From: a virus
Virus record (IMG/VR): IMGVR_UViG_3300030099_006908
Location: 30,846 to 94,845 of that record
Reading direction: 5' to 3' (one strand)
Length of the DNA: 64,000 nucleotides
The position numbers were made by a program, and so were the translations under genes. A model generated the notes under the pieces. It was not told the origin of the DNA, did no database searches, and saw only the letters and a list, made by a program, of their open reading frames with translations. Below are positions 1 to 64,000 of the stretch, piece by piece (positions within the stretch are counted from its first letter, which is position 1; each line of letters begins with the position of its first letter).

Positions 1-71
1 GGCGACGGAAACGCTTCCATACTTCTTTACAAAACAGATGATATACTAAAAATATTCGAGAGGATTGACGA

Positions 72-527
72 ATGTCAACAGAAACAGTTGCACAACAAGA
101 TACATACGCTACTGACATAGTTGTTGTATTTTTATACTTTGATGAAGATAGCGACATGGAGATTGGCCTACTAACAGACGCATATTCAAATTATTCGCTT
201 CCAGAACATAGATTAAAACACGGAGAAAATTCTTACGAGATTGTCAACAAGATAATAGACCAACATCTACAACTCGACAGAGCTGGCAACAACATAAAGT
301 CAAATTTTTCAATTACTACAGAGGCTGTTGTTGACGGATTGAATAGATATGCAGGAAATTACCCTCCCAGCATATCCTTAGTTTTTGTAGTAAAAAGCAA
401 TCATGGAAAGCAAAAAGCGGGGGAATTAAATTGGGTCGGAGCTGAAAAGCTACACGATATAGTGCAATCAAGCAGTCTAATAAAAGACCACCAAGAGGTA
501 TTGAGTTTAATATTTCACGATGACTGA
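72..527 (+). CDS. Degenerate Nudix-fold protein (NrtR/ADP-ribose pyrophosphatase-like)
   Basis: YSLPEHRLKHGENSYEIV resembles the start of the Nudix box but lacks REUXEE; C-terminal LIKDHQEVL resembles LAFDHxxI. Confidence 0.4.
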   Translation: MSTETVAQQDTYATDIVVVFLYFDEDSDMEIGLLTDAYSNYSLPEHRLKHGENSYEIVNKIIDQHLQLDRAGNNIKSNFSITTEAVVDGLNRYAGNYPPSISLVFVVKSNHGKQKAGELNWVGAEKLHDIVQSSSLIKDHQEVLSLIFHDD

Positions 528-921
528 CGAAGAAAGAGAAAAAACCGAGATACAGAGAAATGCAGAAGCTATAAAAGAATACATGCAGCTTTTGGGATTT
601 GATGAACGAGGCGAAACTAACTCTCGTCCAAAATTTACGCTTTCATTTTCTGTAGACGAGCTAGGAACTGTTGATGTAGAAGTTATCTGGCCAGACGAAA
701 AGAACGAAAAACATCTGGAGCTAATAAAAACTAGCGCTAACCTTTTGTATTCTATAAACTCAGGTTCGTTAAAATCTTTAGTAGTGGAGGCCATACAAAA
801 CACAAAAAACCTGGACCCAGAATTGTTACAAGATGCGCAAAAACTTATAAAATACTGGTCGATTGTTGAAAAGAAATACTCCTCAGAACCATGCGTAAAG
901 CCTAGAGATACACTAACATAA
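520..921 (+). CDS. Hypothetical protein
   Basis: 133-aa ORF overlapping the upstream gene, same strand. Confidence 0.6.
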   Translation: MTDEEREKTEIQRNAEAIKEYMQLLGFDERGETNSRPKFTLSFSVDELGTVDVEVIWPDEKNEKHLELIKTSANLLYSINSGSLKSLVVEAIQNTKNLDPELLQDAQKLIKYWSIVEKKYSSEPCVKPRDTLT

Positions 922-944
922 TCTTAGAAATCTTTAATGCTTGT

Positions 945-956
945 GGTGTAATAATA
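945..956 (+). promoter_or_regulatory. Candidate phage-specific promoter (GGTGTA motif)
   Basis: GGTGTAATAATA in the intergenic gap upstream of the ATG at 1022; one of six similar sites. Confidence 0.4.
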
Positions 957-1021
957 TTAGAGCTATCCGCTTTTGTCTCATCCAATACAAGCGTATACAA
1001 AAAACTCTAGAAAGAGCTAAA

Positions 1022-1576
1022 ATGGTAAGAAAAAAAATAGTTTGGGAGAAATGGATTGACCCTCTAAATTCTAACATAGATGAGGTTGAATATCCTGGGC
1101 ATAACGCGCCATCATACGAACAAGACAGTCCAATTGAATTTTTATCTACCGACCCAAACTTTGACGATAAATATGAAGAAAATTTGGAGTACGCAGAAGA
1201 ACAGGAGCCTGGAAATCAAAAAAATATTACCTACAATCCAATAAGATTAGTCTCTACGCCTCACGGATTTGTTAGCTTAACAGAACACTCTTTCGCCTCA
1301 AAGCATTTTGATTTTTGGACCATGCACTATAACAGAGACATAACACCTCAAATTGTATCTGCTATAGAGAAATGCGAAGGAGTTGAGACATTAAACACAC
1401 TAACAAGATATAGAGTTAGGATTGGATTTAACAGGCCCCTGATACAGTCTGGGGCTTTTAAACTTAACACGATAAGAAAAAAAATTGAGGGGGCGGTATT
1501 CAAAATTTCTGAAAAGTCAATAAGGGAAAGCCCGCAAAGCATATTTAATAAACAACAGAAAAATGACAGCGCCTAA
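1022..1576 (+). CDS. Hypothetical protein
   Basis: ORF-track 941..1576; ATG at 1022 (MVRKKIVWEKW) is the more likely start. Confidence 0.6.
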   Translation: MVRKKIVWEKWIDPLNSNIDEVEYPGHNAPSYEQDSPIEFLSTDPNFDDKYEENLEYAEEQEPGNQKNITYNPIRLVSTPHGFVSLTEHSFASKHFDFWTMHYNRDITPQIVSAIEKCEGVETLNTLTRYRVRIGFNRPLIQSGAFKLNTIRKKIEGAVFKISEKSIRESPQSIFNKQQKNDSA

Positions 1577-2246
1577 AAAAACAACAAGTGAACTGATACA
1601 CGATGTTCACAATTTTAGCTTAAATATAGAAACAAGAGAAGTTTTTCTAAATAGTCATATTGCAGACTGTGAGGAAGAGGCTGGTGTAGATTGGCGTATG
1701 GCTACAAAGTTTAACAAAAACATTAGACTTTTAACATCTGGCTCACAAGCTACCCAACCAATACTCATCCATATGCATACAGTGGGAGGAAACTGGGAAG
1801 ACGGACTTGCTATATATGACATAATTAATTCTTGCACTGATACACATATAACTATAATTGCATACGCTCATGCTAGGTCGATGAGCAGCATTATCTTTCA
1901 GGCTGCTGATACTAGAATATTCATGCCAAACTCTATATGGCTAATGCACATGGGCGACATGGGGTTTGATGGTCAGGCTCAGTCATTTGAGGCAGAAGCA
2001 GAGTGGGCTAAAAAAGACCACGATAGAATGCTTGACATATACACTGAATCAGCGTATGGTAGTGTAGCCTACAAAGGGAAAAGCAGAAAGCAAATTAAAA
2101 ACTTTATAGATAGGGGGCTACGACTAAAGCAAGAGTGGTACATGTCTGCTAGGGATGCAATAGAACATGGCTATGCAGACGCTATTTTTGGAGACCCTGG
2201 ATATGAAAGTATGGACGCCATCAAAAAAATAGGAAAAGAAAGTTGA
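1563..2246 (+). CDS. clpP: ClpP-family (S14) serine protease
   Basis: PILIHMHTVGG, GLAIYD, ARSMSSII (catalytic Ser), WLMH (His), WYMSARDAIEHGYAD. Confidence 0.88.
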   Translation: MTAPKKTTSELIHDVHNFSLNIETREVFLNSHIADCEEEAGVDWRMATKFNKNIRLLTSGSQATQPILIHMHTVGGNWEDGLAIYDIINSCTDTHITIIAYAHARSMSSIIFQAADTRIFMPNSIWLMHMGDMGFDGQAQSFEAEAEWAKKDHDRMLDIYTESAYGSVAYKGKSRKQIKNFIDRGLRLKQEWYMSARDAIEHGYADAIFGDPGYESMDAIKKIGKES

Positions 2247-2740
2247 AGCACGTAACAGACGAAGAGTTTGAAAAGGCTTACAAAAATCCAGATAATAAAA
2301 ACATAATTAGAACAGTAACTAAAAAGTATTCTAATAAACTTTCCGAGGATTGCCAAAAATCTTGTGGAATGCATGGTCTCTGGAGATGCATACAAAAGCA
2401 CGATGATAAATATGGAAGAAAATTCACCACTAGTCTTTTTCTTCACGTTGACTGGGAGTGTAAAAGAGAGCTAGGAATATTAAATAGAAAATCCTTTTCT
2501 TCTTTCTTAGGCGAAAAAGATAATGAGGTGGCATCTCCCTCAGTAAGCGGTGACGCCATGGACATACTTGACACATTAACGGAAAATCAAAAAGAAATAA
2601 TGTATCAAAGATTTTACGAGAACAGAACTTTGCAGGAAATAGGAGAAAAACAGGGCTATAGCAAGGAGGCCGCTAGACAAAATATCAACAAGATTATATC
2701 TAGGTTAAGAGAAAATATCTCTAAAGATTTTGGTGTATAG
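2243..2740 (+). CDS. Phage sigma-70-family RNA polymerase sigma factor
   Basis: Region-2-like GLWRCIQKHDDKYGRKFTTSL and region-4 HTH LTENQKEIMYQRFYENRTLQEIGEKQGYSKEAARQ; TTG start. Confidence 0.82.
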   Translation: MKHVTDEEFEKAYKNPDNKNIIRTVTKKYSNKLSEDCQKSCGMHGLWRCIQKHDDKYGRKFTTSLFLHVDWECKRELGILNRKSFSSFLGEKDNEVASPSVSGDAMDILDTLTENQKEIMYQRFYENRTLQEIGEKQGYSKEAARQNINKIISRLRENISKDFGV

Positions 2741-2743
2741 TAG
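2732..2743 (+). promoter_or_regulatory. Candidate phage-specific promoter (GGTGTATA)
   Basis: GGTGTATAGTAG overlapping the sigma-factor stop, 56 nt before the FG-GAP gene. Confidence 0.45.
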
Positions 2744-2787
2744 TCTGTAGCTGCAGTCATACGCTAAAATTAACAGGAGCCTTCAAA

Positions 2788-5616
2788 ATGCCCAGAGAAT
2801 CATTCATAGTCGCAGTAAGTGGACAACCCACTAAAAATCTAGGTGCAACAGTAATAAACGCCGGAAATACGCCTATTTTTGGCGATTCTACAAATAATAA
2901 CGCTGGCTTTGGCGTTCTGACAGGCTCCAACACCGGAAAAAGTTCCGGTTCAAAAGTGGTCGAAAGGGAAGCTATCCCGAACACAAGTGGGAATATTCAG
3001 TCCACTCCTGGCGTTCAGTCAGCCGTATTTACAGACCCGTTTGCTGGTTCTCCTCTTGGGCAAGTTATTGGAAAATCATTTTCTTGGAGAGACCAGTATA
3101 CCGGAAGACTTCCTGTTCGATTTAACCACATATACTCAAGATACCCAGAGATAGGAAGAGAGTCTAATAGGTCAAATGGCTGCGTTAAAAATGCGAGGTC
3201 CAAACAGGGCGGAAAAGTCTGTAGAGATAATGATTCTCTATTTGGAACAAATGTCTCCTTGACTATGGGTTCGCAAGGTATGGCGATTGCGGTTGGCGCG
3301 CCCAGTGGACACAATGGCCTGAAGGGGCGCTTCGCAGGCGAAGCTGGGACTCATAACAGAAGAGAAGGCGATGTAACCGTAGACGAGTTTGGTTTGCATG
3401 GAATTATGAGCAAGCCTGGAGCGCCAAGCGTTGGGCATTTAGGCGAAGACGGCTTTGCTATCAGAGGAGAAGAAAAAGACTGGTACAGTTGTGGTAAAAG
3501 ACAAAACGCTCTGTGCGCTGAAGTAAGTCCTGGCTTTGATGACAAAGGACAAAAAGTAAGATACAGCGATTTAGGCTCTGACAGACTATCGGCCTATCCA
3601 AAACATGGAATTACAGCTTCTGGAACAGCTTTCGGTCACGCTGTAACATTTAACGCTGGCGGCACAAGAATGGCTGTTGGCGCTCCTTATGCAGATGGCG
3701 AAAGAGGAGAGGTTACAGTTTATGAATTTACAAGCGGCTCAGGCACAAAAGGCGAATGGATTAGAGTCGGCGCTCCAATCACAGGCAATGGTCTACCAAA
3801 CGATAGATTTGGTTGGGACGTTGCGCTTGATGGCCCTGGCGATATTGTATTTTGTGGCGCTCCTCGTCCCGGTGGAACTGGTTATGTTGCAATGTTTGAA
3901 TTACAAGGAACGTACCCTGGAGGCGCGACTTGGAAAAGAGATAATCATGGCGGCTCTGTTTCAGGCGTTGGACCGAGAGACAAATTTGGATATTCCATAA
4001 GCACTAACAAAGAAGCAACAATCCTGGCGGTTGGTGCGCCTAACGCATCTGGTACTCGCGGAACCGCAGAGTGTTTCATAAGAACAGGTGCTGGCGGAGT
4101 AATTAACTACCCATGGAAGGAATTGAAGAGAAAGATAGGCACTGGCTCGGAAAGGTCACACCAACGTGTTGTAGGAACCGCGTCTGGAGAAATGCTTGGC
4201 TGGTCAGTTTCATTGATGTATAACAGTGTTGCCTCACTTACCGCGGGCAGATTTAATCCTATGCTTGCAGTTGGTTCTCCGTTCTATAGCAAGAGTGTTG
4301 CTGAGTATGACTTTAGCAAGAGAACATTTGCGGAGAGAGCCGCTGGAGTACCCATCTTTGATGGCGACGCCCCAGCAGGTCCTCCCGACTCTGCCGGTTT
4401 ATACAGTGAATGGAGCATACGGAATGGTCTTACTTACAATTATGCAGGCCTAACCTGCGAAGGCCGAGTAACAATTTGGCAGTACAATATAGTTCCTGTT
4501 GGCAGAAAACACTATTACACTACTCTTGAGTGGTTACCCAAGGGTAAATATAGCGCAAGAAAAATGATGGTGGGACAGTATCCTCAAAGTGAAATGGGAT
4601 ACTCAGTTGCACTTAGCAAGACTGGCGACTACCTTGCTGTAGGTTGTCCTGGCACAGATGGAAGATTTGATGTTTCTGACTGTGAACAGTTGACGGCCAT
4701 GACTAAGGCTGAATTTGAAGGGACCGATTTCGGCGTATTCTTGGGAGAAGAAGTGCCAGAAGAACAATTTTACAAGTACAACTACATCTACAAGCCAGAC
4801 TCTCGCTCAGAAGATTGTTACACTAAAGATGGATTTTACCTTTCAAGTATTGGCCAAGGTGGTGGAGGTGGAGGCGAAGTCGCACCAGGATTATTCAAGA
4901 CCGCAAGCAAGCGAAGCAAATACGGTATCGGCTCTGTAAAAACTTTCCGATATGTGTGGGAAGGCAAAGATGGAGATGCGGCAAGAAGAGAGCATTACTT
5001 AGGCTCAGACAGACAGGATGTTTGGATTAAATATGGGCCAACAATTCCTGGTAAGGAAAGTCCCGTATACCCTTTAGATATGGACGGAAATGATTTTTTT
5101 GATGTATATGGAAGATTAAGATACGCTCGACCAAACTTCCAAGACCTTCAAGGCTTAGTGAAAATGCCCAAGCATTCTCATCACGAAAGATTTGGAACAG
5201 ACGTTTCTATCATAGACGTTGTATCTCCAGTTATAGCTGTCGGCGCACCTTACGCGCAAGACACTAGATACAACGGTGCCCCTGCAACTGACGGTGAGGG
5301 AAACATTATAGTTGGAATATATGAGCCAACAGGCAGAGTAGACATCTATTCCGCAACACCAACTAGATTTAGAGATAACGTAATGCCATTTGGAGGCGGA
5401 GCTTCAGCACCTGCTGGAGGCCCACTGTCAAGCAGAACGAAACCTAAACTTCAATATGACTCTGCTGGCTCGGTTGTAGCTTCTTCTGGAGGCGGTAGAG
5501 AAGCCTACTTCATAGCTCCTAAAGTTTCTGGCTCTGGACTGGCTGATGACAATGCTTTGAAGACAAACAGAAAGACATTTGGTACAGGTGGAATAAACTT
5601 CACATCGAGCGACTAA
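2788..5616 (+). CDS. FG-GAP (integrin-alpha-like) beta-propeller protein, probable virion surface protein
   Basis: Seven FG-x-x-V...AVGAP-type repeats (FGTNVSL, FGHAVTF, FGWDVAL, FGYSIST, LGWSVSL, MGYSVAL, FGTDVSI); ACAGGAG RBS. Confidence 0.8.
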   Translation: MPRESFIVAVSGQPTKNLGATVINAGNTPIFGDSTNNNAGFGVLTGSNTGKSSGSKVVEREAIPNTSGNIQSTPGVQSAVFTDPFAGSPLGQVIGKSFSWRDQYTGRLPVRFNHIYSRYPEIGRESNRSNGCVKNARSKQGGKVCRDNDSLFGTNVSLTMGSQGMAIAVGAPSGHNGLKGRFAGEAGTHNRREGDVTVDEFGLHGIMSKPGAPSVGHLGEDGFAIRGEEKDWYSCGKRQNALCAEVSPGFDDKGQKVRYSDLGSDRLSAYPKHGITASGTAFGHAVTFNAGGTRMAVGAPYADGERGEVTVYEFTSGSGTKGEWIRVGAPITGNGLPNDRFGWDVALDGPGDIVFCGAPRPGGTGYVAMFELQGTYPGGATWKRDNHGGSVSGVGPRDKFGYSISTNKEATILAVGAPNASGTRGTAECFIRTGAGGVINYPWKELKRKIGTGSERSHQRVVGTASGEMLGWSVSLMYNSVASLTAGRFNPMLAVGSPFYSKSVAEYDFSKRTFAERAAGVPIFDGDAPAGPPDSAGLYSEWSIRNGLTYNYAGLTCEGRVTIWQYNIVPVGRKHYYTTLEWLPKGKYSARKMMVGQYPQSEMGYSVALSKTGDYLAVGCPGTDGRFDVSDCEQLTAMTKAEFEGTDFGVFLGEEVPEEQFYKYNYIYKPDSRSEDCYTKDGFYLSSIGQGGGGGGEVAPGLFKTASKRSKYGIGSVKTFRYVWEGKDGDAARREHYLGSDRQDVWIKYGPTIPGKESPVYPLDMDGNDFFDVYGRLRYARPNFQDLQGLVKMPKHSHHERFGTDVSIIDVVSPVIAVGAPYAQDTRYNGAPATDGEGNIIVGIYEPTGRVDIYSATPTRFRDNVMPFGGGASAPAGGPLSSRTKPKLQYDSAGSVVASSGGGREAYFIAPKVSGSGLADDNALKTNRKTFGTGGINFTSSD

Positions 5617-5620
5617 GTTC

Positions 5621-5632
5621 GGTGTACACAAT
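5621..5632 (+). promoter_or_regulatory. Candidate phage-specific promoter (GGTGTA motif)
   Basis: GGTGTACACAAT just after the upstream stop, 80 nt before ATG 5701. Confidence 0.45.
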
Positions 5633-5700
5633 ACTTAGGAACGGGATTTAAGATTTTAGGACTACAGGAAATTTTATCCATTTATATGGAGAAATAAATT

Positions 5701-6321
5701 ATGGCATCACAAGCTGTAACAAGCGGAGCCGCTAAAAATAATGGTTCCACGATTGTAAATGCTGGCAACGTGCCGGTAACCACAAAAACCATTAACGACG
5801 CTGGATTTGGGCAAGTTATTGGTGACGGAGAAGGTCGTTTTAAAGGAACGCCCGGAAACCGAAAACAGAGAACACCCTCTGCTGGAAACTTTAGCTCACC
5901 TAGCAATGGTGGCGTAATCACAGCCAAGGGTAGCGGAACGTTTGCTTATGAAGGCAAGGCTGGCAAATACATTGGCATTAGACTTACCGATGCAATTAAC
6001 AATGTTGATAATACCACGCTTTTGTCTGGCGGTCAAGGAAAAGGTCGTTTCACAGGCTCCATTCACGGCCTGGAAACTTACTTTACCCTTCCGAAATACA
6101 CAACAAACGCAGATGGTTCGCACGCATCTACCAGCTCTGCTGGAGGAACTGCAACCAACTACATTGATTCTGCTGGAAACGGCTCAACCGCATCTAATGA
6201 TTCGGCTGCTAATCCAACTAGAGCGATTCCTGGCGAATTGGTCTACACCGGCACATCTAAGGCTAGAACTGGCTCGTTAGCTGTCCCGACACAGGACGAC
6301 TACAAACCTAAAACTGGCTAA
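5701..6321 (+). CDS. Gly/Thr/Asn-rich protein, probable virion or decoration protein
   Basis: Small-residue-rich composition, GGAG RBS, followed by a terminator; N-terminus paralogous to the FG-GAP protein. Confidence 0.55.
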   Translation: MASQAVTSGAAKNNGSTIVNAGNVPVTTKTINDAGFGQVIGDGEGRFKGTPGNRKQRTPSAGNFSSPSNGGVITAKGSGTFAYEGKAGKYIGIRLTDAINNVDNTTLLSGGQGKGRFTGSIHGLETYFTLPKYTTNADGSHASTSSAGGTATNYIDSAGNGSTASNDSAANPTRAIPGELVYTGTSKARTGSLAVPTQDDYKPKTG

Positions 6322-6344
6322 TAAAAGTAGTTAAAGTGAATAGG

Positions 6345-6374
6345 GGCGGCAGGCAAAAGCTTGCCGCCTTTTTT
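6345..6374 (+). terminator. Rho-independent terminator
   Basis: GGCGGCAGGC-AAAA-GCTTGCCGCC stem (one G-U pair) followed by TTTTTT. Confidence 0.88.
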
Positions 6375-6376
6375 AG

Positions 6377-6404
6377 TTGACAATACTCACTTTAGGTGTA
6401 TAAT
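6377..6404 (+). promoter_or_regulatory. Sigma-70 consensus promoter overlapping a GGTGTATA motif
   Basis: TTGACA (6377-6382), 16-bp spacer, TATAAT (6399-6404); GGTGTATA at 6395-6402. Confidence 0.8.
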
Positions 6405-6410
6405 ATATAC

Positions 6411-6572
6411 GTGTAAGGTATTTAAAATCGGCTTCATTTTAAAGGAACCGAAGATATGTTTAACAATCACGGTCAGGCGGCGGCGAAGCCTAAACAACGT
6501 TGTTACCTAAAGCGATAAGTTGAGATAATCAGCAAAACTTCGCAACACACCAAACTGCTGCCGCCTTTTTAT
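6411..6572 (+). ncRNA. Candidate structured small RNA or regulatory leader (~160 nt)
   Basis: Lies between a consensus promoter and a U-tract; AGGCGGCGG pairs with CTGCCGCCT, GCGAAG pairs with CTTCGC; internal palindrome AACAACGTTGTT. Confidence 0.4.
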
Positions 6573-6594
6573 TTATTAAAATTGGTTTATTGTC

Positions 6595-6933
6595 ATGAAG
6601 GTTCATGTAAAAAACACAATAAAAAATGTTAAAAGGATTGACGTTAGGGGTTCGTCCGTAGATGAATCAGAAATTGATTTGAATTCAGGTCAGACTTTAA
6701 GCGTTCTTTACATTAGCGACCTTGGAGAAGGGCTTGTAAATATACACGTTAATGAAGAAACCACACTCTCAGGTGTAAGCGACAAAAATCTTGATTATAA
6801 TAAAGATAAAAATCTTGAATCCATGAAATACTGGACAGAGCAACCAGAGCCAGACACTACCGTAAACGGAGTTAGAAAAATAAATAGTAGGGCGAATCAG
6901 TCTAGACGAAGCTGTTGCGGAAGAAGGAGATAA
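6595..6933 (+). CDS. Hypothetical protein
   Basis: 112-aa ORF with basic/Cys C-terminus (RRSCCGRRR). Confidence 0.55.
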   Translation: MKVHVKNTIKNVKRIDVRGSSVDESEIDLNSGQTLSVLYISDLGEGLVNIHVNEETTLSGVSDKNLDYNKDKNLESMKYWTEQPEPDTTVNGVRKINSRANQSRRSCCGRRR

Positions 6934-6935
6934 TT

Positions 6936-7202
6936 ATGAGCAAATCATTAAAATGTAAAGGTCAAATATATGTAGAGGTTGGTGGAGACTTTACATTTCT
7001 TGACAACTCTGGAGGAACTTATGGGGAAAAATGGCAGGGCGGAAGATATATTCCAATACATAAAGTCATAAACTACAAAGATGGATATTCAGACATAGTT
7101 TTAGGAAACGGCCATGTAATGCCGCAAGTTCTGCTTGGTGAAATAGGGTATGTTATAGGAAAGCCCGAGATAGAAACAGTAGACTCGATAAAAGAAATGT
7201 AA
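6936..7202 (+). CDS. Hypothetical protein
   Basis: AAGGAG RBS before ATG 6936. Confidence 0.55.
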   Translation: MSKSLKCKGQIYVEVGGDFTFLDNSGGTYGEKWQGGRYIPIHKVINYKDGYSDIVLGNGHVMPQVLLGEIGYVIGKPEIETVDSIKEM

Positions 7203-7221
7203 AAACTGCAAGAGTCTAACA

Positions 7222-7713
7222 ATGAATCAAGAGGACGAAAAACATCTTAGGTCTTTGCTAAGACATGTAGATAATGTGCGGCAATCTTCACTTCTTCTTG
7301 GTGAAAGAATTATAGAATCAGGAAATGAAAAGCTAGGTATTGACCTAATATCAAATGGCCAAATACATGACTACTCAAAGTTTAGAGGGTGTGAGTGGCT
7401 CTATCTTAGGCCAGAATTTATTGACTCCACGAAAAAAGAGCTTTTTGATTCTGCTAAAAAACAGCATGTAAACAGCAACCCACATCACCCAGAATACTGG
7501 GGCTCAATACACCAAATGCCCAAAGTATATATAGCTGAAATGGTGTGTGACTGGTCTGCACGCTCACATGAACAAGGCAACGACTTGAGAGAGTGGATAA
7601 GGGAAAAAGGCACAAAGATTTTTGACATGACAACTCAATCAAAGGTATACAGGGAAATAAAGTTTTTTGTAGACTTACTACTAGAGCCTTCGTTTAAAAA
7701 CAATGCAAAATAA
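7222..7713 (+). CDS. DUF5662-like HD-fold protein
   Basis: HVDNV, HDYSK, HVNSNPHHPEYW, MP..YIAEMVCDW motifs. Confidence 0.7.
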   Translation: MNQEDEKHLRSLLRHVDNVRQSSLLLGERIIESGNEKLGIDLISNGQIHDYSKFRGCEWLYLRPEFIDSTKKELFDSAKKQHVNSNPHHPEYWGSIHQMPKVYIAEMVCDWSARSHEQGNDLREWIREKGTKIFDMTTQSKVYREIKFFVDLLLEPSFKNNAK

Positions 7714-7906
7714 TAAAAATAGCCTTCAGTCAGTGATGAAAGCCGTAATGCAAGATGAAAATCTAATAAAGGGCTACGCTTCTAAAAAGTGCAAGCAATG
7801 CTTAGGAAGAGGGTATTTAGAAATAAAATTTGCAGAAGAACTCCATGCACAGAATTATCTATGTGACTGCGTTCAAAAAAACGTAAAGAAAGAATTTGAA
7901 AAATAA
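7703..7906 (+). CDS. Small zinc-binding hypothetical protein
   Basis: CKQCLGRG...CDC. Confidence 0.5.
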   Translation: MQNNKNSLQSVMKAVMQDENLIKGYASKKCKQCLGRGYLEIKFAEELHAQNYLCDCVQKNVKKEFEK

Positions 7907-7911
7907 GAGCT

Positions 7912-8451
7912 ATGTCTTTTTCTGAAAAATCTTTAGAATATTTAAAAAATGTAAAAAATAAAATAGAGCCCATTGACAAACCATCTTGGACTGAGTATTT
8001 TATTACAATGGCAAAGCTAGCTAGCACAAGGAGCGCTGACGCAGAAACAAAACACGGATGCGTTATAGCCGATAAAAAAAACAGAGTTATAGGAGTGGGT
8101 TATAATAGCTTTCCTGCTAATATGCCAGATAATATTCTTCCAAATAAGAGACCAGAAAAATATAAATGGATGGTCCACGCAGAAAGAAATGCACTGGCAA
8201 ATTGTGTAGTTAGGCCAGAGGGATGTACGGCTTATATAACAGGTCGCCCATGCCTTGATTGCGCAAAATCTTTGTACCAAGAGGGTATAGAGCATTTTGT
8301 GTGCTTTGATGGGCACGGAACATATCGAGAAGAAGCAGAAGACAAAAGTATATTTGAAATTTTAGTAAAAAGTGGTGATATAAAAATAGAGTGGGTAAAG
8401 CCAGATTTTGACAAAATAATAAATTATTTGGCCTCAACAATTTCTCAGTAA
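7912..8451 (+). CDS. dCMP deaminase
   Basis: W.EYF..MA..ASTRS, GVGYNSFP, HAERNA, PCLDC zinc motifs. Confidence 0.9.
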   Translation: MSFSEKSLEYLKNVKNKIEPIDKPSWTEYFITMAKLASTRSADAETKHGCVIADKKNRVIGVGYNSFPANMPDNILPNKRPEKYKWMVHAERNALANCVVRPEGCTAYITGRPCLDCAKSLYQEGIEHFVCFDGHGTYREEAEDKSIFEILVKSGDIKIEWVKPDFDKIINYLASTISQ

Positions 8452-8454
8452 TTA

Positions 8455-8466
8455 GGTGTATATTTA
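8455..8466 (+). promoter_or_regulatory. Candidate phage-specific promoter (GGTGTATA)
   Basis: GGTGTATATTTA in a 19-nt gap, 16 nt before ATG 8471, implying a near-leaderless transcript. Confidence 0.5.
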
Positions 8467-8470
8467 TTAC

Positions 8471-8680
8471 ATGACAAAAATTAATCTTAATAAAAAAAGT
8501 GAAGAGCAGTTTTTTGAAATAACCATACAGGTAAGAGATAAAAACGGCAACCCCACGGGCAAAACAAAAACTTTTGGCAGCGATAGCGCGACCAGTTTTT
8601 CTGGATGGTACAATAAAAATAACGCGCCTAAGTCCAAAAAAAACAAAAAGAATAGAAAAAAGAATAACCGGAATAGCTAA
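8471..8680 (+). CDS. Small basic hypothetical protein
   Basis: Lys/Asn-rich C-terminus; abuts the next gene. Confidence 0.5.
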   Translation: MTKINLNKKSEEQFFEITIQVRDKNGNPTGKTKTFGSDSATSFSGWYNKNNAPKSKKNKKNRKKNNRNS

Positions 8681-9811
8681 ATGCCAGTTACCCATAGAGT
8701 ATTTTACGCAGCAAAACGTGCAGGAATTGGTCCCGAGGGAGCAAAGGGCACAGCAAATTATACTCAAATGCATGGTCTTCAGTCCGTGGGTATGAGAACT
8801 ACTTTTAATCTATCTCAAACCTTTGAGCTTGGACAGTTATCTGTTTACGAATATATCGAGGGTCTTCCAGAGGTTTCTATAGATGTAGAAAAAGTTTTAG
8901 ACGGATATTGCCCAGTATATGTACTCGCAACAGGACAAGGCACTCAGGCTACAGACAGCACTCTCATTGGCAGGGCAGACGCCAAATGCGATTTTTTAAT
9001 TTCTGTTTTTACAGACAGCCAAACTGTTGCAGGCGGTGTTAGTGATGCCGAAGGTACGGGAGGCGCACTACAGCACGTTCTATGCTCAGGAGTTATGGTT
9101 GACTCTGTTTCGTATAGCATTGGAATAGATGGATATGCCACAGAAAATGTTACGTTAGTAGGACAACACAAAACATGGCACTCTGCAGGAAATGCAGGTT
9201 TTTCTGGAACAGGATTCAAGGCTGGCTTTATATCTTCTGCCGGTAACGATGCCCCTAAGTCTTTAAGCACTAATCTTAATATGGCTGGCGAAGACTACCA
9301 GAATGATGGCGGCGTACAGACAAGAGAGGATGTTTTGCTTGGACCCAACGGAACTACGCTACCATCAGACATAGTTGGCGTAAACAATGAAGGTAAAGTA
9401 GTTATGAATCCAGATGGAAACTTTCACGTTCACCTGCAAAGCCTTTCCTTCTCAGTAGATATGGGCAGAGAGCAGATTTTTGAATTGGGTAGAAGAGGTC
9501 TATATCACAGGTATGTTCCATTTCCAGTTCAGGTTAATGCTGAAATAGGAGTTCTCTCACAATCTGGAGACTTAATAGAGGCCCACTCAGACAGGGGAAT
9601 TGATAGAAGCGCATACCCAATACAGTTAATAATGAGAGAGGGCCTTGTAGTTGATTTAGGCAGTCAAAATAGGCTCTCTTCCGTTAATGTAACGGGAGGA
9701 GATGTAGGGGGCGGAAACGAACAAATAACATACAGTTATCAAAATTTTAATGACTTTACTGTATATCATCCAGAAGACCCAAGGTCATTCTCTAGGCCCT
9801 CAGTGCCTTAG
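8681..9811 (+). CDS. Probable virion structural protein (tail-tube-like, internally duplicated)
   Basis: Beta-rich; two copies of LQS...FELG...Y; downstream of a GGTGTATA motif. Confidence 0.5.
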   Translation: MPVTHRVFYAAKRAGIGPEGAKGTANYTQMHGLQSVGMRTTFNLSQTFELGQLSVYEYIEGLPEVSIDVEKVLDGYCPVYVLATGQGTQATDSTLIGRADAKCDFLISVFTDSQTVAGGVSDAEGTGGALQHVLCSGVMVDSVSYSIGIDGYATENVTLVGQHKTWHSAGNAGFSGTGFKAGFISSAGNDAPKSLSTNLNMAGEDYQNDGGVQTREDVLLGPNGTTLPSDIVGVNNEGKVVMNPDGNFHVHLQSLSFSVDMGREQIFELGRRGLYHRYVPFPVQVNAEIGVLSQSGDLIEAHSDRGIDRSAYPIQLIMREGLVVDLGSQNRLSSVNVTGGDVGGGNEQITYSYQNFNDFTVYHPEDPRSFSRPSVP

Positions 9812-9848
9812 TGCTATTATAAATTAAGGAAATAAAATAGGACAGAAT

Positions 9849-12329
9849 ATGTACTCTTACGAAGATGCTTTAAGTAGCTCCACAGAATATTTTAAAGGAG
9901 ACGAACTTGCCGCGAAAGTTTTTGTTGACAAGTATGCTCTTAGAGATAATAATAAAAATCTTTTAGAAAAAACGCCTGACGATATGCATCTTCGAATTGC
10001 GTCTGAGATAGCCAGAGTAGAGAAATCAAAATATAAAGAAACAAAAATAAAACCTCTATCTAAACAACTGGTCTATGAATATCTAAAAGGGTTTGAAAAA
10101 ATTGTGCCTCAAGGAAGCCCCATGTACGGCATAGGAAATACAAACCAGTGCGTTACTTTATCTAACTGCTATGTGCTTGATTCTCCAGAAGATAGCTATG
10201 GAGGCATTCACTGGACGGATGAGCAGATTACTCAAATTTCTAAAAGAAGAGGCGGTGTAGGAATAGATATTTCTAAACTTCGCCCATCCGGAGAGTCCAC
10301 TAAGAACTCTTCCCGAACTACCAGCGGCATTGCGAGCTGGATGGAAAGGTTTTCAAATAGCACAAGAGAAGTAGGTCAAGATGGTCGTCGTGGTGCACAG
10401 ATGCAATCTATTAGCGTTCATCATCCAGAAGTCCTTACTTTTGCCAACATTAAAAAAGACAGAACAAAGGTTACGGGCGCAAACATATCAATAAGACTTA
10501 CGGACGAATTTTTAAAAGCTGTGTATAGCGATAGCAAATACGAACAAAGATGGCCCGTTGATTCTAAAGAACCAAAGATAAAGAATAAGGTTTCAGCCAG
10601 AGAAGTATGGAGACAAATAATTGAAAACGCACATGACAATGCAGAGCCAGGGCTTTTGTTTTGGGACAACGTAATTGAGAATAGCCCAGCCGACTGCTAT
10701 CCAGAGGAAGGGTTTGAGACTATCTCTACCAACCCCTGTTCAGAACTTCCTCTCTCTGCCCTAGACTCATGCAGGCTTCTTCTACTGAACTTATTTGGCT
10801 ATGTAAAAGAGCCGTTCACAAGCAAGGCTTATTTTGACTATCAAGAATTCTTTGAGGACGCTAAGATTGCGCAAAGAATGATGGATGATATCATAGACCT
10901 CGAAATGGAGGCCATAGAGCGAATTATTAAAAAGATTGAGTCTGACCCAGAATCAAAAGATATTAAAGCCAGAGAGCTTGATATGTGGCATAGAATCTAT
11001 GATAATTGCAAAAACGGCAGGAGAACGGGTTTAGGGATTACGGCTCTTGGCGACACAATCGCCGCGCTTGGATTTAAGTATGCTAGCGAGCGTAGCATTC
11101 AAGAGACAGACCAAATTTTTAAAACTCTGAAATTTGCATCCTACATCTCGTCGGCAGAAATGGCAGAAGACCTTGGCCCATTTCCGGTATGGAACTACGA
11201 GAAAGAATCCGGAAACAAATTCCTAAAAAGAATGTACAGCGAGAAGCTGGATTTTGGCGGGTTAGATATCAAGGGTAAAGATGTTCTTGAGAAGGTGAAA
11301 CAAGTGGGTCGTAGAAACATATCTAATCTAACATGCGCTCCTGCGGGAAGCGTTAGCATTGAATGTCAAACAACCAGTGGTATTGAGCCCATGTTCATGC
11401 CCTCTTATACAAGAAAGAAAAAGGGCTATCCCTCTGATTCTGACTTCCGAACAGACGAAGTTGACCAGAACGGAGACCACTGGATGTACTTCAAGGTGTA
11501 TCACCCAAAGCTGCAAGACTGGATGAACGTCAATCCAGATAAAAAATTTGAAGATTCTCCTTGGTTTGGAGCGTGTGCAGAAGACTTAAACTGGAAGCAG
11601 CGAGTTAAACTTCAAGCTGCGGCACAACAGCACATCGACCACGCTATTAGTTCTACTTTAAATCTACCAGAAGATGTTTCAGTAGAACAAGTGGAAGAGA
11701 TTTATGAAGAAGCCTGGGAAAGAGGCTGTAAGGGAATCACTGTATACAGAAAGAATTGCAGGACAGGAGTTCTGGTAGAAGAGGCCAAGCAAAAGCAAGA
11801 AGAAGCTGCCGAGCAAACTGTAGAAGACGAGAAAAGGCCTAAAGAGCTACCCTGTGATGTGTACCACATTAGTGTACAGTCAAATAAGTATTTTGTTTTA
11901 GTTGGACTAAAAGATGGAAAACCATATGAAGTTTTCGCTGGCAAGAACGGGTTTCTCAACAAGGGTATCAAGAGCGGAAAAATAATCAGAAAAAGAAGAA
12001 AGGTATACAGAGCAGAGTTTGACGACGACCACCAAACTGAACTTTCACCAATTACCGCAGCCTGTACAGACCACGAAGAAACAATTACCAGGCTCATATC
12101 TGGCTATTTAAGACTTGGCGTTGATATGCATTTTATAGTGCAACAGCTAGAAAAAGTAGACGGAGAGATGCATTGTTTTGCTAGAAGCGTGTCAAGAGCG
12201 CTAAAGAAGTATATTCCTGATGGAACAGAGGAGAAGGGCGAGTCTTGCCCTGAATGTGGATATTCGTCTTTAGTTAGACAGGAGGGTTGCGTGACTTGTT
12301 TATCTTGTGGATGGAGTAAGTGCCTGTAA
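9849..12329 (+). CDS. nrdJ: Class II (adenosylcobalamin-dependent) ribonucleotide reductase
   Basis: LSNCYV, RGGVG, TNPCSELPL, RRTGLG, APAGSVS..TTSGIEP, HAISSTLNLP, KGITVYR; C-terminal CPECG..EGCVTCLSCGWSKC; no nrdB in the window. Confidence 0.92.
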   Translation: MYSYEDALSSSTEYFKGDELAAKVFVDKYALRDNNKNLLEKTPDDMHLRIASEIARVEKSKYKETKIKPLSKQLVYEYLKGFEKIVPQGSPMYGIGNTNQCVTLSNCYVLDSPEDSYGGIHWTDEQITQISKRRGGVGIDISKLRPSGESTKNSSRTTSGIASWMERFSNSTREVGQDGRRGAQMQSISVHHPEVLTFANIKKDRTKVTGANISIRLTDEFLKAVYSDSKYEQRWPVDSKEPKIKNKVSAREVWRQIIENAHDNAEPGLLFWDNVIENSPADCYPEEGFETISTNPCSELPLSALDSCRLLLLNLFGYVKEPFTSKAYFDYQEFFEDAKIAQRMMDDIIDLEMEAIERIIKKIESDPESKDIKARELDMWHRIYDNCKNGRRTGLGITALGDTIAALGFKYASERSIQETDQIFKTLKFASYISSAEMAEDLGPFPVWNYEKESGNKFLKRMYSEKLDFGGLDIKGKDVLEKVKQVGRRNISNLTCAPAGSVSIECQTTSGIEPMFMPSYTRKKKGYPSDSDFRTDEVDQNGDHWMYFKVYHPKLQDWMNVNPDKKFEDSPWFGACAEDLNWKQRVKLQAAAQQHIDHAISSTLNLPEDVSVEQVEEIYEEAWERGCKGITVYRKNCRTGVLVEEAKQKQEEAAEQTVEDEKRPKELPCDVYHISVQSNKYFVLVGLKDGKPYEVFAGKNGFLNKGIKSGKIIRKRRKVYRAEFDDDHQTELSPITAACTDHEETITRLISGYLRLGVDMHFIVQQLEKVDGEMHCFARSVSRALKKYIPDGTEEKGESCPECGYSSLVRQEGCVTCLSCGWSKCL

Positions 12330-12700
12330 TGCCTACATATGTATTTAAATGCGAAGAATGCGACTATGAACTTGAAGTTGAGCAAAGTATAAAGAAGCCC
12401 ACACCAAATAGAAAAAAGTGTCCAGAATGCGGAAAAAATAAATTAGAGAGACTTTTATTTGCCCCGCACGTTTACAATAAGCCTGGAGACGATAAAATAT
12501 CTATAGGTCTTCTCTCAGACAGAAATGCCGAGAGATTTTCACAAGACCAAAAAGAGGCTATAGATAAGAAAAATGGCGTTAAGAGAAAAAAGAAATCCTC
12601 AAAAAACAACTTCTGGGAAACCTCTAAGGAAAATATGAAAAAAATATCAGTAATGACGCCCGCGCAAAAAAAGAAGTATATAGAGACTGGTGAAAAATGA
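12329..12700 (+). CDS. FmdB-family zinc-ribbon protein
   Basis: MPTYVFKCEEC...EVEQSI...CPECG..LERL. Confidence 0.8.
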   Translation: MPTYVFKCEECDYELEVEQSIKKPTPNRKKCPECGKNKLERLLFAPHVYNKPGDDKISIGLLSDRNAERFSQDQKEAIDKKNGVKRKKKSSKNNFWETSKENMKKISVMTPAQKKKYIETGEK

Positions 12701-13050
12701 AATCGGAAAAAACAGAAGACGATAAAAAGAAAGAGATGTTGTCCAGGAAAAGAGAATATATTCCCGGCTCCACCGTTTCTGAAGTAGTGGTTGACGTTAT
12801 AACCTACAGAGCATACATAGACAAACAAACAAAGCAGAAAATATTTGAGACAGTAGATGTATCCTCAAAACAATTCTCAGCAAAAATTCCTTCTGACGAC
12901 GCTCTTGAAGCCGCTGAAATAGTGTCTGGTAATCTTGAAAAAAATCAGTCAGTCTGGGATGTCTTTGATAGTATAGAGTCCGAGAATGAAATGCTAAGAC
13001 AGATTTCAGAAGAACAACACAAACAGAAAAATATTAGCGATGACGAATAA
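12697..13050 (+). CDS. Hypothetical protein
   Basis: ATGA overlap with the previous gene. Confidence 0.55.
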   Translation: MKSEKTEDDKKKEMLSRKREYIPGSTVSEVVVDVITYRAYIDKQTKQKIFETVDVSSKQFSAKIPSDDALEAAEIVSGNLEKNQSVWDVFDSIESENEMLRQISEEQHKQKNISDDE

Positions 13051-13336
13051 TCATAATGAAAACGGCGGAGTCATTGAATGCTCAAACTGTTCAGTCCCTT
13101 TAGTTGAGGTGTGGATTACCGAAGAAAATTCATCTCAAGAAACAAAAATAATTGCTGTTTGCGACCATTGCGACGACCAATCTTTTGAAAAAAAAATAAT
13201 TGGGAAATTTTACTTAGGAGGAACAGATTACAGCTCGATAGATTCGATAGATACAGACAATGTAAAAGAAGAGGAATCAGTCATTACATATCAAGAAATA
13301 ACTGTTAAAACTAGAAAGACAGAAGAATATGGATAG
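13040..13336 (+). CDS. Zinc-ribbon hypothetical protein
   Basis: CSNC...CDHC. Confidence 0.55.
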   Translation: MTNNHNENGGVIECSNCSVPLVEVWITEENSSQETKIIAVCDHCDDQSFEKKIIGKFYLGGTDYSSIDSIDTDNVKEEESVITYQEITVKTRKTEEYG

Positions 13337-13760
13337 AGATACGAGAACAAAAGAAATGGAAGATTTCAAACTTGGCGAAGATTCCGCAGGCTCAATGCAA
13401 AGCACTGTGGGTTATACGGCTAACGAATCTCCAGATAAAGACTCGAGTGGTCATTATGTGTTTTCTGAGCCTAAGCAAATAGAGCCGGAAAATGAGTATT
13501 GCTACGCTAAAAAAATTACAATTAAAAATAATAACGGCTCCATAAGGTACAAGTACTTTGTTAAGGTGGGGCCGGATGGAAGGATTTTTAATCCATGGGG
13601 CATGTTTTCAGAAGGAACTCAGGGTAAATATTCTAGAGGTAGAGGCAAGCTTGAGTGGAAATTCACAGACGTAAAGGAAAAGTGTTTTGATTATTATTCA
13701 AAATTTTTACAATCAAGAAATGCAGGTTGGTTAAACAACGCTGAAAGGGAACTAAGATAA
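13329..13760 (+). CDS. Hypothetical protein
   Basis: 143-aa ORF in a coupled gene run. Confidence 0.6.
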   Translation: MDRDTRTKEMEDFKLGEDSAGSMQSTVGYTANESPDKDSSGHYVFSEPKQIEPENEYCYAKKITIKNNNGSIRYKYFVKVGPDGRIFNPWGMFSEGTQGKYSRGRGKLEWKFTDVKEKCFDYYSKFLQSRNAGWLNNAERELR

Positions 13761-14149
13761 TGCCTAAACCAAGAGAACTCACAGATATAGAAAAATTTTA
13801 TATACAAAATAACTTGCAAAAGAATGACTCCGAGCTTGCTTCTGGAATGTCTGGCGTAGGGCCAAAAACAGTCGCAAAATACAGACAAGAAGTAAATGAA
13901 AGCGCTGTCAACGATGCGTCTGAGAAGAGCAAAAGAGAGTCTGTTGAAGAGAGCCGAGAGGAAAGGATAGATAGACTGTCTAGGGCTCCCGATGCTGGAG
14001 AGCTTATGTCAAGAAGGGATGGCGTTTCTATAATGACACAGCAGGCGTCAGAGGTAACGGACGCAAGAAAAATAGTAAAAGGAAATAGCATCCCGGCTGA
14101 AGAATTTGAAGCAAAAAATAGAGACAAAATTCACAGACCAAAGAGTTGA
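13760..14149 (+). CDS. Hypothetical protein, possible N-terminal HTH
   Basis: LTDIEKFYIQ...DSELASGMSGVGPKTVAKY. Confidence 0.5.
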   Translation: MPKPRELTDIEKFYIQNNLQKNDSELASGMSGVGPKTVAKYRQEVNESAVNDASEKSKRESVEESREERIDRLSRAPDAGELMSRRDGVSIMTQQASEVTDARKIVKGNSIPAEEFEAKNRDKIHRPKS

Positions 14150-14152
14150 ATT

Positions 14153-14641
14153 ATGAGCGTAGAAAAGGTTGCCGTAGAAAAATACGGTCTATGTATAGAA
14201 GATTGCAATTTCTTAGAAGATAAAACTATATGGGTTGCATCTCTCTCAAATGGGCTAGTTGTTAGACAAGACGACGACAGAGCAGGTAAAGAGCCTGTTG
14301 CTTGGAAAAGGCTGGCAAAATATTGCAGCTACGAGTCTATAGACATAGACAGTCTTTACTTAAAGTTTCGCTCCCATCAAGTCCACATGCAAGAAGGGCC
14401 AGATGTACAAGGATATTATTTTTGTTACGGGGCGCATAAGGAGTTTGACGAAAACATAACGAGGCAGCATTATGTGTGCGGCGTTTTGGTCAACGGCTTT
14501 TTGGAATACGAATGGTACGAAACACCTGCTTTGGTATCGACGAAAACAAATAACAGAAAAGCAAATTCAGAAGATGTTCAATCTAGTAAATTAATATTGA
14601 AAAAAGCTGTTTCCATTGAGTCGCCATGCTTTCTTCGTTAA
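14153..14641 (+). CDS. Hypothetical protein
   Basis: 162-aa ORF. Confidence 0.55.
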   Translation: MSVEKVAVEKYGLCIEDCNFLEDKTIWVASLSNGLVVRQDDDRAGKEPVAWKRLAKYCSYESIDIDSLYLKFRSHQVHMQEGPDVQGYYFCYGAHKEFDENITRQHYVCGVLVNGFLEYEWYETPALVSTKTNNRKANSEDVQSSKLILKKAVSIESPCFLR

Positions 14642-14646
14642 TTTGA

Positions 14647-14674
14647 TTTACAACATGCTTTTTTATGCTATAAT
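14647..14674 (+). promoter_or_regulatory. Sigma-70-type promoter for the recombination/replication operon
   Basis: TTTACA, 16-bp spacer, extended -10 TGcTATAAT ending 9 nt before ATG 14684. Confidence 0.65.
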
Positions 14675-14683
14675 AATATTATT

Positions 14684-15148
14684 ATGGCAAAAGAAAAATC
14701 ACAGAAAAACCCTTATCTATCATCTTACGGTGGAGGATATATTAGGGCTGACCAATGGGTTACAGAAAAACTGTGCGCTCTTATAGCAAAAAAACAAGGC
14801 TCTGAGCTTCCAGATAAGTTTTGGAATTTACCAAACTGGAAGTCTATATTCAGAAGACAAGTACAGATGGCATCTTCTCTTCTAATAATTTATGATGCTG
14901 ACGCTATTTCGTCCGCACTTAGAGATAAGCGACTTTATAATGTAAGGTCTTTTGGCGCATTTTCATACTCAGGATTTTCTAAAATTTTAGACGAACACCA
15001 GCAAAGAATAGACTCAAATGCAAAAGAAGCAGAGTTTGAATTACAAAGTAGAGATACTAAACAAATTCCAAAATTACATAAACGAGATAACAAGTTGTCG
15101 AGGTTAAAAAATATAGATGGCGAAACAAGACCCATTCAAAGTGGCTAA
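14684..15148 (+). CDS. Hypothetical protein
   Basis: First gene after the promoter; overlaps recA. Confidence 0.6.
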   Translation: MAKEKSQKNPYLSSYGGGYIRADQWVTEKLCALIAKKQGSELPDKFWNLPNWKSIFRRQVQMASSLLIIYDADAISSALRDKRLYNVRSFGAFSYSGFSKILDEHQQRIDSNAKEAEFELQSRDTKQIPKLHKRDNKLSRLKNIDGETRPIQSG

Positions 15149-16238
15149 AGATTTATTAGCCAAACATGGAGACAATATAGTAAGAAGTGGAGACGCAATG
15201 GTTTCCGATAAGCAGGAAATCGTTTCTGTGTCACCTCTAATTGATGTAAATATAGGAGGAGGAATACCGGAAGGCTCAGTCGTGCTTCTTGCTGGCGATG
15301 AAAAGTGCGGTAAGACTGTCACAGCATTGCAAATTTGTAAAAACGCACAAGACATGGGCAAAAATATATACTATCTAAACATCGAGGCTAGGCTAAAATC
15401 CAGAGACTTAGAAGGAATAGATGGTCTAGACCTAGAAAAAATAAACGTAGTTAGTTCATACAGAGAGGATGACAGTGAAGGAAACCTTGTTCAGAGCAAA
15501 ATTCTTAGCGGAGAAGAGTGGCTCAGTTTTGCTGAGAATTTTATACATAATGACCCTGGATGTGTTGTGGTTCTTGATTCTATTTCTCAGCTTGTAACTG
15601 AACGTCAGCTACAGGCAGACATTGGGGATGTCACTGGAGACGGTGGCTTCAGACTACTTTCTCAGTTTATTGGCAGAATAGCTCCAGTAGTGGTTGTTAA
15701 TAAATGCATTGTGATAGGCATACAACACTTAATTGCAAACACCAGAGCAAGGCCAGGACAAAAGACAAAGAGCAGAAGTGGTGGTCGTAAGATTAGATAT
15801 GCGGTTGACGTAGACCTTGAATGCACATACATACAGCCCTGGAAAGCTTCTTCGGCAGAGGACGCAGAGCAGATAGGGCAAAGAGTTAATTGGATTACTC
15901 GCTCTACTGCTAGACCCATACCACCAGGAAGAAAGATTGAGTCTCTACTCAGGTATGGAGTCGGGCTTGACAAGATTGCAGAACTAATTAGTCTAGGTAA
16001 AAGCCTTGGTTTTATTAAGGTTTCCGGTTCTTGGTATGTCCTAGAGTACATGCAAAATCATTTGGATGTTCTGGGTGTGGATGAATGGTCAGTAGATAAG
16101 AAAGGCAAATTAACGCCAGAGATGTCAAAGCTAGTACAAGCTCAGGGTGAACATAAAGCTCATGACCTACTCAAAGCTAATCCACTTTATCTTGATTGCT
16201 TACAAAAAGACATATATGAAATGCTTGGGATGACTTAA
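15117..16238 (+). CDS. recA: RecA/UvsX-like recombinase
   Basis: IGGGIPEG, Walker A GDEKCGKT, Walker B VVVLDS, SGGRKIRY, IKVSGSWY. Confidence 0.88.
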   Translation: MAKQDPFKVAKDLLAKHGDNIVRSGDAMVSDKQEIVSVSPLIDVNIGGGIPEGSVVLLAGDEKCGKTVTALQICKNAQDMGKNIYYLNIEARLKSRDLEGIDGLDLEKINVVSSYREDDSEGNLVQSKILSGEEWLSFAENFIHNDPGCVVVLDSISQLVTERQLQADIGDVTGDGGFRLLSQFIGRIAPVVVVNKCIVIGIQHLIANTRARPGQKTKSRSGGRKIRYAVDVDLECTYIQPWKASSAEDAEQIGQRVNWITRSTARPIPPGRKIESLLRYGVGLDKIAELISLGKSLGFIKVSGSWYVLEYMQNHLDVLGVDEWSVDKKGKLTPEMSKLVQAQGEHKAHDLLKANPLYLDCLQKDIYEMLGMT

Positions 16239-16636
16239 TGAAGGTAATAGATTTTAACGGAAAAGAACACAACTTCCCACCAACGGGTCATCAGCCTGAT
16301 TTGGATGATGGCCGAAAAAGAAGTGAAATACACCTACACGCCAGAAGATTGCTCAGAGAGCTTTATCCAACACAAAGAATACTAGAAGAAGTGCCTCTGC
16401 CTGGAACTAAACAATACGCAGACTTTTACCTCCCTCACAGAAAAGCGGTTATTGAAGTTCACGGCAGACAGCACTATGAGTTTGTTGCGCACTTTCATGA
16501 AGATAGATGGGGTTTTGCAAAGTCAAAGCAAAATGACTCCAAAAAAGAAAGCTGGTGTGATATGAATAATATTAAGTATATAGTTTTACCATACAATAAG
16601 GTTAATGATTGGGATGACATCATATCAGAGTCTTGA
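16238..16636 (+). CDS. PD-(D/E)XK endonuclease (DUF559/Vsr-like)
   Basis: EEVPLPG..ADFYLP..IEVHGRQHY...ND..K..WC. Confidence 0.75.
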   Translation: MKVIDFNGKEHNFPPTGHQPDLDDGRKRSEIHLHARRLLRELYPTQRILEEVPLPGTKQYADFYLPHRKAVIEVHGRQHYEFVAHFHEDRWGFAKSKQNDSKKESWCDMNNIKYIVLPYNKVNDWDDIISES

Positions 16637-17102
16637 TGAGAGGTGGGAACAAGTAGAGAAAGCCCTAAAGCAGTTTGAGGTTGCTGTAGGGCTTGGTTCT
16701 TTAGGCCCAACCGAAGTTAATAGATGGATAAATATAAAACCTCAACTACTGAACAAACTTTCGGAACAGGAGTGCGCAGAAGGCGCTTACCTGCTTGTGC
16801 AGGAGGCTACTTTCGTTCAATCTCAAATTAATGTTTTGCAATCAAAGATAGATTGGTGCAACAGAAAAATCAACTCAATCATAGCTCCAATAATAAAAAA
16901 TCAAATCACACGATATATGGAAAACGAATTAAAAAGAGCTTACGCAATAAAGCAGGACGATGTTGCTGAGAGGCTGCAACAAATAGCCGATGAGGCGTCT
17001 AGCTATCACTCACGACTAATTTACCTACCCAACTCTTTGAGAGCGCAGGCTGATAAGCTAACCAAATACCAAGAAATAAAGAGAGGTCAAAACTATGCCT
17101 GA
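16614..17102 (+). CDS. Coiled-coil protein, possibly a UvsY-like recombination mediator
   Basis: All-helical heptad pattern two genes downstream of recA; function inferred from context only. Confidence 0.35.
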   Translation: MTSYQSLDERWEQVEKALKQFEVAVGLGSLGPTEVNRWINIKPQLLNKLSEQECAEGAYLLVQEATFVQSQINVLQSKIDWCNRKINSIIAPIIKNQITRYMENELKRAYAIKQDDVAERLQQIADEASSYHSRLIYLPNSLRAQADKLTKYQEIKRGQNYA

Positions 17103-17748
17103 TTTTTCAGAGATATTGAAAATAGCTGTAGAACAACAAGATTGGCAGTTAATATGCGGTCTTTACACAAACATAACAGGAGAGCCCCTGTCAGTTCCGA
17201 CTGCCGAAGAGATAAAAAAAGAAGAGGAAGACATTCTTGCAAAAGAATATTCTGTAGAAGAGCTTAAATATCAGAATCAGCTTCCTCCGGAAGAGCAAGA
17301 CCTGAAATTAGTTGATAAAAACATTGACAATATGATAAGTACCAGATATAATGACTTTACTGCTCCACCAAGAAATACCGAAAATACAGACACCTCTGGA
17401 AGAAGAATGCGGTCAGAGTCGGTTGGTAAAGCCCCGCTTAAAAATGTTATTGGAGTTAGCGAACAGGGCTTTGTTGATGACATGACCGAATCTCTTGTTG
17501 ACCCAGAAACAGGAGAGCGTTTGGTTGGAAACAATAAAGATGTCAAAATAACACCGAGAAATAAAAGGGCAAGTTTAGGGATGAACGACACATCTCTCAT
17601 AGATGTAAAATGCTCCGTTTGCAAAGAAATATCTAAGGCTTCACCCTCGATAATTTTTGGTTATTCAGAAAACGAATCTGAGAATACATGGAAATGTAAT
17701 GACTGCAGCACAAGAAGGGGTCGTCGTGAGCGAAGCAGAGGGGTGTAA
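17095..17748 (+). CDS. Hypothetical protein with C-terminal zinc ribbon
   Basis: CSVC...CNDC. Confidence 0.55.
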   Translation: MPDFSEILKIAVEQQDWQLICGLYTNITGEPLSVPTAEEIKKEEEDILAKEYSVEELKYQNQLPPEEQDLKLVDKNIDNMISTRYNDFTAPPRNTENTDTSGRRMRSESVGKAPLKNVIGVSEQGFVDDMTESLVDPETGERLVGNNKDVKITPRNKRASLGMNDTSLIDVKCSVCKEISKASPSIIFGYSENESENTWKCNDCSTRRGRRERSRGV

Positions 17749-19219
17749 TAAAAATGTTGCGGCAGAAAGGGCGGTGCTAGCTGGCCTATACCTATATGGC
17801 ATTGATGCATATCTTGACATCGCTCCAATGCTATCCCCAATGTCTTTCACGGACAGGTCTAATCAAGCGATATATAAATGTTTCTCTTATCTTTTTGAAG
17901 AGAAGGAGCTAAAAAAGCTTGATGAGTCTTCTGTTTTTTCCGCCGCAAAAGATATTGGATATTCTTGGCTGGTAGAAAAGAAAGACGAGATAAATCACTT
18001 AAACAGTATTTTTAATACTCACATACTTCTTGAAAATGTGAGGTCTTTTAGCGCAAAAATTAGCAGATTAGAAGTAGCCAGAATGCTTCGCCAACAAATG
18101 AGAGAGGCAGACGCGTCACTCAATGATATTGGCGGAGACGAGCCTATAGAACATATACTGGGCGTTGCTGAAAAATGTATATTTGACTTTACAAGCAAAT
18201 TAACAAATGCTAGCGGCACTGACCCTCAAAGACTCAGCAGTGGTATGAGAGAGCATATCATGGACAGGCTAGACAATCCAACCGAAGTAATTGGACTGCC
18301 AACGCCTTGGCCAAACTATAATGCTGCAATAGGCGGCGGTTGCAGGAGAAAGGCTGTAAGCATGATAGGCGCTAGAAGCGGCGTTGGTAAAAGCATGCTG
18401 TCTGATAACCTTGCGAAGCACCTAGCAGAGCTTGATGTTCCCGTTCTATATCTTGACACGGAAATGTCAGATGAAGACCACTGGTATCGACTTGGAGCTA
18501 ATTATGCAGATGTAACAATAAATGACTTAGAAAGCGGTAAGTGCGGAGAAAACTTTTCTGAGAGAAAAAGAGTAGAAGAGGCGCTTGATAAAATTGAGAA
18601 CCTGCCGATTGACTATATTAATATTTCTGGCATACCGTTTGAAGAGAGCTTGGCGATTATAAGAAGATGGATTCACAAAAACGTTGGCTTTGAGGATGAC
18701 GGTCGAACTAAAGACTGCATGATTATATATGACTATGTTAAGTTGATGAATGGAGAGGACTTAAAAATTGGAGTGCAAGAATATCAAGTTCTTGGATTCA
18801 TGATGACCTCGCTGCACAATTTAGCGGTAAGAAATGATGTTCCTATATTCACAATGATTCAACTTAATCGTGACGGTATTGACAAAGAGACTGCGGATGT
18901 GGTTGCTGGGTCGGATAGAGTCATGTGGCTAACTACAAACTTTTCCATATTCAAGCCCAAAAGCGATGAAGAGCTACAAGCTTCTGACCCCGACGAAGGC
19001 ACACATAAACTAGTAATAATTAAACACCGACATGGGCCAGGGATGTCAAGGGGAGATTATATAAATATGAAAATGGAAGGAGCTAAAGCTAGAATATTAG
19101 AAGGTAAAACAAAACTAAAAATAAAGAGGGAGCGAGAGCAAGGAATTAATCCTCAGCCAGAAAACGTTGCAGATGAAGTAGAAGATATACCTTTTGGTGA
19201 AAATTATGAGACAAGCTAA
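17726..19219 (+). CDS. dnaB: Replicative DNA helicase, DnaB family
   Basis: AERAVLAGL N-domain, Walker A GARSGVGKS, YLDTEM, IIYDYVKLM, QLNR, IIKHRHG; probable GTG start at 17726. Confidence 0.92.
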   Translation: MSEAEGCNKNVAAERAVLAGLYLYGIDAYLDIAPMLSPMSFTDRSNQAIYKCFSYLFEEKELKKLDESSVFSAAKDIGYSWLVEKKDEINHLNSIFNTHILLENVRSFSAKISRLEVARMLRQQMREADASLNDIGGDEPIEHILGVAEKCIFDFTSKLTNASGTDPQRLSSGMREHIMDRLDNPTEVIGLPTPWPNYNAAIGGGCRRKAVSMIGARSGVGKSMLSDNLAKHLAELDVPVLYLDTEMSDEDHWYRLGANYADVTINDLESGKCGENFSERKRVEEALDKIENLPIDYINISGIPFEESLAIIRRWIHKNVGFEDDGRTKDCMIIYDYVKLMNGEDLKIGVQEYQVLGFMMTSLHNLAVRNDVPIFTMIQLNRDGIDKETADVVAGSDRVMWLTTNFSIFKPKSDEELQASDPDEGTHKLVIIKHRHGPGMSRGDYINMKMEGAKARILEGKTKLKIKREREQGINPQPENVADEVEDIPFGENYETS

Positions 19220-20348
19220 AAATCACTATTTTGATTATGACCTTATAGAAGAAATCAAAGATATGTGCTGCGCAAATATAGAAGAGCTTCTTTCAGAACT
19301 AGGGGTAGACTTTAGGTGTAATGGAAAAATGATGGTGGGTTCGTGCCCTGTTCACGGAGGAGACAACCCCACTGCATGGAATCTTTATCCAGAGGGTGAA
19401 GAGGTAAGGGGTTACTGGGTATGCAGAACGCATCACTGCGAAAAACAAAAAGGTAAAAACGACCGACTGCTTTACGGCTCAACAATAATAGGTTTTGTTA
19501 GAGGGGTGCTATCTAGGCAAAGGTCAAAGCATGTTAGGTACGATGAAACCATTAATTTTTTAGTAAAATTTTTGGGCTATAATCATATAAATGAAATAAA
19601 TAAGCCTGATGCAGAGACCCTAGAAAGACGTAAGTATATTTCGTCCATGCGAAGACTTAGCGTTCGACCAAAACAAGAAGAAAGCGGATGGACAAGAGAG
19701 AAGCTAAGGTCATCCATCGAAATTCCATCAAAGTATTATATTGACAGGGGTTACTCTAGTCAGGTGCTTGACAAGTACGATGTTGGATTGTATAATAAAC
19801 GTAATAGGGTTGTAGTGCCCGTATATGATGATAGTTATAAGTATGTGGCTGGATTCCTTGGAAGGTCTATATGGCCCCAGTGTGATAAATGTAAAAAATG
19901 GCATGAGCCAGAGAAGTCTTGTCCGTCTTCAATTTACGAAATTAAAGACTGTGAAAAATGGCTAAACGGAAAATTTAAATCTACAAACTATCTGTATAAC
20001 TATTGGTTTGCATCTGAACACATAAGAAAAACAGGCGTTGCAATTTTAGTTGAAGGGGCTGGAGACGTTTGGAGATTAGAGGAAAACGGAATACACATAA
20101 GCCTTGGTTTATTTGGCACAGACCTGACTGACTCTCAAAGAGTATTACTTGACAGGTCAGGCGCTCTGTCAATAATTGTCATGCTGGACTCAGACCAAGC
20201 TGGCAGAGAGGGCGTTAAAAAATTAAAGGAGCAGCTTGGAAGACAATACAGAATGTATTTTCCAAAAATAAGAGAAGATGCTGGAGAATTAAATCAAGAC
20301 GAAATAACGTCAGATATAAAACCCATAATAGATAAGGCGATTATATGA
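19206..20348 (+). CDS. dnaG: DNA primase (DnaG-like)
   Basis: CPVHGGDNP..C..HHC zinc domain, RVVVPVYD..GFLGR, Toprim LVEGAGDV and MLDSDQAG. Confidence 0.88.
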   Translation: MRQAKNHYFDYDLIEEIKDMCCANIEELLSELGVDFRCNGKMMVGSCPVHGGDNPTAWNLYPEGEEVRGYWVCRTHHCEKQKGKNDRLLYGSTIIGFVRGVLSRQRSKHVRYDETINFLVKFLGYNHINEINKPDAETLERRKYISSMRRLSVRPKQEESGWTREKLRSSIEIPSKYYIDRGYSSQVLDKYDVGLYNKRNRVVVPVYDDSYKYVAGFLGRSIWPQCDKCKKWHEPEKSCPSSIYEIKDCEKWLNGKFKSTNYLYNYWFASEHIRKTGVAILVEGAGDVWRLEENGIHISLGLFGTDLTDSQRVLLDRSGALSIIVMLDSDQAGREGVKKLKEQLGRQYRMYFPKIREDAGELNQDEITSDIKPIIDKAII

Positions 20349-21118
20349 CTAAAATAGTTGGAATTTCAGGTAAAAAGCAATCTGGAAAAACAACGGCGGG
20401 CAATTTTCTTTTTGGCTGCGCGATGTTATCTCTAGACTTAGTGGAATACGCATATATAGATGACTACGGAAGGCTTATTGTTCCTTACGAAGATTCAGAC
20501 GGACAAAATAAACCATGCGTATTTCCCGTAGACAGCCTGCACCCAAATATGATTAGCTACATGAGTTCAAATATATGGCATAAAATTAAAATATATAACT
20601 TTGCTGACAACTTAAAGCATATGTGCATAAATATATTAGGCCTAAAAGAAGAGCAATGCTATGGAACAGAAGACGATAAAAACTCTCTCACTAATATAAA
20701 GTGGTCCGATTGCTACACACAAAAAGACAAGACTGGGTTCATGACCGCTAGGGAGGCGATGCAATATGTAGGAACAGACGTTTTCAGAAAAATGTACCCA
20801 AATGTTTGGGTAGACTCAACGATTAAGAGGATAAAAAAAGACAGTCCTGAATTAGCCGTTGTCGTTGATTGCAGGTTTCCAAATGAGGTTAGCGGCATAA
20901 AGGGGGCTGGAGGATGTGTAATTAGACTTAACAGAAACATATTCGGAGGAAAAGACCAACACGCAAGCGAAACGGCGCTAGATAATTTTAAGGGCTTTGA
21001 TGCGTATATAGATAACACAGACATGTCTGTGTCTCAGCAGAGCGAGGAATTATACAACGTCTTGTCTGAATGGCAGATGATAAACTATAGCGCGGTAGCA
21101 AAATTTGGAAATCCATGA
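20345..21118 (+). CDS. Deoxynucleoside monophosphate kinase
   Basis: GISGKKQSGKTT, FADNLK, REAMQYVGTDVFR, DCRFPNE, HASETALD. Confidence 0.88.
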   Translation: MTKIVGISGKKQSGKTTAGNFLFGCAMLSLDLVEYAYIDDYGRLIVPYEDSDGQNKPCVFPVDSLHPNMISYMSSNIWHKIKIYNFADNLKHMCINILGLKEEQCYGTEDDKNSLTNIKWSDCYTQKDKTGFMTAREAMQYVGTDVFRKMYPNVWVDSTIKRIKKDSPELAVVVDCRFPNEVSGIKGAGGCVIRLNRNIFGGKDQHASETALDNFKGFDAYIDNTDMSVSQQSEELYNVLSEWQMINYSAVAKFGNP

Positions 21119-22143
21119 TAATTACATACTTCAGAAGCAGCTCATTCAATGCTTATGGAATGTGCCCGCAGCAATATTTTTTGTCTTATGTTTTGGGCAT
21201 ACCATCTCCTGGAGGCAAAAAAGCAGAGAAGGGCACTGTTGTCCACAAGGTTCTTGAGTGCTTGGCCCATGGAAAGAAAGCGGAGCAGGACGGTTCTTCT
21301 ACGTTTAACGATGATGCCCTGGGGGAACAGCCGACAAACAGAATCTATGAGGATGATTTTGTAAATGAACTCAGCAGGCTTTCTTTTGATTATTACACAC
21401 AGAAATCTATACATGACTTTAGCGCAAGAGATTACAAAGATTGTGAGAAGTGGGCATGGAAAGCTATTGAATATTCTGATGGGGCGTATGACCCTAGAAA
21501 GAGAAGGATTATTGATGCTGAACCACACTTCGATATAACAATTGATGAGCCTTGGGCTGAATACGATTACATCATGCCAGACGGCTCAAGGCTTCATGGC
21601 AATCTTTCTATAAAGGGGACTGTAGACCTTATTACTGATTCTGGCAATGGTGTGTATGAGGCGACCGACTGGAAAACAGGAATGAGGAAGGATTGGGCGA
21701 CAGGAGAAATCAAAGACTTCTGGAAGCTATGCGGCGACCCACAACTAAGAATATATCACTACGCCCTTACACACCTATATCCAGAAGCAAAACAAATAGT
21801 TCCTAGTATATACTTCATCAATGATGGGGGTCCGTTCACAATGGCCTATGATGATTCAGACATAGAGGCCACAAAGAAGATGCTAAAGCAAAGGTTTGCA
21901 AAAATCAAGGAGGTGGTAAGACCTCAACTTCTAACAGGATACGACAGATGGAAGTGCAACTCATTCTGCCACTACGGGAAAACACAGCATTCTTCTGGAA
22001 AGATTAATCCCAGGACAGGCGAGCCCTATACTATCTGCCAGTATATGGCGGACAAAACAAAGAAGTGTGGAATAGATGCCGTGATTGCGGAAGACACGCG
22101 CAAGGGACATACGATAGATTATTATCAAGACCCAGGAGCATAA
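21115..22143 (+). CDS. PD-(D/E)XK RecB/Cas4-like exonuclease
   Basis: SS.....CP..YF, GTVVHKVLE, KGTVDL..DWKTG, QLRIY, C-terminal Cys cluster. Confidence 0.82.
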   Translation: MIITYFRSSSFNAYGMCPQQYFLSYVLGIPSPGGKKAEKGTVVHKVLECLAHGKKAEQDGSSTFNDDALGEQPTNRIYEDDFVNELSRLSFDYYTQKSIHDFSARDYKDCEKWAWKAIEYSDGAYDPRKRRIIDAEPHFDITIDEPWAEYDYIMPDGSRLHGNLSIKGTVDLITDSGNGVYEATDWKTGMRKDWATGEIKDFWKLCGDPQLRIYHYALTHLYPEAKQIVPSIYFINDGGPFTMAYDDSDIEATKKMLKQRFAKIKEVVRPQLLTGYDRWKCNSFCHYGKTQHSSGKINPRTGEPYTICQYMADKTKKCGIDAVIAEDTRKGHTIDYYQDPGA

Positions 22144-22160
22144 AATGAAAAATAGAATAC

Positions 22161-22188
22161 TTGACAACTATCAAAACTCTGATATATT
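22161..22188 (+). promoter_or_regulatory. Sigma-70-type promoter
   Basis: TTGACA (22161), 16-bp spacer, TATATT in an intergenic gap. Confidence 0.6.
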
Positions 22189-22244
22189 TTATATACAAAT
22201 TACATTTTACGCTAATTACACCGAAGAGGATGTTTGGACTTATT

Positions 22245-23381
22245 ATGCCTAATATACTAATACTTGGAGCGGGAGGCATCGGCCTCCCAATCGCATCAGC
22301 GTTAAAGCACGAAGAATATAATCTTGTTCTGTCTGATTATTCTGAGGATGCCATTGGTAAAGCTAAGGACTATTTCGGTAGAACTAAGTTTGACAGTGAA
22401 TGCTCCCTTGACTTTCATGTTGGCGATGCCAAGGATTATGTTCTAGAGAATAAGCATGACTTTGACATAGTGGTATCAGCTTTGCCATACTACATGAACA
22501 AAGAAATAGCGTTCGCGTGTGTTTCCTCTTGTATAGCTTACGTTGACCTTGGCGGGCATGTAGACACAACCAATTATATTCGCAAGATTACTGAGGAAAT
22601 TGGATGCGCTCCAGTGGCTAGTGACCAAGGACTAGCTCCAGGCTTAGTTAATATCTGTGCGGAAGAGGCTTTTGAAGCCGTTAAGGAAAACAAATACCGT
22701 AGTGCAAAAATAAAGATGGCCGTAGGCGGGCTTCCAGAAAAGGTGGGATTAAATCCTCTAGACTACATTGTTACTTGGTCTATTGATGGTTTGATTAACG
22801 AGTACAGGGGAGAGGCAGAGATTCTGTTGGGGGCAGAAAAGAAGAACGTACCCACACTCACTGGCCTAGAAACGATGACTGTTGACGGAGATGAGCTTGA
22901 GGCGTTTTACACAGCCGGTGGAAGCTCTCACACAATACAATCTATGCTTAACCAAACCTCCCGTCCAATACCTGACGTTACATACAAGACGTTGCGATAC
23001 CCAGGACACTTGGAGATGATAAAGTGGCTCATGGAAGAAATTGAGATGGACACACAAGAGTTGGCACATCTATTTAAGTATGGTTGCGCGGCTTTGAATG
23101 AAAAGGATATTGTGAAGTTCTATGTCGAGGCTACTAATGGGAGCTTGTCTTACAAAAGAGAGCATACCTTCTATGCAAGCGAAGAGTTCTCTGCTATGCA
23201 GCGGTCTACCGCATACAGCGCAGCAGCGGCGATTCAGACAATGTATATAAATAGGCCGATACCAAACGACTCTTTTGCCCTCGATTATTCATACTTCTGT
23301 AGAGATTTGTTTCATGAGCGTTTTAGAGATGCTTTAAATAGAGACCGGCCAGAGAAAGAGAAAGAGTGGTTGGTCTCATGA
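22245..23381 (+). CDS. Saccharopine dehydrogenase / lysine 6-dehydrogenase family oxidoreductase
   Basis: ILILGAGGIG, YVDLGG, GLAPGLVN, VGGLP, TWSIDGLINEY, LEAFYTAGG, YKTLRYPGH. Confidence 0.85.
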   Translation: MPNILILGAGGIGLPIASALKHEEYNLVLSDYSEDAIGKAKDYFGRTKFDSECSLDFHVGDAKDYVLENKHDFDIVVSALPYYMNKEIAFACVSSCIAYVDLGGHVDTTNYIRKITEEIGCAPVASDQGLAPGLVNICAEEAFEAVKENKYRSAKIKMAVGGLPEKVGLNPLDYIVTWSIDGLINEYRGEAEILLGAEKKNVPTLTGLETMTVDGDELEAFYTAGGSSHTIQSMLNQTSRPIPDVTYKTLRYPGHLEMIKWLMEEIEMDTQELAHLFKYGCAALNEKDIVKFYVEATNGSLSYKREHTFYASEEFSAMQRSTAYSAAAAIQTMYINRPIPNDSFALDYSYFCRDLFHERFRDALNRDRPEKEKEWLVS

Positions 23382-25339
23382 CATTTTTCCCACTTCATGT
23401 TCACAGTCACGACAGCCTTCTTGATGGTCTTAGTAAGCCTAAAGATATTGCTAAGAGATGTACAGAGCTTGGTCTAAAAGGATGCGCTTTAACAGACCAC
23501 GGCGTTCTCTCTGGTGCAGTCAGCTTCGTAGAAGCCATGAAGTCTGCCGGACTAAAACCTATACTTGGATGCGAGTTCTATATTTGTGAGGGCGACCCTA
23601 CTGACAAGGAGAATAGGACTCGCTCCAACACACACCTCGTCGTGCTTGCCAAGAACAATCAAGGCTGGCAAGACCTAATCGCTGCAACATCCCAGTCCAA
23701 TCACCCAGACTATTTCTACTATGCTCCAAGACTAGACTTGGCTACACTCAAGAAGTTTTGCACAGGAAACTGGATTGCGTTTAGTGGACACATGGGTTCG
23801 CATCTAGCTAACGATATGTTCATAGACCACAAAGAAGCCTACTCTGCCCAAAGCTACGACGAAGCAACCAAGATGGTTGATAAAGATTGGGTAAATAAGG
23901 TTTCTGGTAAAGCTAAGGAACTTGAGGATGTCTTTGGCAAAGGAAACTTCTTCCTAGAAATACAGCTAATAGACGTAGACAATCTTCCTGCTTCTGGCGT
24001 AGTCGCAAAAGGGCTTAGATACCTAAGTAAGAAAATCGACATTCCATGTGTCGCAACACCAGACGCTCACTATGCTTGTCCAGAGGATGCAGATGACCAG
24101 AGAGTTCTTCTGTCTAATCACCCAAGCATAGATACTCCTCTCAAGGACATCTACAAGAAGATGGTTTCAGGAGACGATATAAGCCTGGGAGCTTTCTTTA
24201 AGTCCAGAAATTATTACATTCCTGGACATGACGAAATGATGAAACTCCACACAGAGGAAGAGGTTGCAAATACAGAGAAGATTGCCGATATGTGCGAAGA
24301 ATATACAATTACTGGAAAACCGATGCCGCCTAGATTTCCCCTGCCAGAAAAAGTAACAGCAATTGACAGGCTCAGAGAAAGATGCCGTGAGGGTTGGCAA
24401 AAAAGATGGCCCGCAATTAAAAGCGTTATAGACAGCACTGAACACACGAAAGAAGAGTATGCCGAACGATTTGAGATGGAAATATCCATTCTTGAGAACG
24501 CAAATCTAGCGGACTACTTCTTAATTGTTGACGACATCATCAACTGGGCTAGAAAAGACGGTCAGCTTACAGGAGCCGGTAGAGGCTCTGCTGACGGCTC
24601 TCTAATTCTATATCTTTTAGAAGTAGGTCATATAGACCCAATCAAACACGATTTAATGTTCGAGAGATTTTACAACGCCGGACGAAATACAGCAGACAGA
24701 GTGTCCCTTCCTGATGTGGATATGGACTTCGAGAAGCTTGGTCGTGAGCGTATAATTGGCTATATAAACGACAGGTTTGGTGAAGATAGAGTTTCTCAAA
24801 TGATTACGTTTAGCAAGATGCAAGGACGGGCTGTACTGCAAGATGTAATGAGAGCGCACAGCGCATGTAGTCCAGAAGAGAGAAACAGAATCACAAAGAA
24901 CATACCCGATGAAGCAGACATTTCTGACCAGCTTGAAGATATGCGTCAAGCAGACAAAGATTCTGGCGGCGACGGTAGCGCTAGCATAATTCAGTGGGCT
25001 TTGGAGAACAGAGAAGAGGACTTGAAACAGTGGTGCTACCTTGGCGAAAACGGAAACCTTCAGGGTCCAATGTCAAAGATATTTGAACAAGCTATACGCA
25101 TGGAGGGAACAAAGCGTTCTCGCAGTAAACACGCAGCGGGAATTGTGATTGCCAACGAACCTCTTGCTAAGATTTGTCCCATGGTCTACGACAAAAGCTC
25201 TGGCGAAAGCATTGCTGGAATGGAAATGAATGACCTGGAGTCTATGGGACATATCAAGTTTGACATTCTTGGAATTGCAATTCTAGATAAGATTCACGGA
25301 GTTCAAGACCTATTGTCTACCGGAGAGTTTCGTGATTGA
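23378..25339 (+). CDS. dnaE: DNA polymerase III alpha, N-terminal half (PHP, palm, thumb)
   Basis: LHVHSHDSLLDG, ALTDHG, PILGCE, GRGSA, FERF, LPDVDMDF, HAAGIVI, KFDILG; ends shortly after KFDILG. Confidence 0.92.
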   Translation: MTFFPLHVHSHDSLLDGLSKPKDIAKRCTELGLKGCALTDHGVLSGAVSFVEAMKSAGLKPILGCEFYICEGDPTDKENRTRSNTHLVVLAKNNQGWQDLIAATSQSNHPDYFYYAPRLDLATLKKFCTGNWIAFSGHMGSHLANDMFIDHKEAYSAQSYDEATKMVDKDWVNKVSGKAKELEDVFGKGNFFLEIQLIDVDNLPASGVVAKGLRYLSKKIDIPCVATPDAHYACPEDADDQRVLLSNHPSIDTPLKDIYKKMVSGDDISLGAFFKSRNYYIPGHDEMMKLHTEEEVANTEKIADMCEEYTITGKPMPPRFPLPEKVTAIDRLRERCREGWQKRWPAIKSVIDSTEHTKEEYAERFEMEISILENANLADYFLIVDDIINWARKDGQLTGAGRGSADGSLILYLLEVGHIDPIKHDLMFERFYNAGRNTADRVSLPDVDMDFEKLGRERIIGYINDRFGEDRVSQMITFSKMQGRAVLQDVMRAHSACSPEERNRITKNIPDEADISDQLEDMRQADKDSGGDGSASIIQWALENREEDLKQWCYLGENGNLQGPMSKIFEQAIRMEGTKRSRSKHAAGIVIANEPLAKICPMVYDKSSGESIAGMEMNDLESMGHIKFDILGIAILDKIHGVQDLLSTGEFRD

Positions 25340-25922
25340 GTTAGAGAAACTAAAAACTGAATACTCATCATGTGAAATATGCTCTCTGTGCCCTAAGAAG
25401 AGCGGCATAAATGGTGTGGTAAAGTCTAGCGGCCCCGTTTCTTCTTTAGCGATAATTGGAGAAGCTCCGGGAGCAGACGAAGACTCTGCCGGAGAACCTT
25501 TTGTCGGAAGGGCGGGCAAGATGCTTGACAAGCTGCTTGAGGGAGCTAAAATAAAAAGGCATCAGGTTTTTATTACAAACGCTGTGAAGTGCAGGCCCAC
25601 ACAAAACAACGGAAAGAAAAATAGAACTCCCACTGCTGATGAATGCGAGTCTTGTAGCCCATGGCTATACAAAGAAATAGATTTAGTTAAACCAAAGGTT
25701 ATTGTAACTCTTGGTAAAACATCGGCTGAAGCTGTTTTGCCTTTACCTAAAAATTTTACACTTGGTAATTATATAAATAAGTCTCATGAATCTAGCATTG
25801 GAAACGGTGCGTACACAGTTGTTCCGTGTTGGCACCCGTCTTACCTTATGCAGCATGGCAGAAAGAAGTTTGATGAGGCTGTAGACTGTTTTAAGTTGGC
25901 AAAGAAATTGGTATTGAAATGA
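25332..25922 (+). CDS. udg: Family-4 (Fe-S) uracil-DNA glycosylase
   Basis: CEICSLC, IGEAPGADED, PFVGRAG, TNAVKCRP, HPSYL. Confidence 0.9.
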   Translation: MIELEKLKTEYSSCEICSLCPKKSGINGVVKSSGPVSSLAIIGEAPGADEDSAGEPFVGRAGKMLDKLLEGAKIKRHQVFITNAVKCRPTQNNGKKNRTPTADECESCSPWLYKEIDLVKPKVIVTLGKTSAEAVLPLPKNFTLGNYINKSHESSIGNGAYTVVPCWHPSYLMQHGRKKFDEAVDCFKLAKKLVLK

Positions 25923-26647
25923 ATTATAACTCTATATGCTGTTACGATTATGAGACTGGTTCTCCCGACTCATCTACGTGTTCTATCATACAAATAGCCG
26001 CAGAGATGATACACGGAAGGAATTTAAATGTAGTTGACAAATTTTCTGCCTATGTCCGCCCGGACTTTGACGACAAAGAATCCACGACAGACGAAACAAT
26101 AGATTGGCATTGCAGGAACAAAGGCATGTCAAAAAAGAAGTTTGTAGATATGCTAAACGAGTGCCCTCCAATAAATGTTGTATGGAAAAACTTTTCCTCT
26201 TGGATTGACAAATACAACTGGGGTAAGACTAATAAGAGTGGCTATCATGCTCCGGTGTCTGCTGGATACAATATACTTGGATTTGACAATCCTATTACTG
26301 ATAGGCACTGCAAAATATTTGGACCGACTGAAAAAGACAGGCGCAGCGGCGAAGAGAGGCCAAGGATGTTTAATCAAATATACAGCTTTGATTTAATGCA
26401 GCATGTCTGGTATTGGTTTGAGAATAACAGCGAGCTTAAAAACCAAAAGCTAACAACCGTCTTAGAGTACATGGGTGTGCCGGAGGAGGTGACTGCAAAC
26501 GCTCATGACGCAGAGTTTGATGTTGAGTGGACATCTAAGGTCATCATAAAGCTGTTGAAAACATCTAGATGGATGACTGGATGGAATGAACAAAAGCAGA
26601 AAAGAAGACTTGAATTTGCTAACGCATTTGCACAGGAGTTTAAATGA
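25919..26647 (+). CDS. DEDDh 3'-5' exonuclease (Pol III epsilon-like)
   Basis: ExoI DYETG, ExoII GYNILGFD, ExoIII AHDAEFDV. Confidence 0.88.
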   Translation: MNYNSICCYDYETGSPDSSTCSIIQIAAEMIHGRNLNVVDKFSAYVRPDFDDKESTTDETIDWHCRNKGMSKKKFVDMLNECPPINVVWKNFSSWIDKYNWGKTNKSGYHAPVSAGYNILGFDNPITDRHCKIFGPTEKDRRSGEERPRMFNQIYSFDLMQHVWYWFENNSELKNQKLTTVLEYMGVPEEVTANAHDAEFDVEWTSKVIIKLLKTSRWMTGWNEQKQKRRLEFANAFAQEFK

Positions 26648-28344
26648 GTAAGGTTAGATGGCCGTGTGGATGTGAGCTTCCAGTAAAGAGTTGTTCTGAC
26701 ACACCAATGGTGATTAACGTAGAGTTCGGAGATACGCTTCCTAAAGGTATAGAGCTAGATGTCTACAGCATGAATCTTAATTGTGAAGCAACTTGGGACA
26801 TGATATGCAGCGGCAGGACGAAAGGCGTTTTTCAGCTAGAGAGCGCACTTGGTCGTCAATGGGCCAAGAAACTAGAACCAAGAAGCATTGAAGAGCTTGG
26901 AGCGCTAGGCGCTTTACTTCGTCCAGGGTGCCTTAGAGCCATGTCTGGAAATCCACCAAAGAGCATGACGCAAAGATATTGCGATAGAAAGCATGGTGTT
27001 GAACAAGTCGTTTATCCTCACGAATCATTGGAACCGATTCTTAAAAAGACGCAAGGCGTACTAACTTTTCAAGAGCAAGCCATGAAGATAGCTGTAGTTC
27101 TTGCTGGTTTCAATGAGCAGCAAGCGGACATCCTCCGCAAGGCTATCGGTAAAAAGAAAGCCGATGTTATGCATGAGGTTAAGAAGTCCTTTCTTGAGGG
27201 CGCTAAAAAAACAGGTATAGTATCAGAAGAACTGGCTGAGGAAATTTTTGGCTGGATTCAGGAGTCCCAGAGATACTCTTTTAACAAAAGCCACGCAGAC
27301 GCATATGCGCTCAATGGATATTGGAGCGCGTTTTGCAAAACACATATGCCGCTTGAGTTTTATTGCTCTTGGCTTAGGGGTGCAGCGTGGAAAGGCGCAA
27401 AGCAATACGAGGAAATTTACGACCTAGTAAATGACGCAAAGGTAAACAACATAGACGTTCTTCCCCCAACGCTTGCAGACAAAAGAAACACTTTCTACAT
27501 CAAAGACAAGAAGGTTTATTTCGGTCTTTCTAGCATCAGAGGCATAGGCTCTGCTGTAATCGAGAAGATAGTAGAAAAGCTAACTGATGTAGAAAAAAAG
27601 CTGGGCAGAGGTATTGGCGCATGGATGTGGCTTGAATATTTAAAGTATGGAACAGAATGTGTATCATCCAACGTAACCGAGGGGATGATAAAGGCTGGGG
27701 CTTTAGACTTCTTTGAGCGTTCAAGAAACGAGATGCTTTATGAGTATTCTATATGGTCGCAACTTAGCCCAACAGAAAAAAAGTGGATTGTAAATGAATA
27801 CAGCGGATACAAACTGATTGAAGCATTAAAGCGGTGTCAGCCAAAAAGAGTGATGAAAAATAAAGTCCAGGTTGCTGGTGGAGGATGTGTAAATGATAAG
27901 CGCTCTAATTTTGTAGGAGATTTAATCACATCCTTAAAAAATCCACCTCACAAGTTGCAAGATAGCATGGATTGGATTGCTTGGAATGAACAAAAAACAC
28001 TGGGCGCTCCAATAACCTGTAGCAGAGTGGATGCGCTGGAAAGGGGAATAGAGGCTAATTGTACCTGCAAGGAATTCATTACGACAAAAAGAAAAGACTA
28101 TATGAAGTTTGCTGTAGAAGTCACCAAGGTGAAAGTAGTAAAAACAAAAAATGGAAAAAACCCTGGTAAAGAAATGGCTTTTCTTACCCTAGAAGATAAC
28201 AGTTGCTCTTTAGATGACGTAGTTTGTTTTCCAGATATTTTTCAAGAGTGTCGAGACGCCATATATGAAGGAAACACAATATTGGTTCAGGGAGATAGAG
28301 GACGAAATGACTCTCTTGTTGTCGGTCAAATATGGCAAATTTAA
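26644..28344 (+). CDS. dnaE: DNA polymerase III alpha, C-terminal half (fingers, HhH, OB fold)
   Basis: GVFQLES, LLRPG, FQEQAM, ADILRKAIGKK, YSFNKSHA, FGLSSIRGIG, MAFLTLED. Confidence 0.92.
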   Translation: MSKVRWPCGCELPVKSCSDTPMVINVEFGDTLPKGIELDVYSMNLNCEATWDMICSGRTKGVFQLESALGRQWAKKLEPRSIEELGALGALLRPGCLRAMSGNPPKSMTQRYCDRKHGVEQVVYPHESLEPILKKTQGVLTFQEQAMKIAVVLAGFNEQQADILRKAIGKKKADVMHEVKKSFLEGAKKTGIVSEELAEEIFGWIQESQRYSFNKSHADAYALNGYWSAFCKTHMPLEFYCSWLRGAAWKGAKQYEEIYDLVNDAKVNNIDVLPPTLADKRNTFYIKDKKVYFGLSSIRGIGSAVIEKIVEKLTDVEKKLGRGIGAWMWLEYLKYGTECVSSNVTEGMIKAGALDFFERSRNEMLYEYSIWSQLSPTEKKWIVNEYSGYKLIEALKRCQPKRVMKNKVQVAGGGCVNDKRSNFVGDLITSLKNPPHKLQDSMDWIAWNEQKTLGAPITCSRVDALERGIEANCTCKEFITTKRKDYMKFAVEVTKVKVVKTKNGKNPGKEMAFLTLEDNSCSLDDVVCFPDIFQECRDAIYEGNTILVQGDRGRNDSLVVGQIWQI

Positions 28345-28345
28345 C

Positions 28346-28375
28346 TTGACATTGCTTGTTTTGCGCTGTTATCAT
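28346..28375 (+). promoter_or_regulatory. Sigma-70-type promoter at the start of the glycan island
   Basis: TTGACA (28346), 18-bp spacer, extended -10 TGtTATCAT. Confidence 0.6.
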
Positions 28376-28413
28376 AATATATAAGTCAAGTTATACAAAT
28401 TGGGCATTTTTGA

Positions 28414-30150
28414 ATGAGTGAAAAGTTTAGAAAATTAAGGATTCTGTGGTGCGGAGAAGCTAGCTTCCTGCATACCGGCTATGCAGTTTACGCAAAAGAG
28501 GTTCTTACCAGACTGTATAATACAGGCAAATACAAGATAGCAGAGATGGCTTGCTATGCTAGCCATGACAACCCCAATATTAATCAAGCCCCTTGGCGTG
28601 TATATCCTACAATGCCAACAAGCCAATCTGAAGCCGATGCTTATGCTTCAAATCAAACCTATCAATTTGGAGAGTGGAGGTTTGATGACATTTGCTTAGA
28701 CTTTAGACCAGATGTTGTGATAGATATAAGAGACTGGTGGATGATTGAGTACCAGCAAAGAGCCGCGTTTAGAAAATTTTACAAGTGGGCAATAATGCCA
28801 ACCGTAGACTCTCATCCACAGCAAGAACAATATCTAGCGACTTATATGGATGCAGATGCCGTGTTTACATACTCTGAATATGGCAGAGACGTTCTAGAAA
28901 ACGAAACGAACGGCCACATAAAAGTTGAGGGAGTTCCTTCTCCTGGAGCAAATTTTGATGCGCTGAAGCCACACCCAAATAAAAAACAACATAGAGAGCT
29001 TTTTGGGTTTGTCGATGATGTCAACATAATAGGAACGGTTATGAGAAATCAGCGTAGAAAACTTTATCCTAATTTAATAAGTTCCTTTAGGAATATGCTG
29101 GACAATAATCCAGACTTGCAATCAAACACATATTTATATCTTCATACTTCATATCCAGACCTGGGATGGGACCTGCCCTACTTTATAAAAAAGTACAACA
29201 TGGGCAGTCATACGATATTGACCTACAAATGTTTAAGCTGTGGAAGTTTCTTCCCGTCGTTTTTTCAGGGCGCCAAGACTTCTTGTCAAAAATGCGGAAA
29301 GATAAACGCTGTTTTACCAAACACAAGTCAAGGCCTAACAACTGAAGAGCTTGGGGCCGTTATGAATTGGTTTGATATTTATGTGCAATACTCTGTTTGC
29401 GAAGGATTTGGCATGCCACAAGTCGAAGCCGCCGCATGTGGTGTTCCATTAATTACAGTAAAATACTCTGCCATGGAAAGCGTTGGGGAAAAACTTAAAG
29501 CGGAATTCATAGAGCCAAAAAGCTTTTTCTGGGATTCTCCAACTCACTCAGAGAGAGCGATTCCTGATGATGAACAGCTATCAAAAAAAATCGCGGAGTT
29601 TGTTAGGTTGCCCAGAAGCATGAAAAGCAAGAAGGGCATGGATTGCTACATAGGAGCAAAAAGAAATTATACATGGGATAGGGCAGCAGCAATATGGGAA
29701 GACTATTTAGACAAAATTGAGCCAGAATCACACGAAGAAACATGGGAGTCTAAGCCAGAAATACACAGATATACAAATCAAATTCCAGATAACATACAAA
29801 ACAATAATGACTTTATTTCATGGGCAATTCAAAACGTTTGGGGTCAATCGGACAAAACAAATAGCTATGTGGCAATGAGACTTCTTAGAGATTTAAACGA
29901 CGGTAAGGCTCCTCAAGGCTTAGGAAGCATTCACTACGATGACAATAGCTTTGCAGACAATCAGATGTCGAGACAAGACTTTAGCGTAGAAGACGCTATG
30001 AACACTCTTGCTAATATGTGCGACTACAACAATTCTTGGGAAGAAAAAAGAGCGCAGTTATCTCAATCAAACGATTGGTCATCTATTCCCAGGCCATATT
30101 TTCTTTCTTTAGTAAAACCAGATATAAATACAACTAACCTAGCAGATTAA
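28414..30150 (+). CDS. GT-B (GT4-like) glycosyltransferase with zinc-ribbon insert
   Basis: TGYAVY, MRNQRRK, EGFGMPQVEAAACGVP; CLSC...CQKC insert. Confidence 0.85.
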   Translation: MSEKFRKLRILWCGEASFLHTGYAVYAKEVLTRLYNTGKYKIAEMACYASHDNPNINQAPWRVYPTMPTSQSEADAYASNQTYQFGEWRFDDICLDFRPDVVIDIRDWWMIEYQQRAAFRKFYKWAIMPTVDSHPQQEQYLATYMDADAVFTYSEYGRDVLENETNGHIKVEGVPSPGANFDALKPHPNKKQHRELFGFVDDVNIIGTVMRNQRRKLYPNLISSFRNMLDNNPDLQSNTYLYLHTSYPDLGWDLPYFIKKYNMGSHTILTYKCLSCGSFFPSFFQGAKTSCQKCGKINAVLPNTSQGLTTEELGAVMNWFDIYVQYSVCEGFGMPQVEAAACGVPLITVKYSAMESVGEKLKAEFIEPKSFFWDSPTHSERAIPDDEQLSKKIAEFVRLPRSMKSKKGMDCYIGAKRNYTWDRAAAIWEDYLDKIEPESHEETWESKPEIHRYTNQIPDNIQNNNDFISWAIQNVWGQSDKTNSYVAMRLLRDLNDGKAPQGLGSIHYDDNSFADNQMSRQDFSVEDAMNTLANMCDYNNSWEEKRAQLSQSNDWSSIPRPYFLSLVKPDINTTNLAD

Positions 30151-30154
30151 AAAA

Positions 30155-31339
30155 ATGAAAGTTCTTTACATAGGTTGCTACAGGGACGGAACTGGATGGG
30201 GTCACGCAGCCCAGGATTACATACTATCCCTGGACTCTGTTGGCGTAGACGTTGTTCCTAGATATATAAAGCTTAATAACAATGTTGTAGACATACCAGA
30301 AAAAATAAGTAAGCTTGAGCTAAAAAGCGACAAAGATTGCAATATTGTGATACAGCATGTTTTGCCACATATGATGGACTATAATGGAAATTTTGATAAA
30401 AATATAGCACTATATGTTACGGAAACAGACCACTGCAAAAATACAACGTGGCCAGAAAGAATAAGCTTAATGGATGAAGCTTGGGTTCCAAATAAATTTA
30501 TGGCAGAAACCGCTTGTGTAAATAGTAAAATTTCTTGCCCGCATTATGTAATTCCACACGCTGCAGACATGACAAAGTACCAAAAAGAGTATGAGCCATT
30601 AATTATACCGGAAATAGAGGGTAAATTTGTATTTTACTTTATAGGAGAAATTAACAGAAGAAAAAATCTAGGCGCAATGCTAAAGGCTTTTCACTTAGAA
30701 TTTAGACCCGAAGAGGACGTATCAATACTAATAAAAGCACATCTACCAGGACAAACAGAAGAAGAGTCGCATAGCTCGCTGTCCTCTATGTGTTCAAAAG
30801 TAAAGGAAGGGCTCAAGCTTTATGAAAAAGATTTTTATCATAAAGAGATTTTACTTTGCCAGTATTTACGCGAAGAAGAGATAATGAGACTACACAAAAC
30901 CTGCGATTGTTTTGTATCAACTGCATTTGGAGAGGCCTGGGGAATACCTATATTTGACGCAATGTCCATGGGGAAAACGCCTATATGCACAGAGACGGGC
31001 GGACCACAAGACTTTCTTGGAGACGGAGGCTATTTGGTGAAATCTAACAAAGAGTCTTGCTTTGGAGTTCTGGACTCTTTTTCTGAGCTTTATGTTGGAA
31101 ATGAATCTTGGGACGCTCCAAATATAAGTGAAATTAGAAGATGTATGAGGTCAGCGTTTGAAAATAAAAAAGAAAGAGAAAATAAAGCTCGAGCGGGTAT
31201 AGAGCAATCCTATAAATATTCGTACTCTAATATAGGGTTACTGATGAAAAGAACCATTGAGGGAGAAAATAAAAACCTTGCCTTTAATGTAAACAACGAA
31301 ATAATTAAGAAACACTGTATAGAAAATATCCTAAAATGA
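30155..31339 (+). CDS. GT4-like glycosyltransferase
   Basis: TGWGHAA, RRKNL, EAWGIPIFDAMSMGK. Confidence 0.85.
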   Translation: MKVLYIGCYRDGTGWGHAAQDYILSLDSVGVDVVPRYIKLNNNVVDIPEKISKLELKSDKDCNIVIQHVLPHMMDYNGNFDKNIALYVTETDHCKNTTWPERISLMDEAWVPNKFMAETACVNSKISCPHYVIPHAADMTKYQKEYEPLIIPEIEGKFVFYFIGEINRRKNLGAMLKAFHLEFRPEEDVSILIKAHLPGQTEEESHSSLSSMCSKVKEGLKLYEKDFYHKEILLCQYLREEEIMRLHKTCDCFVSTAFGEAWGIPIFDAMSMGKTPICTETGGPQDFLGDGGYLVKSNKESCFGVLDSFSELYVGNESWDAPNISEIRRCMRSAFENKKERENKARAGIEQSYKYSYSNIGLLMKRTIEGENKNLAFNVNNEIIKKHCIENILK

Positions 31340-32346
31340 GCAGAAGCGTAGTACAAAGTATACTAAATAATTCTACGAGAAAAAATCGTCCGTTGAACAT
31401 ATTAAGTTTTCCGACACATGAAAGGTATCAAGAAAACCTTTCTAAGACCGGCCACAATTTCTTCTTGTGGCAGGGCGAAGGAATAAAACCTTGGGTAGAA
31501 AATTACGCCGATGTTCCAAAGGGAACGGTTTTGCTAAACCCAGAAAAAGCCTCTGAACAGATACCGCTCAACATAGACATAGATTTAGTTTTGAGTCAAA
31601 ATAAGTTTGGTCAATTTAATATCGCTAAACAGATATCAGAGCAATTGATGGTGCCTTTAATAAGCCTAGAACACACGCTTCCAATGGAGACTTGGGGAAA
31701 TTATGAGATTCACCATCTTCGACAGATGCAAGGAGATGTGAATGTATTTATATCTGATTACAGCTTGAAAAAATGGGGTTGGTCAGAAGAGGATGCTCTT
31801 GTTATTCATCATGGGGTTGACACAGACTTGTTTTCTCCGCAAGATAAAATAAAAAGAGAACCAAAAGTTTTATCTGTTGTAAACGATTGGATTAATAGAG
31901 ACTGGTGTTGTGGATTCAATTTATGGTGTGAAACCACAGGATACCCAAACAGCGAATTACCCATTGATGTGGTAGGAGACACTCCTGGTTTATCTGAGGC
32001 GTCAAAATCAACACAAGACCTTATAAACAAATATAGCTCATCTAGAGTGTTTTTAAACACTTCTCTAATTTCTCCTGTACCGACATCTTTGTTAGAGGCG
32101 ATGTCATGCGGATGCGCAGTAGTGAGCACGAATAATTGCATGATTCCAGAGATAATAGAGAATGGTAAAAATGGATACATGTCAAATAATCCAAACGAGC
32201 TTAGAAGCTATGTGCAAAAACTTCTAGACAACGAAGAGCTTGCTGAACAAATTGGTAAAAATGCACGGGAAACTGTAATTTCAAATTTTGGATTAAAAAG
32301 TTTTGTATCAAGGTGGGAAAATTTATTTTTAGCCTGCACGGAGTAA
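31336..32346 (+). CDS. GT4-like glycosyltransferase
   Basis: HGVDTDLF, PTSLLEAMSCGCAVV, EIIENGKNG. Confidence 0.85.
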   Translation: MSRSVVQSILNNSTRKNRPLNILSFPTHERYQENLSKTGHNFFLWQGEGIKPWVENYADVPKGTVLLNPEKASEQIPLNIDIDLVLSQNKFGQFNIAKQISEQLMVPLISLEHTLPMETWGNYEIHHLRQMQGDVNVFISDYSLKKWGWSEEDALVIHHGVDTDLFSPQDKIKREPKVLSVVNDWINRDWCCGFNLWCETTGYPNSELPIDVVGDTPGLSEASKSTQDLINKYSSSRVFLNTSLISPVPTSLLEAMSCGCAVVSTNNCMIPEIIENGKNGYMSNNPNELRSYVQKLLDNEELAEQIGKNARETVISNFGLKSFVSRWENLFLACTE

Positions 32347-32350
32347 TTAT

Positions 32351-32836
32351 ATGAGTAAAGTAAATTTAATTTATGGGACAGGCGATGTGTTGCATACACA
32401 CATAAACATAAACCCCTTTGCCGAAAATCCCGACAATAAAAAAATAATAAGAGATGATATAATAAATATAGATAAGCATGTTGACGATGCAGAGCTTTCT
32501 GAGTTGGTTGCATATGATGTTTTAGATTATATTCCTCTGACTAAAGCCGAAGACGCGATTCATAATTGGGTTAAGAAAATTAGAATGGGAGGAAAGATTG
32601 TTCTTGGTGGAACAGACCTTATTGAGGTGTGTAAATCTCTTGCGGACTATAGGATAGACCTTGGAGAGGCAAACGTGTTAATACATGGGGAACAATCTAA
32701 ACCATATTTAATAAAAAGAGTGGGTTTTACATGCTTAGGATTATGTGATTACCTTCAGAATAAATATGCTTTTAAGATAATAAAAAAGAGGGTAAACAAT
32801 TATAAAATGGTTGTGGAGGCAGAGAGATGTCAGTAA
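32351..32836 (+). CDS. Short class-I SAM methyltransferase-like protein
   Basis: VNLIYGTG, DVLDYI..WVKKIRMGGKI; motif I is degenerate. Confidence 0.5.
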   Translation: MSKVNLIYGTGDVLHTHININPFAENPDNKKIIRDDIINIDKHVDDAELSELVAYDVLDYIPLTKAEDAIHNWVKKIRMGGKIVLGGTDLIEVCKSLADYRIDLGEANVLIHGEQSKPYLIKRVGFTCLGLCDYLQNKYAFKIIKKRVNNYKMVVEAERCQ

Positions 32837-33777
32837 AGAAAATATACAGTAAAGAAGAAGTAATGCGTGCTGTTGAGGACAACAAGGCGTTAGTAACTAG
32901 TTGTGACGGGTGCGTTTTTGCTTCAGAGAATGATATTACGAATGAAAATTTAGATGATTATTGCTCCGCTGGAAGGTTGTCTAAATTCAACGAAGTCGGG
33001 GCGGAAATAATTAGCATTGAGAGTAGGCAAAAAAATAAAAACTTTAAGCTTATAAAAGATAATATATGCAATATGCTTAGGGGAAAACCATGGGACGATA
33101 TAAAATTACAAAAAGGATATACACAGGAGGAGCTTGTAGGTGTCGCTAGAAAAGAGGTAAGCATCAAATGCACTTACTTAATATACTTCGATAATGACGA
33201 AGCAATAAAAAATGAAAATGATGAAAGCTTGAAAAGAAAAATCATAAAAGACAAGCTGCTCTGCATAGCGAAAACAATAAAAAGCGCTGAAAAAGGTATT
33301 TTAAAACCAGAAAACGTTGTTGTTATAAACAACTCTGTAATTGGCCCCTATGATTTCATCAATTATCTAAGAAGATTTATTTCTGAATTAAAAATAAATT
33401 TAAAGTGGTCCATGGAGCATATTAGCGACGATAGTATAAGGGCTTTAGATGACAAAGAAGAAGCTATGCATAGATGTGTTGATTTAGCCTCTAAGTCTAT
33501 AAAATCCATACATTGCTCAATCTTTGTTGCCGGAGACGATATTCCTACAAATTACTTAAGTGATATTGACTCTGCAATAAACGATGATTTGGAAAAGTTT
33601 TTAATATTAAAGCCAGAGGATGGAAAGAAGAGTGGAATGTTTGTTCAAAAGCTAGCCTATAAACAGTTTGGCGGAAATAAACAAAAAGAATTTATATCAA
33701 AAATTGAAGAAGAAGCGGAGTTTCAAAAGTGCCCACACTTAATACAGAGCTTGAGCAAAGTTGTCAAAAGCCAATAG
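32827..33777 (+). CDS. Hypothetical protein with Cys-rich N-terminus, possibly a degenerate GT-A
   Basis: CDGCVF..C..C; lies within the GT cluster. Confidence 0.45.
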   Translation: MSVKKIYSKEEVMRAVEDNKALVTSCDGCVFASENDITNENLDDYCSAGRLSKFNEVGAEIISIESRQKNKNFKLIKDNICNMLRGKPWDDIKLQKGYTQEELVGVARKEVSIKCTYLIYFDNDEAIKNENDESLKRKIIKDKLLCIAKTIKSAEKGILKPENVVVINNSVIGPYDFINYLRRFISELKINLKWSMEHISDDSIRALDDKEEAMHRCVDLASKSIKSIHCSIFVAGDDIPTNYLSDIDSAINDDLEKFLILKPEDGKKSGMFVQKLAYKQFGGNKQKEFISKIEEEAEFQKCPHLIQSLSKVVKSQ

Positions 33778-34475
33778 TAACCGTTGTTATACCCTGTCAC
33801 AATCACTCTGATATGGTATGCAACGCCATTGACAGCGTTATAATGCAGGACTATAGACCGATACAGATTATTGTAGTTGACGACGGCTCTACAGACAATC
33901 CCCAAGAAACGATTGAAAGCAAAGGCTATCCTGAAGAGGTTCCAATTAGCTTGATAAGAAATGAGCATGCTAAGGGCCCTTCTGCGGCAAGAAACGCCGC
34001 CATACAAGTTTCTTGGGATAGCACTGATGTGTTTATGATGCTTGATGCCGACGATTTGTATCTTCAGAATAAAGTATCGATGTCTGTAGAAAAATTTTTA
34101 AAAAACCCAGAGCTAATAGGGATTGTATACACAGACGCCATAATAAAAAACATTAATACTAAAACAGAAATACACGAATTTAGACAGCCATACAACAGGC
34201 AGTCCTTGGAAATGGAGTGCATAATTTCCAACACTCCCTTAATAAGTAAAAAAGCTTTGAGCATCGCTGGTGGCTACGATGAGGAAATGAGAACCTGCGA
34301 AGATTGGGACTTATGGCTTAGAATAACTGAAAACATGGTCGCCATACATATACCGGAGACTTTGCATGTATATCATGTAACTGGTAAAAATTCATCTGAT
34401 GTGGTTCCTCAAGAAGTATGGCAACAAAACTGGCAAAAAATAAGTCAAAGAATTATTCAAAGACAAAATGGCTAA
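33729..34475 (+). CDS. GT2 glycosyltransferase
   Basis: VVIPCHN, VVDDGSTD, GPSAARN, LDADD, EDWDLWLR. Confidence 0.92.
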   Translation: MPTLNTELEQSCQKPIVTVVIPCHNHSDMVCNAIDSVIMQDYRPIQIIVVDDGSTDNPQETIESKGYPEEVPISLIRNEHAKGPSAARNAAIQVSWDSTDVFMMLDADDLYLQNKVSMSVEKFLKNPELIGIVYTDAIIKNINTKTEIHEFRQPYNRQSLEMECIISNTPLISKKALSIAGGYDEEMRTCEDWDLWLRITENMVAIHIPETLHVYHVTGKNSSDVVPQEVWQQNWQKISQRIIQRQNG

Positions 34476-35211
34476 CTCAGCAAGAAGAAATATAACAAAC
34501 ACAAAAATTAAATTAAGTGTAAATTCTAGCGATTTGAGTATAATCATACCGGCCGCTGGCATGGGCCATAGGATGAAATCTTATGGTCCGAAAGCTCTAA
34601 TTAATTTATATAATGACACCAGCCTAATAGAGAGGCAGCTAGATATATTGTGGTCTGTATATCCAAAAGCAGAGATATTTATTGTGGTTGGCTTTGAGTC
34701 TGAAAAGATAAAGAAAAAACTAGTAAACTATCCCGTCAGATTTATACTCAACCCGATACATGAAACAACTAACGTATTATACAGTATTGGGCTCGGCATT
34801 CAGGCGACAATCTCAAAAGAGGTTATGATAGTATATGGAGATTTAATTTTCAACGACCCGGTAATAAGAAACATAAGAGGCTGTTCAAAAGCCGTCATAG
34901 AAAATTTTGGCTTTTTGAAAAAAACTGAGGTTGGCATAATAGAGCAAAACAACAATATAACAAATTTTTCTTTCGGTTTAGATACAAAATGGGCACAAAT
35001 AACATATTTGACAGACAAAGAGCTTGAACTTTTTAAACATATATCTTGCAGAAAAGATACGTCTCAGTGGTTTGGATACGAAGCGTTAAACTATGTTTTG
35101 GAGAATGGCGGAGAGATACAGCCTTTTATGCCAAAAAACATGAAAATTTTTGAAATAGACATGGCAAAAGATTTAGAAAAAATACCAAAAAGAAAATTGA
35201 CATTTGGATAG
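34468..35211 (+). CDS. Nucleotidyltransferase (LicC/choline-phosphate cytidylyltransferase-like)
   Basis: IIPAAGMGHRM...PKAL, VVGF, YGDLIF, EID...DL. Confidence 0.75.
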   Translation: MANSARRNITNTKIKLSVNSSDLSIIIPAAGMGHRMKSYGPKALINLYNDTSLIERQLDILWSVYPKAEIFIVVGFESEKIKKKLVNYPVRFILNPIHETTNVLYSIGLGIQATISKEVMIVYGDLIFNDPVIRNIRGCSKAVIENFGFLKKTEVGIIEQNNNITNFSFGLDTKWAQITYLTDKELELFKHISCRKDTSQWFGYEALNYVLENGGEIQPFMPKNMKIFEIDMAKDLEKIPKRKLTFG

Positions 35212-35230
35212 CTTGGGATATACAATAAAT

Positions 35231-35542
35231 ATGAGCGAATGCATAGACATATCTAAGTTAAAGAGAAATACAAAAATTATAGTAGAGACTGAGTCTACTG
35301 TTCTGGAAATAACTGTTGTAGGACCTAAAAGCCTAGCTGTTTCTGTTCATGGTGGCTTAAAGTTTATAAGGCCAACGAAATGCAAAATTTCTAAAGAAAT
35401 AAAGAGGGGAAAGTCAATTGCGTTCGTTTACCAAGATAAGGGTAAAACTGAAAAAATATCAACTACAAAAGTTGTTAGCGCAAGTGTTTTTAGCCCAGAT
35501 AACTCTTGGAGTTACGAAGCAATAGAAAAAAAAGAACAATGA
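35231..35542 (+). CDS. Hypothetical protein
   Basis: ATG 35231; ATGA overlap with the next gene. Confidence 0.5.
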   Translation: MSECIDISKLKRNTKIIVETESTVLEITVVGPKSLAVSVHGGLKFIRPTKCKISKEIKRGKSIAFVYQDKGKTEKISTTKVVSASVFSPDNSWSYEAIEKKEQ

Positions 35543-36519
35543 AAATACTTTTTAGACACGAAACAAACGCTTCTAACTATATATATACAGGTTTATCAAA
35601 CGCTTTGGCTGCAAAAGGCCACGACTGCGTGTTTTGGAATCAAGAATCTGTACCCGCATTTGATATGTTTGACTCTTTTGAGCCGGAAATATTTATAGGG
35701 CAGGGATACAATCTTGATAGGGCTACGATTAAGTGCTTAAAGTCTAGGCCCGACATAAAAGTTTTACTGAAAGTTGGCTGCTGGGGCCAAGTGTGCAGCG
35801 ATGTTGACATAGAAAAGTACCCTATACTTAATGCGACGGATGAAGAAATTAGAAACGTAGAAAGCATAGATTCTAAAAATCTTGTATTATTTAATTATGT
35901 CCATCCGAATAAAAAAGATTATCTCATGGGCTCATGGGAAAACTCGGTTTCAAAAACAATAGGCCTTCTTCCGGCAGCAGACCCGTCTGTTTATTTTCCT
36001 GATATTGCAGACGAGTCCTTAAAGTGCGACCTTTCTTTTGTTGGTGGTTATTGGCCGTACAAAGGTCAAAATCTAGACAAGTATATAATACCTCTTTGCT
36101 ACCCCATAGGAAAATACAATGTAAAAATATTTGGGAATCAAGCTTGGCCTGTATCTCAGTATATGGGTGTTATTGACGACAAAACTGTTAGAAAGCTTTT
36201 TTCTTCCTCATTGATATGCCCAAATGTTAGCGAACCACACGCAAATGTTTTTGGGTTTGAGGTAAACGAGAGAGTTTTCAAACTAGCGTCCTCTAAGGCT
36301 TTCTTTATATCAGACCCGATATCTTCTCTCACGGAAGATATATTTACCAAAGGGGAAGCTGTTGTAGCTACTGACCCAGATAATTTTCATTGTCTAGTTA
36401 AAGAGTTTATAAATAATCCAGAGCAAAGAGAAAAACACGCTGCCGCATGTTATCAAACAGTAATGAAAGAGCATACATACGCCCATAGAGCGCAACAAAT
36501 AATGGAGAGTTTTTCTTGA
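35539..36519 (+). CDS. CgeB-like GT-B glycosyltransferase
   Basis: AADPSVY, SFVGG, VNERVFKL, HTYAHRAQQI. Confidence 0.8.
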   Translation: MKILFRHETNASNYIYTGLSNALAAKGHDCVFWNQESVPAFDMFDSFEPEIFIGQGYNLDRATIKCLKSRPDIKVLLKVGCWGQVCSDVDIEKYPILNATDEEIRNVESIDSKNLVLFNYVHPNKKDYLMGSWENSVSKTIGLLPAADPSVYFPDIADESLKCDLSFVGGYWPYKGQNLDKYIIPLCYPIGKYNVKIFGNQAWPVSQYMGVIDDKTVRKLFSSSLICPNVSEPHANVFGFEVNERVFKLASSKAFFISDPISSLTEDIFTKGEAVVATDPDNFHCLVKEFINNPEQREKHAAACYQTVMKEHTYAHRAQQIMESFS

Positions 36520-37253
36520 GTATATTTACGTGCGACAATAAAGATGAATTTATTTACGACATTTTTCCTAATTCAAATCAAAGTTATTTTGTGGATGTTG
36601 GGGCTAGTGACGGTATCTATGGGAGCAACACCTTTTCGTTAGAAAAAAGAGGCTGGGGAGGAATCTGCATAGAGCCACACGAAGATATATTCGAAGAGCT
36701 TGAAAAAAATCGCTCCTGCAAAGTAAATAGTGGGCTCGTGTCTTTAGACAGAAGGCTTGTAGATTTCTCAAAACAAAAATACGAGCCACATATAAAAGGA
36801 AATCTTGGCAAAAAAATATACGGAGGCTTTTCTCATGCGTGGCGAGGCGGTAGCGGAATATCTGAAAATTTAAAAAGCCCGGTCGAAGCAAAGTCTTTTG
36901 AAAAAGTCAAAATAAAAACAAAAACTTTAACAGATATATTAGATGAAGAAAAAGCCCCTAGATACATAGAGCTTTTAGATATAGACACAGAAGGAAATGA
37001 CCTTAATGTTATTTTAGGTATTGATTGGGATAAGTATAGATTCGGCTGCATATTGGTTGAGTCAAATAATAAAGAGATAGAAGAAAATTTAAGAGACGTT
37101 GGGTATACAATGCAACAAGAATTTTCACAAGAATATCTATATGTAGATTTAAAAAAAGAAGGTTTAATCGAAAATGTTAAAAACGTCCAAAATATTGGTT
37201 ACTGGAGCGATAGGATTTTTGGGGAGACATGTTTGCCAGGAGCTTCTCCTTAG
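36516..37253 (+). CDS. FkbM-family methyltransferase
   Basis: FVDVGASDG..SNT..LE..GWGGICIEP, LDIDTEG. Confidence 0.85.
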   Translation: MSIFTCDNKDEFIYDIFPNSNQSYFVDVGASDGIYGSNTFSLEKRGWGGICIEPHEDIFEELEKNRSCKVNSGLVSLDRRLVDFSKQKYEPHIKGNLGKKIYGGFSHAWRGGSGISENLKSPVEAKSFEKVKIKTKTLTDILDEEKAPRYIELLDIDTEGNDLNVILGIDWDKYRFGCILVESNNKEIEENLRDVGYTMQQEFSQEYLYVDLKKEGLIENVKNVQNIGYWSDRIFGETCLPGASP

Positions 37254-38151
37254 AGGCTATTCAAACGTTATTGAGTGTGCAAACAGCCACACAACAACCC
37301 GTTATTATATTGACGGAAAAACAGGAATTCATCATTGTGACCTAAGAGAGAAGGACTCATGCAGGGCCTTAATCCAACACAACTCTCCGGATGTAGTTAT
37401 CCACCTTGCTGCTAGAGTCGGTGGGATTGGGGCAAACCAAGAACATCCAGGCACTTTCATACATGATAATTTAACAATGGGTATAAATCTTATTAACGCC
37501 TGCAAGCACTATGTTCAAAAGTTTGTTTTAGCAGGGACCGTCTGCTCGTACCCAAAATACGCAAGGGTTCCGTTTGAAGAATACGCTCTATGGGAGGGAT
37601 ACCCAGAAGAAACCAACGCCCCATATGGTATAGCAAAAAAAACACTAAGCGTTATGCTTGACGCTTATAGACAGCAATATGGGCTAAACGGAATAACTGT
37701 CATACCGGTCAACATGTACGGACCACATGATAACTTTAAGCCCGAAAGCTCTCACGTTATACCCGCCCTTATTAAAAAAATAGAGGAGGCCGGTACTGAT
37801 GGAGACTTAGAGATATGGGGAACAGGCAATGCAAGCAGAGAGTTTTTGCATGTAAGAGATTCTGCGAGGGGCATAGTTATGGCTGCGGAATCTTACAATG
37901 ACCCGTCTCCTGTAAATCTTGGCACGTATGCTGAAATTAAGATACGTGATTTAGTTAAGATATTGAGAGAAATAATGGGTCACAAAGGAGAGGTTAGATA
38001 TAATAAAGATAAGCCAGACGGACAACCAAGAAGGTGTCTTAATGTCGCTAAGGCTAAAAGGTCTTTTGGTTTTAAGGCGGAGATAGGTCTCGAGGAAGGA
38101 TTAAAAGAAACTGTTGATTGGTATATGTCAAATAAAAAGGTTGCAGTATGA
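37174..38151 (+). CDS. fcl: GDP-L-fucose synthase
   Basis: HLAARVGGIGAN, CSYPK, PEETNAPYGIAKK, NMYGPHDNF, SSHVIPALI, WGTGNASREFLHV, KPDGQPRR. Confidence 0.92.
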   Translation: MLKTSKILVTGAIGFLGRHVCQELLLRGYSNVIECANSHTTTRYYIDGKTGIHHCDLREKDSCRALIQHNSPDVVIHLAARVGGIGANQEHPGTFIHDNLTMGINLINACKHYVQKFVLAGTVCSYPKYARVPFEEYALWEGYPEETNAPYGIAKKTLSVMLDAYRQQYGLNGITVIPVNMYGPHDNFKPESSHVIPALIKKIEEAGTDGDLEIWGTGNASREFLHVRDSARGIVMAAESYNDPSPVNLGTYAEIKIRDLVKILREIMGHKGEVRYNKDKPDGQPRRCLNVAKAKRSFGFKAEIGLEEGLKETVDWYMSNKKVAV

Positions 38152-39065
38152 TAGAATCAGCCTACGCAGTTAAGCCTCACCCACTAAGTATAGTTATATT
38201 CTCAAAAGACAGGGCCGCTCAGTTAGACCTGTGCCTAAAGTCTATACACGAAAATCTTTCTAATCTTTCTGAATATTGGAATATATACATAATATATACC
38301 TCTAGCTCTAAAGAATTTGAAGATGGTTACAGGCAATTGATTAAAGAATGGTACTCAAAACCTAATGCTATATATTTTTTACCAGAAAACAAATTCAAGG
38401 GATTTAGAAAAACCCTAGAGTATTGTATGAAGCATTGGGAAGAGATGGTGTTGTTTTTTACCGATGATGATATAGTCTATAGAAAATTTGAATACAACTA
38501 TAACATTTTTACTTGGGCGTCAAAAGCACAGTGGCACCAGCACGATTCGTTTTGTACATCTCTGCGACTAGGAACAAACACTTTTGTTCAAGACCAATAT
38601 ACAAATAGCAACTGCTTGATTCCTGATGATGTTATACTGGGTGAGGGTCCAACGAGGTTTTGGAACTGGAAGGAACAGCAAAAAGACACAAATTTTGCCT
38701 ATCCATTCTCTGTAGACGGGCACGTATTTCCATTTCACATAGCGAAAAGAATGGTGAACAACACGCCTAAATACAATAACCCAAATAGCCTTGAAGGAAA
38801 AGCTCAAAACTATATACAAGACAAAATAAAAACTTTTCCAGATGAAATGTGTTGTTTTGAAAAGAGCTATGTAATAAACACGCCGCTCAACAGGGTCCAG
38901 GAAACGTGTCACAATGGAGCTGGTAAATTCTTTGGAAGCACTGCAGAAGAGCTTAATAAAAGGTTCCTTAACGGAGAAAGACTGACGCTTGAAAACATGG
39001 ATTTTAGCACCATAATTGGTGTTCATCAGGAACTTAAATTATGTTGGGAAAATAAATGCTCTTAG
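38148..39065 (+). CDS. GT-A fold glycosyltransferase-like protein
   Basis: IFSKDRAAQL, FFTDDD, SLRLG, YPFSVDG, NPNSLE. Confidence 0.65.
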   Translation: MIESAYAVKPHPLSIVIFSKDRAAQLDLCLKSIHENLSNLSEYWNIYIIYTSSSKEFEDGYRQLIKEWYSKPNAIYFLPENKFKGFRKTLEYCMKHWEEMVLFFTDDDIVYRKFEYNYNIFTWASKAQWHQHDSFCTSLRLGTNTFVQDQYTNSNCLIPDDVILGEGPTRFWNWKEQQKDTNFAYPFSVDGHVFPFHIAKRMVNNTPKYNNPNSLEGKAQNYIQDKIKTFPDEMCCFEKSYVINTPLNRVQETCHNGAGKFFGSTAEELNKRFLNGERLTLENMDFSTIIGVHQELKLCWENKCS

Positions 39066-39676
39066 ACTTTAAAAAACTACTTAAAGAATATGACATGAGA
39101 ATCAGCGGAGTTCTTCATGTTGGCGCACACTTTGGCGAAGAATATTTGAGCTATGTAGATAACGGCATAAGCAAAGTGGTTTTCATAGAGCCTTTAAAAG
39201 AAAACTTCCAAGTTTTGGAAAATATATACGGTGCCGTCCCAGACGTTACTCTTATAAACAAGGGAGCGGGAAGCGAAAAAAAACAATTAAATATATATAA
39301 ATCTTCAAATAATTTAGTATCAAGCTCTGTGCTAAAACCCAAAACACATTTGGAACAACATCCAGAAGTTTTATTTGATGATGGACAAACAGTTATTGAT
39401 ATAGACAGAATTGATAATATGCTGGAAGATATTGTTCCGTACAACTTTATGAATGTTGATGTTCAGGGGTATGAACTAGAGGTTTTTAAGGGTGCGGGAA
39501 TATTTTTGGATAAAATAGACTTCATAATGACAGAGGTTAACAGAGAAGAAGTCTACGAAAATTGCTGTCAAGTTGAAGAAATAGATGAATATCTAGCAAA
39601 ATACAAATTCAAGAGAGTCGAATCTAAATGGCATGGATGCTGGGGAGACGCTTTATATATAAAGGACAAAAACTAA
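39056..39676 (+). CDS. FkbM-family methyltransferase
   Basis: LHVGAHFGEE, SSSVLKP, NVDVQGYELEVFKG, WGDALY. Confidence 0.88.
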   Translation: MLLDFKKLLKEYDMRISGVLHVGAHFGEEYLSYVDNGISKVVFIEPLKENFQVLENIYGAVPDVTLINKGAGSEKKQLNIYKSSNNLVSSSVLKPKTHLEQHPEVLFDDGQTVIDIDRIDNMLEDIVPYNFMNVDVQGYELEVFKGAGIFLDKIDFIMTEVNREEVYENCCQVEEIDEYLAKYKFKRVESKWHGCWGDALYIKDKN

Positions 39677-40617
39677 TGTATCACTTATCTGCTATTAGTG
39701 ACTTTAACTATCTAATATACGGCCTTGCCTTACGAGATTCAATAGACAATCACACAGAGTCAGACTTTCTGATACACTATCTGGCTTTAGACAAAGAAAC
39801 TAGCCAAGCATTAAAAGGCGTCCCAAACATAAAGGTTTATGAAATGGACGTAGTGGAAAAAGACGAAATGTTTGAATTGCTAAAACAGAACAATCCATCT
39901 AAACCAGGAGACCTGTCTCCCTTTCATTGGGCCTTGGCATCTTTCTTTACTCACTATCTTATGAACGAAGAGGGGTTAGACCATTGCCTCTATTCTGATA
40001 CAGATATATGTTTTTATAACGATATAAAGTCAATATTTGACTGCCTTGAAAATGAAGACATAGGACTGGTAACACATAAACATTTACCTCTTGATTACAT
40101 GCAGAGCGTAGGGTATTATAATGTTGGTGTTGTGTATTTCAGCGGCTCAGAAGAATCTAGGCAATGCTTGAAATTTTGGAGGGATTGCGTTGTAGACAAA
40201 AACAATCCATACGCTGAAAAGTTTGGAACCTGCGGCGACCAAAAGTATTTAGAGCTATTTGATTTTATTTGCGATGGAGTAAAAATAAAAGTTTTAGACC
40301 ACGAAATAGGTCACGCTGCCCCATGGAATTTCAGTCTGTCAGCGATTGAAAATAAAAAACTGACCTGGGACATGGGGCCAGCATTTTATGACTGCATGAT
40401 TAATGGAGAAAATGAAATTACACAAGATTTGGTGTTTGTTCATTTTTCTCATTTTACACCTAACTACGAAAAAAACACATACGAAATAGATTTCAATTTT
40501 GAGCCTGATGGTAAGCCATGCTGGGGCAACGTACTTCCACAGCCAGGAGTAGAAGAAATATACGACGAATATTTTGAACTATGCAAAAATACAAGAAGAA
40601 AGTATAACATATTATGA
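39676..40617 (+). CDS. GT-A glycosyltransferase (GT8/77-like)
   Basis: NYLIYGLAL..S, YSDTD, YNVGVVYF, GDQKYL, APWN, HFSH. Confidence 0.75.
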   Translation: MYHLSAISDFNYLIYGLALRDSIDNHTESDFLIHYLALDKETSQALKGVPNIKVYEMDVVEKDEMFELLKQNNPSKPGDLSPFHWALASFFTHYLMNEEGLDHCLYSDTDICFYNDIKSIFDCLENEDIGLVTHKHLPLDYMQSVGYYNVGVVYFSGSEESRQCLKFWRDCVVDKNNPYAEKFGTCGDQKYLELFDFICDGVKIKVLDHEIGHAAPWNFSLSAIENKKLTWDMGPAFYDCMINGENEITQDLVFVHFSHFTPNYEKNTYEIDFNFEPDGKPCWGNVLPQPGVEEIYDEYFELCKNTRRKYNIL

Positions 40618-41501
40618 ATATAGCTTTTGGAATGATAGTATTCAATGGAAATTATGTTCTGAAGGAATGCCTTGAGTCTGTTTATCCTTTCGCAAGTCAA
40701 ATTTTGATTTCTGAGGGGCCAGTAAAGTATTGGCAAGAGCAGGGAAATGAAACGTCAACTGACGGCACAAACGATATTTTACATGAGTTCTATGACCCAG
40801 ATAACAAGATTATTATTGAGCATGGCCAGTTTGAAGAAAAAAATGAGCAATGCAACGTGTACATGAAACATATGCGCGACGACACCGACTATATATGGAA
40901 CTTAGACTCGGACGAAATATTTAAACCAGAAGATATACAGCTAGTAATTCAAGCTTTAAAAGATTATCACTTTACCTCCGTTGGATTCAAAAGCTTTTCT
41001 TTTTACGGAGGTTTTGACGATTATTTGACGGGCTTTGAGGAAGATGCTGAATTTCATAGAATAAGAAAGGTATATCCAGGTTCATACTGGTCAACTCATA
41101 GACCGCCGACTATAGCCCATAAAGTTCAGCCTACTTTACAAGAGCTTCACTTGTCGTATAATATGTTAGCTGGCTACGGAGTTCGAATGTACCATTATTC
41201 ATACGTTTTTCCGTGGCAAGTAAAACAGAAGGTTCAATACTACAAGTCTGCTGTAAGTCGAGACAATTGCATAGATAATTATTATGAAAAGATATATGAG
41301 CCTTGGGTTAATAATCCTGAGCTTAGAGAAGAAATAGAAAAAGAGTGGGAGGGCGTACACGAATTCAAACCACGGTACAGAGGACCGTGCTATACAAAAA
41401 GGTTTGAAGGGCAGCATCCGCCAAAGATATTGCAAAATATTGACGCACTTAAAGATAAATTTAACAACCAGCTGAAAGAAGTTTGGTATGAAAATCTCTA
41501 A
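40614..41501 (+). CDS. GT2-like glycosyltransferase
   Basis: MIVFNG, STDGT, WNLDSDE, HYSYV. Confidence 0.75.
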   Translation: MNIAFGMIVFNGNYVLKECLESVYPFASQILISEGPVKYWQEQGNETSTDGTNDILHEFYDPDNKIIIEHGQFEEKNEQCNVYMKHMRDDTDYIWNLDSDEIFKPEDIQLVIQALKDYHFTSVGFKSFSFYGGFDDYLTGFEEDAEFHRIRKVYPGSYWSTHRPPTIAHKVQPTLQELHLSYNMLAGYGVRMYHYSYVFPWQVKQKVQYYKSAVSRDNCIDNYYEKIYEPWVNNPELREEIEKEWEGVHEFKPRYRGPCYTKRFEGQHPPKILQNIDALKDKFNNQLKEVWYENL

Positions 41502-42108
41502 TGACTCTGGTTGGAAAGAAGCTAGTGCAAAGGCTTTTGAGCAACAGTTTGCTCTTAATTTAAGAGAATTAAGCGACCCACCGACTCATTGGAGGTTTTT
41601 TTTAGAGGAACTGTCTAGAATAAAAAATTCAAAAAGGGTCGTAGATATAGGGTGTGGAGTAGGCTCTTTTTCCAAGCTGATTCGCATGTGGCATGGCGAT
41701 TTAAATTATGTGGGATATGATTATTCGGAAGCCGCCATAGAAACAGCCAAAAATATGTGGGGTGAATTTGGCGCGTTTGAACAAAGAGACTATCATGACA
41801 TTTCCACTAAAGACATACAGGACGGGGATGTCGTAGTTGCCAATGCTTTATGTGATGTTCTTCCAGATGGAGACGAGTGCTTTGAGCATATTCTATCGCT
41901 GGGCGCGAAGAATGTAATTTTTTTAAGAGTTCGAACTACAGAAAAAGAAAGCTTTTATGAAGAATATGAAGCATACGGTGAAATTCAAACTTATGCGTTT
42001 TATCACAATGAGTCAGGTTTGAATGAAATAATTAAAAAGAATGGGTATAATCCACCTAGATTTAATCACTATTCTGAAAATATAATGAACATTCATCTAG
42101 AAAAATGA
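41488..42108 (+). CDS. Class-I SAM-dependent methyltransferase
   Basis: VVDIGCGVG, YVGYDYSEAAI. Confidence 0.85.
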   Translation: MKISNDSGWKEASAKAFEQQFALNLRELSDPPTHWRFFLEELSRIKNSKRVVDIGCGVGSFSKLIRMWHGDLNYVGYDYSEAAIETAKNMWGEFGAFEQRDYHDISTKDIQDGDVVVANALCDVLPDGDECFEHILSLGAKNVIFLRVRTTEKESFYEEYEAYGEIQTYAFYHNESGLNEIIKKNGYNPPRFNHYSENIMNIHLEK

Positions 42109-42737
42109 AGCAAATTAAAGCTGTAACTCCGACACTTTTTGTAAAATCAAACATGGCTATAGTTGGCTCATCATCGTCTTTATTAGACGCAGAGCGGGGT
42201 CAAGATATAGACGATTTTGATGAAGTCGTAAGGTTTAACAGGGCTCCAACAGAGGGGTGGGAAAATTATGTAGGCTCAAAAACAACCCTTAGAGTCGCTA
42301 ATAATCATGTGTTTGCAAACGTAAAACATAATGTGGGTGGAGATGAGGAGTGCGACGATTGGAAGCCGCAGGGTCAACCTCAAAACTTTATAAGAGATTT
42401 AAAAGACCAAAAAATACTATTGCTTAACAAAGACTTTTCGGCATGGGAAGAGAAAGAAAAGCACATAGACTCAAGCTCAACAGCATTTTTAGGTAATTAT
42501 TTGTGCGTTGAGTCTTTTGGGGGAACTCTTTCGCCAAGTGTTGGTTACGCCTTTATAGCCTTGTGTATAATGAACGGAATCAAACCAACGTTATTTGGTT
42601 TTGGTCTTGCAGAAGAGGATAATAAAGCTAGCCATTATTGGGAGAATAAGGACAGGATTATTTCCAGCCACGGATATAAGTTGGAAAGACAAAATATTAA
42701 AAACTGGAACAAGGCAGGGAAATTGCTCATAAAATGA
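42105..42737 (+). CDS. GT29 sialyltransferase-like protein
   Basis: Sialylmotif L (AIVGSSSSL..GQDIDDFDEVVRFNRAP...VGSKTTLR), S (PSVG..C..LFGFG), III (HYWE), VS (HGYKLE). Confidence 0.88.
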   Translation: MKQIKAVTPTLFVKSNMAIVGSSSSLLDAERGQDIDDFDEVVRFNRAPTEGWENYVGSKTTLRVANNHVFANVKHNVGGDEECDDWKPQGQPQNFIRDLKDQKILLLNKDFSAWEEKEKHIDSSSTAFLGNYLCVESFGGTLSPSVGYAFIALCIMNGIKPTLFGFGLAEEDNKASHYWENKDRIISSHGYKLERQNIKNWNKAGKLLIK

Positions 42738-44587
42738 AAAACCATACAACTATCATTGCTGAGGTTGGCCTAAATCACAATGGAAGCGTAGAGATTGGAA
42801 AACGATTAGTTGATGCGGCAAAAATATCTGGAGCAGATTATGTCAAATTTCAAATGAGAGATTTGAAATCATTATATAGAAATCCAGATAATTACTACAA
42901 CGAAAGCCTAGCTACGCAATACACATTAGACCTGTTGCATAAATACGATTTGAGCTTTGATGAACTTATTGAGCTTTTTAATTATGCTAAAAAAGAAGGG
43001 ATAGAGCCATTATGCACTCCATGGGACACTCACAGCGTTTCCGTATTAGAAGCATATGGAATATCAGCTTATAAAACAGCGTCGGCTGACCTAACAAACA
43101 TTGAATTACTGGAGTGTATCGCCCAAACAAACAAGCTGATGTTTTGCTCTACCGGAATGTCAACAGAGGGAGAGATTATAAAGGCCTGTCGATTACTAGA
43201 TAAAATGAATGCTAACTACAAACTTATGCATTGCAATTCTACATATCCAGCCCCATACAAGGATATTCAACTTAAATATATTGAAAGATTAAGAGTCATA
43301 TCCAATAAGGACGTTGGATATTCTGGGCATGAAGATGGAATAGATGTGCCGATGGCTGCTGTTGCTTTGGGGGCGAACATTATAGAAAAGCATATTACCC
43401 TTGACAGGAATCAAGAAGGAAATGACCATAAGGTTAGCTTGCTTCCAGAAGAGTTTTCCGAAATGGTCAAGGGCATTCGAAATATTGAAGACGCTCTTGG
43501 CGAAGGCAAAAAAAGAAGGGTCACTCAAGGAGAGCTAATTAACAAAGACAGCTTGGCTAAAAGCATGGTAGCAAAAAAAGATATAAAATATGGCGAGGTT
43601 ATTAATAGAGATTGTATTGACATCAAAAGCCCTGGAGGGGGCTTACAGCCGATTGACCTTAATGAGATTATTGGCAAAACAGCCAAAAGACATATTAAGG
43701 CTGGAGATTTTTTCCATAAATGCGATTCAAATGAACTAGAGCTTCCGCAATATTTCGACATAGACAGAACATGGGGTCTTCCTGTACGCTTTCATGATTA
43801 TGATTTTTATCTAAAAAACAGCAATCCAAAACTTCTAGAGTTTCATCTTAGCTATAAAGACCTAGAGATGAACCCTTCAGAAATTTTCAATCAAAAATAT
43901 GACAAGGAAATAACTGTTCACGCGCCAGACCTTTTTGAAAACGACCACCTAATTGACCTAGCCTCTAAAGACGAAAACTACAGGGCAGAGTCGGTTAGAC
44001 ACATGGAAAAAGTTATATCAATATCGAAACAAATTAAACCGTTTTTCAATTGCGATAAAATTAGAATTGTTGCTAGCATCGGAGGAACCACTAGAACAGA
44101 ATGGATGAGTGATTCAGAAAAAGAAGAAGGGTACGAACTTTTGGCAAAATCTTTGGAAGAGCTAAAAGATAAGGACGTTGAGTTCTTATTGCAAACCCTA
44201 CCACCCTTTCCTTGGTATTTCGGCGGACAGCTACACTTAAACCTACTTGTTCTTCCAGACGAGATTGACTGGTTCTGCTCAAAATATAATTATAAATTAT
44301 GCCTAGACACCTCACACTCACAGTTAGCTTCAAATTACTACAAAATAAACTACATAGATTTTATTAACAAAATCAAAGACCATGTTGGACATATGCACTT
44401 ATCTGATGCGTTTGGCCTAGATGATGAAGGTATTCAGATTGGAAAAGGGCAGATAGATTTTGCCAGACTCTTGAAAAAAATCAACAATAGCGTGTCCTTT
44501 ATTCCAGAAATTTGGCAAGGACATAGAAACTTAGGCTACGATTTTTGGATAGCCTTGAGAAAGATAGAGGAAATACTAAATGATTAA
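42734..44587 (+). CDS. neuB: NeuB-family nonulosonate synthase with SAF domain and C-terminal TIM-barrel domain
   Basis: IAEVGLNHNG, VKFQ, STGMS, HCNSTYPA, GYSGHE, IEKHITLD..GNDH..SL; SAF KSPGGGL; C-terminal DTSH/HLSD/PE motifs. Confidence 0.9.
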   Translation: MKNHTTIIAEVGLNHNGSVEIGKRLVDAAKISGADYVKFQMRDLKSLYRNPDNYYNESLATQYTLDLLHKYDLSFDELIELFNYAKKEGIEPLCTPWDTHSVSVLEAYGISAYKTASADLTNIELLECIAQTNKLMFCSTGMSTEGEIIKACRLLDKMNANYKLMHCNSTYPAPYKDIQLKYIERLRVISNKDVGYSGHEDGIDVPMAAVALGANIIEKHITLDRNQEGNDHKVSLLPEEFSEMVKGIRNIEDALGEGKKRRVTQGELINKDSLAKSMVAKKDIKYGEVINRDCIDIKSPGGGLQPIDLNEIIGKTAKRHIKAGDFFHKCDSNELELPQYFDIDRTWGLPVRFHDYDFYLKNSNPKLLEFHLSYKDLEMNPSEIFNQKYDKEITVHAPDLFENDHLIDLASKDENYRAESVRHMEKVISISKQIKPFFNCDKIRIVASIGGTTRTEWMSDSEKEEGYELLAKSLEELKDKDVEFLLQTLPPFPWYFGGQLHLNLLVLPDEIDWFCSKYNYKLCLDTSHSQLASNYYKINYIDFINKIKDHVGHMHLSDAFGLDDEGIQIGKGQIDFARLLKKINNSVSFIPEIWQGHRNLGYDFWIALRKIEEILND

Positions 44588-45503
44588 AGGTCCAGTTTAC
44601 CCAATTATTTTACCATTTAATAACAAAAAAGATATTGACATTCCGTCTCTTCAGAGATATATATCATATATAGTCGATGGAGGTGGAAAATATATAATGG
44701 TCGCTTCGGCAACCAGTAGGTTTTCTCAGCTATCTACCGAAGAGATTAAAACAGTAAACAAGGTAACAATAGAGTCAACCATAGAAAGCGGAGGCGTTCC
44801 AATCGCTTCTACGCCTATAAGTGGAAGCACTAAAACACACATAGAGGTTGCCCAACAAGCAGAAAGAGATGGGGCTGAAATTGTTATCTGTGAATATCCT
44901 TGGAGGTATCAAGGCTCAGGTCCTTTAATAGATTATTTTAAAGAGATAGTGAACAACACAAACCTTGACGTAATGCTTCACGTTACACCAACCAGAAGCG
45001 AAGTAGAAACCAGCTTTGGAAAAACACATAGATATGAAATTGACGATTTGGTAGAAATATGCTCTTTACCAAGGGTCATAGGATTTAAGGAAGCTGCCGG
45101 AGACCCAGAACATTCAGAAAAAATATGGCGTGTTTTAGGTAAATCTACGAGTATTATAGTGGCGGTCGCGGCAAGCGAGACATTCTTGAAGGCTCGTCCA
45201 TACGGTGCTACTGGATTTTTCACTGGAATTGAAAGCATATTTCCAAGATTTGGAAAAGAAGTTTACGATTTAATTTTGAATGACGACAAAGAAAAGTCTT
45301 CTGAAATAGTTTCACAAATGTCTGACTTATTGCACTCATGCAAAAATTTTGGATGGCATGCTGCTTCAAAATACTGTCTTTTTAAATTAGGCATTATGGG
45401 AATAGACGAAAGAGAGCCTATGAACCCAATAAGCGAAGAAGCTCAAAAAATATTAGACCCTAAAATTGAAACTCTAATTGATATATATGGACAATATAGT
45501 TAG
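44580..45503 (+). CDS. DHDPS/N-acetylneuraminate lyase-family class I aldolase
   Basis: ILPF..DIDIPSL, ATSRFSQLSTEE, VIGFKEA (Schiff-base Lys), GATGFFTG. Confidence 0.8.
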   Translation: MIKGPVYPIILPFNNKKDIDIPSLQRYISYIVDGGGKYIMVASATSRFSQLSTEEIKTVNKVTIESTIESGGVPIASTPISGSTKTHIEVAQQAERDGAEIVICEYPWRYQGSGPLIDYFKEIVNNTNLDVMLHVTPTRSEVETSFGKTHRYEIDDLVEICSLPRVIGFKEAAGDPEHSEKIWRVLGKSTSIIVAVAASETFLKARPYGATGFFTGIESIFPRFGKEVYDLILNDDKEKSSEIVSQMSDLLHSCKNFGWHAASKYCLFKLGIMGIDEREPMNPISEEAQKILDPKIETLIDIYGQYS

Positions 45504-46326
45504 AAGCAAATGGGGGATACATAATCGAAGCATTGAGAAGATAAATGCTTTGTATGGAGATGTATATAATCTAGACAATAAATATATATTAAAAATAACA
45601 AATATAAATTCAAATGAAAAGCAAGGCTTAATTAATTCGTTCATGAATAAAGCTCATGAAAAAGGATTTCCGGTTCCGAGAACAACACAAACAAAAGAAG
45701 GCGGTTTATTTTTTTCAGAATCTAGAAAAACATACTCTTTGTATGATTATATTTCAGGAAATCACTATGATTTTAAAGAAGGTTCTCTAATACAGGCCGC
45801 AACAACACTTGCCCGTTTTCATGATGAGTTTGAAAAAGAATTAGAGCTTGAACAAGAGGTTGAAAAGGTTTGCGGAGACGTTTACCCCTATGACTTATCG
45901 GGTATTAAATACTATACCAGCGAGGTCAGGGAGGCGGTTAAGCTAATAGATAGGTCAGAAAGGTTTTGCGTTAGTCTTCCTAGACAGATTGGACATTTTG
46001 ATTACATACCTAGCAACTTGATATTTAAAAACGGAAAAATGATAGGTTTAATAGATTTCGATATCATGCGTGTTTCTGAGAAAGCGAGGGATTTGGCCAT
46101 CTCACTGCACAGGCTAACAAAAAATGAATTACAAAAAAAGCTGTTCTTAGATTCTTACGGGTCTATAAATAATTTAACAGATGCAGAATTGCAGTCTATG
46201 AATGATTTATATTTTGATGAGATGAAAAGAAAATTAATTTATACTATCAGGAGATATAATATATCGCCTAAGCCATTTAAAGTTTTATTTGACAGGATAA
46301 AAAATGAAAAACTTGAACGAGTTTAG
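45487..46326 (+). CDS. APH/choline-kinase-like phosphotransferase
   Basis: YILK, LARFH, Brenner-like HFDYIPSNL, LIDFD. Confidence 0.78.
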   Translation: MDNIVRSKWGIHNRSIEKINALYGDVYNLDNKYILKITNINSNEKQGLINSFMNKAHEKGFPVPRTTQTKEGGLFFSESRKTYSLYDYISGNHYDFKEGSLIQAATTLARFHDEFEKELELEQEVEKVCGDVYPYDLSGIKYYTSEVREAVKLIDRSERFCVSLPRQIGHFDYIPSNLIFKNGKMIGLIDFDIMRVSEKARDLAISLHRLTKNELQKKLFLDSYGSINNLTDAELQSMNDLYFDEMKRKLIYTIRRYNISPKPFKVLFDRIKNEKLERV

Positions 46327-47011
46327 CTCAGAATTAAAAAAAGATGCGCAAGGTATGCACGATGACTGTAAGCTTCAGGATGATGCGTTTAGTGTATTGG
46401 TCAGGGCTGACAGACATAGGTGGATACACCAAACAAACTTTGCTGGAATTCCCGCGTTGCAACTACCTCAAGACTTGTTTGCTATTCAGGAAATAGTTTT
46501 TAAAACTAAACCTCAAGTCATAGTAGAGCTTGGTGTTGCGTGGGGAGGAACTACAATGTTCCTTGAGTCTTTTCATCAGGGAGATATAATAGGGGTAGAC
46601 CTCCAAATACCAGACCACCTAAGAGACGCAACCGCATTTAAAGGAAATATTAGGTTCCTTATAGGAGACAGCGTTTTGAGCGCAGAGGTAATTAAAAGGT
46701 TTGTTGGAGATAGAAGTTGTATGGTTGTAGTAGACTCTATGCACACACATAAACACGTTCTTGAAGAACTCAACGCTTTTTCAGACATTGTTACCCCTGG
46801 CTGCTACATGGTTGTTTGCGACACTCTAGTTGACGACCCAAGATACCACGAAGACGGAGCGGCAAGAAATCGTCCTTGGGGACCAGGAAACAGCCCAAGA
46901 AGCGCTTTGAATCAGTTTCTTGAAGAAAATCCAGAGTTTGAAAGAGACGAGAACATAAGAAATAAACTATTGTTTTCATGCCAACCAGACGGATACATAT
47001 ACAAGAAATGA
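46304..47011 (+). CDS. CmcI (cephalosporin hydroxylase)-family O-methyltransferase
   Basis: QLPQDL..QEI..KP..IVELGVAWGG, DSMHTHKHVLEEL, WGPGNSP, PDGY. Confidence 0.88.
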   Translation: MKNLNEFSSELKKDAQGMHDDCKLQDDAFSVLVRADRHRWIHQTNFAGIPALQLPQDLFAIQEIVFKTKPQVIVELGVAWGGTTMFLESFHQGDIIGVDLQIPDHLRDATAFKGNIRFLIGDSVLSAEVIKRFVGDRSCMVVVDSMHTHKHVLEELNAFSDIVTPGCYMVVCDTLVDDPRYHEDGAARNRPWGPGNSPRSALNQFLEENPEFERDENIRNKLLFSCQPDGYIYKK

Positions 47012-48006
47012 AAGAAACCCTTACGTTAATAGTCCCTCTTCTAGACAGGCACGAGCTTACAGACCGGTCATTGAAGTGGTTAGAGCAGCAAGAATGCGAG
47101 TGTAAAGTTATACTTGCGGACGGAAGCAAGGTTCCGTTTTCTGGCTCCTATAAGAGCCTGGATATACAGTATTTCTATAACGGCTTTGATGAAAACATAG
47201 CTCGATACATGAACAAAATGCATCGGGCTACTCAAATGGTTGAAACTCCGAGTTGCATGATATTTGATAACGACGATGTTATTAATTTAAGCGGCATACT
47301 GAATGGGGCTTATTTTTTGAGCGAAAACGATGATTACAGCACCTATCAAAATGACGTAAGGCCACTTGAGATATATCCAGAAATAAGCGTCAAGGATTCT
47401 TTGTACACAGGAAAATCAATAGAACAGGAACTTCCCGAAGACAGGCTGTTGAACGTTATAAGTAATTTTAACAGCTTTAACTACGCCGTTTTCAGAACCT
47501 CTATAATGAAATGCTTTTTCGAGATTATGGACGCTTTAAAAAACGATGATTTCCAATTATTTCAAAAATCTTGGGCATATACATCAGCGATTTTAGGCAA
47601 GTGCAAGAGGCTTCAAGACCAGTCTTATTACTATTTCATTCCTGGCAACAGCATATTACAAACAGGGGGCAAGGTACATAAGTTTAGCAACTGGGTTTCA
47701 ACGCAATACTGGAACGAGTCCTGCCCAAAAATGGTTTCTATTATATCATGTCTTTACCGAGGTGACATAAGAGAAATATTCTTAAGAGCCTTTTTAGATG
47801 AGATTTGCAAAAAAAACAATATTGAACCGGCTAGTGAAGAATATATTGATGGAGTCATCAAAGCTTCTCACGACTATGACGACACAGTACGAAAAGTTGT
47901 AGACAAATACTGTAAGTTATTTACGTTTGAATCGTGGCGTTTTAATGCCCAGGAATATTATCCAGTTGGACACGCTACCTTTGTGGAGGATATTATTGAT
48001 GGCTAA
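47008..48006 (+). CDS. TIGR00180-like GT-A glycosyltransferase
   Basis: LIVPLLDRH, ILADGS, VETP..DNDD, YAVFRT. Confidence 0.7.
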   Translation: MKETLTLIVPLLDRHELTDRSLKWLEQQECECKVILADGSKVPFSGSYKSLDIQYFYNGFDENIARYMNKMHRATQMVETPSCMIFDNDDVINLSGILNGAYFLSENDDYSTYQNDVRPLEIYPEISVKDSLYTGKSIEQELPEDRLLNVISNFNSFNYAVFRTSIMKCFFEIMDALKNDDFQLFQKSWAYTSAILGKCKRLQDQSYYYFIPGNSILQTGGKVHKFSNWVSTQYWNESCPKMVSIISCLYRGDIREIFLRAFLDEICKKNNIEPASEEYIDGVIKASHDYDDTVRKVVDKYCKLFTFESWRFNAQEYYPVGHATFVEDIIDG

Positions 48007-48865
48007 ACATGTAGTTCTTGATGCTATTGCTCGTTCTGGCACAACTCTAATGAGCGCGCTTCTTAGAAGCCAAGAAAAAACAATTGCTTTCTGTCCTGGA
48101 TTTAATGAGCCTCTTTCTTGTAAAAACATGGGGGAGTGGCCTCATGGAATGTGTAGAAAAGAGTTTGTTAATCGGCCTGAGTTAAGTTTAGACTTGTTTA
48201 AAAAAGAGAGTCTTTCCTATATCAACGATTACGCTCAGTATTATGGTCTTAGCAAAGATTCGTGGAGGTCTATAATTTATGATGCGTCTAGCACAAAAGA
48301 TATAAGAAAAAATATGGAAGAGGCTTTTCCTGATGTTGAAGTTTTTTGTTATAGATGGAATCAGGCTTTATGTTATTTTTACGAATGGATAGAAAAAGGC
48401 GAAGATTATCTTTGGGTTTCAATGATAAGAAACCCCCTGGATAGAGCGGTTTCTTCTATGCAAAAACATGGATGGTCCTTTGAAGACAGCTTAAACAGCA
48501 CCTTATCTTTTTGCGAAAAGTTAAAGTCGGTAAAAAATAATGAAAAATTTTATTTAATTCGATACGAGAGTCTAGCAAATTTGCCAGAGAAAGAGATGCA
48601 AGATATATACTCTTTTTTTTCGGTAAACCTCAGCTCAATAAATCTAAATGATATAAAGGGTTCCAATGGAGAGCATTTTATACCTCAAAGCTCTACAATA
48701 AAAGATACTACCACAAAAAAAGACGGGTATCTAACTGAAGCAGAAAAATTTAACGGGGTTTACACAAATCAAATAAATAGACATCCGTTCCATGAAGACG
48801 ATGATGTGTATCGGTGTTTTATGGACAGCTTGTCTGAATATGAAGAATATAAGGTATATTTTTAA
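47999..48865 (+). CDS. Sulfotransferase
   Basis: 5'-PSB ARSGTTL, 3'-PB IRNPLDRAVS, IRYESL..PE. Confidence 0.8.
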   Translation: MAKHVVLDAIARSGTTLMSALLRSQEKTIAFCPGFNEPLSCKNMGEWPHGMCRKEFVNRPELSLDLFKKESLSYINDYAQYYGLSKDSWRSIIYDASSTKDIRKNMEEAFPDVEVFCYRWNQALCYFYEWIEKGEDYLWVSMIRNPLDRAVSSMQKHGWSFEDSLNSTLSFCEKLKSVKNNEKFYLIRYESLANLPEKEMQDIYSFFSVNLSSINLNDIKGSNGEHFIPQSSTIKDTTTKKDGYLTEAEKFNGVYTNQINRHPFHEDDDVYRCFMDSLSEYEEYKVYF

Positions 48866-49740
48866 TGAAAGAAAACTTTTTACACATAGGCTATCACAAG
48901 ACAGCTACCACATGGATGCAGCAGTTCATGTTCCCGATAATATTTGAATCAAAGTATTTTGGAAAGTCTATTGAGCAAAAAAGAGACAACACCCTTTATT
49001 TAAGGGAAATGGATAACTTAAAAAACTTATTCTACAAAAATTCAAACGCTTGCTTCTCTGACGAGTTTTTCATGAAGCCTATGCCTAGAGGAAAGTTTGA
49101 CTTTGAAAAGAATATCGCTATAACAGATAGAAACAATATGCCAACGCCATCAAAAGAATTTTATATCTGCTCAGACAATCATGTAAAATCAATTTGTAAT
49201 AAAATTTGCTCTAACCTTGTAGATGAGAATATTAACACCAAGGTTATTTTATCCATTAGAAATCAAACAGACATGTTCTTTTCTATGTACTTGCACCAAG
49301 AAAGAGCGCCTCACCAAAAATGGAACAGTCCAGATATATGGGTTAAAGACTTAAACGGATTCATTTCAAAGTTTGATAGAAAATTTCTTACAAAAAAGCT
49401 TAAAAATTATTATGATTTTAATAATACATACACGCAATTAGTAAAAACTTTTGGACAAAAAAATGTGCATGTTATAATATATGAAAACCTTTTCAAAAAC
49501 ACTGAAAATGAAATAAATAGGCTTTATTGTTTTATGGCAAAAGAAATGGACTTAAAAGCGTTAGAGCAAATAAAAAGCCGTGTTAGCACAAAAAAGAACG
49601 ACAGTCGGAACGATTCCTATAAAAGACAAAAAAACGGAGAAGATATAAGAAAATTGTTGATGCAAGAATACAAAGATTCTAATAAAGAACTCTCTAAGCT
49701 AATAAAATTTGATTTAAGCAAATACGGATATCACCAATGA
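48865..49740 (+). CDS. Sulfotransferase
   Basis: HIGYHKTATTWMQ, SDE, IRNQTD..S.Y, IYENL. Confidence 0.8.
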   Translation: MKENFLHIGYHKTATTWMQQFMFPIIFESKYFGKSIEQKRDNTLYLREMDNLKNLFYKNSNACFSDEFFMKPMPRGKFDFEKNIAITDRNNMPTPSKEFYICSDNHVKSICNKICSNLVDENINTKVILSIRNQTDMFFSMYLHQERAPHQKWNSPDIWVKDLNGFISKFDRKFLTKKLKNYYDFNNTYTQLVKTFGQKNVHVIIYENLFKNTENEINRLYCFMAKEMDLKALEQIKSRVSTKKNDSRNDSYKRQKNGEDIRKLLMQEYKDSNKELSKLIKFDLSKYGYHQ

Positions 49741-50432
49741 AAAGAAGATTAGCTGTAATTCCAGCAAGAAGCGGAAGTAAAAGGTTTCCAGGAAAAAATT
49801 GGGCAAAACTAGGAGAATACCCTCTGTGGCAGTGGAGCGTTGATGTTGCCTCTGTTGCTTTTGAAACCACTGTCTTCACAACAGACTCAGAAAATCTTCT
49901 GTACGATGTTGTAAATAAAGAAGGAAGTTTTGTAGCAGGCCTACTAAGACCCAAAGAGCTGTCCTCAGACACCTCAAAGGTAATAGATACAGTAAATTGG
50001 ATTTATGATATATACGACAAAAGTCCAAGTAAGCCCGACGAAATTTGGCTGCTTCTTCCAACGTGCCCATTAAGGAGTCTTAAAGACGCAGTTGATGCTC
50101 AAGACAAATTAAGCGCCAACAATGACTGCGATGGAATAATTAGCATTACGGACTATGAGTTTCCACCTCAACTTGGATTGACGCATGAGGGTGAACAGAT
50201 AAGGGACTGGCATGAAAGTAAGCCTTGGCAGTCTGGAAACACTAGAAGCCAGGACCATGAAAAAATATACAGACCAAACGGAGCGCTTTACGGAATGAAG
50301 TGGGAGGCATTTAGACAAAACAGAAATTTCTATAAAGGAAAAATATGCAGTTACTATATGCCCAGAGAGCGTTCAGTTGATATAGATAATGAAATTGACC
50401 TTAAATTAGCAGAGGCGTTAATCAATGAATAA
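49737..50432 (+). CDS. neuA: CMP-nonulosonate synthetase (acylneuraminate cytidylyltransferase)
   Basis: IPARSGSKRFPGKN, LRPKELSSD, LLPTCPLR, RSQD, NGALY, SVDIDNEID. Confidence 0.9.
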   Translation: MKRRLAVIPARSGSKRFPGKNWAKLGEYPLWQWSVDVASVAFETTVFTTDSENLLYDVVNKEGSFVAGLLRPKELSSDTSKVIDTVNWIYDIYDKSPSKPDEIWLLLPTCPLRSLKDAVDAQDKLSANNDCDGIISITDYEFPPQLGLTHEGEQIRDWHESKPWQSGNTRSQDHEKIYRPNGALYGMKWEAFRQNRNFYKGKICSYYMPRERSVDIDNEIDLKLAEALINE

Positions 50433-51081
50433 CACAGCAGTTGACAGCGATGTTATAAAGACAATAAAAGATGTCGGCCTTTACATATATCCTGAGCTTA
50501 TTGATGCAGATATTGTTAAAAGGCTGAAATCTCAAACCCTGTCTCTTCTCGATGAGCGAGGAGACAAAAACTATAAGTTTGGAACAGCAATAAATATGGG
50601 CGGTCTAAACGAACAGGACGGGGATATTAGAAAGTTTTTTGATACTGATTACTTCAACAGTGTGGCGCGACAATACGGCAAGAGAGAAGCTAGGGCGGTT
50701 ATGGCCACGCACGACTATCAAAACGATAATGGCACAGACAGAAACGGCTTTCTTCATTTTGATAGAACGCATACATTCAAATTCTTTTTATATTTGACTG
50801 ATTGCGATGAATATAGCGGGGCGTTTAGATATGTTCCTGGTTCTAGGAAACTAGGTGAAACTTTAAGAACACAGGCAACCGTTGATGCTGGGGGAGACTA
50901 TAAAACAATAGCTAACAGATTAGAGTTAGATTATTTAGATTTAAACTATACCGCAGAGGATGCAGAGCCTCTTGAGGGTAAAGCTGGAACTTTATTTGCT
51001 TTTGACACAGACACCTTTCATATGGGTGGTGTGGTACAAGATGGAAAAGAAAGGATTGTAATTAGGTCGCATTATGTCTAA
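50425..51081 (+). CDS. PhyH-like 2-oxoglutarate/Fe(II) dioxygenase
   Basis: LHFD, FLYLTD..GAFRYVPGS, FDTDTFHMGG..R. Confidence 0.82.
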   Translation: MNNTAVDSDVIKTIKDVGLYIYPELIDADIVKRLKSQTLSLLDERGDKNYKFGTAINMGGLNEQDGDIRKFFDTDYFNSVARQYGKREARAVMATHDYQNDNGTDRNGFLHFDRTHTFKFFLYLTDCDEYSGAFRYVPGSRKLGETLRTQATVDAGGDYKTIANRLELDYLDLNYTAEDAEPLEGKAGTLFAFDTDTFHMGGVVQDGKERIVIRSHYV

Positions 51082-52249
51082 GATAAAATTTTTAGATTTG
51101 GGCACACAGCCCATTGCAAACGGGTTTTTAAAAGAATCAGACCTGGGTAAAGATGAGTATACATTCAATTTATCTGTTGGTATATGTAGTGAGACGTTTT
51201 TAGTTTCTCTTATGGATTTTGTAGACCCGCCAAAGATGTTTAATGAAAGCTATCCATTCCACACATCCGCTTCTCCAGTGATGGAGTCTCATTTTAAAAG
51301 AACCTCTAATTTGCTGTCAAAATTAAATCCAAGCAAGGTTATGGAGATAGGAAGTAATGACGGCGCGTTCTTAAAAAACTTTCATCCATCTAAGGCTATA
51401 TCAGTAGAACCATGCTCTAATTTTGCTAGACATACACAAGAACTTGGGTATACAACCTATGATGAGTTTTGGACCCAAGAACTTGCAGACCGCGTATGTT
51501 CATCTAATGGAAAGCAAGACTTAATATTCTCTGCGAATTGCATGTGCCATATACCTGACATAGAAGGTGCGTTTAAAGCCGTAGCCTCCTGCCTAGACAA
51601 AGACGGGGTTTTTGTTTTTGAAGACCCGTCACTGGTGTTTATGCTTATGAGAAACTCGTATGACCAAATATACGATGAACACGCACACATATTCTCCCTA
51701 CATTCTTTGTCTATAATGCTTAAAAGGGCCGGTCTAAAGATATGGAAGGTCGATGTTCTTGAGAATGTGCATGGAGGCTCTTGCAGGGTTTATGCCGTTC
51801 ATGAAAACAACCCCGTAAAAAAGGTTGATTCCACCCTAATGAAATTTGAGAGAATTTGCGGAATAAACAAGAGTGGTTTTGAAATATACTACTCATTCGC
51901 TAGGAACGTACAGAAAAGCAAAGAGGCTCTTGTTGACGCTCTATCTGCTTTAAAAGACAGAGGCAAGAAGGTCATTAGCTTTGGCGCAACTTCCAAGTCT
52001 ACCACAGTATTTAATTATTGCGGAATTGGAAATGAGTTAATAGACTATATAACTGATAGGACAGACGATAAAATTGGAAAATTCTCTCCTGGAAAGCATA
52101 TACCGATTATAGAAGAAGGAGTAGGGTTTGATGATTCTGTTGACGCTGCATTTCTTGGCGCGTGGAATTATAAAGACGCGATACTTACGAAGTATTCAGA
52201 TTTTAAAGGCTCTTGGATTACTCACGTTCCAGAGGTTTCTGTAATATGA
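51074..52249 (+). CDS. NDP-sugar C-methyltransferase
   Basis: LDLGTQPIANGF, EIGSNDG, YDQIYDEH, HGGS.R, GATSKSTT..NYCG, K.GKFSPG.HIPI, AWNY. Confidence 0.88.
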   Translation: MSKIKFLDLGTQPIANGFLKESDLGKDEYTFNLSVGICSETFLVSLMDFVDPPKMFNESYPFHTSASPVMESHFKRTSNLLSKLNPSKVMEIGSNDGAFLKNFHPSKAISVEPCSNFARHTQELGYTTYDEFWTQELADRVCSSNGKQDLIFSANCMCHIPDIEGAFKAVASCLDKDGVFVFEDPSLVFMLMRNSYDQIYDEHAHIFSLHSLSIMLKRAGLKIWKVDVLENVHGGSCRVYAVHENNPVKKVDSTLMKFERICGINKSGFEIYYSFARNVQKSKEALVDALSALKDRGKKVISFGATSKSTTVFNYCGIGNELIDYITDRTDDKIGKFSPGKHIPIIEEGVGFDDSVDAAFLGAWNYKDAILTKYSDFKGSWITHVPEVSVI

Positions 52250-53148
52250 AAATTTTAGTTACGGGCGGTCTTGGGCACATAGGCTCTTATATTATAAGAA
52301 CTTCGTTTGCAGAGAATGGAATTTCTGTTGTGGATGACTTATCTACCAACAGGTATTGTTCTTTGATGAATCTTCCATACCCTATTGATTTTATAAATGA
52401 CGGCTTTGAGAATCTAAGCGAAGAGTTTTTAAAAAAGTTTGACGTTGTTCTTCATCTTGCTGCCGTGACAGACGCGGCCAGAGGTGACTCTGAAAGCATT
52501 GAAAAAATCAATGTTGGACACACAAGAGACTTTATAAAAAAATTAGCTTCTATAGACAGTTCGCCTTTGTTTATATTTCCCTCATCAACAAGCGTTTATG
52601 GTACAGCTTCCGATATTGTTAAGGAAGATGACGAGAGCGTTTTAAAGCCACAAAGCTACTACGCTTCGTCTAAACTGGTTATAGAAAACTTTCTTAGAGA
52701 AAATTACCCTAGACACTTGATTCTCAGATTTGGAACAATATTTGGGGCAACTCCAGGCATGAGATTTCATACAGCGATTAATCACTTCTGCTGGGCCGCT
52801 TCGATGAAACAGCCCCTAGAAGTTTGGGAGCAAAACTATCACTACCACAGGCCATATCTTGACGTAAGAGACGCAGAAAGGTCAATTTCTCATCTTCTTT
52901 ACAAAGGCGTGGAAAGTCAAACATATAATGTACTTAGCGACAACTACAAATGTAGTGATATTATAAAAATAATAAAAGCTTACGTTCCCGACCTTGAAGT
53001 AAATATGGTCAAGACACCCCTTCTTAACCAGTTCTCCTACCTTGTAGACGACAGCAAGCTCAGTGCAACCGGGATAAATTTAAACGGAAGCATAAAACGA
53101 GGAATAAAAGAAACATTGGGATTACTTAAATGCGTAAAAAGATTTTAA
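52246..53148 (+). CDS. NAD-dependent sugar epimerase/dehydratase (extended SDR)
   Basis: ILVTGGLGHIG, SSTSVYG, YASSK, RFGTIFG. Confidence 0.85.
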   Translation: MKILVTGGLGHIGSYIIRTSFAENGISVVDDLSTNRYCSLMNLPYPIDFINDGFENLSEEFLKKFDVVLHLAAVTDAARGDSESIEKINVGHTRDFIKKLASIDSSPLFIFPSSTSVYGTASDIVKEDDESVLKPQSYYASSKLVIENFLRENYPRHLILRFGTIFGATPGMRFHTAINHFCWAASMKQPLEVWEQNYHYHRPYLDVRDAERSISHLLYKGVESQTYNVLSDNYKCSDIIKIIKAYVPDLEVNMVKTPLLNQFSYLVDDSKLSATGINLNGSIKRGIKETLGLLKCVKRF

Positions 53149-53843
53149 TTTCTGGCGGCTTAGGAAAGTTTGCAAAGCAATTATTAATTCAGGGTTCTGA
53201 GAACTTTGAAATATTCGCTCCTCCTAGAAAGGAAATGGATGTAAAAAATCCTCGTCAGATTTATTCTAAAATAATATCATGCAATCCAGACTATTTTGTT
53301 CATGCTGCGGCGATGACAAGACCGATGAAAAACCATGAGCTTGCACCAATGAAAAGCATGAAAATAAATATTGAAGGAACTTGTAATGTTGTTGATGCTT
53401 GCCACACAACAGGTATAAAGCTAATATATATATCAACAGATTATGTATACCCTGGAAAAGATGGCGACTATTCAGAGAAGGACGGCGTGCTTCCTTTCAC
53501 TAAATATGGATGGTCAAAACTTGGTGGGGAATGTGCCGTAAGAATGTACGATAATTCTCTTATACTAAGAATAGCTATGTGTGAAAAACCTTTCCCGCAT
53601 CCAGGAGCAATGATTGATGTGAAAAAAAGTTCTATTTTTAGTGATGAAGCTGCAAAAATTACTTTACAATTGCTAGGCGAGTTTGGTATAATAAATATTG
53701 GAGGACCGAATCAATCCATATACGATTTTGTAAGTTTGCATCAAAAGGTGAGCCCTATGACGAGGAATAGCGCGGACTCTACAATGATGCCTGACGTAAG
53801 TATGAACACGGATAAGCTAAATGAGATTTCACGAAGACGATAG
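53130..53843 (+). CDS. RmlD-like NDP-4-ketosugar reductase
   Basis: ISGGLGKFA, HAAA, YISTDYVY.G, YGWSKLGGE. Confidence 0.8.
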   Translation: MRKKILISGGLGKFAKQLLIQGSENFEIFAPPRKEMDVKNPRQIYSKIISCNPDYFVHAAAMTRPMKNHELAPMKSMKINIEGTCNVVDACHTTGIKLIYISTDYVYPGKDGDYSEKDGVLPFTKYGWSKLGGECAVRMYDNSLILRIAMCEKPFPHPGAMIDVKKSSIFSDEAAKITLQLLGEFGIINIGGPNQSIYDFVSLHQKVSPMTRNSADSTMMPDVSMNTDKLNEISRRR

Positions 53844-54204
53844 AGCGCAAAGATTTTGCGACATATTTCCAGAAGCCGGTGGACAAACAATGGTGTCTAG
53901 GATAAGAACCCCTGGTCATGTTGTGGCTTGGCACAGGCACAAAATACAGCACGACTATTGGTGTTGCTTGCAAGGTTCTTTTAAGGTTGGTCTCGCAAAA
54001 GAAAACGGAGACTTTGAATTCGTATATCTCTCTGACAAGCAGCCGAGAACCATACATATACCTCCGGGGATATATCATGGATATATGGCGCTAGAACCAA
54101 ATTCTATTTTATTGTATTACATGGACCAAGCATACGACCCATCAGACGAATATAGGGCTGAGGTAGGTTATTTCGGTGATGATTGGGGAATACCAAATAA
54201 ATGA
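53821..54204 (+). CDS. RmlC-like cupin sugar 3,5-epimerase
   Basis: HEDDR, AWHRH..Q.D, IPPGIYHGY, YDPSDE. Confidence 0.78.
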   Translation: MRFHEDDRAQRFCDIFPEAGGQTMVSRIRTPGHVVAWHRHKIQHDYWCCLQGSFKVGLAKENGDFEFVYLSDKQPRTIHIPPGIYHGYMALEPNSILLYYMDQAYDPSDEYRAEVGYFGDDWGIPNK

Positions 54205-55226
54205 GATTATTTAAAAAAAATAAAAAATTAAAACTATTCAACATAAATGACTATGTAATAGATACATCTAAATTTAATCACCTCTTACATGGCAGTGTTG
54301 AGGAAGAGCTTGAAGATAGATTCGCTGAATATGTGGGAGCTAAATACGCATGTGTTGCAAGCAGCGCAAGCAATCTGATTTATCTTTCAATGATAAGCAT
54401 TCTAGGGATACCTGAAGAAATACTAAAGAAAAATCCAGTAAAAATACCCAGCATGATACCGATTGTGGTTCCAAATATCATACACAACATCGGAGTTCCG
54501 TGCTGCTGGACAAATGATTGTGATTGGGTTGGCTCTGCTTACACTCTTTATGATACCGAAAAAGCGTTTGAAGAAATGAGTCTCGAAAGCGACCAAGAAT
54601 ATAACGCTTTTAAAATAATAGACTCTGCACAAGAAGTTACAAAAAATCAATTCTCTGAACAGGCTGAGGACGGAGACTTGATGATATTTAGCCTGTATCC
54701 TACAAAGCCTGTGGGAGGGATGGACGGAGGAATAATTGTTTCAAATAGCAAAGCAAAAATAGATTGGTTCCGCACAGCGAGCCACCTCGGAATATCCAAC
54801 GTAGAAATGAGTGCGGGAAGCTGGCAAAGAACCCTTGCCTTTCCAGGGTGGAAAATGCACCCAAATTCATCACAGTGCTATGTGGCTCTTGAGAATCTAA
54901 AAAAACTAGATGCTAAAAATAAGAGGCTGTCGCATATACGAGAAAAATATAATGAAGCCTTTTCTCTTAAAAATAATAGCTGTCACCTTTATCGCATAGA
55001 GGTAGAAGATAGGGATAGATTCTCAAAAAAGATGAGAGAATCAAATATAGAAACGGGAATACATTATTTACCGGCACACATGTACTCTTTTTATGATATA
55101 AAAATTGTAGAAGATATGTCAGAGACAGAACTAAAGTCGATGTCCACTGTAAGTATACCGTTCAATGAGTCTCTTACAGAAAGAAATGTTGATTTTATAA
55201 TAAGAAAGATTAAAGAAGTATTATGA
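54201..55226 (+). CDS. DegT/DnrJ/EryC1/StrS sugar aminotransferase
   Basis: EDRFAEYVGAKYA, IDSAQ, FSLYPTKPVGGMDGG, HLY, GIHY, SIP. Confidence 0.85.
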   Translation: MRLFKKNKKLKLFNINDYVIDTSKFNHLLHGSVEEELEDRFAEYVGAKYACVASSASNLIYLSMISILGIPEEILKKNPVKIPSMIPIVVPNIIHNIGVPCCWTNDCDWVGSAYTLYDTEKAFEEMSLESDQEYNAFKIIDSAQEVTKNQFSEQAEDGDLMIFSLYPTKPVGGMDGGIIVSNSKAKIDWFRTASHLGISNVEMSAGSWQRTLAFPGWKMHPNSSQCYVALENLKKLDAKNKRLSHIREKYNEAFSLKNNSCHLYRIEVEDRDRFSKKMRESNIETGIHYLPAHMYSFYDIKIVEDMSETELKSMSTVSIPFNESLTERNVDFIIRKIKEVL

Positions 55227-56137
55227 AAATAATGACAACGGGAGGCAGGGGTTTTATTGGGAGCCACTTTGTTGAAAAGATTCTTGGGATGAACAATGTT
55301 TCTTCGGTAATAGACTATGACTGCATGACTTATGCGGCAAGCAAGTCCCTTCCATTTGACAGCAATCCTAAGTATGAACACGTAAATGAAAATATACAAG
55401 ACATACAAAGGCTTCCTCCGAATATAGATTATATCGTTAATTTTGCTGCAGAAAGTCATGTAGATAATTCTATAGCCTCTCCATCAATTTTTATAGAGAG
55501 TAATGTTTTAGGTGTTTATAATTTGCTGGAGCTTATACGAGGAAAAGTTTATTCAAGGCCTCAGCTTATACATATTAGCACAGATGAGGTTTATGGAGAC
55601 GCAGACGACGGAGACAATCATTTTGACGAAAACCACAAGCTAACTCCCAGCAACCCATATGCTGGCTCAAAGGCTGCGGCAGAAATGATGATTATGTCCT
55701 ATGGCAGAACTTTTGGGATAGACTATAAGATAACAAGAAGCACAAATAATTATGGGCCAAGGCAGTATCCAGAAAAGCTAATACCAAAGTGTATAGATTC
55801 AATCAGCTCCGGTAAAAAAATACCTTTGCATGGAGATGGCAGCTATGTTAGAGACTGGATTCATGTTAGGGATAACGTAGACGGAATATGGTATGTTATC
55901 GAATACGGAGAAAACAGAAACGTATACAATATAAGTGGCGACAACCCTTTGTCTAATATCGAGGTTGTTAAGAAAGTTTGTTCTTGGTTTGGAATAGAGG
56001 ACTACGAAAGCCATGTTGAATTTGTGGAGAATAGGCTAGGTCAAGATGCAAGATATTCAATCAATAGCGTAAAAGCAGAGAACTTGGGATGGTCAAGAAA
56101 GTTTGGAAAGGGATTAACTAACTATGTTAAACATTAA
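55223..56137 (+). CDS. rmlB: dTDP-glucose 4,6-dehydratase
   Basis: TGGRGFIGSHF, NFAAESHVDNSI, HISTDEVYG, PYAGSKA, NNYGPRQYPEKLIP, RDWIHV. Confidence 0.92.
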   Translation: MKIMTTGGRGFIGSHFVEKILGMNNVSSVIDYDCMTYAASKSLPFDSNPKYEHVNENIQDIQRLPPNIDYIVNFAAESHVDNSIASPSIFIESNVLGVYNLLELIRGKVYSRPQLIHISTDEVYGDADDGDNHFDENHKLTPSNPYAGSKAAAEMMIMSYGRTFGIDYKITRSTNNYGPRQYPEKLIPKCIDSISSGKKIPLHGDGSYVRDWIHVRDNVDGIWYVIEYGENRNVYNISGDNPLSNIEVVKKVCSWFGIEDYESHVEFVENRLGQDARYSINSVKAENLGWSRKFGKGLTNYVKH

Positions 56138-56507
56138 TAAAGACGAAAGAGGAAATCTAATATCAATTAACGACTTAATTACAAGCGTCCCCTTTACTGT
56201 AAAGAGATTTATGGATATAAGCAATGTGCCAAATGGTCAGACTAGGGGTTATCACGCACACAAAACCAATAAACAATTTCTTTTGTGCTTTAGTGGCCGG
56301 GTTGTGGTTAGAACCGTAGCTAAAGATGAACAGGGTGTTCTTGTAGATGAGTCTCATGAATTAAATGAGGGTGATTTTTTATACATGCCAGAAATGACAT
56401 GGGGGGAACAAACATATTACGATAATGCCGTCTTGCATGTTCTGTGTTCAAAAAAATATGACGAGGAAGATTATGTTAGAGACTACAACGAATTTAAAAA
56501 GCTTTAG
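56124..56507 (+). CDS. fdtA: FdtA/QdtA-type dTDP-4-keto-6-deoxyglucose 3,4-ketoisomerase
   Basis: DERGNL, PFTVKR, RGYHAH, YDEEDYVRDY. Confidence 0.82.
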   Translation: MLNINKDERGNLISINDLITSVPFTVKRFMDISNVPNGQTRGYHAHKTNKQFLLCFSGRVVVRTVAKDEQGVLVDESHELNEGDFLYMPEMTWGEQTYYDNAVLHVLCSKKYDEEDYVRDYNEFKKL

Positions 56508-56958
56508 TGTGCTTGTTTCTGACACTGGGGCTAGTCAGCTTTCCTTTTGTGTAATAAGCGAAATAAACAATCTGCCAGCTATTTGCCCAAACATAGACGG
56601 AATAGTGTTTTATGAAAACAAACATAAAAACTGTTTACCGGCAAATTTTTCTGTCATGCACATATCGTCTGCATGGGGAATGTCTGGTCCGGTGATTGCC
56701 ACCTCTTTTTCTACGGCCTATAAGCTTTTAAATTTTCCTTCAAGCAAAAAATTCTTCTATGTGTGGAATTTAGAGTGGATTACTGGAAATGATATAAAGC
56801 AGTACGAGAGATATAAAAAGGTATATCAAGACACATCCTTGAGTCTTATTGCCAGAAGCGAACCTCATAAAAAAATAATAGAAAATGCATTTAACAGAGA
56901 TGTTGAGCATGTCGTTTCAGACTTTAATATGTCAGAAATTTTGGAGATTATAAAATGA
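56473..56958 (+). CDS. Hypothetical protein, possible GT-B N-terminal half
   Basis: VIATS..TA, FYVWNLEW, IARS..H. Confidence 0.4.
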   Translation: MLETTTNLKSFSVLVSDTGASQLSFCVISEINNLPAICPNIDGIVFYENKHKNCLPANFSVMHISSAWGMSGPVIATSFSTAYKLLNFPSSKKFFYVWNLEWITGNDIKQYERYKKVYQDTSLSLIARSEPHKKIIENAFNRDVEHVVSDFNMSEILEIIK

Positions 56959-57734
56959 AAAAGCTCGAAGACAAGAACTGGTGCCATACCCAATACTGGG
57001 ATAAAGAAAGAAGCATTGGTGATATAGCAAAAGAACTTGATACATATCCAAATAAGGTTAGAAGGGCGCTAAAATCGCATGGGATTAAACTTAGGGATAA
57101 GGGGTCTGCGCAGGCGGTGGCTTTAAAAAAGGGCCGCAGCAGCCATCCTACGAAAGATAAGGGGCATTCTGAGGAGTCTAAGCTAAAGATATCTGAGTCT
57201 GTGGCTCAAAACTGGGAAAACTTGTCATATGAGGAGCTTGAGGCAAGGAGGGAGACGGCTAGAGAACAGTGGCGAAATATGTCGGAAGAAGATAAAATTA
57301 AGCTTAGAGAATCTGCTGTTCCAGGGATAAAAAGGGCTTCCACTGAGGGTTCTAAGCTTGAAAAATACATACAAAATCAATTGACAAAATCTGGTTATGT
57401 GATAGAATATCATAAGAAGGGGATTGTACCGAACGCCAATCTAGAGGTGGATATATATCTCCCAGAGCTTGGCACGGCGATAGAAATCGATGGTCCTTCG
57501 CACTTTTTACCAATTTGGGGACAAGAGGCCTTAAATAAAACGATAAAGTCAGACAATGAAAAAAATGGACTTTTAAGATATCATGGAATTATGGTGATAA
57601 GAGTTTCTCAGAAGAGAAAAACTTTGTCTCAAAAATCCATGAGAGATACATGGTCCGCAATAGAAAAAGAAATTAAAGATATATCTATAAAAATGCCAGC
57701 TAAAAATAAAAGATTTAAAGAAATAGAGGTTTGA
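56955..57734 (+). CDS. Homing-endonuclease-like protein (HTH, NUMOD3-like, DUF559/Vsr-like nuclease)
   Basis: SIGDIAKELDTYPNKVRRAL, GHSEESKLKISES, EVDIYLPE..IEIDGPSH..D..KN. Confidence 0.7.
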   Translation: MKKLEDKNWCHTQYWDKERSIGDIAKELDTYPNKVRRALKSHGIKLRDKGSAQAVALKKGRSSHPTKDKGHSEESKLKISESVAQNWENLSYEELEARRETAREQWRNMSEEDKIKLRESAVPGIKRASTEGSKLEKYIQNQLTKSGYVIEYHKKGIVPNANLEVDIYLPELGTAIEIDGPSHFLPIWGQEALNKTIKSDNEKNGLLRYHGIMVIRVSQKRKTLSQKSMRDTWSAIEKEIKDISIKMPAKNKRFKEIEV

Positions 57735-57738
57735 TTTT

Positions 57739-58683
57739 ATGATGACTAAACACGGATACGAAGACGTAAGCGTTAAAGATATTAGAGAAGAGCTTATTTC
57801 TCTGGGCGTGGAGGACCAAGAGATTTTATCTCAAAGCAAAAAGCCTCTTGTTCAGCTATTGATTGAAACTAAAGAGAAAAAAGCAAATGAATTGTTTGAA
57901 TTTGATAGCGAAGAGGAAGATATTTTATCTGCTGTAGACACTGACGCCCTATCTAGCTCTTTAGAGCTTGTTCAGCCTTCTTTTAATACTGAAAAATGGT
58001 CTGAGTGGGTTATGTCTCAGTTTGCGGACGATGAGCTAGAAAATGGGGCTCCGACTTGTGATGGTCTTCGTAGGGTTGCAGAAGATGTGATTGGGCCGAT
58101 AGCTAAAGTAGAGGTTATAAAAAATGATACTCCAACCGTGTCAAATAAAGGGAACGCGACAGTCGTTGTTGGAGTGACAATTGAGCCTGTGTTGCTGGAC
58201 AGTCACCCAAGGCATGGGTCTTATATATATGTTGAAGACTTGGCTGATGCAAATAGATTAAATACTCCGGAAGAAATATTTAAGCACCCTTCCGCAACTG
58301 CTGGAACTAGAGCAGAGTCAAGAGTTTACAGAAAGATGCTTAGACTAAGAAAGGTTCTGACAGCAGAGGAGTTGGCTTCTAATGAAAGCACGTTGGAGGA
58401 AGAATGGTCTCCGTCTACTCCTATTACAGAGCAGCAAATAACTGTCATAGAGATGTTATGCAAGAGAACAAATCTAAATGTTTTAGAATTTATAAATTGC
58501 GGAGATTTGAAATATGTTTGCATAGAGCAGGTTTCTGAACAGTCTGCGCAAAAGATGCTTCAGCATTTAAATAGAATACAAAGAAAAGATGCTCCTAGAC
58601 CAGATGGGGTTGGGGTGTATGATGAAAACTGGAAGGTTAAAAACGATGACACAAGAGAAGAAAATTTTAGCAAAAGAGTATAG
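57739..58683 (+). CDS. Probable single-strand annealing protein (Rad52/Erf-like)
   Basis: GLRRVAE, ATAGTRAESRVYRKML, C-terminal PITEQQI..I helical motif; sits next to an SSB-like gene. Confidence 0.45.
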   Translation: MMTKHGYEDVSVKDIREELISLGVEDQEILSQSKKPLVQLLIETKEKKANELFEFDSEEEDILSAVDTDALSSSLELVQPSFNTEKWSEWVMSQFADDELENGAPTCDGLRRVAEDVIGPIAKVEVIKNDTPTVSNKGNATVVVGVTIEPVLLDSHPRHGSYIYVEDLADANRLNTPEEIFKHPSATAGTRAESRVYRKMLRLRKVLTAEELASNESTLEEEWSPSTPITEQQITVIEMLCKRTNLNVLEFINCGDLKYVCIEQVSEQSAQKMLQHLNRIQRKDAPRPDGVGVYDENWKVKNDDTREENFSKRV

Positions 58684-59194
58684 GATATATAAGCCTAACT
58701 CAAAAGGCACCGGCGCTGCATCTAAGTTTCAGTGCAGGACTAAATGGAAAACCATAGATAAATCAGATTACGCTGACCTCATATTATTTCTAGAGTCTGC
58801 TCAGCAGACTGGTTTTGACTCTAATAAAAACGCTTCATTCGGATGGTCGTCGACCAATGATAAGAATAAAGGAAAGTCAGTTACGATGAAGTTAGGTCTT
58901 CCTGATATAGGTGAGATTTTATTAGTTTTAAAGGGAAGGAAAACTTTTGTAGGACCAGAACCAAAACAGGGAAGAAAAATAGAGCCCGGATTATACCATC
59001 AAAACAATCATGGGAACACAAGTCTTAGGCTGAAATGGAGCGAAGGAAAGCTGTATTTAAATATATCATCTCAAGACAAAAATAAAAATGTAACAAAAAT
59101 TTCACACAGCATCACTACAGCAGAGGCGGCTGTGCTTGAGTCTCTTTTGGAGCATTTTATAGTTGAGTACCATGGTTGGAAAAATCAAATATAA
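58646..59194 (+). CDS. Whirly-like single-stranded DNA-binding protein
   Basis: YRIYK..KG..A, F.W..K..MKL...DIGEI, LYH, YLNIS, ITTAEAAVL..LL.......GW, collinear with the plant Whirly domain as I recall it. Confidence 0.6.
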   Translation: MTQEKKILAKEYRIYKPNSKGTGAASKFQCRTKWKTIDKSDYADLILFLESAQQTGFDSNKNASFGWSSTNDKNKGKSVTMKLGLPDIGEILLVLKGRKTFVGPEPKQGRKIEPGLYHQNNHGNTSLRLKWSEGKLYLNISSQDKNKNVTKISHSITTAEAAVLESLLEHFIVEYHGWKNQI

Positions 59195-59196
59195 TT

Positions 59197-59232
59197 AAAA
59201 AGCCCTAATATATAAATTAGGGCTAATTTTTT
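59197..59232. terminator. Bidirectional intrinsic terminator between convergent genes
   Basis: AGCCCTAAT-ATATAA-ATTAGGGCT stem with an A-tract on the left and a T-tract on the right. Confidence 0.8.
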
Positions 59233-59241
59233 GATTTATTA

Positions 59242-59883
59242 TTACAAATACTCAAGTGCAAAGAATAATCCGTATTGAGTTTTATTTCCAATAGAGTCTG
59301 GGCTAGCAGAAATTGCAGCGTACCAATCGTGTCTCTTGGACTGAACGGTCGATATAGTTGTGACTCCATCTCCGGCAAAAACTCCGCTAACTCCTGGCGA
59401 ATTTGCAAAACTCACAACAACCCCTGAACCAGCAGGAGTAATCCACTGGCTGTCTCCAGAGCCTGTCGCTGTTTGAGTAACTCTTGGGTGAATAATCTCG
59501 GCTACTTTTGTTGTTACACCCGAGGCTGCTTTTTTAATATTAAACCTATCATAAATTCTTAGCTCACAGTTCTGGGTTTTCACCTGTGAGTCGTGTGTAA
59601 ATCTAATATTAAGAGTAGCTTGATAATTTGGTATGGCTTGCAATCCTATGCCGCTAGTCGAAGCTCCAATTATACCACTCCCAGCATTGAGAAATTTTAT
59701 ATTTTGAGCCTGAGCGCCACGGCTGCTGCCGGTGCCGTCTGACACAAAAGTTGTCCCTTGATATTTACCAACCTCAACGCTTGCGCCAAAACCAGCGTCT
59801 CCAAAGAATGCTAGCCCTGAGCCGCCAAGCTTGAGGTCATAATCAAAGCCTGTTCTATTTATAAGAAAATCTATCGTTGCCAT
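59242..59883 (-). CDS. Probable virion structural protein
   Basis: Gly/Ser/Thr-rich beta protein; AAGGAG RBS and GGTGTATA motif upstream of ATG 59883. Confidence 0.55.
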   Translation of the reverse strand: MATIDFLINRTGFDYDLKLGGSGLAFFGDAGFGASVEVGKYQGTTFVSDGTGSSRGAQAQNIKFLNAGSGIIGASTSGIGLQAIPNYQATLNIRFTHDSQVKTQNCELRIYDRFNIKKAASGVTTKVAEIIHPRVTQTATGSGDSQWITPAGSGVVVSFANSPGVSGVFAGDGVTTISTVQSKRHDWYAAISASPDSIGNKTQYGLFFALEYL

Positions 59884-59903
59884 TTTAAAGTAATCTCCTT
59901 TTA

Positions 59904-59915
59904 TATATATACACC
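59904..59915 (-). promoter_or_regulatory. Candidate phage-specific promoter (GGTGTATA)
   Basis: Minus-strand GGTGTATATATA immediately upstream of the AAGGAG RBS. Confidence 0.5.
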
Positions 59916-59923
59916 ATTTATTT

Positions 59924-60148
59924 CTACTTTGGCCATTTGTCTTTTGGGCAATCTTCGCTTCTCCACCAAGCTTTTTTAGATAAAATACACCCACATTCTG
60001 TGCAAATGCCTTTATTATTTGACGAACAATTATTGCATATTTTCATTCTTTCAGCATACTCTTCCCCACAAACGTTAGAAAATCCATCTGCCGCATGCTT
60101 AACAACGGCTTTAGTAAAAGTTTTTATTTTCTTTATATTGTCTGACAT
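59924..60148 (-). CDS. DUF6171-like small Cys-rich protein
   Basis: ERMKICNNC....C.ECGC.L..K......CP..KW. Confidence 0.7.
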   Translation of the reverse strand: MSDNIKKIKTFTKAVVKHAADGFSNVCGEEYAERMKICNNCSSNNKGICTECGCILSKKAWWRSEDCPKDKWPK

Positions 60149-60211
60149 ATAAGCAGCCTCCAATAACACTAAGGTAAATCCCCGATAAAGTCGATAAAGT
60201 CGTCGAGGTCG

Positions 60212-63200
60212 TCAATTCGCATCGTCTGCCTCTTCAGTAAAACAATCTTCAACATTTATCCATTTTATCTTTACATCGTCCGCGTTATCTGAACCGGTGT
60301 GACCAAGGACCTGTAATCTACTGGGGTCAAAGCCACAATCGGAGGTTTCTACTTCATCACAGTTCGGCCCAGTTTTTCTATACTTGATTGAGTCCCATCC
60401 CTTATAAGTCTCCCACAAGTGACAAGGGGCGGCATCTTGGTCGACAGCCGAGGCGTCGAAATTAATTCCGCAACCATACGCAGTTACCCACTGGAATATC
60501 GGCGCGCCACCAAAATTGTTTCTAGCAAAAACTATAGTCTCTAAATCGCAGGGTTCTTTCCTAAAACCAAAATCTTGATTTGGTTTAAGGCTATTTCCCT
60601 CATCGTCTTCATCCCAATGGTCATCCGGGAAGCCTTTAGGTCCCGCCAAAGTGTCCTCTATTTTAACAGGAAGGTCTCCTGCGTTATCTGGCTCGGCGTC
60701 AGAACCTACTCTTTTTTCCTCTTTAAATCTGAACATGACTCCATCACCAAACTCGTCTATATTTAGGAATTGTAATTGGTCTCCTTCATTATGTCCAACA
60801 AACTGAACGAAGTCTTCGTCGTAACCTCTGTCCTTAATATCAGGGTCCGCTGGCATGCCCGCAATTCCACCGTAGATTTTCCAAATGTCGCAGGGCCATT
60901 CTGCTTCCAACGCTTCATCATCAATTGGACAGGACCCTGGAGCCGTATCCCACTTCGGAACCTCATTTTTTTTATGAATAAGAATTTGGTCTTCGTCATC
61001 ATCCCAGCCCATACCTCCAGGTTCTCGGCTAGCTCCATCGGGGTCTTTGCCCCACTCTATGTCTTTGGCGCCTCCTAAAGTTTCCCAAAGAAAACACGGC
61101 CACTCATCTCGACCGATTCCCCCTCCAGGGCCAGCATTACTAAAGCCCTCATCCCCTTCTTCTGGCTGAGGTCGATTCAACCCCCATTTTCTAGACGCCT
61201 CATCACCCGACGTTGGGTCATCTGGGTCAATAATCTGTCGGTTCGCGTCGTCTCTTAAAATAGGGCAAGCGTCTGTTTGATTAATCCAATAAACACCAAC
61301 CTTAGCGGGGTCGCCTTCGTTTTCAGAGTGCCCCTCAGCGTAATGCCCCAGATATTGATGTTTTGTATTGTCATAGCCGAAATCATGGTCTAGGTCATCT
61401 GCCCAATCTACACCATCTGCCCCATGAAAAGTTTCATAAATATGACACGGCCAATAAGGTCTATCTTCATCTGGAACTGGGCATTCCTCTGTCTTTGGTG
61501 CTGGAAATCCAACTACTGGCAAATTGATTTCGGTAGTATCAAAACCACTGTAGTCTTCGCATTTTTCTTTAGAGCCGCTAAAAACTTTTTCAAAAGTGCT
61601 GTCTTTAATTCCAGTATTATCATCTTTTTTTTGGTCTAATTCTGTGTCCGTAGGTAAAGAATTGCTGAAATGAGTTTCATGCCAACCTCCAAGTCTATCG
61701 TCTCTTTCACTGCCCTCGGATGGGTTTTGGTTAAATCTAGGATGTTTCATTGTGTCGCTGTCCCACATCACAAGTACTGTATCCCCCTCCTTGTATGATT
61801 TAGCAACACCTTCCCAAAAACCTTCTTCTTCATCCTTATCAGAGGGCGGGCCTCCATCCTCAAAAGTCGCATCATCCGAGCCAGTGGGGTCATCTGGCTG
61901 AAGTGTCCCAGCGTCGTCTTCCCAATGATATGAAAACCCAGTCTCCTCCGGGAGGAAAAAGGTAGAGCTACCACCGCCGCCTCCGTCGCCACTTCCACTT
62001 CCGGCACCAGTATCTTCTTCATCTTGAGGAATACAGGCTTTAATTTTAACGGAGGCTTTAGAATAAATGTCACTAGCACCAGCTTTTCCAAATTGCCACC
62101 AAATCCAATCTGGAACATCTCTTGATTCAGTATCCTGATGATGACAGTTTGCAAACCATTTCATATCAACTTCTGCCTCTGCCTCCCAGTGAACTCCAGA
62201 TTTTGAAAATTCAGATTTTAGCTTTGCGGGAAATATTTTTAATCTAAAAGGATGAGCTGGACTATAAAAAGGCTGGTCTATGGGGTCATTGAAACATGTC
62301 CAGCTTTTTCTTGCTTCATCCCATCGTAAGTCTAATACGCCTGTTTTCCATTCTCTAGAATCAATAGACCAGTTTTTTACAAACGTCTCCTCTACTGTAT
62401 TAGATTCTTCTCCTGAGTTTGGTGCAGGAAGGCCATATCTATCGTAACCCCAACCAGAAACAACCATTGGGGTTCTTAGTGCTATAGACCTAGCTCCTTT
62501 AAATGGGGCTGTTGACGTTAATCTTGTACCTTCCTTCGGACACTTTTGATTCCTTAATACATGAGTGGTGTTTGTGTTATATTTCCAATCAGTGCTACTG
62601 GAAGATGAAGATTTTTCTAAGTCTGAATCCAATTTAATATACTGATATAAATCAAATGGATTACCAGCGTTAAAAGTGTTTTTGTCTGGTTTGTCTTCGT
62701 CGTCTATACCAACTGAGGGCAGCAAGCTAGTGCTGCTAGAACTTGAACCCTCTTTGATTGAAAAGGGTGTAAATATAGAATCTAACGAGCAACCGGCTGT
62801 ACTATCCCAAAATCCAGATTCGTTGGAATCAGCTTCTGAGACTATTACCTCTAAGGGGGCTATCATGATTCTTGAATAAACAGCATCAGATGGAAAATTT
62901 TGAGGCATGTTTTCGCTACCTTTAAAATTTTGACCAACTATGATAGCTGAGCTTCTTCCACTTAAAGAATTTCTAAGACCAGACGCTTTTGCTCCTGAAG
63001 AGGTGCTTAGAGTGCCTCCTGGAGTTCCAAATGTATTTGCGTTGTGGAATTGTTTAATTTGTTCATTTACTGCTCTTTGCGCTGATTTTAAATTGAACGC
63101 TCTTTGGAATTGATGTTGTTTTTCAGCCATCATTTCGAAAAATTCTAACCTTGACTGTGCAATCTCGCCAAAGTTTCTAACAAAGGTCCTGAATTGAATG

Positions 63201-64000
63201 TCTGTAGTTACACCTCCAGAACCCACGTTAACATTTATAGATGTGCAATTTGCCCCTGCATTAGCTAAACTTCTTCCAAGTCCAACAATGCCAATATCTG
63301 ACGGAAGGCCTGATATCTTGCCCTGACCAGACTCTAGTATACTAAATCTAGAACTAACAACTTTAGATTGAGCTGTTATTTGAGCTGCTCTAGTCATTGC
63401 GCTGAAGCTTCCGTATGTCCAGGGATTAAAGGTGCTGTCTACTGAAAATTCAGACTTGCCATATGATTGCGATGCTCCTCCCCCCGCAGACCAAGGTCCG
63501 TATCTTGTCGCATTACTTTTTAAAGGCACCACTGCTCCAGTGGGTGTCTCAACGGTTTTTGACAATCCAAGACCCCTAAACGAACTTCCTCCAAAGTTAG
63601 CATTAAGAAGCTCATCTATATTTTTTTTCTGCGCTTCAGTAAGTGCGTTTCCGCCATTTTCCCCCATCATTATTAGATACAGCAATCCGTCGGTAAAAGT
63701 AATGTCTCCTTGGCCGTCTCCGCCCTCAGCCTCATTATCTACTTTTACACCACCGCCAGCGCTCAAAATCGCCCATGGTGCATATTCAGGGTCGCATCGG
63801 CCTAAAGACGGGTCAGCGTTTACGTCAGCAACAATTTTTTCAAATCCTGGCTGAACGTAGATACTGTTTGATTTTTTAATCCAAGTTCCTTGCAGTTTAG
63901 ATAAGTCGGTGTCTTTTGCTGGAAATTTAAGAATTGGACCAACTTTACCGTCTTCTGTCTTGAATAACTCCATAGCAGCGGAGCGAAAACTAAGACCAAG
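60212..64000 (-). CDS. Large acidic, probably virion/tail-associated protein with C-terminal repeats (likely 5'-truncated by the window)
   Basis: At least 1253 aa; frame stays open from 63973 to the window edge; repeated PCxxWExxxG...G[FYW]D....Q.LGH units. Confidence 0.6.
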   Translation of the reverse strand, partial: LGLSFRSAAMELFKTEDGKVGPILKFPAKDTDLSKLQGTWIKKSNSIYVQPGFEKIVADVNADPSLGRCDPEYAPWAILSAGGGVKVDNEAEGGDGQGDITFTDGLLYLIMMGENGGNALTEAQKKNIDELLNANFGGSSFRGLGLSKTVETPTGAVVPLKSNATRYGPWSAGGGASQSYGKSEFSVDSTFNPWTYGSFSAMTRAAQITAQSKVVSSRFSILESGQGKISGLPSDIGIVGLGRSLANAGANCTSINVNVGSGGVTTDIQFRTFVRNFGEIAQSRLEFFEMMAEKQHQFQRAFNLKSAQRAVNEQIKQFHNANTFGTPGGTLSTSSGAKASGLRNSLSGRSSAIIVGQNFKGSENMPQNFPSDAVYSRIMIAPLEVIVSEADSNESGFWDSTAGCSLDSIFTPFSIKEGSSSSSTSLLPSVGIDDEDKPDKNTFNAGNPFDLYQYIKLDSDLEKSSSSSSTDWKYNTNTTHVLRNQKCPKEGTRLTSTAPFKGARSIALRTPMVVSGWGYDRYGLPAPNSGEESNTVEETFVKNWSIDSREWKTGVLDLRWDEARKSWTCFNDPIDQPFYSPAHPFRLKIFPAKLKSEFSKSGVHWEAEAEVDMKWFANCHHQDTESRDVPDWIWWQFGKAGASDIYSKASVKIKACIPQDEEDTGAGSGSGDGGGGGSSTFFLPEETGFSYHWEDDAGTLQPDDPTGSDDATFEDGGPPSDKDEEEGFWEGVAKSYKEGDTVLVMWDSDTMKHPRFNQNPSEGSERDDRLGGWHETHFSNSLPTDTELDQKKDDNTGIKDSTFEKVFSGSKEKCEDYSGFDTTEINLPVVGFPAPKTEECPVPDEDRPYWPCHIYETFHGADGVDWADDLDHDFGYDNTKHQYLGHYAEGHSENEGDPAKVGVYWINQTDACPILRDDANRQIIDPDDPTSGDEASRKWGLNRPQPEEGDEGFSNAGPGGGIGRDEWPCFLWETLGGAKDIEWGKDPDGASREPGGMGWDDDEDQILIHKKNEVPKWDTAPGSCPIDDEALEAEWPCDIWKIYGGIAGMPADPDIKDRGYDEDFVQFVGHNEGDQLQFLNIDEFGDGVMFRFKEEKRVGSDAEPDNAGDLPVKIEDTLAGPKGFPDDHWDEDDEGNSLKPNQDFGFRKEPCDLETIVFARNNFGGAPIFQWVTAYGCGINFDASAVDQDAAPCHLWETYKGWDSIKYRKTGPNCDEVETSDCGFDPSRLQVLGHTGSDNADDVKIKWINVEDCFTEEADDAN

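Follow-up and report, generated by a model that had tools for sequence, protein, structure and literature searches.

Gene organization at the locus

Within the window (the whole 64,000-nucleotide stretch analysed, positions 30,846 to 94,845 of IMG/VR virus record IMGVR_UViG_3300030099_006908), the domains of a DnaE-type DNA polymerase are not found in one polypeptide. They are divided between two open reading frames with 1305 nt and two genes, encoding a UDG and a 3'-5' exonuclease, between them (Table 1), and the same division is seen in all 89 related contigs. The source of the record is an uncultured marine jumbo phage.

Table 1. Features of the split dnaE locus, in window positions
Feature	Position	Strand	Description
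DnaE N-half	23378..25339	+	PHP domain, palm, thumb, catalytic Asp residues; 653 aa from ATG 23378
N-half/UDG junction	25322..25339	+	GGAGAG 25322-25327, UDG GTG 25332, N-half TGA 25337-25339
UDG, family 4	25332..25922	+	196 aa, GTG start; optional cassette of the gap
DEDDh 3'-5' exonuclease	25919..26647	+	242 aa; conserved gap gene, likely proofreader
Exonuclease/C-half junction	26634..26647	+	AGGAG 26634-26638, C-half ATG 26644, exonuclease TGA 26645-26647
DnaE C-half	26644..28344	+	566 aa; fingers, helix-hairpin-helix region, OB fold
C-half split-specific head	26644..26745	+	Residues 1-34; predicted beta-hairpin, invariant C8-G9-C10 turn

The overlaps between neighboring genes measure 8 nt (N-half/UDG), 4 nt (UDG/exonuclease), and 4 nt (exonuclease/C-half), matching the 4 to 8 nt of the original prediction, and the gene upstream of the N-half overlaps its ATG by 4 nt. 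This ATG is the same start as in relative L002; an in-frame GTG at 23366 would give an alternative N-half of 657 aa. As read from the sequence, GGAGAG lies 4 nt upstream of the UDG GTG and AGGAG 5 nt upstream of the C-half ATG. The overlapping stop and start codons and the genes' own Shine-Dalgarno sites fit translational coupling. A promoter and terminator scan stayed at chance level (18 versus 16.5 expected and 9 versus 6.2 expected) and gave no operon boundaries.

Domain content of the two halves and position of the break

The N-half matches the Pfam models for PHP (PF02811, E = 3.1e-35) and the Pol III alpha palm (DNA_pol3_alpha, PF07733, E = 1.9e-68), and on its own it scores 454 bits with TIGR00594, above the cut-off of 434.35. 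It shows the order expected of DnaE: the PHP domain comes first, then a Pol-beta-like palm, whose three catalytic Asp residues (D450, D452, and D633) are invariant in 43 sequences. The C-half matches the finger domain (PF17657, E = 6.3e-45) and HHH_6 (PF14579, E = 9e-11); we count the fingers, helix-hairpin-helix, and OB portion of DnaE as present in it, the OB match (PF01336) being weak at 17.9 bits, under the cut-off of 27. Its predicted structure (pLDDT 89.5) is matched by Foldseek to Mycobacterium tuberculosis DnaE1 (7pu7; TMq 0.67 over 547 columns) and to the Taq enzyme (3e0d; TMq 0.65). In models of the entire protein, the halves abut: in NF004226 (1146 positions) the N-half covers 4-573 and the C-half 579-1048, and in PHROG 405 (1190 positions) they cover 42-614 and 619-1059. 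Judged by these alignments, the two halves jointly are one complete DnaE.

The N-half ends 21 residues past the KFDILG motif, where about 20 had been predicted, and its residue 641 aligns with residue 626 of Taq alpha. In the C-half, GVFQLES occupies residues 61-67 and is preceded, as predicted, by a new N-terminal extension. The YSFNKSH motif was also correctly described as intact and lies at residues 211-217. The C-half continues across the ends of two short DnaE models, NF007079 (616-772 of 876) and NF005616 (37-185 of 449), which are probably cyanobacterial half-models. By sequence alignment, then, the break falls where palm and fingers meet, in the loop that follows the third catalytic Asp motif, and away from the YSFNKSH site.

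The extension of the C-half is a head of 34 residues that contains PCGC. Its C8 and C10, as well as C47 further on, are invariant in 45 sequences; strands are predicted at residues 2-5 and 11-14, and the pLDDT is 91 over residues 1-10. Four unsplit relatives (P0122, P0124, P0127, and P0129; P0124 is itself without a relative in IMG/VR) lack the first approximately 20 residues of the C-half. The C-half thus begins with a new predicted beta-hairpin of about 20 residues with a Cys-Gly-Cys turn, likely a docking piece. We also considered a possible Zn site between the halves, formed by C8, C10, and C47 with C604 of the N-half; the position of C47 is also Cys in the unsplit P0124, so C47 is not split specific.

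Conservation of the split among related phages

In all 89 related viral contigs, the third catalytic Asp motif is followed by 18 to 34 residues before the N-half ends. Among protein relatives of the N-half, the best 120 (50-96% identity) range in length from 486 to 703 aa and contain PHP and palm domains only. Among the contigs with at least 3 kb downstream of the N-half, 74 of 75 carry the exonuclease gene there. The exonuclease is followed by the C-half in 72 contigs, with a gap of 80 nt or less in 69 of them. The check on split point and gene order that had been proposed along with the prediction thus came out in favor of the split and of the place of the exonuclease, and the split is real and old.

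Four relatives rated 100% complete by CheckV (210-244 kb) have neither PolA nor PolB, which identifies the two-piece DnaE as their replicase. No beta clamp was found in these four genomes or in the window's record, the latter rated 35% complete by CheckV. GenBank phages gave no DNA match and a protein identity of 34% at best, indicating that the phage has no cultured relative.

An artefact of metagenome assembly, in a record that is only 35% complete, or a decaying pseudogene might produce a broken gene, and the original prediction had named misassembly as a result that would overturn it. The probability of either is negligible. (i) The arrangement recurs in 89 other contigs, and the same four genes are carried by the IMG/VR contigs L003 and L004. 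(ii) Logan contigs from three marine metagenome runs of three studies, one of which may hold the source sample, bridge the N-half/UDG junction; two of the three runs bridge the UDG/exonuclease junction, and one the exonuclease/C-half junction. (iii) The dN/dS ratios lie between 0.014 and 0.042 across all four genes. The exonuclease/C-half junction is also spanned by one 311-nt contig from an RNA library, which is not proof of transcription; the RNA runs contain only 0.05-0.06 of the sampled words.

Search for splicing signals

The split had been predicted to be intein free, and an intein HMM scan bears this out. Neither half matches a Hint, intein, or LAGLIDADG model of Pfam and NCBIfam (E of 0.01 or less), including TIGR01445, TIGR01443, Hint, and Intein_splicing, and positions 22000-29000 have no Rfam match at E of 1 or less. 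The intein models do match relatives L089 and L100, which served as positive controls; for L089, both NCBIfam intein models exceed their cut-offs (34.0 bits versus 24.5 and 17.3 versus 15.6). In these relatives, the inteins lie in the DnaE gene. L100 carries a mini-intein, and L089-L091 carry a split intein accompanied by an endonuclease gene, the latter arrangement being located inside the C-half.

Because relatives use inteins in this gene, and because the C-half begins with a new head, one may ask whether the halves are joined after all, be it by recoding or by a splicing element that escaped recognition at the protein or RNA level. We consider this highly improbable. The models for both intein termini miss the two halves yet match L089, and the N-half tail of about 21 residues aligns with unsplit relatives, which leaves no room for an N-intein. 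There is no Rfam intron, and in the relatives the halves are separated by one to seven protein genes. All three stop codons end the N-half among the 89 contigs (TAA in 51, TGA in 28, and TAG in 10), and the C-half starts at an ATG with a Shine-Dalgarno site of its own.

The exonuclease

The five DEDDh residues of the three Exo motifs (D10, E12, D123, H196, and D201) are invariant in 45 exonuclease sequences. A DnaQ-type fold is predicted (pLDDT 93.1), and Foldseek retrieves nucleases of the DnaQ fold, among them the exonuclease domain of PolC (2p1j) and a DnaQ domain (8h18), with a probability of 1.00 for many DEDDh nucleases. At the sequence level, RNase_T of Pfam reaches 22.7, under its cut-off of 24, a Rv2179c-like match is also under cut-off, and no PDB sequence matches at E of 0.01 or less. 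PHROG assigns the protein to phrog_192, "DNA polymerase exonuclease subunit" (1.5e-20). We conclude that it is a DnaQ-fold nuclease that is not demonstrably an epsilon orthologue. Conserved gene order and the PHROG label suggest that it is most likely the proofreading partner of DnaE. The PHP metal ligands of the N-half look conserved, so the PHP domain itself could proofread.

Identity, distribution, and role of the UDG

The original prediction had placed a family-4 UDG and a DEDDh exonuclease between the halves, and the assignment of the UDG is confirmed. The protein matches PF03167 (E = 1.6e-37) and exceeds the cut-off of the family-4 model TIGR00758 (138.9 bits versus 125.3), and its best PDB matches are family-4 UDGs (4zbx, 7.5e-32; 1ui0, 1.5e-30). 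Across 17 sequences, G43, E44, A45, G47, F57, N83, and C108 are invariant and P46, C14, C17, C87, H168, and S170 nearly so; we take these residues to represent a GEAPG-type motif A, an HPS-type motif B, and the four Fe-S cysteines. The gap UDG thus looks like an active family-4 enzyme.

The gene is present in the gap of 8 of the 89 related contigs and missing from the other 81. Of four 96-97%-identical relatives, two, L001 and L002, cleanly lack the UDG, and in L002 the exonuclease ATG stands at the place equivalent to the UDG start. No UDG-superfamily gene exists anywhere in the four complete relatives. Since it is absent from 81 contigs and four complete genomes, any role of the UDG is nonessential; it is an optional add-on and not a required subunit. 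In other relatives, this gap carries glutamate dehydrogenase, GNAT plus MazG, an RCC1-repeat protein, several small ORF families, or a 6-kb aldehyde dehydrogenase/aminotransferase cassette. With such unrelated genes in the gap, position alone is no proof of a polymerase subunit.

The original prediction had gone further and proposed a four-part replicase, a reading that is partly supported. The split is intein free and the exonuclease is a near-constant gene of the gap, but an obligate four-part enzyme is not supported, given the UDG in 8 of 89 contigs and in none of the four complete relatives. Poxvirus UDG acts as a processivity subunit of the polymerase. This role is also referred to in PMC13697223. 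An obligate four-subunit enzyme here, in which the UDG would serve the polymerase structurally or for processivity, as D4 does in poxviruses, might account for the 8-nt overlap of the UDG start with the N-half stop and for a gap UDG family that is old and specific to this polymerase, and it would supply the processivity factor that is missing from relatives in which no beta clamp was found. We nevertheless judge it quite improbable: the near-identical L001 and L002 precisely lack the UDG, four complete relatives have the same split polymerase without any UDG-superfamily gene, and the conserved catalytic motifs point to an enzyme rather than a scaffold.

At the other extreme, the UDG could be a passenger in a tolerated insertion site, working in general repair independently of the polymerase. 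The metabolic and other unrelated genes of the slot fit such a view, as do the 8 changes that UDG presence requires on the N-half tree. It is unlikely, however, given where the relatives of this UDG are found. The 13 closest in IMG/VR (40-82% identity; 11 contigs besides the window's near-twins) are all located between the N-half and the exonuclease of a split DnaE. In a quick tree, a single group (SH-aLRT 91) unites 15 of the 16 gap UDGs, and its inner order is that of the N-half tree. Moreover, UDG and DnaE are joined or adjacent in other, unrelated phages in at least four different arrangements, among them a 1345-aa UDG-DnaE protein (L123), a UDG between the PHP part and the rest of DnaE (L151), and the order N-half, 149-aa protein, UDG, C-half (L119). 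Replication-coupled action has also been shown for A-family fusions (PMC13697223). The UDG is under purifying selection (dN/dS 0.042 versus L003), tracks the polymerase tree, and is fused to DnaE elsewhere, and it is therefore no random passenger. The gap UDG family is an old companion of the split polymerase that has been lost many times.

Proposed explanation

We regard it as probable that the locus encodes a two-gene, unspliced DnaE replicase with the exonuclease as proofreader and the UDG as an optional add-on. The sole DNA polymerase of the phage would be a C-family Pol III alpha (DnaE) encoded by two genes. Each half is translated from its own start, and the halves most likely reassemble without a covalent bond, the N-half supplying PHP, palm, and thumb and the C-half the fingers, DNA-binding, and OB parts. 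The stretch from the N-half to the exonuclease would be a variable slot, here filled by a family-4 UDG that most likely removes template uracil in step with replication, as in UDG-fused A-family phage polymerases.

A bolder version, which we put forward tentatively, is that the UDG binds to the two-piece DnaE and inspects the template strand for uracil before synthesis reaches it, the palm/fingers break being a built-in operon port. If true, no C-family replicase would have shown read-ahead uracil sensing before this one. Phages could then plug in, swap, and drop replisome modules at the break (the UDG, a conserved 59-residue Cys-Cys microprotein, and others), the halves could recombine between phages, and the gene would occasionally have been re-fused.

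Comparison with known systems

Full-text literature searches found no paper describing this arrangement; the one paper with the phrase "split DNA polymerase III" concerns a different, minimal enzyme. The closest systems share some of its features. (i) In cyanobacterial split DnaE and in the "fractured genes" described by Dassa et al. 2009 (PMC2677866), a replicative Pol III alpha is likewise made from two genes, and that paper lists three metagenomic DnaE loci, probably of phages, with a gene between the pieces. Relatives L089-L091, members of the present clade, show such an arrangement within the C-half. Unlike the cyanobacterial enzyme, which is broken in the YSFNKSH region, the polymerase described here is broken at the palm/fingers junction, with no intein halves and no trans-splicing; and in contrast to the fractured DnaE genes, the gap holds a proofreading-type nuclease (plus the UDG) and no homing endonuclease. 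(ii) Intein-less split phage genes encode essential replication enzymes in two co-oriented genes, the products of which form a noncovalent complex. Two are cited in PMC2677866, the T4-like gp43 DNA polymerase (Petrov and Karam) and Aeh1 NrdA, which mobE splits (Friedrich et al.); the chimallivirus split polymerase (PMC13648687) is another. They are B-family polymerases or a ribonucleotide reductase, usually split by homing endonucleases and confined to narrow lineages, whereas here a C-family polymerase is cut at one fixed site throughout a very large clade of aquatic phages, and the gap contains a functional partner gene. (iii) T4-like jumbo phages have a "minimal split Pol III alpha" (Iyer et al. 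2021, PMC7824862), also a phage Pol III alpha-type catalytic module in two proteins. This is a minimal nucleotidyltransferase core that lacks the other domains, with pieces from distant genes, beside a family-B replicase; the present enzyme has the full PHP-to-OB architecture, cut once, in neighbor genes, with no other polymerase in the complete relatives.

For the UDG, the nearest parallel is that of the SP15-like A-family phage polymerases, whose fused, active UDG removes uracil from the template before synthesis reaches it (Missoury et al. 2026, PMC13697223). A family-4-type UDG is linked to a phage replicase in both cases. In the SP15-like enzymes, the replicase is A-family and the UDG part of the same chain; here, the replicase is C-family, and the UDG is separate, dispensable, and known from genes alone. 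As a separate gene, the window's UDG falls outside the SP15-like UDG-coupled polymerases, but by analogy it may function like them. It is 31-34% identical to the UDG regions of phiLo and SP-15, and it also matches an entry with the title "Putative DNA-directed DNA polymerase I" (9qhs, 2.7e-12). PMC13697223 uses neither the term "C-family" nor the term "polymerase III." UDGs linked to a DnaE-type polymerase or fragment are also found in Pseudomonas phage nickie (dnaE, MG018927.1) and Methanobacterium virus PhiF1 (ORF58, MK994522.1). Unlike the present case, both are single-chain fusions to unsplit DnaE, with the UDG C-terminal in nickie; their UDGs are 24-31% identical to that of the window, and the phage lineages are unrelated.

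UDG-linked polymerases occur in T-modified phages. We dropped the idea of thymidine modification here: the window's record has no thymidylate-synthase homologue, an uninformative absence in a record that is 35% complete.

Implications

To our knowledge, C-family replicative polymerases have been known only as single chains or as halves rejoined by split inteins. Replication-coupled uracil repair is established for B-family viral polymerases and has lately been demonstrated for A-family phage enzymes, and the UDG finding would extend it to bacterial-type polymerases. Pairs with and without the UDG at 96% identity offer a ready natural comparison, and the split site with its small putative docking hairpin could guide the design of engineered split polymerases. 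The locus also provides a natural system for studying the assembly of two polymerase halves, a proofreader, and optional repair modules. Our analysis indicates that nature tolerates a cut at the palm/fingers junction and that an unspliced two-piece Pol III alpha is in use across a very large clade of aquatic jumbo phages.

Gene layout of the replication module

Gene calls and profile searches place a replication module on the plus strand of the window, in which the two DnaE genes (N-half and C-half) enclose a family-4 uracil-DNA glycosylase (UDG) gene and a DEDDh 3'-5' exonuclease gene (see the table). Successive genes of these four overlap by 8, 4, and 4 nt, and reading of the sequence finds GGAGAG upstream of the GTG start of the UDG and AGGAG upstream of the ATG of the C-half. 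The details on which the original prediction was built, namely, gene order, overlaps, split position, an intact YSFNKSH motif, and intein absence, are all borne out. Misassembly of the four-gene arrangement is excluded because every junction is bridged by Logan contigs from other marine metagenome runs. A contig from a marine metatranscriptome library crosses the exonuclease/C-half junction; it gives a weak hint of expression of this region, because DNA carry-over could also account for it.

The large glycosyltransferase gene immediately 3' of the C-half, the first part of a long sugar gene region, is kept in the related contigs L002, L016, and L017. Some UDG-fused A-family polymerases belong to phages with glycosylated thymidine, and by this analogy a link to DNA modification is conceivable. 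In the UDG-less relative L002, a Cys-rich open reading frame (ORF) precedes the N-half; it has zero Pfam matches, and its C terminus, judged by eye, looks like an HNH nuclease.

Coordinates of the replication genes in the window and of associated features in related IMG/VR contigs
Feature	Sequence	Position	Strand	Remarks
Replication module	Window	19-29 kb	+	DnaB-like helicase, primase, dNMP kinase, PD-(D/E)XK nuclease, saccharopine-dehydrogenase-like gene, DnaE N-half/UDG/exonuclease/C-half, glycosyltransferases
Saccharopine-dehydrogenase-like gene	Window	22161-23381		Directly upstream of N-half
DnaE N-half	Window	23378-25339	+	
UDG	Window	25332-25922	+	
Exonuclease	Window	25919-26647	+	
DnaE C-half	Window	26644-28344	+	
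Metatranscriptome contig	Window	26414-26724		311 nt, zero differences
Glycosyltransferase and nucleotide-sugar genes	Window	28414-58700		About 30 kb, downstream of polymerase
Cys-rich ORF, 292 aa	L002	7126-8004		Between saccharopine-dehydrogenase-like gene and N-half, overlapping N-half start
N-half cut again	L017	4326-7177		Pieces of 432 aa and 287 aa
In-frame mini-intein, about 135 residues	L100	11522-13627		C-half, YSFNK/S site
"Fractured gene"	L089 (also L090, L091)	9792-12787		C-half, YSFNK/S site, split intein
ORF of about 59 residues	L041 (plus about 45 other loci)	8863-9042		Between N-half and exonuclease; Val-Ser-Cys-Cys motif, invariant-looking
Saccharopine-dehydrogenase-like homologue	L029	14028-15119		Inside the gap, as in L048
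6-kb slot cassette	L029, L048			Glyoxalase-like, aldehyde dehydrogenase, DDAH-like, class-III aminotransferase, UDP-glucose dehydrogenase-like; last gene, saccharopine-dehydrogenase-like homologue

Completeness of the two-piece DnaE

Pfam assigns the PHP and palm domains to the N-half; fingers and helix-hairpin-helix, together with a weak OB match, are assigned to the C-half. Along NF004226 (1146 positions), the N-half covers 4-573 and the C-half 579-1048, so that the halves abut; the corresponding stretches are 1-572 and 576-1021 in TIGR00594 (1022 positions) and 42-614 and 619-1059 in PHROG 405 (1190 positions). When aligned to solved structures, N-half residue 641 corresponds to residue 626 of Taq alpha, C-half residue 34 to Taq residue 639, and C-half residue 38 to E. 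coli residue 584; these alignments place the break in the loop right after the third catalytic Asp motif (KFDILG), at the onset of the fingers. When superposed, the C-half model, predicted at pLDDT 89.5, matches the C-terminal halves of Mtb DnaE1 and Taq alpha.

By exclusion, the two-piece DnaE is the replicase, because four complete relatives (210-244 kb, CheckV 100%, with terminal repeats in one) have no family-A or family-B polymerase. The beta-clamp domain PF02768 was not found in these four genomes (reached via L033, L060, L063, and L077), nor was PF00712 found in the parent virus record of the window (94,845 bases, 35% complete by CheckV).

Conservation of the split and search for splicing signals

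Conservation was assessed in 89 distinct IMG/VR contigs (61 clusters at 90% N-half identity), with the window, further loci of any contig already counted, and five unsplit outgroups left out. The split point is conserved: the N-half ends 18-34 residues past the third catalytic Asp motif in 89/89 contigs. An exonuclease gene lies downstream in 74 of the 75 contigs that extend 3 kb or more past the N-half, and a close relative of the sole contig without it (L039) has the exonuclease 6 kb downstream. The C-half follows in 72 contigs, the sequence ending first in L029 and L079, and is at most 80 nt from the exonuclease in 69 of these 72. A UDG gene is present in the gap of 8 of the 89 contigs. Among protein relatives of the N-half, the best 120 (50-96% identity) are 486-703 aa long and contain PHP and palm domains only. 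Compared with near relatives, each of the four window genes has a dN/dS within 0.014-0.042. Sequence comparison thus indicates that the split DnaE is old, widespread, and under selection.

Splicing that would restore one polypeptide finds no signal here. In the intein HMM scan suggested earlier, neither half shows a match to intein, Hint, or LAGLIDADG models (Pfam and NCBIfam), and Rfam gives zero matches across window positions 22000-29000 at E ≤ 1. The same scans detect inteins in relatives: L100 carries a mini-intein within the YSFNKSH motif, and in L089 to L091 a C-half piece ending in an intein N-region is followed by a 309-aa DUF559/Vsr-like endonuclease ORF and a piece starting with an intein C-region. 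In L017, a 36%-identical relative, the additional cut in the N-half is made by a 226-aa LAGLIDADG endonuclease gene. A recoded N-half stop is excluded because all three stop codons terminate the N-half among the relatives (TAA in 51, TGA in 28, and TAG in 10 of the 89 contigs).

Probable re-fusion and a recombination break

A search among longer proteins yielded eight N-half relatives (42-46% identity; P0122-P0129), which are unsplit DnaE proteins of 1151-1396 aa. Five of them were examined: P0124 and P0127 have neither a split nor an intein, and P0122, P0123, and P0129 are unbroken across the junction and have inteins at other sites. In a quick N-half tree, six of the eight fall within the split clade, in two places. 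A single split clade is rejected by an AU test (p = 0.003), for which the group was chosen with the tree already in view. Because of this nesting and the AU test, the simplest reading is that the two genes would have been re-fused by deletion at least twice.

Between the window (22143-28353) and its close relative L003 (6772-12982), nucleotide identity is 87-94% up to window position 25142, a stretch covering the N-half and the gene before it, 85% over the junction, and 76-85% for most of the remainder, from the UDG onwards; dS is 0.5 for the N-half versus 1.3-2.6 for the three downstream genes. The identity drop and the dS values indicate a recombination break at the split point or close to it, and related phages may therefore swap halves.

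The exonuclease and the head of the C-half

The DEDDh residues, five in number, are present without exception in 45 exonuclease sequences. Its Pfam scores are below the cut-offs and the PDB gives zero sequence matches; the predicted model (pLDDT 93.1) resembles DnaQ-fold nucleases, including the PolC exonuclease domain, and the protein is a divergent DnaQ-fold nuclease. From its constant position next to the C-half and its PHROG label, we infer that it is the proofreader. A second editing activity, via PHP, is possible because the PHP metal ligands look conserved in the N-half.

Within the first ~20 residues of the C-half, an invariant Cys-Gly-Cys sits at the turn of a beta-hairpin that is predicted with high confidence. 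Unsplit relatives are continuous through the junction and do not have this head, which is thus found in the split form alone and stands out as a candidate docking element. The C-half of L017 is without the Cys-Gly-Cys head.

Distribution and probable role of the UDG

A curated model, PDB relatives, and motifs all identify the UDG of the window as a genuine family-4 enzyme. The split-DnaE system does not always include it. Of the four relatives at 96-97% identity, L003 and L004 carry the gene, whereas L001 and L002 are without it by a clean gene-sized difference, and whole-genome searches of the four complete relatives found no UDG-superfamily gene. In most relatives, this slot between the N-half and the exonuclease holds a conserved Cys-Cys-motif microprotein (table) that has no Pfam family; in further lineages, it is taken by two other small-ORF families (71-101 aa). 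Other contents are glutamate dehydrogenase, the metabolic cassette, GNAT plus MazG, and an RCC1-repeat protein.

All 13 top-ranking relatives of the UDG in IMG/VR (40-82% identity) occupy the slot that separates N-half and exonuclease in split DnaE loci. A quick tree of 77 UDGs places 15 of the 16 gap UDGs in a single group (SH-aLRT 91), the inner branching of which mirrors the N-half tree; on the latter, UDG presence needs 8 changes and is seen in early-branching rows. These results argue against a casual insert, and ancient presence with repeated loss is the simplest reading.

UDG and DnaE are also linked elsewhere. The UDG is fused C-terminally to DnaE in Pseudomonas phage nickie and N-terminally in L123 (1345 aa), and Methanobacterium virus PhiF1 has a UDG-DnaE-fragment protein next to DnaE; in L151, a UDG gene lies between the PHP part and the remaining DnaE, and L119 has the order N-half, 149 aa, UDG, C-half. 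According to a recent report, UDG-fused A-family phage polymerases remove template dU ahead of synthesis, as shown by cryo-EM and assays (Missoury et al. 2026, PMC13697223); C-family enzymes are not mentioned in that paper. Those enzymes are A-family with a fused UDG, whereas the window has a C-family enzyme with a separate UDG gene. Precedents exist for split polymerases, for genes in pieces, and for polymerases linked to a UDG (PMC2677866, PMC7824862, PMC13697223). Full-text literature searches gave no description of a C-family replicase that is cut intein-free between palm and fingers and has a nested exonuclease gene and a recurrent UDG.

The obligate four-part replicase complex that had been proposed is not borne out, given the few gaps with a UDG and its absence from the four complete relatives. 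Most likely, the UDG acts with the replisome as a putative optional module.

Follow-up and report, generated by a model that had tools for sequence, protein, structure and literature searches.

Virus-encoded clusters of glycan-building genes have been described in several settings. Those of cyanomyoviruses, annotated as 'LPS / cell-wall synthesis and modification', comprise 15–22 genes (15 in P-SSM2; 22 in S-SCSM2R, including 13 glycosyltransferases, KdsA and KdsB). They are polymorphic among related phages and putative in function, the published readings favoring modification of the host surface (PMC7824862, PMC12801897). The fibril-glycan clusters of Megavirinae vary between clades and hold 6 to 33 genes (PMC10117803). 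These giant viruses of eukaryotes, like the chloroviruses, encode nucleotide-sugar pathways and soluble transferases, use rare bacterial-type and methylated sugars, and build glycans, shown to be on the virion, without the host secretory route (PMC10117803, PMC9614988, PMC8456856). Mycobacteriophages of the Che8/Corndog type O-glycosylate their virions with few transferases; as far as the citing accounts relate, these soluble enzymes modify the C-termini of capsid and tail-tube subunits in the cytoplasm, free of any exporter (Freeman 2023, cited in PMC12619734, PMC12801897). Two transferases were reported for the related F1 phage Maravista (PMC11256854).

Here we describe a 34-gene island that is a real, phage-encoded and self-contained glycan factory. 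It shares with the cyanomyovirus clusters a marine phage carrier, several transferase families, SDR epimerases, cupin isomerases, nucleotidyltransferases and an octulosonate pathway. However, the phage is unrelated to cyanomyoviruses, and the locus stands apart by its size, a GT29-type transferase, the exchange of a NeuB for a KdsA-like cassette, four sulfotransferases genome-wide, and a place and gene order conserved across the family. Whereas the giant-virus glycans have been seen on virions, the island belongs to a tailed phage and its glycan is a predicted one. Unlike the mycobacteriophage systems, it lies in a replication block, and no structural protein of the phage bears a conserved Ser/Thr tail. 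Among bacteria, O-antigen and capsule loci of the Wzx/Wzy- or ABC-dependent types likewise combine transferases, nucleotide-sugar enzymes, methyl- and sulfo-tailoring and mosaic variation, but the island lacks their initiating phosphoglycosyl transferase, flippase, polymerase, chain-length regulator, ABC transporter and ligase.

Genomic setting

The source phage is an uncultured, marine, tailed phage that encodes DnaE and a very long tape measure; no cultured relative was found. Its genome is about 150 kb, of which the island takes up about a fifth. The window, the 64,000-nucleotide stretch analyzed here, lies on a contig (G000) that represents about 60% of the genome, and the missing part was judged from relatives. 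The most useful of these is G001, a near-complete genome since its sequence, about 149 kb, wraps around.

Replication genes precede the island (RNR, RecA-like, DnaB, primase, dNMP kinase, nuclease and a split DnaE). HNH/homing-endonuclease-like, annealase-like and Whirly-like genes (56955..59194, + strand) form the downstream boundary, and possibly share the island's transcription unit. A strong bidirectional intrinsic terminator (59201..59224) separates this plus-strand block from convergent tail genes. Of the latter, a distal tail protein of more than 1253 aa (60212..64000, − strand) runs off the contig end; it is 29% identical to a 1356-aa counterpart in G001, which follows the tape measure within the structural module. 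Also in G001, the 2542-aa tail-end protein adjoining the island is the only one with a poly-Ser/Thr tail, a feature not conserved in G000, G002 or G006. The G+C content of the island (0.34–0.40) is slightly below that of its flanks (0.40–0.44).

The only intergenic gap, right after the DnaE-C stop, holds a sigma-70-like promoter, TTGACA-18-(TG)TATCAT (28346..28375, + strand), whose −35 element and context are conserved in three relatives (G001, G002 and G006). The single promoter proposed in the initial annotation is supported by this position and conservation but not by statistics, promoter-like matches overall being no more frequent than in shuffled sequences.

Gene content

In line with the first annotation (about 34 genes), the island consists of exactly 34 back-to-back plus-strand ORFs (28414–56958), most of them overlapping or touching. 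Enzyme families were assigned by Pfam. The first gene encodes the core GT4 glycosyltransferase (28414..30150, 578 aa), and is followed by two more GT4 genes (at 30155 and 31336; 30155..32346), both kept in the basal form of the locus. Two conserved ORFs without a Pfam match come next (32351..33777): one of 161 aa, methyltransferase-like by eye, and one of 316 aa with weak GT-A-like rows in the Atlas; both are syntenic in distant relatives. A GT2 gene (33729) then precedes a core gene (34468) for a MobA/IspD/GlmU-N-like sugar-phosphate nucleotidyltransferase (together 33729..35211), which is retained even in the mini-islands of G007 and G008. A conserved 'assembly line' of nine ORFs, defined by Pfam, NCBIfam and synteny, occupies 35204..42108. 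Its order is a 112-aa ORF, a Glyco_trans_1_2 transferase (35506), an FkbM methyltransferase (36516), a GDP-fucose-synthase-like SDR, a weak GT2 (38148), a second FkbM methyltransferase (39056), a weak GT8 (39628), a GT2 (40614) and a class I methyltransferase (41488).

Beyond the assembly line lie a GT29-like transferase (42105..42737) and an acid-sugar cassette (42734..46326), both considered below. They are followed by a CmcI-type O-methyltransferase (46304), an ORF of 342 aa that shows GT-A-like motifs, and two sulfotransferases (47927 and 48865; the group spans 46304..49740), the second of which is missing in G001 and G006. A CMP-sugar synthetase (PseF/KdsB-like nucleotidyltransferase, 49737) and a PhyH-family 2OG dioxygenase (50425) occupy 49737..51081. 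The NDP-deoxyhexose set (51074..56507) comprises a sugar C-methyltransferase (51074) and, at 52213–56507, the dTDP-sugar genes, the whole including two SDR epimerase/reductases, a small cupin, a DegT aminotransferase, a dTDP-glucose 4,6-dehydratase and an FdtA-type 3,4-ketoisomerase. The last core gene encodes about 159 aa (56479..56958, the start taken from alignments; the listed ORF starts at 56425). It has 45 homologues, every one from marine metagenomes. Its AF2 model (pLDDT 91) gives weak Foldseek matches, and the predicted fold is similar to a single Rossmann half of GT-B transferases.

The island thus encodes a large, tailored glycan pathway, with the sulfotransferases, kinase, two nucleotidyltransferases, dioxygenase and nucleotide-sugar enzymes listed at the outset all recovered by Pfam. 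The counts of about ten glycosyltransferases and six methyltransferases came down to nine, including the sub-threshold GT2 (38148) and GT8 (39628), and five. The ORFs at 46978 and 32827, GT-A-like solely on the strength of a motif or of a weak structure row in the Atlas, stand outside the nine.

No protein of the island reaches a mean Kyte–Doolittle hydropathy of 1.6 in any 19-residue window (the highest value is 1.58), and every enzyme is predicted to be soluble. That the island holds no obvious multi-spanning membrane protein, initiating transferase or exporter, as originally noted, was confirmed and could be extended: neither an initiating phosphoglycosyl transferase nor a multi-spanning exporter was found in the contig remainder, the 149-kb relative or about 100 related loci. 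The near-complete relative also yielded no flippase, polymerase or ABC exporter. The Bac_transf family had no match in G000, G001, G002, G006, G007 or G008, and multi-spanning proteins were lacking in G000, G001 and about 1.2 Mb of related loci.

Conservation across a phage group

Many independent viral contigs carry the locus at this very position, and the island is, as was claimed, supported as phage-encoded. It lies between the split DnaE and the HNH/annealase module, collinear across both borders, and the junctions of DnaE-C with GT4 and of the last core gene with HNH recur in contigs from different metagenomes. The core GT4, which has a CxxC..CxxC insert and is extended at its C-terminus by helices, is the first locus gene in every relative. 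It has 585 cluster representatives at E ≤ 1e-30, and its locus is present in at least 572 IMG/VR viral contigs; in 79 of the best 80 loci from these contigs, a GT4 of about 550 aa directly follows DnaE. Comparison of synteny with related phages showed that the gene order of the island's first half is retained at 25–60% identity, that of the assembly line in loci L052–L061. The basal locus, about 7 kb, already has five transferases and the nucleotidyltransferase. The locus is therefore a phage-family trait rather than a host-specific add-on.

The acid-sugar cassette and GT29

The cassette consists of a NeuB+SAF+AP_endonuc_2 fusion (42734, 617 aa), a DHDPS/aldolase-like protein (44580) and an APH-family kinase (45478). 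Its place is taken in G001 and G006 by DHDPS-like and KdsA-like genes. A single slot is thus filled by NeuB genes in the window or KdsA-like genes in relatives, beside the same CMP-transferase and the same 210-aa GT29. The latter (Pfam E 3e-19, above cut-off) retains all four sialylmotifs (L, S, III and VS) of the GT29 sialyltransferases, known from the animal Golgi and as plant 'sialyltransferase-like' proteins with proposed Kdo/Dha transfer. Luminal members have a membrane anchor and an L-motif cysteine, whereas the short island enzyme has neither. The enzyme is essentially virus-restricted: its 169 homologues come from metagenomes only, and the type was found in just 1 of 185,579 species genomes.

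The partners of the GT29 gene in the island are genes for a CMP-sugar synthetase and an acid-sugar synthase; in most relatives it is paired with a KdsA-like gene instead of NeuB. From this pairing, the usual GT29 donor in the group may be an 8-carbon acid. The nonulosonate cap first proposed is plausible for the window phage only, as the closest relatives have the KdsA-like (8-carbon) cassette, and no enzyme reached an NCBIfam equivalog cut-off.

Where the glycan may go

We infer the sugars, the order of steps, the cytoplasmic assembly and the acceptor as follows. Host RNA polymerase would transcribe the island from the sigma-70-type promoter along with the replication genes. Soluble enzymes would convert host dTDP-glucose, GDP-mannose, UDP-sugars, PAPS and SAM to rare donors: a 3-amino or C-methyl 6-deoxyhexose, a GDP-6-deoxyhexose and, via NeuB, a CMP-activated 2-keto-3-deoxy acid. 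The conserved line of some nine to twelve soluble transferases would then assemble an oligosaccharide in the cytoplasm, with no polyprenyl carrier involved, and the glycan would be O-methylated, sulfated and capped by the anchor-less GT29-type transferase. As acceptor, a protein of the phage virion, or several, would be most likely, by analogy with mycobacteriophages, chloroviruses and Megavirinae.

We favor this carrier-free assembly onto virion protein tentatively, putting it somewhat short of an even chance. Several features point to it besides the lack of carrier and export genes and the family-wide conservation of the locus: a GDP-mannose 4,6-dehydratase gene heads the terminase/portal/capsid operon of G001 and G006, the best PDB match of the core GT4 (AF2 pLDDT 92) is a chlorovirus transferase (3oy2), and the GT29, nearly absent from species genomes, has neither anchor nor L-motif cysteine. 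Against it, the island is placed with the early/middle replication genes, downstream of a sigma-70-type promoter and outside the late genes, and no acceptor emerged among the structural proteins checked for Ser/Thr tails.

A possible though doubtful alternative is that the transferases act at the inner membrane face on intermediates of the host, either linked to undecaprenyl-PP or belonging to the lipid A-core. Display of the altered glycan would fall to the host's own initiating transferase, ligase and exporter (Wzx or ABC type), and would keep competing phages from adsorbing, or progeny from binding to infected cells and debris. The enzyme families match those of O-antigen and capsule loci, whose non-initiating transferases are normally soluble, so solubility of the island enzymes is expected here too. 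Missing exporters do not imply that the host initiation enzyme, flippase and ligase go unused, because soluble GT4, GT2 and GT8 enzymes extend undecaprenyl-linked glycans; the host may supply initiation, flipping and ligation. The apparent early/middle expression would suit exclusion functions, which are often expressed that way, and cassette swapping among close relatives has been read as surface-antigen diversification in cyanophages (PMC7824862; PMC12801897). However, a host-specific acceptor fits poorly with a nine-gene transferase order kept at 25–60% identity across a very large group, host Wzx and ligase would need to tolerate a foreign glycan that is large, sulfated and methylated, and the GT29 type is nearly absent from species genomes. 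Furthermore, no tyrosine integrase was found in G001; given a lytic lifestyle, the island is unlikely to serve the seroconversion of a lysogen.

It is improbable that the product is a free or small-molecule-anchored sulfated, methylated oligosaccharide, akin to a secondary metabolite of the glycoside type, or a glycosylated host cytoplasmic protein, released only at lysis. After 3oy2, the core GT4 structurally matches enzymes that act on small, soluble substrates as acceptors (MshA, BshA, GlgM, sucrose-phosphate synthase and OtsA), but fold neighbors of GT4s predict the acceptor poorly. The set of C-methyltransferase, aminotransferase, ketoisomerase and PhyH oxygenase presumably resembles deoxysugar tailoring in antibiotic pathways. 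Iyer and colleagues raised a secondary-metabolite reading for another cyanophage cluster (PMC7824862). Pfam scans of the scanned island and flank ORFs nevertheless found no PKS, NRPS or terpene synthase genes, and a benefit to the phage is not evident.

Glycosylation of phage DNA bases against restriction by some or all of the transferases, the alternative offered initially, is very improbable. The locus always lies within the replication/recombination block, right after the polymerase, the phage encodes a dNMP kinase, Pfam gives weak matches to GT4-conflict and TAGT, and phage transferases do add glycans to 5hmC (Pyle 2024 preprint, 10.1101/2023.12.21.572611). Nonetheless, this alternative gained no positive support: a ThyA-family hydroxymethylase and ThyX are absent in G000, G001 and G006, and TET/JBP was not found in a search run without a positive control. 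At least ten transferases, sulfation, methylation and an acid-sugar cap far exceed, to our knowledge, any DNA glycan. Finally, there is practically no chance that a bacterial segment was misassembled into the contig, as the recurrent junctions refute it, strand and gene packing are continuous, and nothing speaks for it beyond the slight G+C drop.

Conclusions

The cyanophage and giant-virus clusters (15–22 and up to 33 genes, respectively) are precedents for the island. What is newly found is a phage-group-wide locus with a core GT4, a conserved first-half order and a slot for a NeuB or KdsA-like cassette. If virion proteins carry the glycan, the exchange of decorations and of the acid-sugar cassette between related phages would give each lineage its own surface chemistry. 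The island is the enlarged version of a locus characteristic of a very large group of uncultured phages.

Gene Content

The window covers the 3′ two-thirds of an IMG/VR viral contig of 94,845 bases (G000) from an uncultured marine tailed phage. Its + strand genes run unbroken from 72 to 59194, with a convergent − strand block next, and in the ORF listing the island (28414–56958) comprises exactly 34 + strand ORFs, most overlapping by a few bases. By Pfam (all genes are on the + strand and are denoted by their start positions), the glycosyltransferases are of the GT4 (28414, 30155, and 31336), GT2 (33729 and 40614), Glyco_trans_1_2 (35506), and GT29 (42105; E 3e-19) families, with sub-threshold matches to GT2 at 38148 and to GT8 at 39628. 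The methyltransferases are two of the FkbM family (36516 and 39056), one of class I (41488), a CmcI/rhamnosyl O-methyltransferase (46304), and a sugar C-methyltransferase (51074). There are also two sulfotransferases (47927 and 48865), an APH-family kinase (45478), a PhyH dioxygenase (50425), and two nucleotidyltransferases, one MobA/IspD/GlmU-N-like (34468) and the other a CMP-sugar synthetase (49737). An NDP-6-deoxyhexose set is made up of three SDRs (37174, 52213, and 53130), a small cupin (53821), a DegT aminotransferase (54201), a dTDP-glucose 4,6-dehydratase (55223), and an FdtA ketoisomerase (56124). The list is completed by a DHDPS/aldolase-like protein (44580) and a 617-aa NeuB+SAF+xylose-isomerase-like fusion (42734), in which both the NeuB (E 1.5e-79) and the SAF (E 1e-9) domains are present. 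Five island ORFs had no family match in Pfam; on visual inspection, 46978 among these has GT-A-like motifs. A 316-aa island ORF had no feature match in the Atlas, where its model is poor.

By ORF listing and Pfam, the gene inventory of the initial annotation was off by one or two genes at most. Several glycosyltransferases and nucleotide-sugar synthesis genes lie together, as in a Wzx/Wzy-type locus. No island enzyme reached the NCBIfam equivalog level, so the island products cannot be named. This applies to the NeuB fusion as well, which scored 313 bits against a cut-off of 399.65 for NeuB_NnaB and 238 against 340 for PseI. We infer the sugar identities from family-level matches only.

Seven glycan-related genes of G000 lie outside the island. 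The first 30 kb of the contig carry Sulfotransfer_4, FkbM methyltransferase, GT32-like, Sulfotransfer_2, GT4, and GT47/RXYLT1-like genes, and the sulfotransferases number four genome-wide. In two related viral contigs, G001 and G006, a gene for GDP-mannose 4,6-dehydratase (Gmd; E 2e-115) heads the terminase-portal-capsid operon; it pairs with the island's GDP-fucose-synthase-like SDR. Segment L048 of G000 also has an IMPDH/GMP-reductase-family gene in the early region (genome 14076–15209) and, directly after a Sulfotransfer_2 gene, a nucleoside 2-deoxyribosyltransferase-like gene (genome 17531–18115).

Flanks and Transcription

Upstream of the island are genes for RNR, a RecA-like protein, DnaB, primase, a dNMP kinase, a PD-(D/E)XK nuclease, and a split DnaE; downstream are HNH-like, annealase-like, and Whirly genes, and then a distal tail protein gene on the opposite strand. 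A bidirectional terminator with a 9-bp stem (59201–59224) ends the + strand block. The sole intergenic gap (28345–28413) contains TTGACA-18-TG-TATCAT, and its −35 element, immediately past the DnaE-C stop codon, is kept in three relatives. Since the early region has many near-consensus TTGACA-N17-TATAAT sites, the island looks like an early/middle transcription unit read by host sigma-70. Promoter-like matches overall were not above those in shuffles, and the support for the promoter is therefore positional only. A sigma factor gene before the island is not a general feature. It was found in G007 only, a distant relative whose gene for a 168-aa protein with sigma-70 regions 2 and 4 separates DnaE-C from the first GT4 (L045:2310–2816); the ORFs in this slot of G002, G006, and G008 are unrelated, and G000 has a weak match only (window 2291–2512).

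DnaE is encoded in two genes, PHP+core and finger/HHH (23366–28344), with one or two ORFs between them: a 242-aa ORF conserved in all relatives and a 196-aa ORF present in G002 and absent from G001. Between the nuclease and DnaE lies a saccharopine-dehydrogenase-family gene with NADP-binding and C-terminal domains (22161–23381), which in a phage replication block may encode a polyamine enzyme of the carboxynorspermidine or homospermidine type. A 376-aa + strand ORF adjoining RNR (8681–9811) is 49% identical to a 412-aa structural-module protein of G001 (75665–76903) and is a structural-gene paralogue within the early region. A 942-aa protein with FG-GAP repeats is also encoded amid the early genes (2788–5616, + strand).

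Conservation among Related Phages

Close relatives were found by DnaE-based retrieval. G001 (148,761 bases) is collinear with G000 but circularly permuted; its two ends meet within the RNR gene, and it is therefore probably a near-complete, circularly permuted genome of ~149 kb; CheckV rates it 60% complete. The break corresponds to the RNR gene at window 9849–12329 (L011 start, L018 end), with ~174 bases missing at the junction on G000. The − strand block of G001 encodes terminase, portal, major capsid protein, a 2374-aa tape measure, and very large distal tail proteins. In three independent contigs, G001, G002, and G006, the island is set between the same two flanks, which bears out the earlier claim that it is phage-encoded. 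Misassembly of a bacterial segment is excluded, and that the island is an artefact of any kind is hardly conceivable.

Megablast of both window halves against GenBank phages gave no match, and protein searches with the capsid protein and with the core GT4 (the first island gene, 28414–30150) found no cultured relative. The capsid protein has a distant likeness to that of Bacillus phage G, and the replicase is of the DnaE type. Between G000 and G001, flank proteins are 92–96% identical and island proteins 36% to 97% identical; judging from these values, the island is a mosaic of exchanged alleles.

The core GT4 (578 aa) has 585 cluster representatives at E ≤ 1e-30, its automatic clusters are 95–100% viral, and its gene is carried by at least 572 IMG/VR contigs. 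The split DnaE immediately precedes it in 79 of the 80 best loci. The smallest islands (~7 kb) hold SSB, a GT32-like gene, three GT4s, a nucleotidyltransferase, a GT2-like gene, ORFs of unknown function, and a last gene of ~160 aa, and more distant relatives (DnaE 32–46% identical) retain the first GT4, the nucleotidyltransferase, and the last gene. In contigs retrieved via GT29, the gene order of the first half is kept at just 25–60% identity: GT4, GT4, 161-aa ORF, 316-aa ORF, GT2, nucleotidyltransferase, Glyco_trans_1_2, SDR, GT2, FkbM, GT8-like, GT2, methyltransferase, and GT29. In the second half of the island, these contigs have the sugar-nucleotide genes reshuffled. We conclude that the island is the expanded form of a positionally fixed hallmark locus of a very large uncultured phage group.

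The core GT4 was modeled (pLDDT 92) as a GT-B enzyme with a helical C-terminal extension, and its CxxC...CxxC insert is near-invariant. In the PDB, the enzyme is matched best by the chlorovirus NY-2A transferase 3oy2 (E 1.5e-18), followed by GT4s with soluble acceptors; a BFVD search returned generic viral GT4s only. Some family members (P0167, P0168, P0201, P0263, and others) reach 900–1300 aa, match over two or three separate stretches, and are tandem duplications of the enzyme in one polypeptide. The last core gene (56479–56958; model pLDDT 91) did not serve as a functional lead, as its product has weak likeness to one half of the GT-B fold only, and no function is assignable.

The Acid-Sugar Cassette and Its Transferase

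The NeuB cassette was absent from the five relatives searched. G001 and G006 lack an equivalent of window 42735–46328 (NeuB fusion, aldolase-like gene, kinase); in its slot they have a DAHP_synth_1/KdsA-like gene (E 4e-41) together with a DHDPS-like gene. The genes neighboring the slot are retained (GT29 89% identical, CMP-transferase 86%). GT29, aldolase-like, KdsA-like (less often NeuB), and CMP-transferase genes form a recurrent module in 22 viral contigs. Among the 22 are L063 (458,729 bases) and L067 (370,804 bases), which are of jumbo phage or giant virus size and carry the module with the KdsA-like gene; in one of the two Gmd is nearby.

The GT29 protein (42105–42737; 210 aa) scores 69.9 bits with PF00777, for which the gathering score is 23, and has all four sialylmotifs: L, S, III (HY.E), and VS (H....E). 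Residues G32, R43-F44-N45, G147, P161, G165, H177-Y178, H189, and E194 are invariant in 23 sequences. A type II membrane anchor and a cysteine pair, one in the L-motif and one in the S-motif, define the animal (luminal) GT29 enzymes. The phage protein shares their sialylmotifs but has no hydrophobic segment that could be such an anchor; the S-motif cysteine is found in 19 of the 23 sequences, whereas the L-motif cysteine is not conserved among them. The 169 homologues are metagenomic, and 185,579 species genomes yielded one match. This is on L152 (CALSMY010000008.1; 168,711 bases, 38.7% GC), assigned to an ‘Opitutales’ MAG, with a GT8-like neighbor and no other phage marker matched; it may be a mis-binned virus.

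The gene context, a CMP-transferase with NeuB in the window or with a KdsA-like protein in the relatives, argues for a CMP-2-keto-3-deoxy acid as the likely GT29 donor. The module more often includes a KdsA-like protein than NeuB, and hence the usual donor of the family may be an 8-carbon acid. The description of the glycan as nonulosonate-capped was thus a fair guess for the phage of the window, which has NeuB, but does not extend to the relatives, whose module is mostly KdsA-like.

What Is Glycosylated

The initial annotation saw neither an initiating transferase nor a multi-spanning exporter in the island, and the wider search agrees. The initiating phosphoglycosyl transferase PF02397 (Bac_transf) was absent from G000, G001, G002, G006, G007, and G008 (the search control was positive in 9–10 of 14 genomes). 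Flippases, polymerases, and ABC-2 exporters were sought by a crude hydropathy scan alone. No island ORF had a 19-residue window of ≥1.6; no ORF in G000 or G001 had ≥4 hydrophobic segments, and no multi-spanning protein there was a WecA-type candidate; ~1.2 Mb of related loci held no multi-spanning ORF save one antisense ORF within a tape-measure gene. G000 is ~60% of the genome, and the absence of export genes in the remainder rests on the relatives.

The reading we prefer, that the glycan is attached to virion proteins, has in our estimate close to an even chance. Besides the lack of carrier and export genes, no tyrosine integrase was found, the locus is conserved family-wide with a fixed transferase order, Gmd is in the late operon of relatives, and the core GT4 resembles a chlorovirus transferase. 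The precedents are mycobacteriophages and giant viruses; the glycosylation clusters of Megavirinae have 6–33 genes and vary between clades (PMC10117803). Against attachment to the virion are the early-type placement and promoter of the locus: the transferase genes are in the replication block, not amid structural genes, and only Gmd adjoins terminase, in G001 and G006 only. Nor was a conserved acceptor found. A poly-Ser/Thr tail (24 of 30 residues) is present on a 2542-aa tail-end protein of G001; there is none in G000, G002, or G006, and the capsid and other C-termini are ordinary. The tail is not conserved and is a weak hint of an acceptor at most. The protein bearing it (L013:5056–12684; G001 45056–52684, − strand) is encoded directly beside the island, matches DUF2927, and is itself absent from G000, G002, and G006; its C-terminus, GGGGGGASSTSTTTTTTSSTTTTTSS..TTTTSY, is the sole such Ser/Thr tract in the genome.

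The host envelope is a less probable target, though one to be taken seriously. Comparable cyanophage clusters have been interpreted as acting on the host surface, diversifying O-antigen or capsule against superinfection (PMC7824862, PMC12801897), and the extension of lipid-linked glycans is likewise an activity of soluble GT4 and GT2 enzymes. Wzx/Wzy O-antigen and capsule loci have transferases and nucleotide-sugar genes in common with the island, but no initiating transferase, flippase/polymerase, or exporter was found in the island. That the glycan is a soluble product seems improbable. DNA as the target is very improbable, as no hydroxymethyl-pyrimidine route was found by way of the three families searched: the ThyA-family hydroxymethylase (PF00303) and ThyX (PF02511) were absent in searches whose positive controls worked, and TET/JBP (PF12851) in one without a positive control.

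Building on attachment to the virion, we tentatively propose a fuller picture, which we consider possible but somewhat short of an even chance. The virions of a very large group of uncultured marine tailed phages would carry a coat of complex oligosaccharide, sulfated and methylated, which phage enzymes would build wholly within the host cytoplasm and with no lipid carrier, a phage counterpart of the fibril glycosylation of giant viruses. The cap, added by a cytoplasmic, cysteine-poor GT29, would be an acid sugar of eight carbons where the cassette is KdsA-like and of nine where it is NeuB, so that the virion ‘serotype’ would evolve by cassette exchange.

Comparison and Significance

Multi-gene glycan clusters of marine phages have been known since P-SSM2, and large ones are already published, so the kind is known. 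To our knowledge, nobody has shown what these clusters glycosylate. Mycobacteriophage virion glycosylation has its transferases amid structural genes, whereas the island is in the replication block. Like the giant-virus glycosylation clusters (PMC10117803), the island is a single, clade-variable cluster of nucleotide-sugar pathways and transferases. With the cyanophage LPS/cell-wall clusters (PMC7824862) it shares paralogous transferases, SDR epimerases, cupin isomerases, nucleotidyltransferases, and polymorphism. Those clusters are carried by T4-like cyanomyoviruses, however, and the phage of the island is not one of these, having no GenBank phage DNA match and a DnaE-type replicase.

What is new is the scale (34 genes, about one-fifth of a ~150-kb genome) and the genome-wide total of four sulfotransferases. 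So is the GT29, which is virus-restricted, lacks an anchor, and has either NeuB or a KdsA-like protein as an exchangeable partner. New as well is that the locus, fixed in position, marks a very large uncultured phage group in which the transferase line is conserved and the decorations vary. With 34 genes, seven more elsewhere in G000, and Gmd in relatives, it is the largest and most complete tailed-phage case found. The anchor-less GT29 is a compact, soluble candidate enzyme for the transfer of keto-deoxy acid sugars, and its interchangeable partners are a natural experiment on donor specificity. As the group has at least 572 IMG/VR contigs, an answer on the acceptor would hold for many abundant viruses of the sea. 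If the virion is the acceptor, phage particles would bear sulfated, methylated, acidic glycans, and this would be relevant to their adsorption to particles and mucus, to grazing and decay, and to the recycling of viral organic matter.

What the first reader, a model, noticed from the sequence alone, without database searches (positions are those of the whole stretch)
42105..50432. Synthase-activator-transferase sialylation set built around an animal-type GT29
Seen: a compact GT29 with all four sialylmotifs (L, S, III, VS) and no TM anchor, ATGA-coupled to neuB, followed by a NanA/DHDPS-type aldolase and a kinase, with neuA further on. Established: GT29 is the mainly eukaryotic Golgi sialyltransferase family; most characterised bacterial sialyltransferases belong to GT38/42/52/80. 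No NeuC epimerase is in the window. Inference: the phage makes, CMP-activates and transfers its own nonulosonic acid, possibly KDN-like or novel, with the aldolase and kinase supplying or recycling precursor.
Basis: partly seen in the sequence, partly recalled or inferred. Interest (0 to 1): 0.85.

Follow-up and report, generated by a model that had tools for sequence, protein, structure and literature searches.

The report
Phage acidic-sugar module with mini-sialyltransferase
An uncultured large marine phage carries soluble genes that most likely build a sialic-acid-like sugar, activate it with CMP and attach it with a small bacterial-type relative of animal sialyltransferases. The sugar-making part is a swappable cassette built around an unstudied fused enzyme.

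Summary
ORF 42105-42737 is a real 210-aa GT29: Pfam 69.9 bits, all four sialylmotifs, a confident model that best matches mammalian sialyltransferases, and no membrane anchor. It overlaps by ATGA a NeuB-type synthase. A DHDPS-family enzyme and an APH-type kinase follow, and a NeuA-type CMP-synthetase lies 3.4 kb further on. No NeuC occurs in the whole 94.8-kb phage record.

Four corrections apply.
- The GT29 is the compact, anchor-less bacterial type described from sequence in 2018, not an animal type.
- "neuB" is a 617-aa NeuB-SAF-TIM-barrel fusion. This family is widespread in bacteria and uncharacterised, and it falls outside the labelled NeuB and PseI reference groups.
- The "aldolase" keeps the Schiff-base lysine but has His in place of the catalytic Tyr, so it is not NanA.
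- The kinase is unique to this phage.

New here: the 3.6 kb between GT29 and the next methyltransferase is a cassette. The closest relative (83% nt identity in the flanks, GT29 89% identical, NeuA 86%) carries KdsA plus a DHDPS-like gene there instead.

The module sits in a 28-kb island of about 34 soluble glycan enzymes. Sugar identity and acceptor remain unknown. This scan had already found GT29+KdsA+DHDPS+NeuA phage modules in at least 24 other genomes; this window is the NeuB-fusion variant.

The parts
28414..56507 (+). Glycan-synthesis island of about 34 co-directional, mostly overlapping genes (GT1/GT2/GT4/GT8-like transferases, methyltransferases, NDP-sugar enzymes, the ulosonate module and a dTDP-deoxysugar module), directly downstream of the split DnaE operon
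   Evidence: Pfam and PHROG scans. No predicted TM segment in any of the 34 proteins, and gene overlaps of 1-83 nt at nearly all junctions.
39628..42108 (+). Conserved upstream block GT8-like / GT2 / SAM-methyltransferase that precedes GT29 in most related phage loci
   Evidence: Pfam. tblastn and profile labelling show the same order in L002-L016 and L019.
42105..42737 (+). Compact soluble GT29 glycosyltransferase, the predicted CMP-ulosonate transferase
   Evidence: PF00777 at 69.9 bits; PDB sequence hits; invariant motif residues; AF2 pLDDT 90 and Foldseek to ST8SiaIII/ST3Gal-I/ST6GalNAc2.
42736..46327 (+). Exchangeable synthase cassette (NeuB-TIM fusion + DHDPS-like + kinase). In relatives L003/L002 it is replaced by DHDPS-like + KdsA.
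   Evidence: blastn: homology to L003 (83% identity) stops at 42735 and resumes at 46328. Junctions are bridged by contigs of runs from other studies.
42734..43738 (+). NeuB + SAF domains of the 617-aa fusion: PEP-dependent ulosonic-acid synthase
   Evidence: PF03102 at 267 bits, SAF at 39 bits. TIGR03569 at 313 bits (below cut-off 400) and PseI at 238 bits (below 340). PDB PseI 8h2c and NmNeuB 1xuu. In the tree it falls in the fusion-specific group.
43739..44587 (+). C-terminal metal-dependent TIM-barrel domain (AP_endonuc_2 / ketose-3-epimerase / Endo IV fold) fused to NeuB. Function unknown; candidate supplier of the aldose or phosphatase of the product.
   Evidence: PF01261 at 73.5 bits; MJ1311 3wqo; AF2 pLDDT 95; Foldseek; hhalign to UlaE and Nfo; ligand columns.
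44580..45503 (+). Divergent DHDPS/NAL-superfamily enzyme (Schiff-base Lys kept, catalytic Tyr replaced by His)
   Evidence: PF00701 at 101.7 bits; below every NCBIfam equivalog cut-off; alignment with E. coli DapA and NanA.
45478..46326 (+). APH-fold small-molecule kinase with intact HxDxxxxN and DFD motifs, found only in this phage among the loci compared
   Evidence: PF01636 at 43.2 bits; sequence; one member only in the profile search over 27 loci.
46304..47011 (+). CmcI/rhamnosyl-O-methyltransferase-family methyltransferase (tailoring)
   Evidence: PF04989 at 167 bits; 88% identical in L003.
46978..48006 (+). Glycosyltransferase of the TIGR04440 type
   Evidence: TIGR04440 at 123 bits, above the cut-off of 70.
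47927..49740 (+). Two sulfotransferase-family genes (47927-48865 and 48865-49740). In L003 and L002 the second is replaced by a TylF-type methyltransferase.
   Evidence: PF13469/PF00685; L003 and L002 comparison.
49737..50432 (+). NeuA-type CMP-ulosonate synthetase (cytidylyltransferase)
   Evidence: PF02348 at 49 bits; PseF at 113 bits, below cut-off 205; full-length hits to CMP-Neu5Ac synthetases 6ifd, 9ftb, 1eyr and 1qwj; the N-terminal motif IPARSGSKRFPGKN can be read in the translation.
50425..51081 (+). PhyH-type Fe(II)/2-oxoglutarate dioxygenase, conserved next to NeuA in several relatives (possible hydroxylation of the sugar)
   Evidence: PF05721 at 41 bits; adjacency in L002, L003, L013 and L014.

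Best explanation
This is a phage-encoded, entirely cytoplasmic module for a CMP-activated 3-deoxy-2-ulosonic acid. The NeuB domain of the 617-aa fusion condenses PEP with an aldose or aldose phosphate to give a nine-carbon acidic sugar (inferred from family). The fused metal-dependent TIM-barrel domain performs the step that NeuC, PseG or a HAD phosphatase performs elsewhere: it frees or isomerises the aldose, or dephosphorylates the product (inferred from the fusion, from the absence of NeuC and from bacterial contexts). The NeuA-type enzyme makes the CMP-sugar. The small soluble bacterial-type GT29 transfers it to a glycan assembled by the neighbouring soluble transferases. Methyl-, sulfo- and hydroxylating enzymes tailor the product. 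The synthase part is a cassette: closely related phages hold KdsA plus a DHDPS-like enzyme at the same site. The phage lineage therefore varies the acidic sugar while keeping nearly the same activating enzyme and transferase. The acceptor is unknown. Because no gene in the island encodes a membrane protein, a virion protein or a host lipid-linked glycan handled by host machinery are the likeliest targets.
For: Enzyme families: GT29 identity comes from HMM, motifs and fold. NeuB scores 267 bits with a SAF domain. NeuA-type aligns full-length to solved CMP-Neu5Ac synthetases.

Operon structure: genes are translationally coupled, co-directional and overlapping.

Conservation: 26 viral loci carry GT29, and nearly all have a NeuA-type gene plus either KdsA+DHDPS-like (12 loci) or a NeuB (10 loci, 4 of them as TIM fusions, counting this window) within a few kb.

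Cassette: the boundaries are exact at 42735 and 46328, with flanks 83% identical to L003. GT29 is 89% and NeuA 86% identical across the swap. On the GT29 tree the synthase type changes at least 5 times, and the window nests inside a KdsA-type pair with support 95 and 98.

Fusion family: 766 clusters, mostly NeuB-SAF-TIM or CBS-NeuB-SAF-TIM. In two Verrucomicrobiota genomes (L039, L040) and on an Ensifer canadensis plasmid the fusion sits next to a NeuA-type gene inside glycan operons, with no DHDPS homologue found within about 10 kb. In Ensifer a bifunctional ManC lies just upstream of that NeuA-fusion pair, and in phage L021 a GDP-mannose 4,6-dehydratase lies directly upstream of the fusion.

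Other: no NeuC in the record, no TM segment in 34 island proteins, and phage identity from RIIA/RIIB, RNR, a UvsX-like protein, DnaB, primase and the IMG/VR record.
Against: No biochemistry exists for any component. The NeuB domain is below the NeuB and PseI equivalog cut-offs and outside the labelled reference groups, so even the carbon skeleton is inferred. In the window's TIM domain two consensus metal-ligand positions have changed: His of HPGG to Ser and Glu of ENMPP to Gln. The Glu position is the one that aligns with the conserved Glu-containing stretches of UlaE and Endo IV, so the domain could have a non-canonical or no catalytic role. Nearly identical NeuA and GT29 proteins sit with KdsA in L003, so either they are promiscuous or the two cassettes make similar products. 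Neither has been shown. The DHDPS-like enzyme and the kinase have no assigned step. The record is about 35% complete, so missing genes such as NeuC could lie elsewhere. The acceptor is unknown.
Confidence: 0.68

Rival explanations
1. Animal-style phosphorylated route. The APH-fold kinase phosphorylates a hexose or N-acylhexosamine, the NeuB domain acts as a 9-phosphate synthase (as in animals and the Bacteroides Kdn pathway), the fused TIM domain is the 9-phosphate phosphatase in place of the usual HAD enzyme, and then NeuA and GT29 act. This is a specific version of the main explanation.
For: A kinase with intact catalytic motifs lies in the same cassette. No HAD phosphatase matched among the ten region proteins scanned. 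The TIM domain matches Endo IV phosphoesterases about as well as ketose epimerases in Foldseek. It has conserved His/Asp/Glu at positions aligned with Nfo D179, H182 and H216, and the His+Glu pair aligned with Nfo's HPGS and ENT stretches is lost together in one subgroup, as expected for residues that share a metal. ManC (Man-6-P supply) sits next to the module in Ensifer.
Against: The kinase is absent from all 26 other phage loci and from the bacterial modules, so it cannot be a core step. hhalign favours the sugar-phosphate epimerase UlaE (90%) over Nfo (57%). No AP_endonuc_2 member is known to me as a sugar phosphatase (own knowledge).
Confidence: 0.25
2. Salvage or recycling reading. The DHDPS-like protein is a lyase that cleaves host sialic acid or Kdo to supply pyruvate and an aldose, and the kinase traps the aldose for re-use.
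For: The DHDPS/NAL superfamily includes N-acetylneuraminate lyase. The Schiff-base Lys is conserved. There is a weak hit to the NanA models.
Against: The catalytic Tyr (DapA Y133, NanA Y137) is His in all 15 distinct phage sequences examined, and the GSTGE glutamate is Gln or Arg. The NanA model scores 43.6 bits against a cut-off of 382. Two subfamilies track the synthase type (KdsA against NeuB) and sit inside the biosynthetic cassette, which fits a committed biosynthetic step. The bacterial NeuA+fusion modules lack it.
Confidence: 0.12
3. The acceptor is phage DNA. The soluble island builds oligosaccharide-hypermodified bases, as in phages SP-15, YerA41 and Carin-5, where sugar-modifying genes and glycosyltransferases flank the polymerase gene.
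For: The island starts 70 nt after the second DnaE half and contains no membrane protein. The Carin-5 paper describes a sugar/GT block next to the DNA polymerase, including a 'KDO transferase'-like GT (PMC12686479).
Against: No ThyA- or ThyX-type hydroxymethylase homologue occurs in the 94.8-kb record. The island holds about 34 genes, far more than known DNA-glycosylation systems. Homologous NeuA+fusion modules in bacteria lie in ordinary polysaccharide operons.
Confidence: 0.08
4. The GT29 does not use the product of this cassette. It transfers host-made CMP-Kdo or another CMP-sugar, and the NeuB cassette feeds a different transferase in the island.
For: The same GT29 (89% identity) is paired with KdsA in L003. 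Plant GT29 RCKT1 is a putative CMP-Kdo transferase. The island has about ten other glycosyltransferases.
Against: Across 26 loci GT29 lies within a few kb upstream of a synthase and/or a NeuA-type gene, and is directly adjacent in many. In the window the two genes are translationally coupled. No other CMP-sugar-type transferase family was detected in the island.
Confidence: 0.1

Closest known systems
Bacterial GT29 sialyltransferase-like proteins (Petit et al. 2018, Sci Rep 8:2946, PMC5811610)
   Same: Compact and soluble, with no TM or stem region. Sialylmotifs L, S, III and VS are present, and the L/S disulfide cysteines are not conserved. They are mostly from marine bacteria and none has been characterised biochemically.
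   Different: Those 23 sequences are cellular, mostly alpha-proteobacterial. This one is phage-borne and embedded in a synthase/activator operon. Identity to the bacterial copies found here (Opitutales, Flavobacteriaceae MAGs) is 36-39%. I did not align the 2018 set itself.
Classical bacterial nonulosonic-acid clusters (NeuC/NeuB/NeuA; PseB-I/PseF; Leg genes) with GT38/42/52/80 transferases
   Same: A PEP-dependent NeuB-family synthase followed by a CMP-synthetase and a dedicated transferase. CMP activation is of the NeuA type.
   Different: No NeuC, PseG or LegG hydrolysing enzyme. The synthase is fused to a TIM-barrel domain and lies outside the labelled NeuB and PseI groups. The transferase is GT29. 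There is an extra DHDPS-like enzyme and a kinase. No membrane export or polymerase genes are present.
Phage KdsA + DHDPS-like + NeuA + GT29 modules noted earlier in this scan (e.g. e1-5784242, e1-5359821, e1-5954515), seen here in L002-L005, L007, L013, L014, L017, L018, L020, L022 and L025
   Same: The same GT29 and NeuA families, the same upstream GT8/GT2/MT block, and the same soluble architecture. L003 is 83% identical in nucleotides in the flanks.
   Different: The eight-carbon-type synthase KdsA (best PDB match Aquifex KDO8PS, E 5e-51) is replaced here by a NeuB-TIM fusion. The DHDPS-like partner belongs to the other subfamily, and a kinase is added.
[quoted passage not shown]
   Same: A GT29 member whose likely donor is a CMP-activated 3-deoxy-2-ulosonic acid other than sialic acid. 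This shows that the family is not restricted to nine-carbon donors.
   Different: RCKT1 is a Golgi type II membrane protein of a eukaryote. Its activity is inferred from mutant glycan analysis, not from an enzyme assay.
Animal and Bacteroides Kdn/Neu5Ac-9-phosphate route (kinase, 9-P synthase, HAD phosphatase, CMAS, GT29). Recalled from own knowledge, not tested here.
   Same: A kinase, a NeuB-family synthase, a CMP-synthetase and a GT29 transferase in one pathway, with no NeuC.
   Different: No HAD phosphatase matched among the proteins scanned; a fused TIM-barrel domain would have to take its place. The kinase has the APH fold, not ROK or GNE. All proteins are soluble and bacterial in type.
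Polysaccharide gene clusters of jumbo cyanophages (Iyer et al. 2021, Viruses 13:63, PMC7824862)
   Same: Large, polymorphic phage islands of sugar kinases, nucleotidyltransferases and several glycosyltransferase families. They are proposed to remodel host surface polysaccharide.
   Different: That survey contains none of the words sialic, sialyltransferase, Kdo, nonulosonic or NeuB.

Membership tests
CAZy GT29 / Pfam PF00777 | Match to the family HMM above the curated threshold | tested here: met
   69.9 bits against a cut-off of 23, profile positions 58-271 of 272. The six-frame search of the record also passes the cut-off.
CAZy GT29 / Pfam PF00777 | Sialylmotifs L, S, III (HYxE) and VS (HxxxxE) with their conserved residues | tested here: met
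   R43-F44-N45, G147, G165, H177-Y178, H189 and E194 are invariant in 27 homologues. Motifs L, S and III align to ST3Gal-I. The motif-L cysteine is absent (Met17), as reported for bacterial GT29.
CAZy GT29 / Pfam PF00777 | GT-A variant 2 fold of solved sialyltransferases | tested here: met
   AF2 pLDDT 90.3. Foldseek to 5bo9, 2wml and 6apl with E 4e-10 to 2e-9 and TM (by query) 0.62-0.68. GT42 CstII ranks lower.
CAZy GT29 / Pfam PF00777 | Type II membrane topology (N-terminal anchor plus stem), a feature of the eukaryotic Golgi members | tested here: not met
   The protein is 210 aa and starts 16 residues before motif L. Maximum hydropathy is 1.51, with no TM segment. This excludes the 'animal-type' reading, not family membership.
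CAZy GT29 / Pfam PF00777 | Transfer from a CMP-activated ulosonic acid | not testable with these tools
   Needs an enzyme assay.
N-acetylneuraminate synthase NeuB (TIGR03569) / pseudaminate synthase PseI (TIGR03586) | Score above the equivalog cut-off | tested here: not met
   313 bits against 399.65 (NeuB_NnaB) and 238 bits against 340.25 (PseI).
N-acetylneuraminate synthase NeuB (TIGR03569) / pseudaminate synthase PseI (TIGR03586) | Groups with labelled NeuB or PseI in a tree | tested here: not met
   NeuB domains of the TIM fusions form their own group (support 91), apart from the neuB+pseI+bpsE references (98). Only 8 references, a quick tree, and no labelled Leg or Kdn synthases.
NeuB superfamily (PF03102 + SAF) | NeuB TIM-barrel domain plus a C-terminal SAF/antifreeze-like domain | tested here: met
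   PF03102 at 267 bits over the full length, PF08666 at 39 bits. Aligns over residues 5-331 to NmNeuB and PseI structures.
N-acetylneuraminate lyase NanA / DapA (DHDPS family) | Schiff-base lysine (DapA K161, NanA K165) | tested here: met
   Lys is conserved in all 15 distinct phage sequences examined.
N-acetylneuraminate lyase NanA / DapA (DHDPS family) | Catalytic Tyr (DapA Y133, NanA Y137) and the G(S/T)TGE motif | tested here: not met
   Tyr is replaced by His in all 15. The motif Glu is replaced by Gln or Arg. NanA model 43.6 bits against 382, DapA model 71 bits against 206.
CMP-nonulosonate synthetase (NeuA/PseF/CMAS; PF02348) | Family HMM and full-length similarity to solved CMP-Neu5Ac synthetases | tested here: met
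   PF02348 at 49 bits. 6ifd E 5e-19, 9ftb, 1eyr and mouse 1qwj over residues 2-230. KdsB models match only the first 60-85 residues.
CMP-nonulosonate synthetase (NeuA/PseF/CMAS; PF02348) | Equivalog-level assignment (PseF) | tested here: not met
   113 bits against a cut-off of 205.7.
Ketose 3-epimerase / xylose-isomerase-like TIM barrel (PF01261) | Family HMM and fold | tested here: met
   73.5 bits. AF2 pLDDT 95. Foldseek to 8xiv, 3wqo and 2zvr, but also to Endo IV 5zhz and 4hno, at similar E-values.
Ketose 3-epimerase / xylose-isomerase-like TIM barrel (PF01261) | Glu of the ENMPP motif, the position aligned with the conserved Glu-containing stretches of UlaE and Endo IV (its ligand and catalytic role is recalled from own knowledge) | tested here: not met
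   The window has Gln (LLQTLPP). The change co-varies with loss of the HPGG His in 8 of the 20 aligned homologues.

The most novel reading that the evidence does not exclude
The NeuB-SAF-TIM fusion is a self-sufficient, NeuC-independent synthase for an undescribed nonulosonic acid, for example a Kdn-like or 9-deoxy sugar derived from mannose-6-P or a GDP-mannose derivative. The phage GT29/NeuA pair accepts both eight- and nine-carbon ulosonic acids. Marine phages then swap KdsA-type and NeuB-type cassettes to vary the terminal acidic sugar displayed on their virions or on the infected cell. The divergent Lys/His DHDPS-like enzyme would catalyse a new modification of the free ulosonic acid.
Probability: 0.3. 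Interest if true: 0.78.

Novelty: new variant of a known kind. Interest (0 to 1): 0.62.

Why it matters
No prokaryotic or viral GT29 enzyme has been characterised; they are known from sequence only. A phage operon that couples one to its own donor pathway gives a defined system for asking what bacterial-type GT29s transfer, and therefore what the ancestor of animal sialyltransferases did.

The exact cassette swap between phages with nearly identical NeuA and GT29 is a natural experiment on donor specificity (C8 against C9 acids). The NeuB-TIM fusion is widespread in bacteria, including a cultured Ensifer, and is unstudied. It may define a NeuC-independent route to sialic-acid-like sugars.

Acidic-sugar decoration by abundant marine phages would also bear on phage-host recognition and on the pool of such sugars in seawater.

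Tried and rejected
Contexts of the metagenomic fusion proteins could not be read, so I used the genome search, the fetch from genomes and a plasmid record instead.
It says little about how common GT29 is in bacteria.
- Sequencing runs: no RNA holder is listed, so nothing can be said about expression.
- The TIM domain could not be assigned. Foldseek ranks ketose 3-epimerases and Endo IV alike, and hhalign gives UlaE 90% and Nfo 57%.
- The PDB search for the kinase gave only weak APH(3') hits, and the NCBIfam hits (CotS, homoserine kinase II) are far below their cut-offs.
- The Atlas search for the DHDPS-like protein returned only generic DHDPS clusters.
- Literature searches for phage-encoded GT29 or NeuB and for NeuB/xylose-isomerase fusions found nothing relevant. 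The library lacks most subscription journals, so this does not prove that none exists.
- DNA hypermodification: I looked for ThyA and ThyX and found none.
- I did not build a GT29 tree with eukaryotic sequences because none could be fetched by reference. I rely on PMC5811610 for that relationship.
- I did not run the 'longer' or 'shorter' homologue searches for GT29, so I make no claim that no fused form exists.

Full report
**What the window is.** The window is bases 30846-94845 of a 94,845-bp IMG/VR virus record that CheckV rates about 35% complete. It encodes a ribonucleotide reductase, a UvsX-like recombinase, a DnaB helicase, a primase and a split DnaE polymerase. RIIA and RIIB lie just upstream in the record. 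The 4.2-kb stretch studied here recurs almost letter for letter in marine metagenome runs of several studies. Calling it a large marine phage is therefore justified, although no structural gene lies on this fragment.

**The observation.** ORF 42105-42737 (210 aa) matches PF00777 at 69.9 bits against a cut-off of 23, E 3e-19, over profile positions 58-271 of 272. By sequence alone it hits solved pig ST3Gal-I, ST6Gal1, ST8SiaIII and ST6GalNAc2.
- In an alignment of 27 homologues the invariant residues are those of the four sialylmotifs: R43-F44-N45 in L, G147 and G165 in S, H177-Y178 in III, and H189 and E194 in VS.
- An AF2 model has mean pLDDT 90. Its best Foldseek matches are human ST8SiaIII, pig ST3Gal-I and human ST6GalNAc2 (E 4e-10 to 2e-9), followed by the GT42 enzymes CstII and CstI.
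- The protein starts 16 residues before motif L and has no hydrophobic segment.
- Its TGA stop overlaps the ATG of the next gene (ATGA).
- The following genes are a NeuB-family protein, a DHDPS-family protein and an APH-fold kinase with intact HxDxxxxN and DFD motifs. Then come a CmcI-type methyltransferase, a TIGR04440 glycosyltransferase, two sulfotransferases, a NeuA-type cytidylyltransferase and a PhyH dioxygenase.
- No NeuC-type epimerase (PF02350) occurs anywhere in the record.
- X10 and X11, runs of other studies that are not flagged as a possible source of this DNA, bridge the GT29/NeuB, fusion/DHDPS and kinase/methyltransferase junctions without a mismatch; the DHDPS/kinase junction is bridged only by X10 and by X9, which may be the source of this DNA.

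**Correction 1: not an animal-type enzyme.** Petit et al. 2018 (PMC5811610) reported 23 bacterial GT29 sequences, mostly alpha-proteobacterial and marine. They have all four sialylmotifs but no transmembrane domain and no conserved L/S cysteines, and the authors argue that bacteria are the source of the eukaryotic family. The phage protein has exactly these traits. All 169 close homologues in the large protein collection are about 200-230-aa metagenomic proteins. A strict pattern scan found copies in Opitutales and Flavobacteriaceae MAGs at 36-39% identity. GT29 membership also does not fix a nine-carbon donor: Arabidopsis GT29 RCKT1/MGP2 is, on mutant-glycan evidence, a CMP-beta-Kdo transferase (PMC11288761).

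**Correction 2: neuB is a fusion.** The 617-aa product has NeuB (267 bits), SAF and a C-terminal AP_endonuc_2 TIM-barrel domain (73.5 bits).
- The NeuB part scores below the equivalog cut-offs for both NeuB (313 against 400) and PseI (238 against 340).
- In a tree with PGAP-labelled neuB, pseI and bpsE genes, whose neighbours are neuC, pseG and pseH, the NeuB domains of TIM fusions form their own group (support 91). That group is separate from the reference group (98) and from a third group of short, SAF-less phage NeuBs (94).
- An exhaustive profile search with the TIM domain found 766 clusters at E up to 0.001. Of the ten checked by Pfam, eight are fused to NeuB, as NeuB-SAF-TIM (about 600-700 aa) or CBS-NeuB-SAF-TIM (about 750 aa), and two are stand-alone.
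- The fusion occurs in 6 of 301 sampled Verrucomicrobiota genomes. In the two loci that could be read cleanly (L039, L040) it lies next to a NeuA-type gene in an operon with GT2 transferases and a carbamoyltransferase.
- It also occurs on Ensifer canadensis T173 plasmid pT173e, in the order ManC (PMI/GMP), NeuA-type, fusion, GT4.
- In phage locus L021 a GDP-mannose 4,6-dehydratase directly precedes the fusion.
- No DHDPS homologue was found near these bacterial modules with the queries used, and the annotated flanks show no NeuC-type gene.

The NeuA + fusion pair therefore looks like a self-contained unit, and the TIM domain is the best candidate for the step that elsewhere frees or prepares the aldose or dephosphorylates the product.

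**What the TIM domain might do.** Its model is very confident (pLDDT 95). Foldseek ranks ketose 3-epimerases (8xiv, MJ1311 3wqo) and endonuclease IV (5zhz, 4hno) about equally. Profile comparison favours E. coli UlaE (90%) over Nfo (57%). Conserved His/Asp/Glu columns align with Nfo D179, H182 and H216 and with the UlaE ligands. The window, together with 7 of the 19 other aligned homologues, has lost the HPGG His (to Ser) and the ENMPP Glu (to Gln) together. That Glu position aligns with conserved Glu-containing stretches of both UlaE and Nfo, so a canonical epimerase mechanism is unlikely here. I leave the reaction open: isomerase/epimerase, phosphatase or NDP-sugar hydrolase.

**Correction 3: the aldolase is not NanA.** Aligned with E. 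coli DapA and NanA, all 15 distinct phage DHDPS-like proteins examined keep the Schiff-base Lys. All have His in place of the catalytic Tyr (Y133/Y137) and Gln or Arg in place of the GTTGE/GSTGE Glu. They split into two subfamilies. One (TTAGTSQ motif) always sits beside KdsA. The other (NSRF/TSRF motif, including the window) sits with NeuB. This coupling fits a committed step on the free 2-keto-3-deoxy acid, but the reaction is unknown.

**Correction 4: the kinase is an accessory.** It occurs only in this phage among the 27 loci compared.

**The cassette.** A scan of IMG/VR gave 26 loci with the compact GT29. Profile labelling shows a conserved GT8-like/GT2/methyltransferase block upstream. 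Downstream there is either DHDPS-like + KdsA + NeuA (12 loci), a short NeuB + NeuA (6 loci), or a NeuB-TIM fusion + NeuA (4 loci, counting the window). The KdsA-type protein of L003 is a true Kdo-8-P synthase relative (Aquifex KDO8PS, E 5e-51).

Against L003, nucleotide homology runs at 83% up to window position 42735, two bases before the GT29 stop, and resumes at 46328, just inside the CmcI methyltransferase. Between these points the window has 3.6 kb (fusion, DHDPS-like, kinase) and L003 has 1.66 kb (DHDPS-like, KdsA). GT29 is 89% and NeuA 86% identical across the swap. On a GT29 tree the synthase type changes at least five times, and the window nests inside a KdsA-type pair with support 95 and 98. 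Tailoring genes also differ: the FkbM methyltransferase at 36516-37253 is absent from L003, and a sulfotransferase is replaced there by a TylF methyltransferase.

**Setting and target.** The module lies in a 28-kb island (28414-56507) of about 34 co-directional, mostly overlapping genes. These encode glycosyltransferases, methyltransferases, nucleotidyltransferases and a dTDP-deoxysugar branch. None has a predicted TM segment, and there is no flippase, polymerase or initiating phosphoglycosyl transferase.

The acceptor is therefore either a cytoplasmic macromolecule, most plausibly virion proteins, or a host lipid-linked glycan completed by host machinery, as proposed for jumbo-cyanophage polysaccharide clusters (PMC7824862). 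Glycan-hypermodified DNA, as in phage Carin-5 where sugar genes flank the polymerase (PMC12686479), is a minor rival. The island abuts the DnaE operon, but no ThyA or ThyX homologue is present in the record.

**Verdict.** The best-supported reading (about 0.68) is a phage-encoded, soluble pathway that synthesises a NeuB-type ulosonic acid without NeuC, activates it with CMP and transfers it with a bacterial-type GT29. Shown here: the families, motifs, folds, gene coupling, conservation, cassette boundaries, and the distinctness of the NeuB, DHDPS-like and TIM proteins from characterised enzymes. Inferred: every catalytic step, the identity of the sugar, and the acceptor.

Earlier notes of this scan had already recorded the KdsA-type version of this module in at least 24 genomes. 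This window adds the NeuB-fusion variant, the exact swap, and a cultured bacterial model for the fusion. I found no paper describing phage GT29 modules or the NeuB-TIM fusion, within the limits of the library searched.

Noticed in passing
L046 7937-10917 (Ensifer canadensis T173 plasmid pT173e, NZ_CP083371.1 about 901400-904400): A cultured rhizobium carries the NeuA-type + CBS-NeuB-SAF-TIM pair, 53% identical to the window's NeuB part. A bifunctional ManC lies upstream and a GT4 downstream. PLSDB lists no annotation there. This is a tractable model for the fusion family.
   Followed up: partly
window 43739-44587 and alignment A2: In the TIM-domain family the HPGG His and the ENMPP Glu are either both present or both replaced (Ser/Asn/Val and Gln), in 12 against 8 of the 20 sequences. 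This is as expected for two residues that bind one metal, and it suggests two functional subtypes.
   Followed up: partly
L009-L011, L015, L016, L019 (e.g. L010 10612-11439): Short phage NeuB proteins of 271-293 aa that lack the SAF domain form their own group in the tree. In L016 and L019 a 113-121-aa ORF follows them, which in L016 is a small cupin by Pfam.
   Followed up: no
L018 8567 and 10001; LR756508.1 (484-kb uncultured phage): Some phages hold several GT29 copies: two in L018, separated by a methyltransferase, and five tblastn places in the huge phage LR756508.1, which also has a NeuB about 1.2 kb upstream of the best-scoring one.
   Followed up: no
window 36516-37253 and 48865-49740: Further small cassette differences from L003. 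An FkbM methyltransferase is present only in the window, and the second sulfotransferase is replaced in L003 and L002 by a TylF-type O-methyltransferase. The tailoring chemistry varies as well as the synthase.
   Followed up: partly
window 50425-52249: A PhyH-type Fe/2-oxoglutarate dioxygenase and an NDP-hexose C-methyltransferase follow NeuA, conserved as a trio in L002, L003, L013 and L014. The dioxygenase could hydroxylate the ulosonic acid, by analogy with Kdo 3-hydroxylase KdoO (recalled, not tested).
   Followed up: no
window 28414-30150 and L046 10947-12521: The first gene of the island and the GT4 next to the Ensifer fusion both give weak hits to PF20706 (GT4 in conflict systems).
   Followed up: no
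L039 12982-14742, L040 5437-7662: In Verrucomicrobiota a carbamoyltransferase (NodU/CmcH type) and a DUF6625 protein sit directly beside the NeuA + fusion pair, hinting at a carbamoylated acidic sugar there.
   Followed up: no
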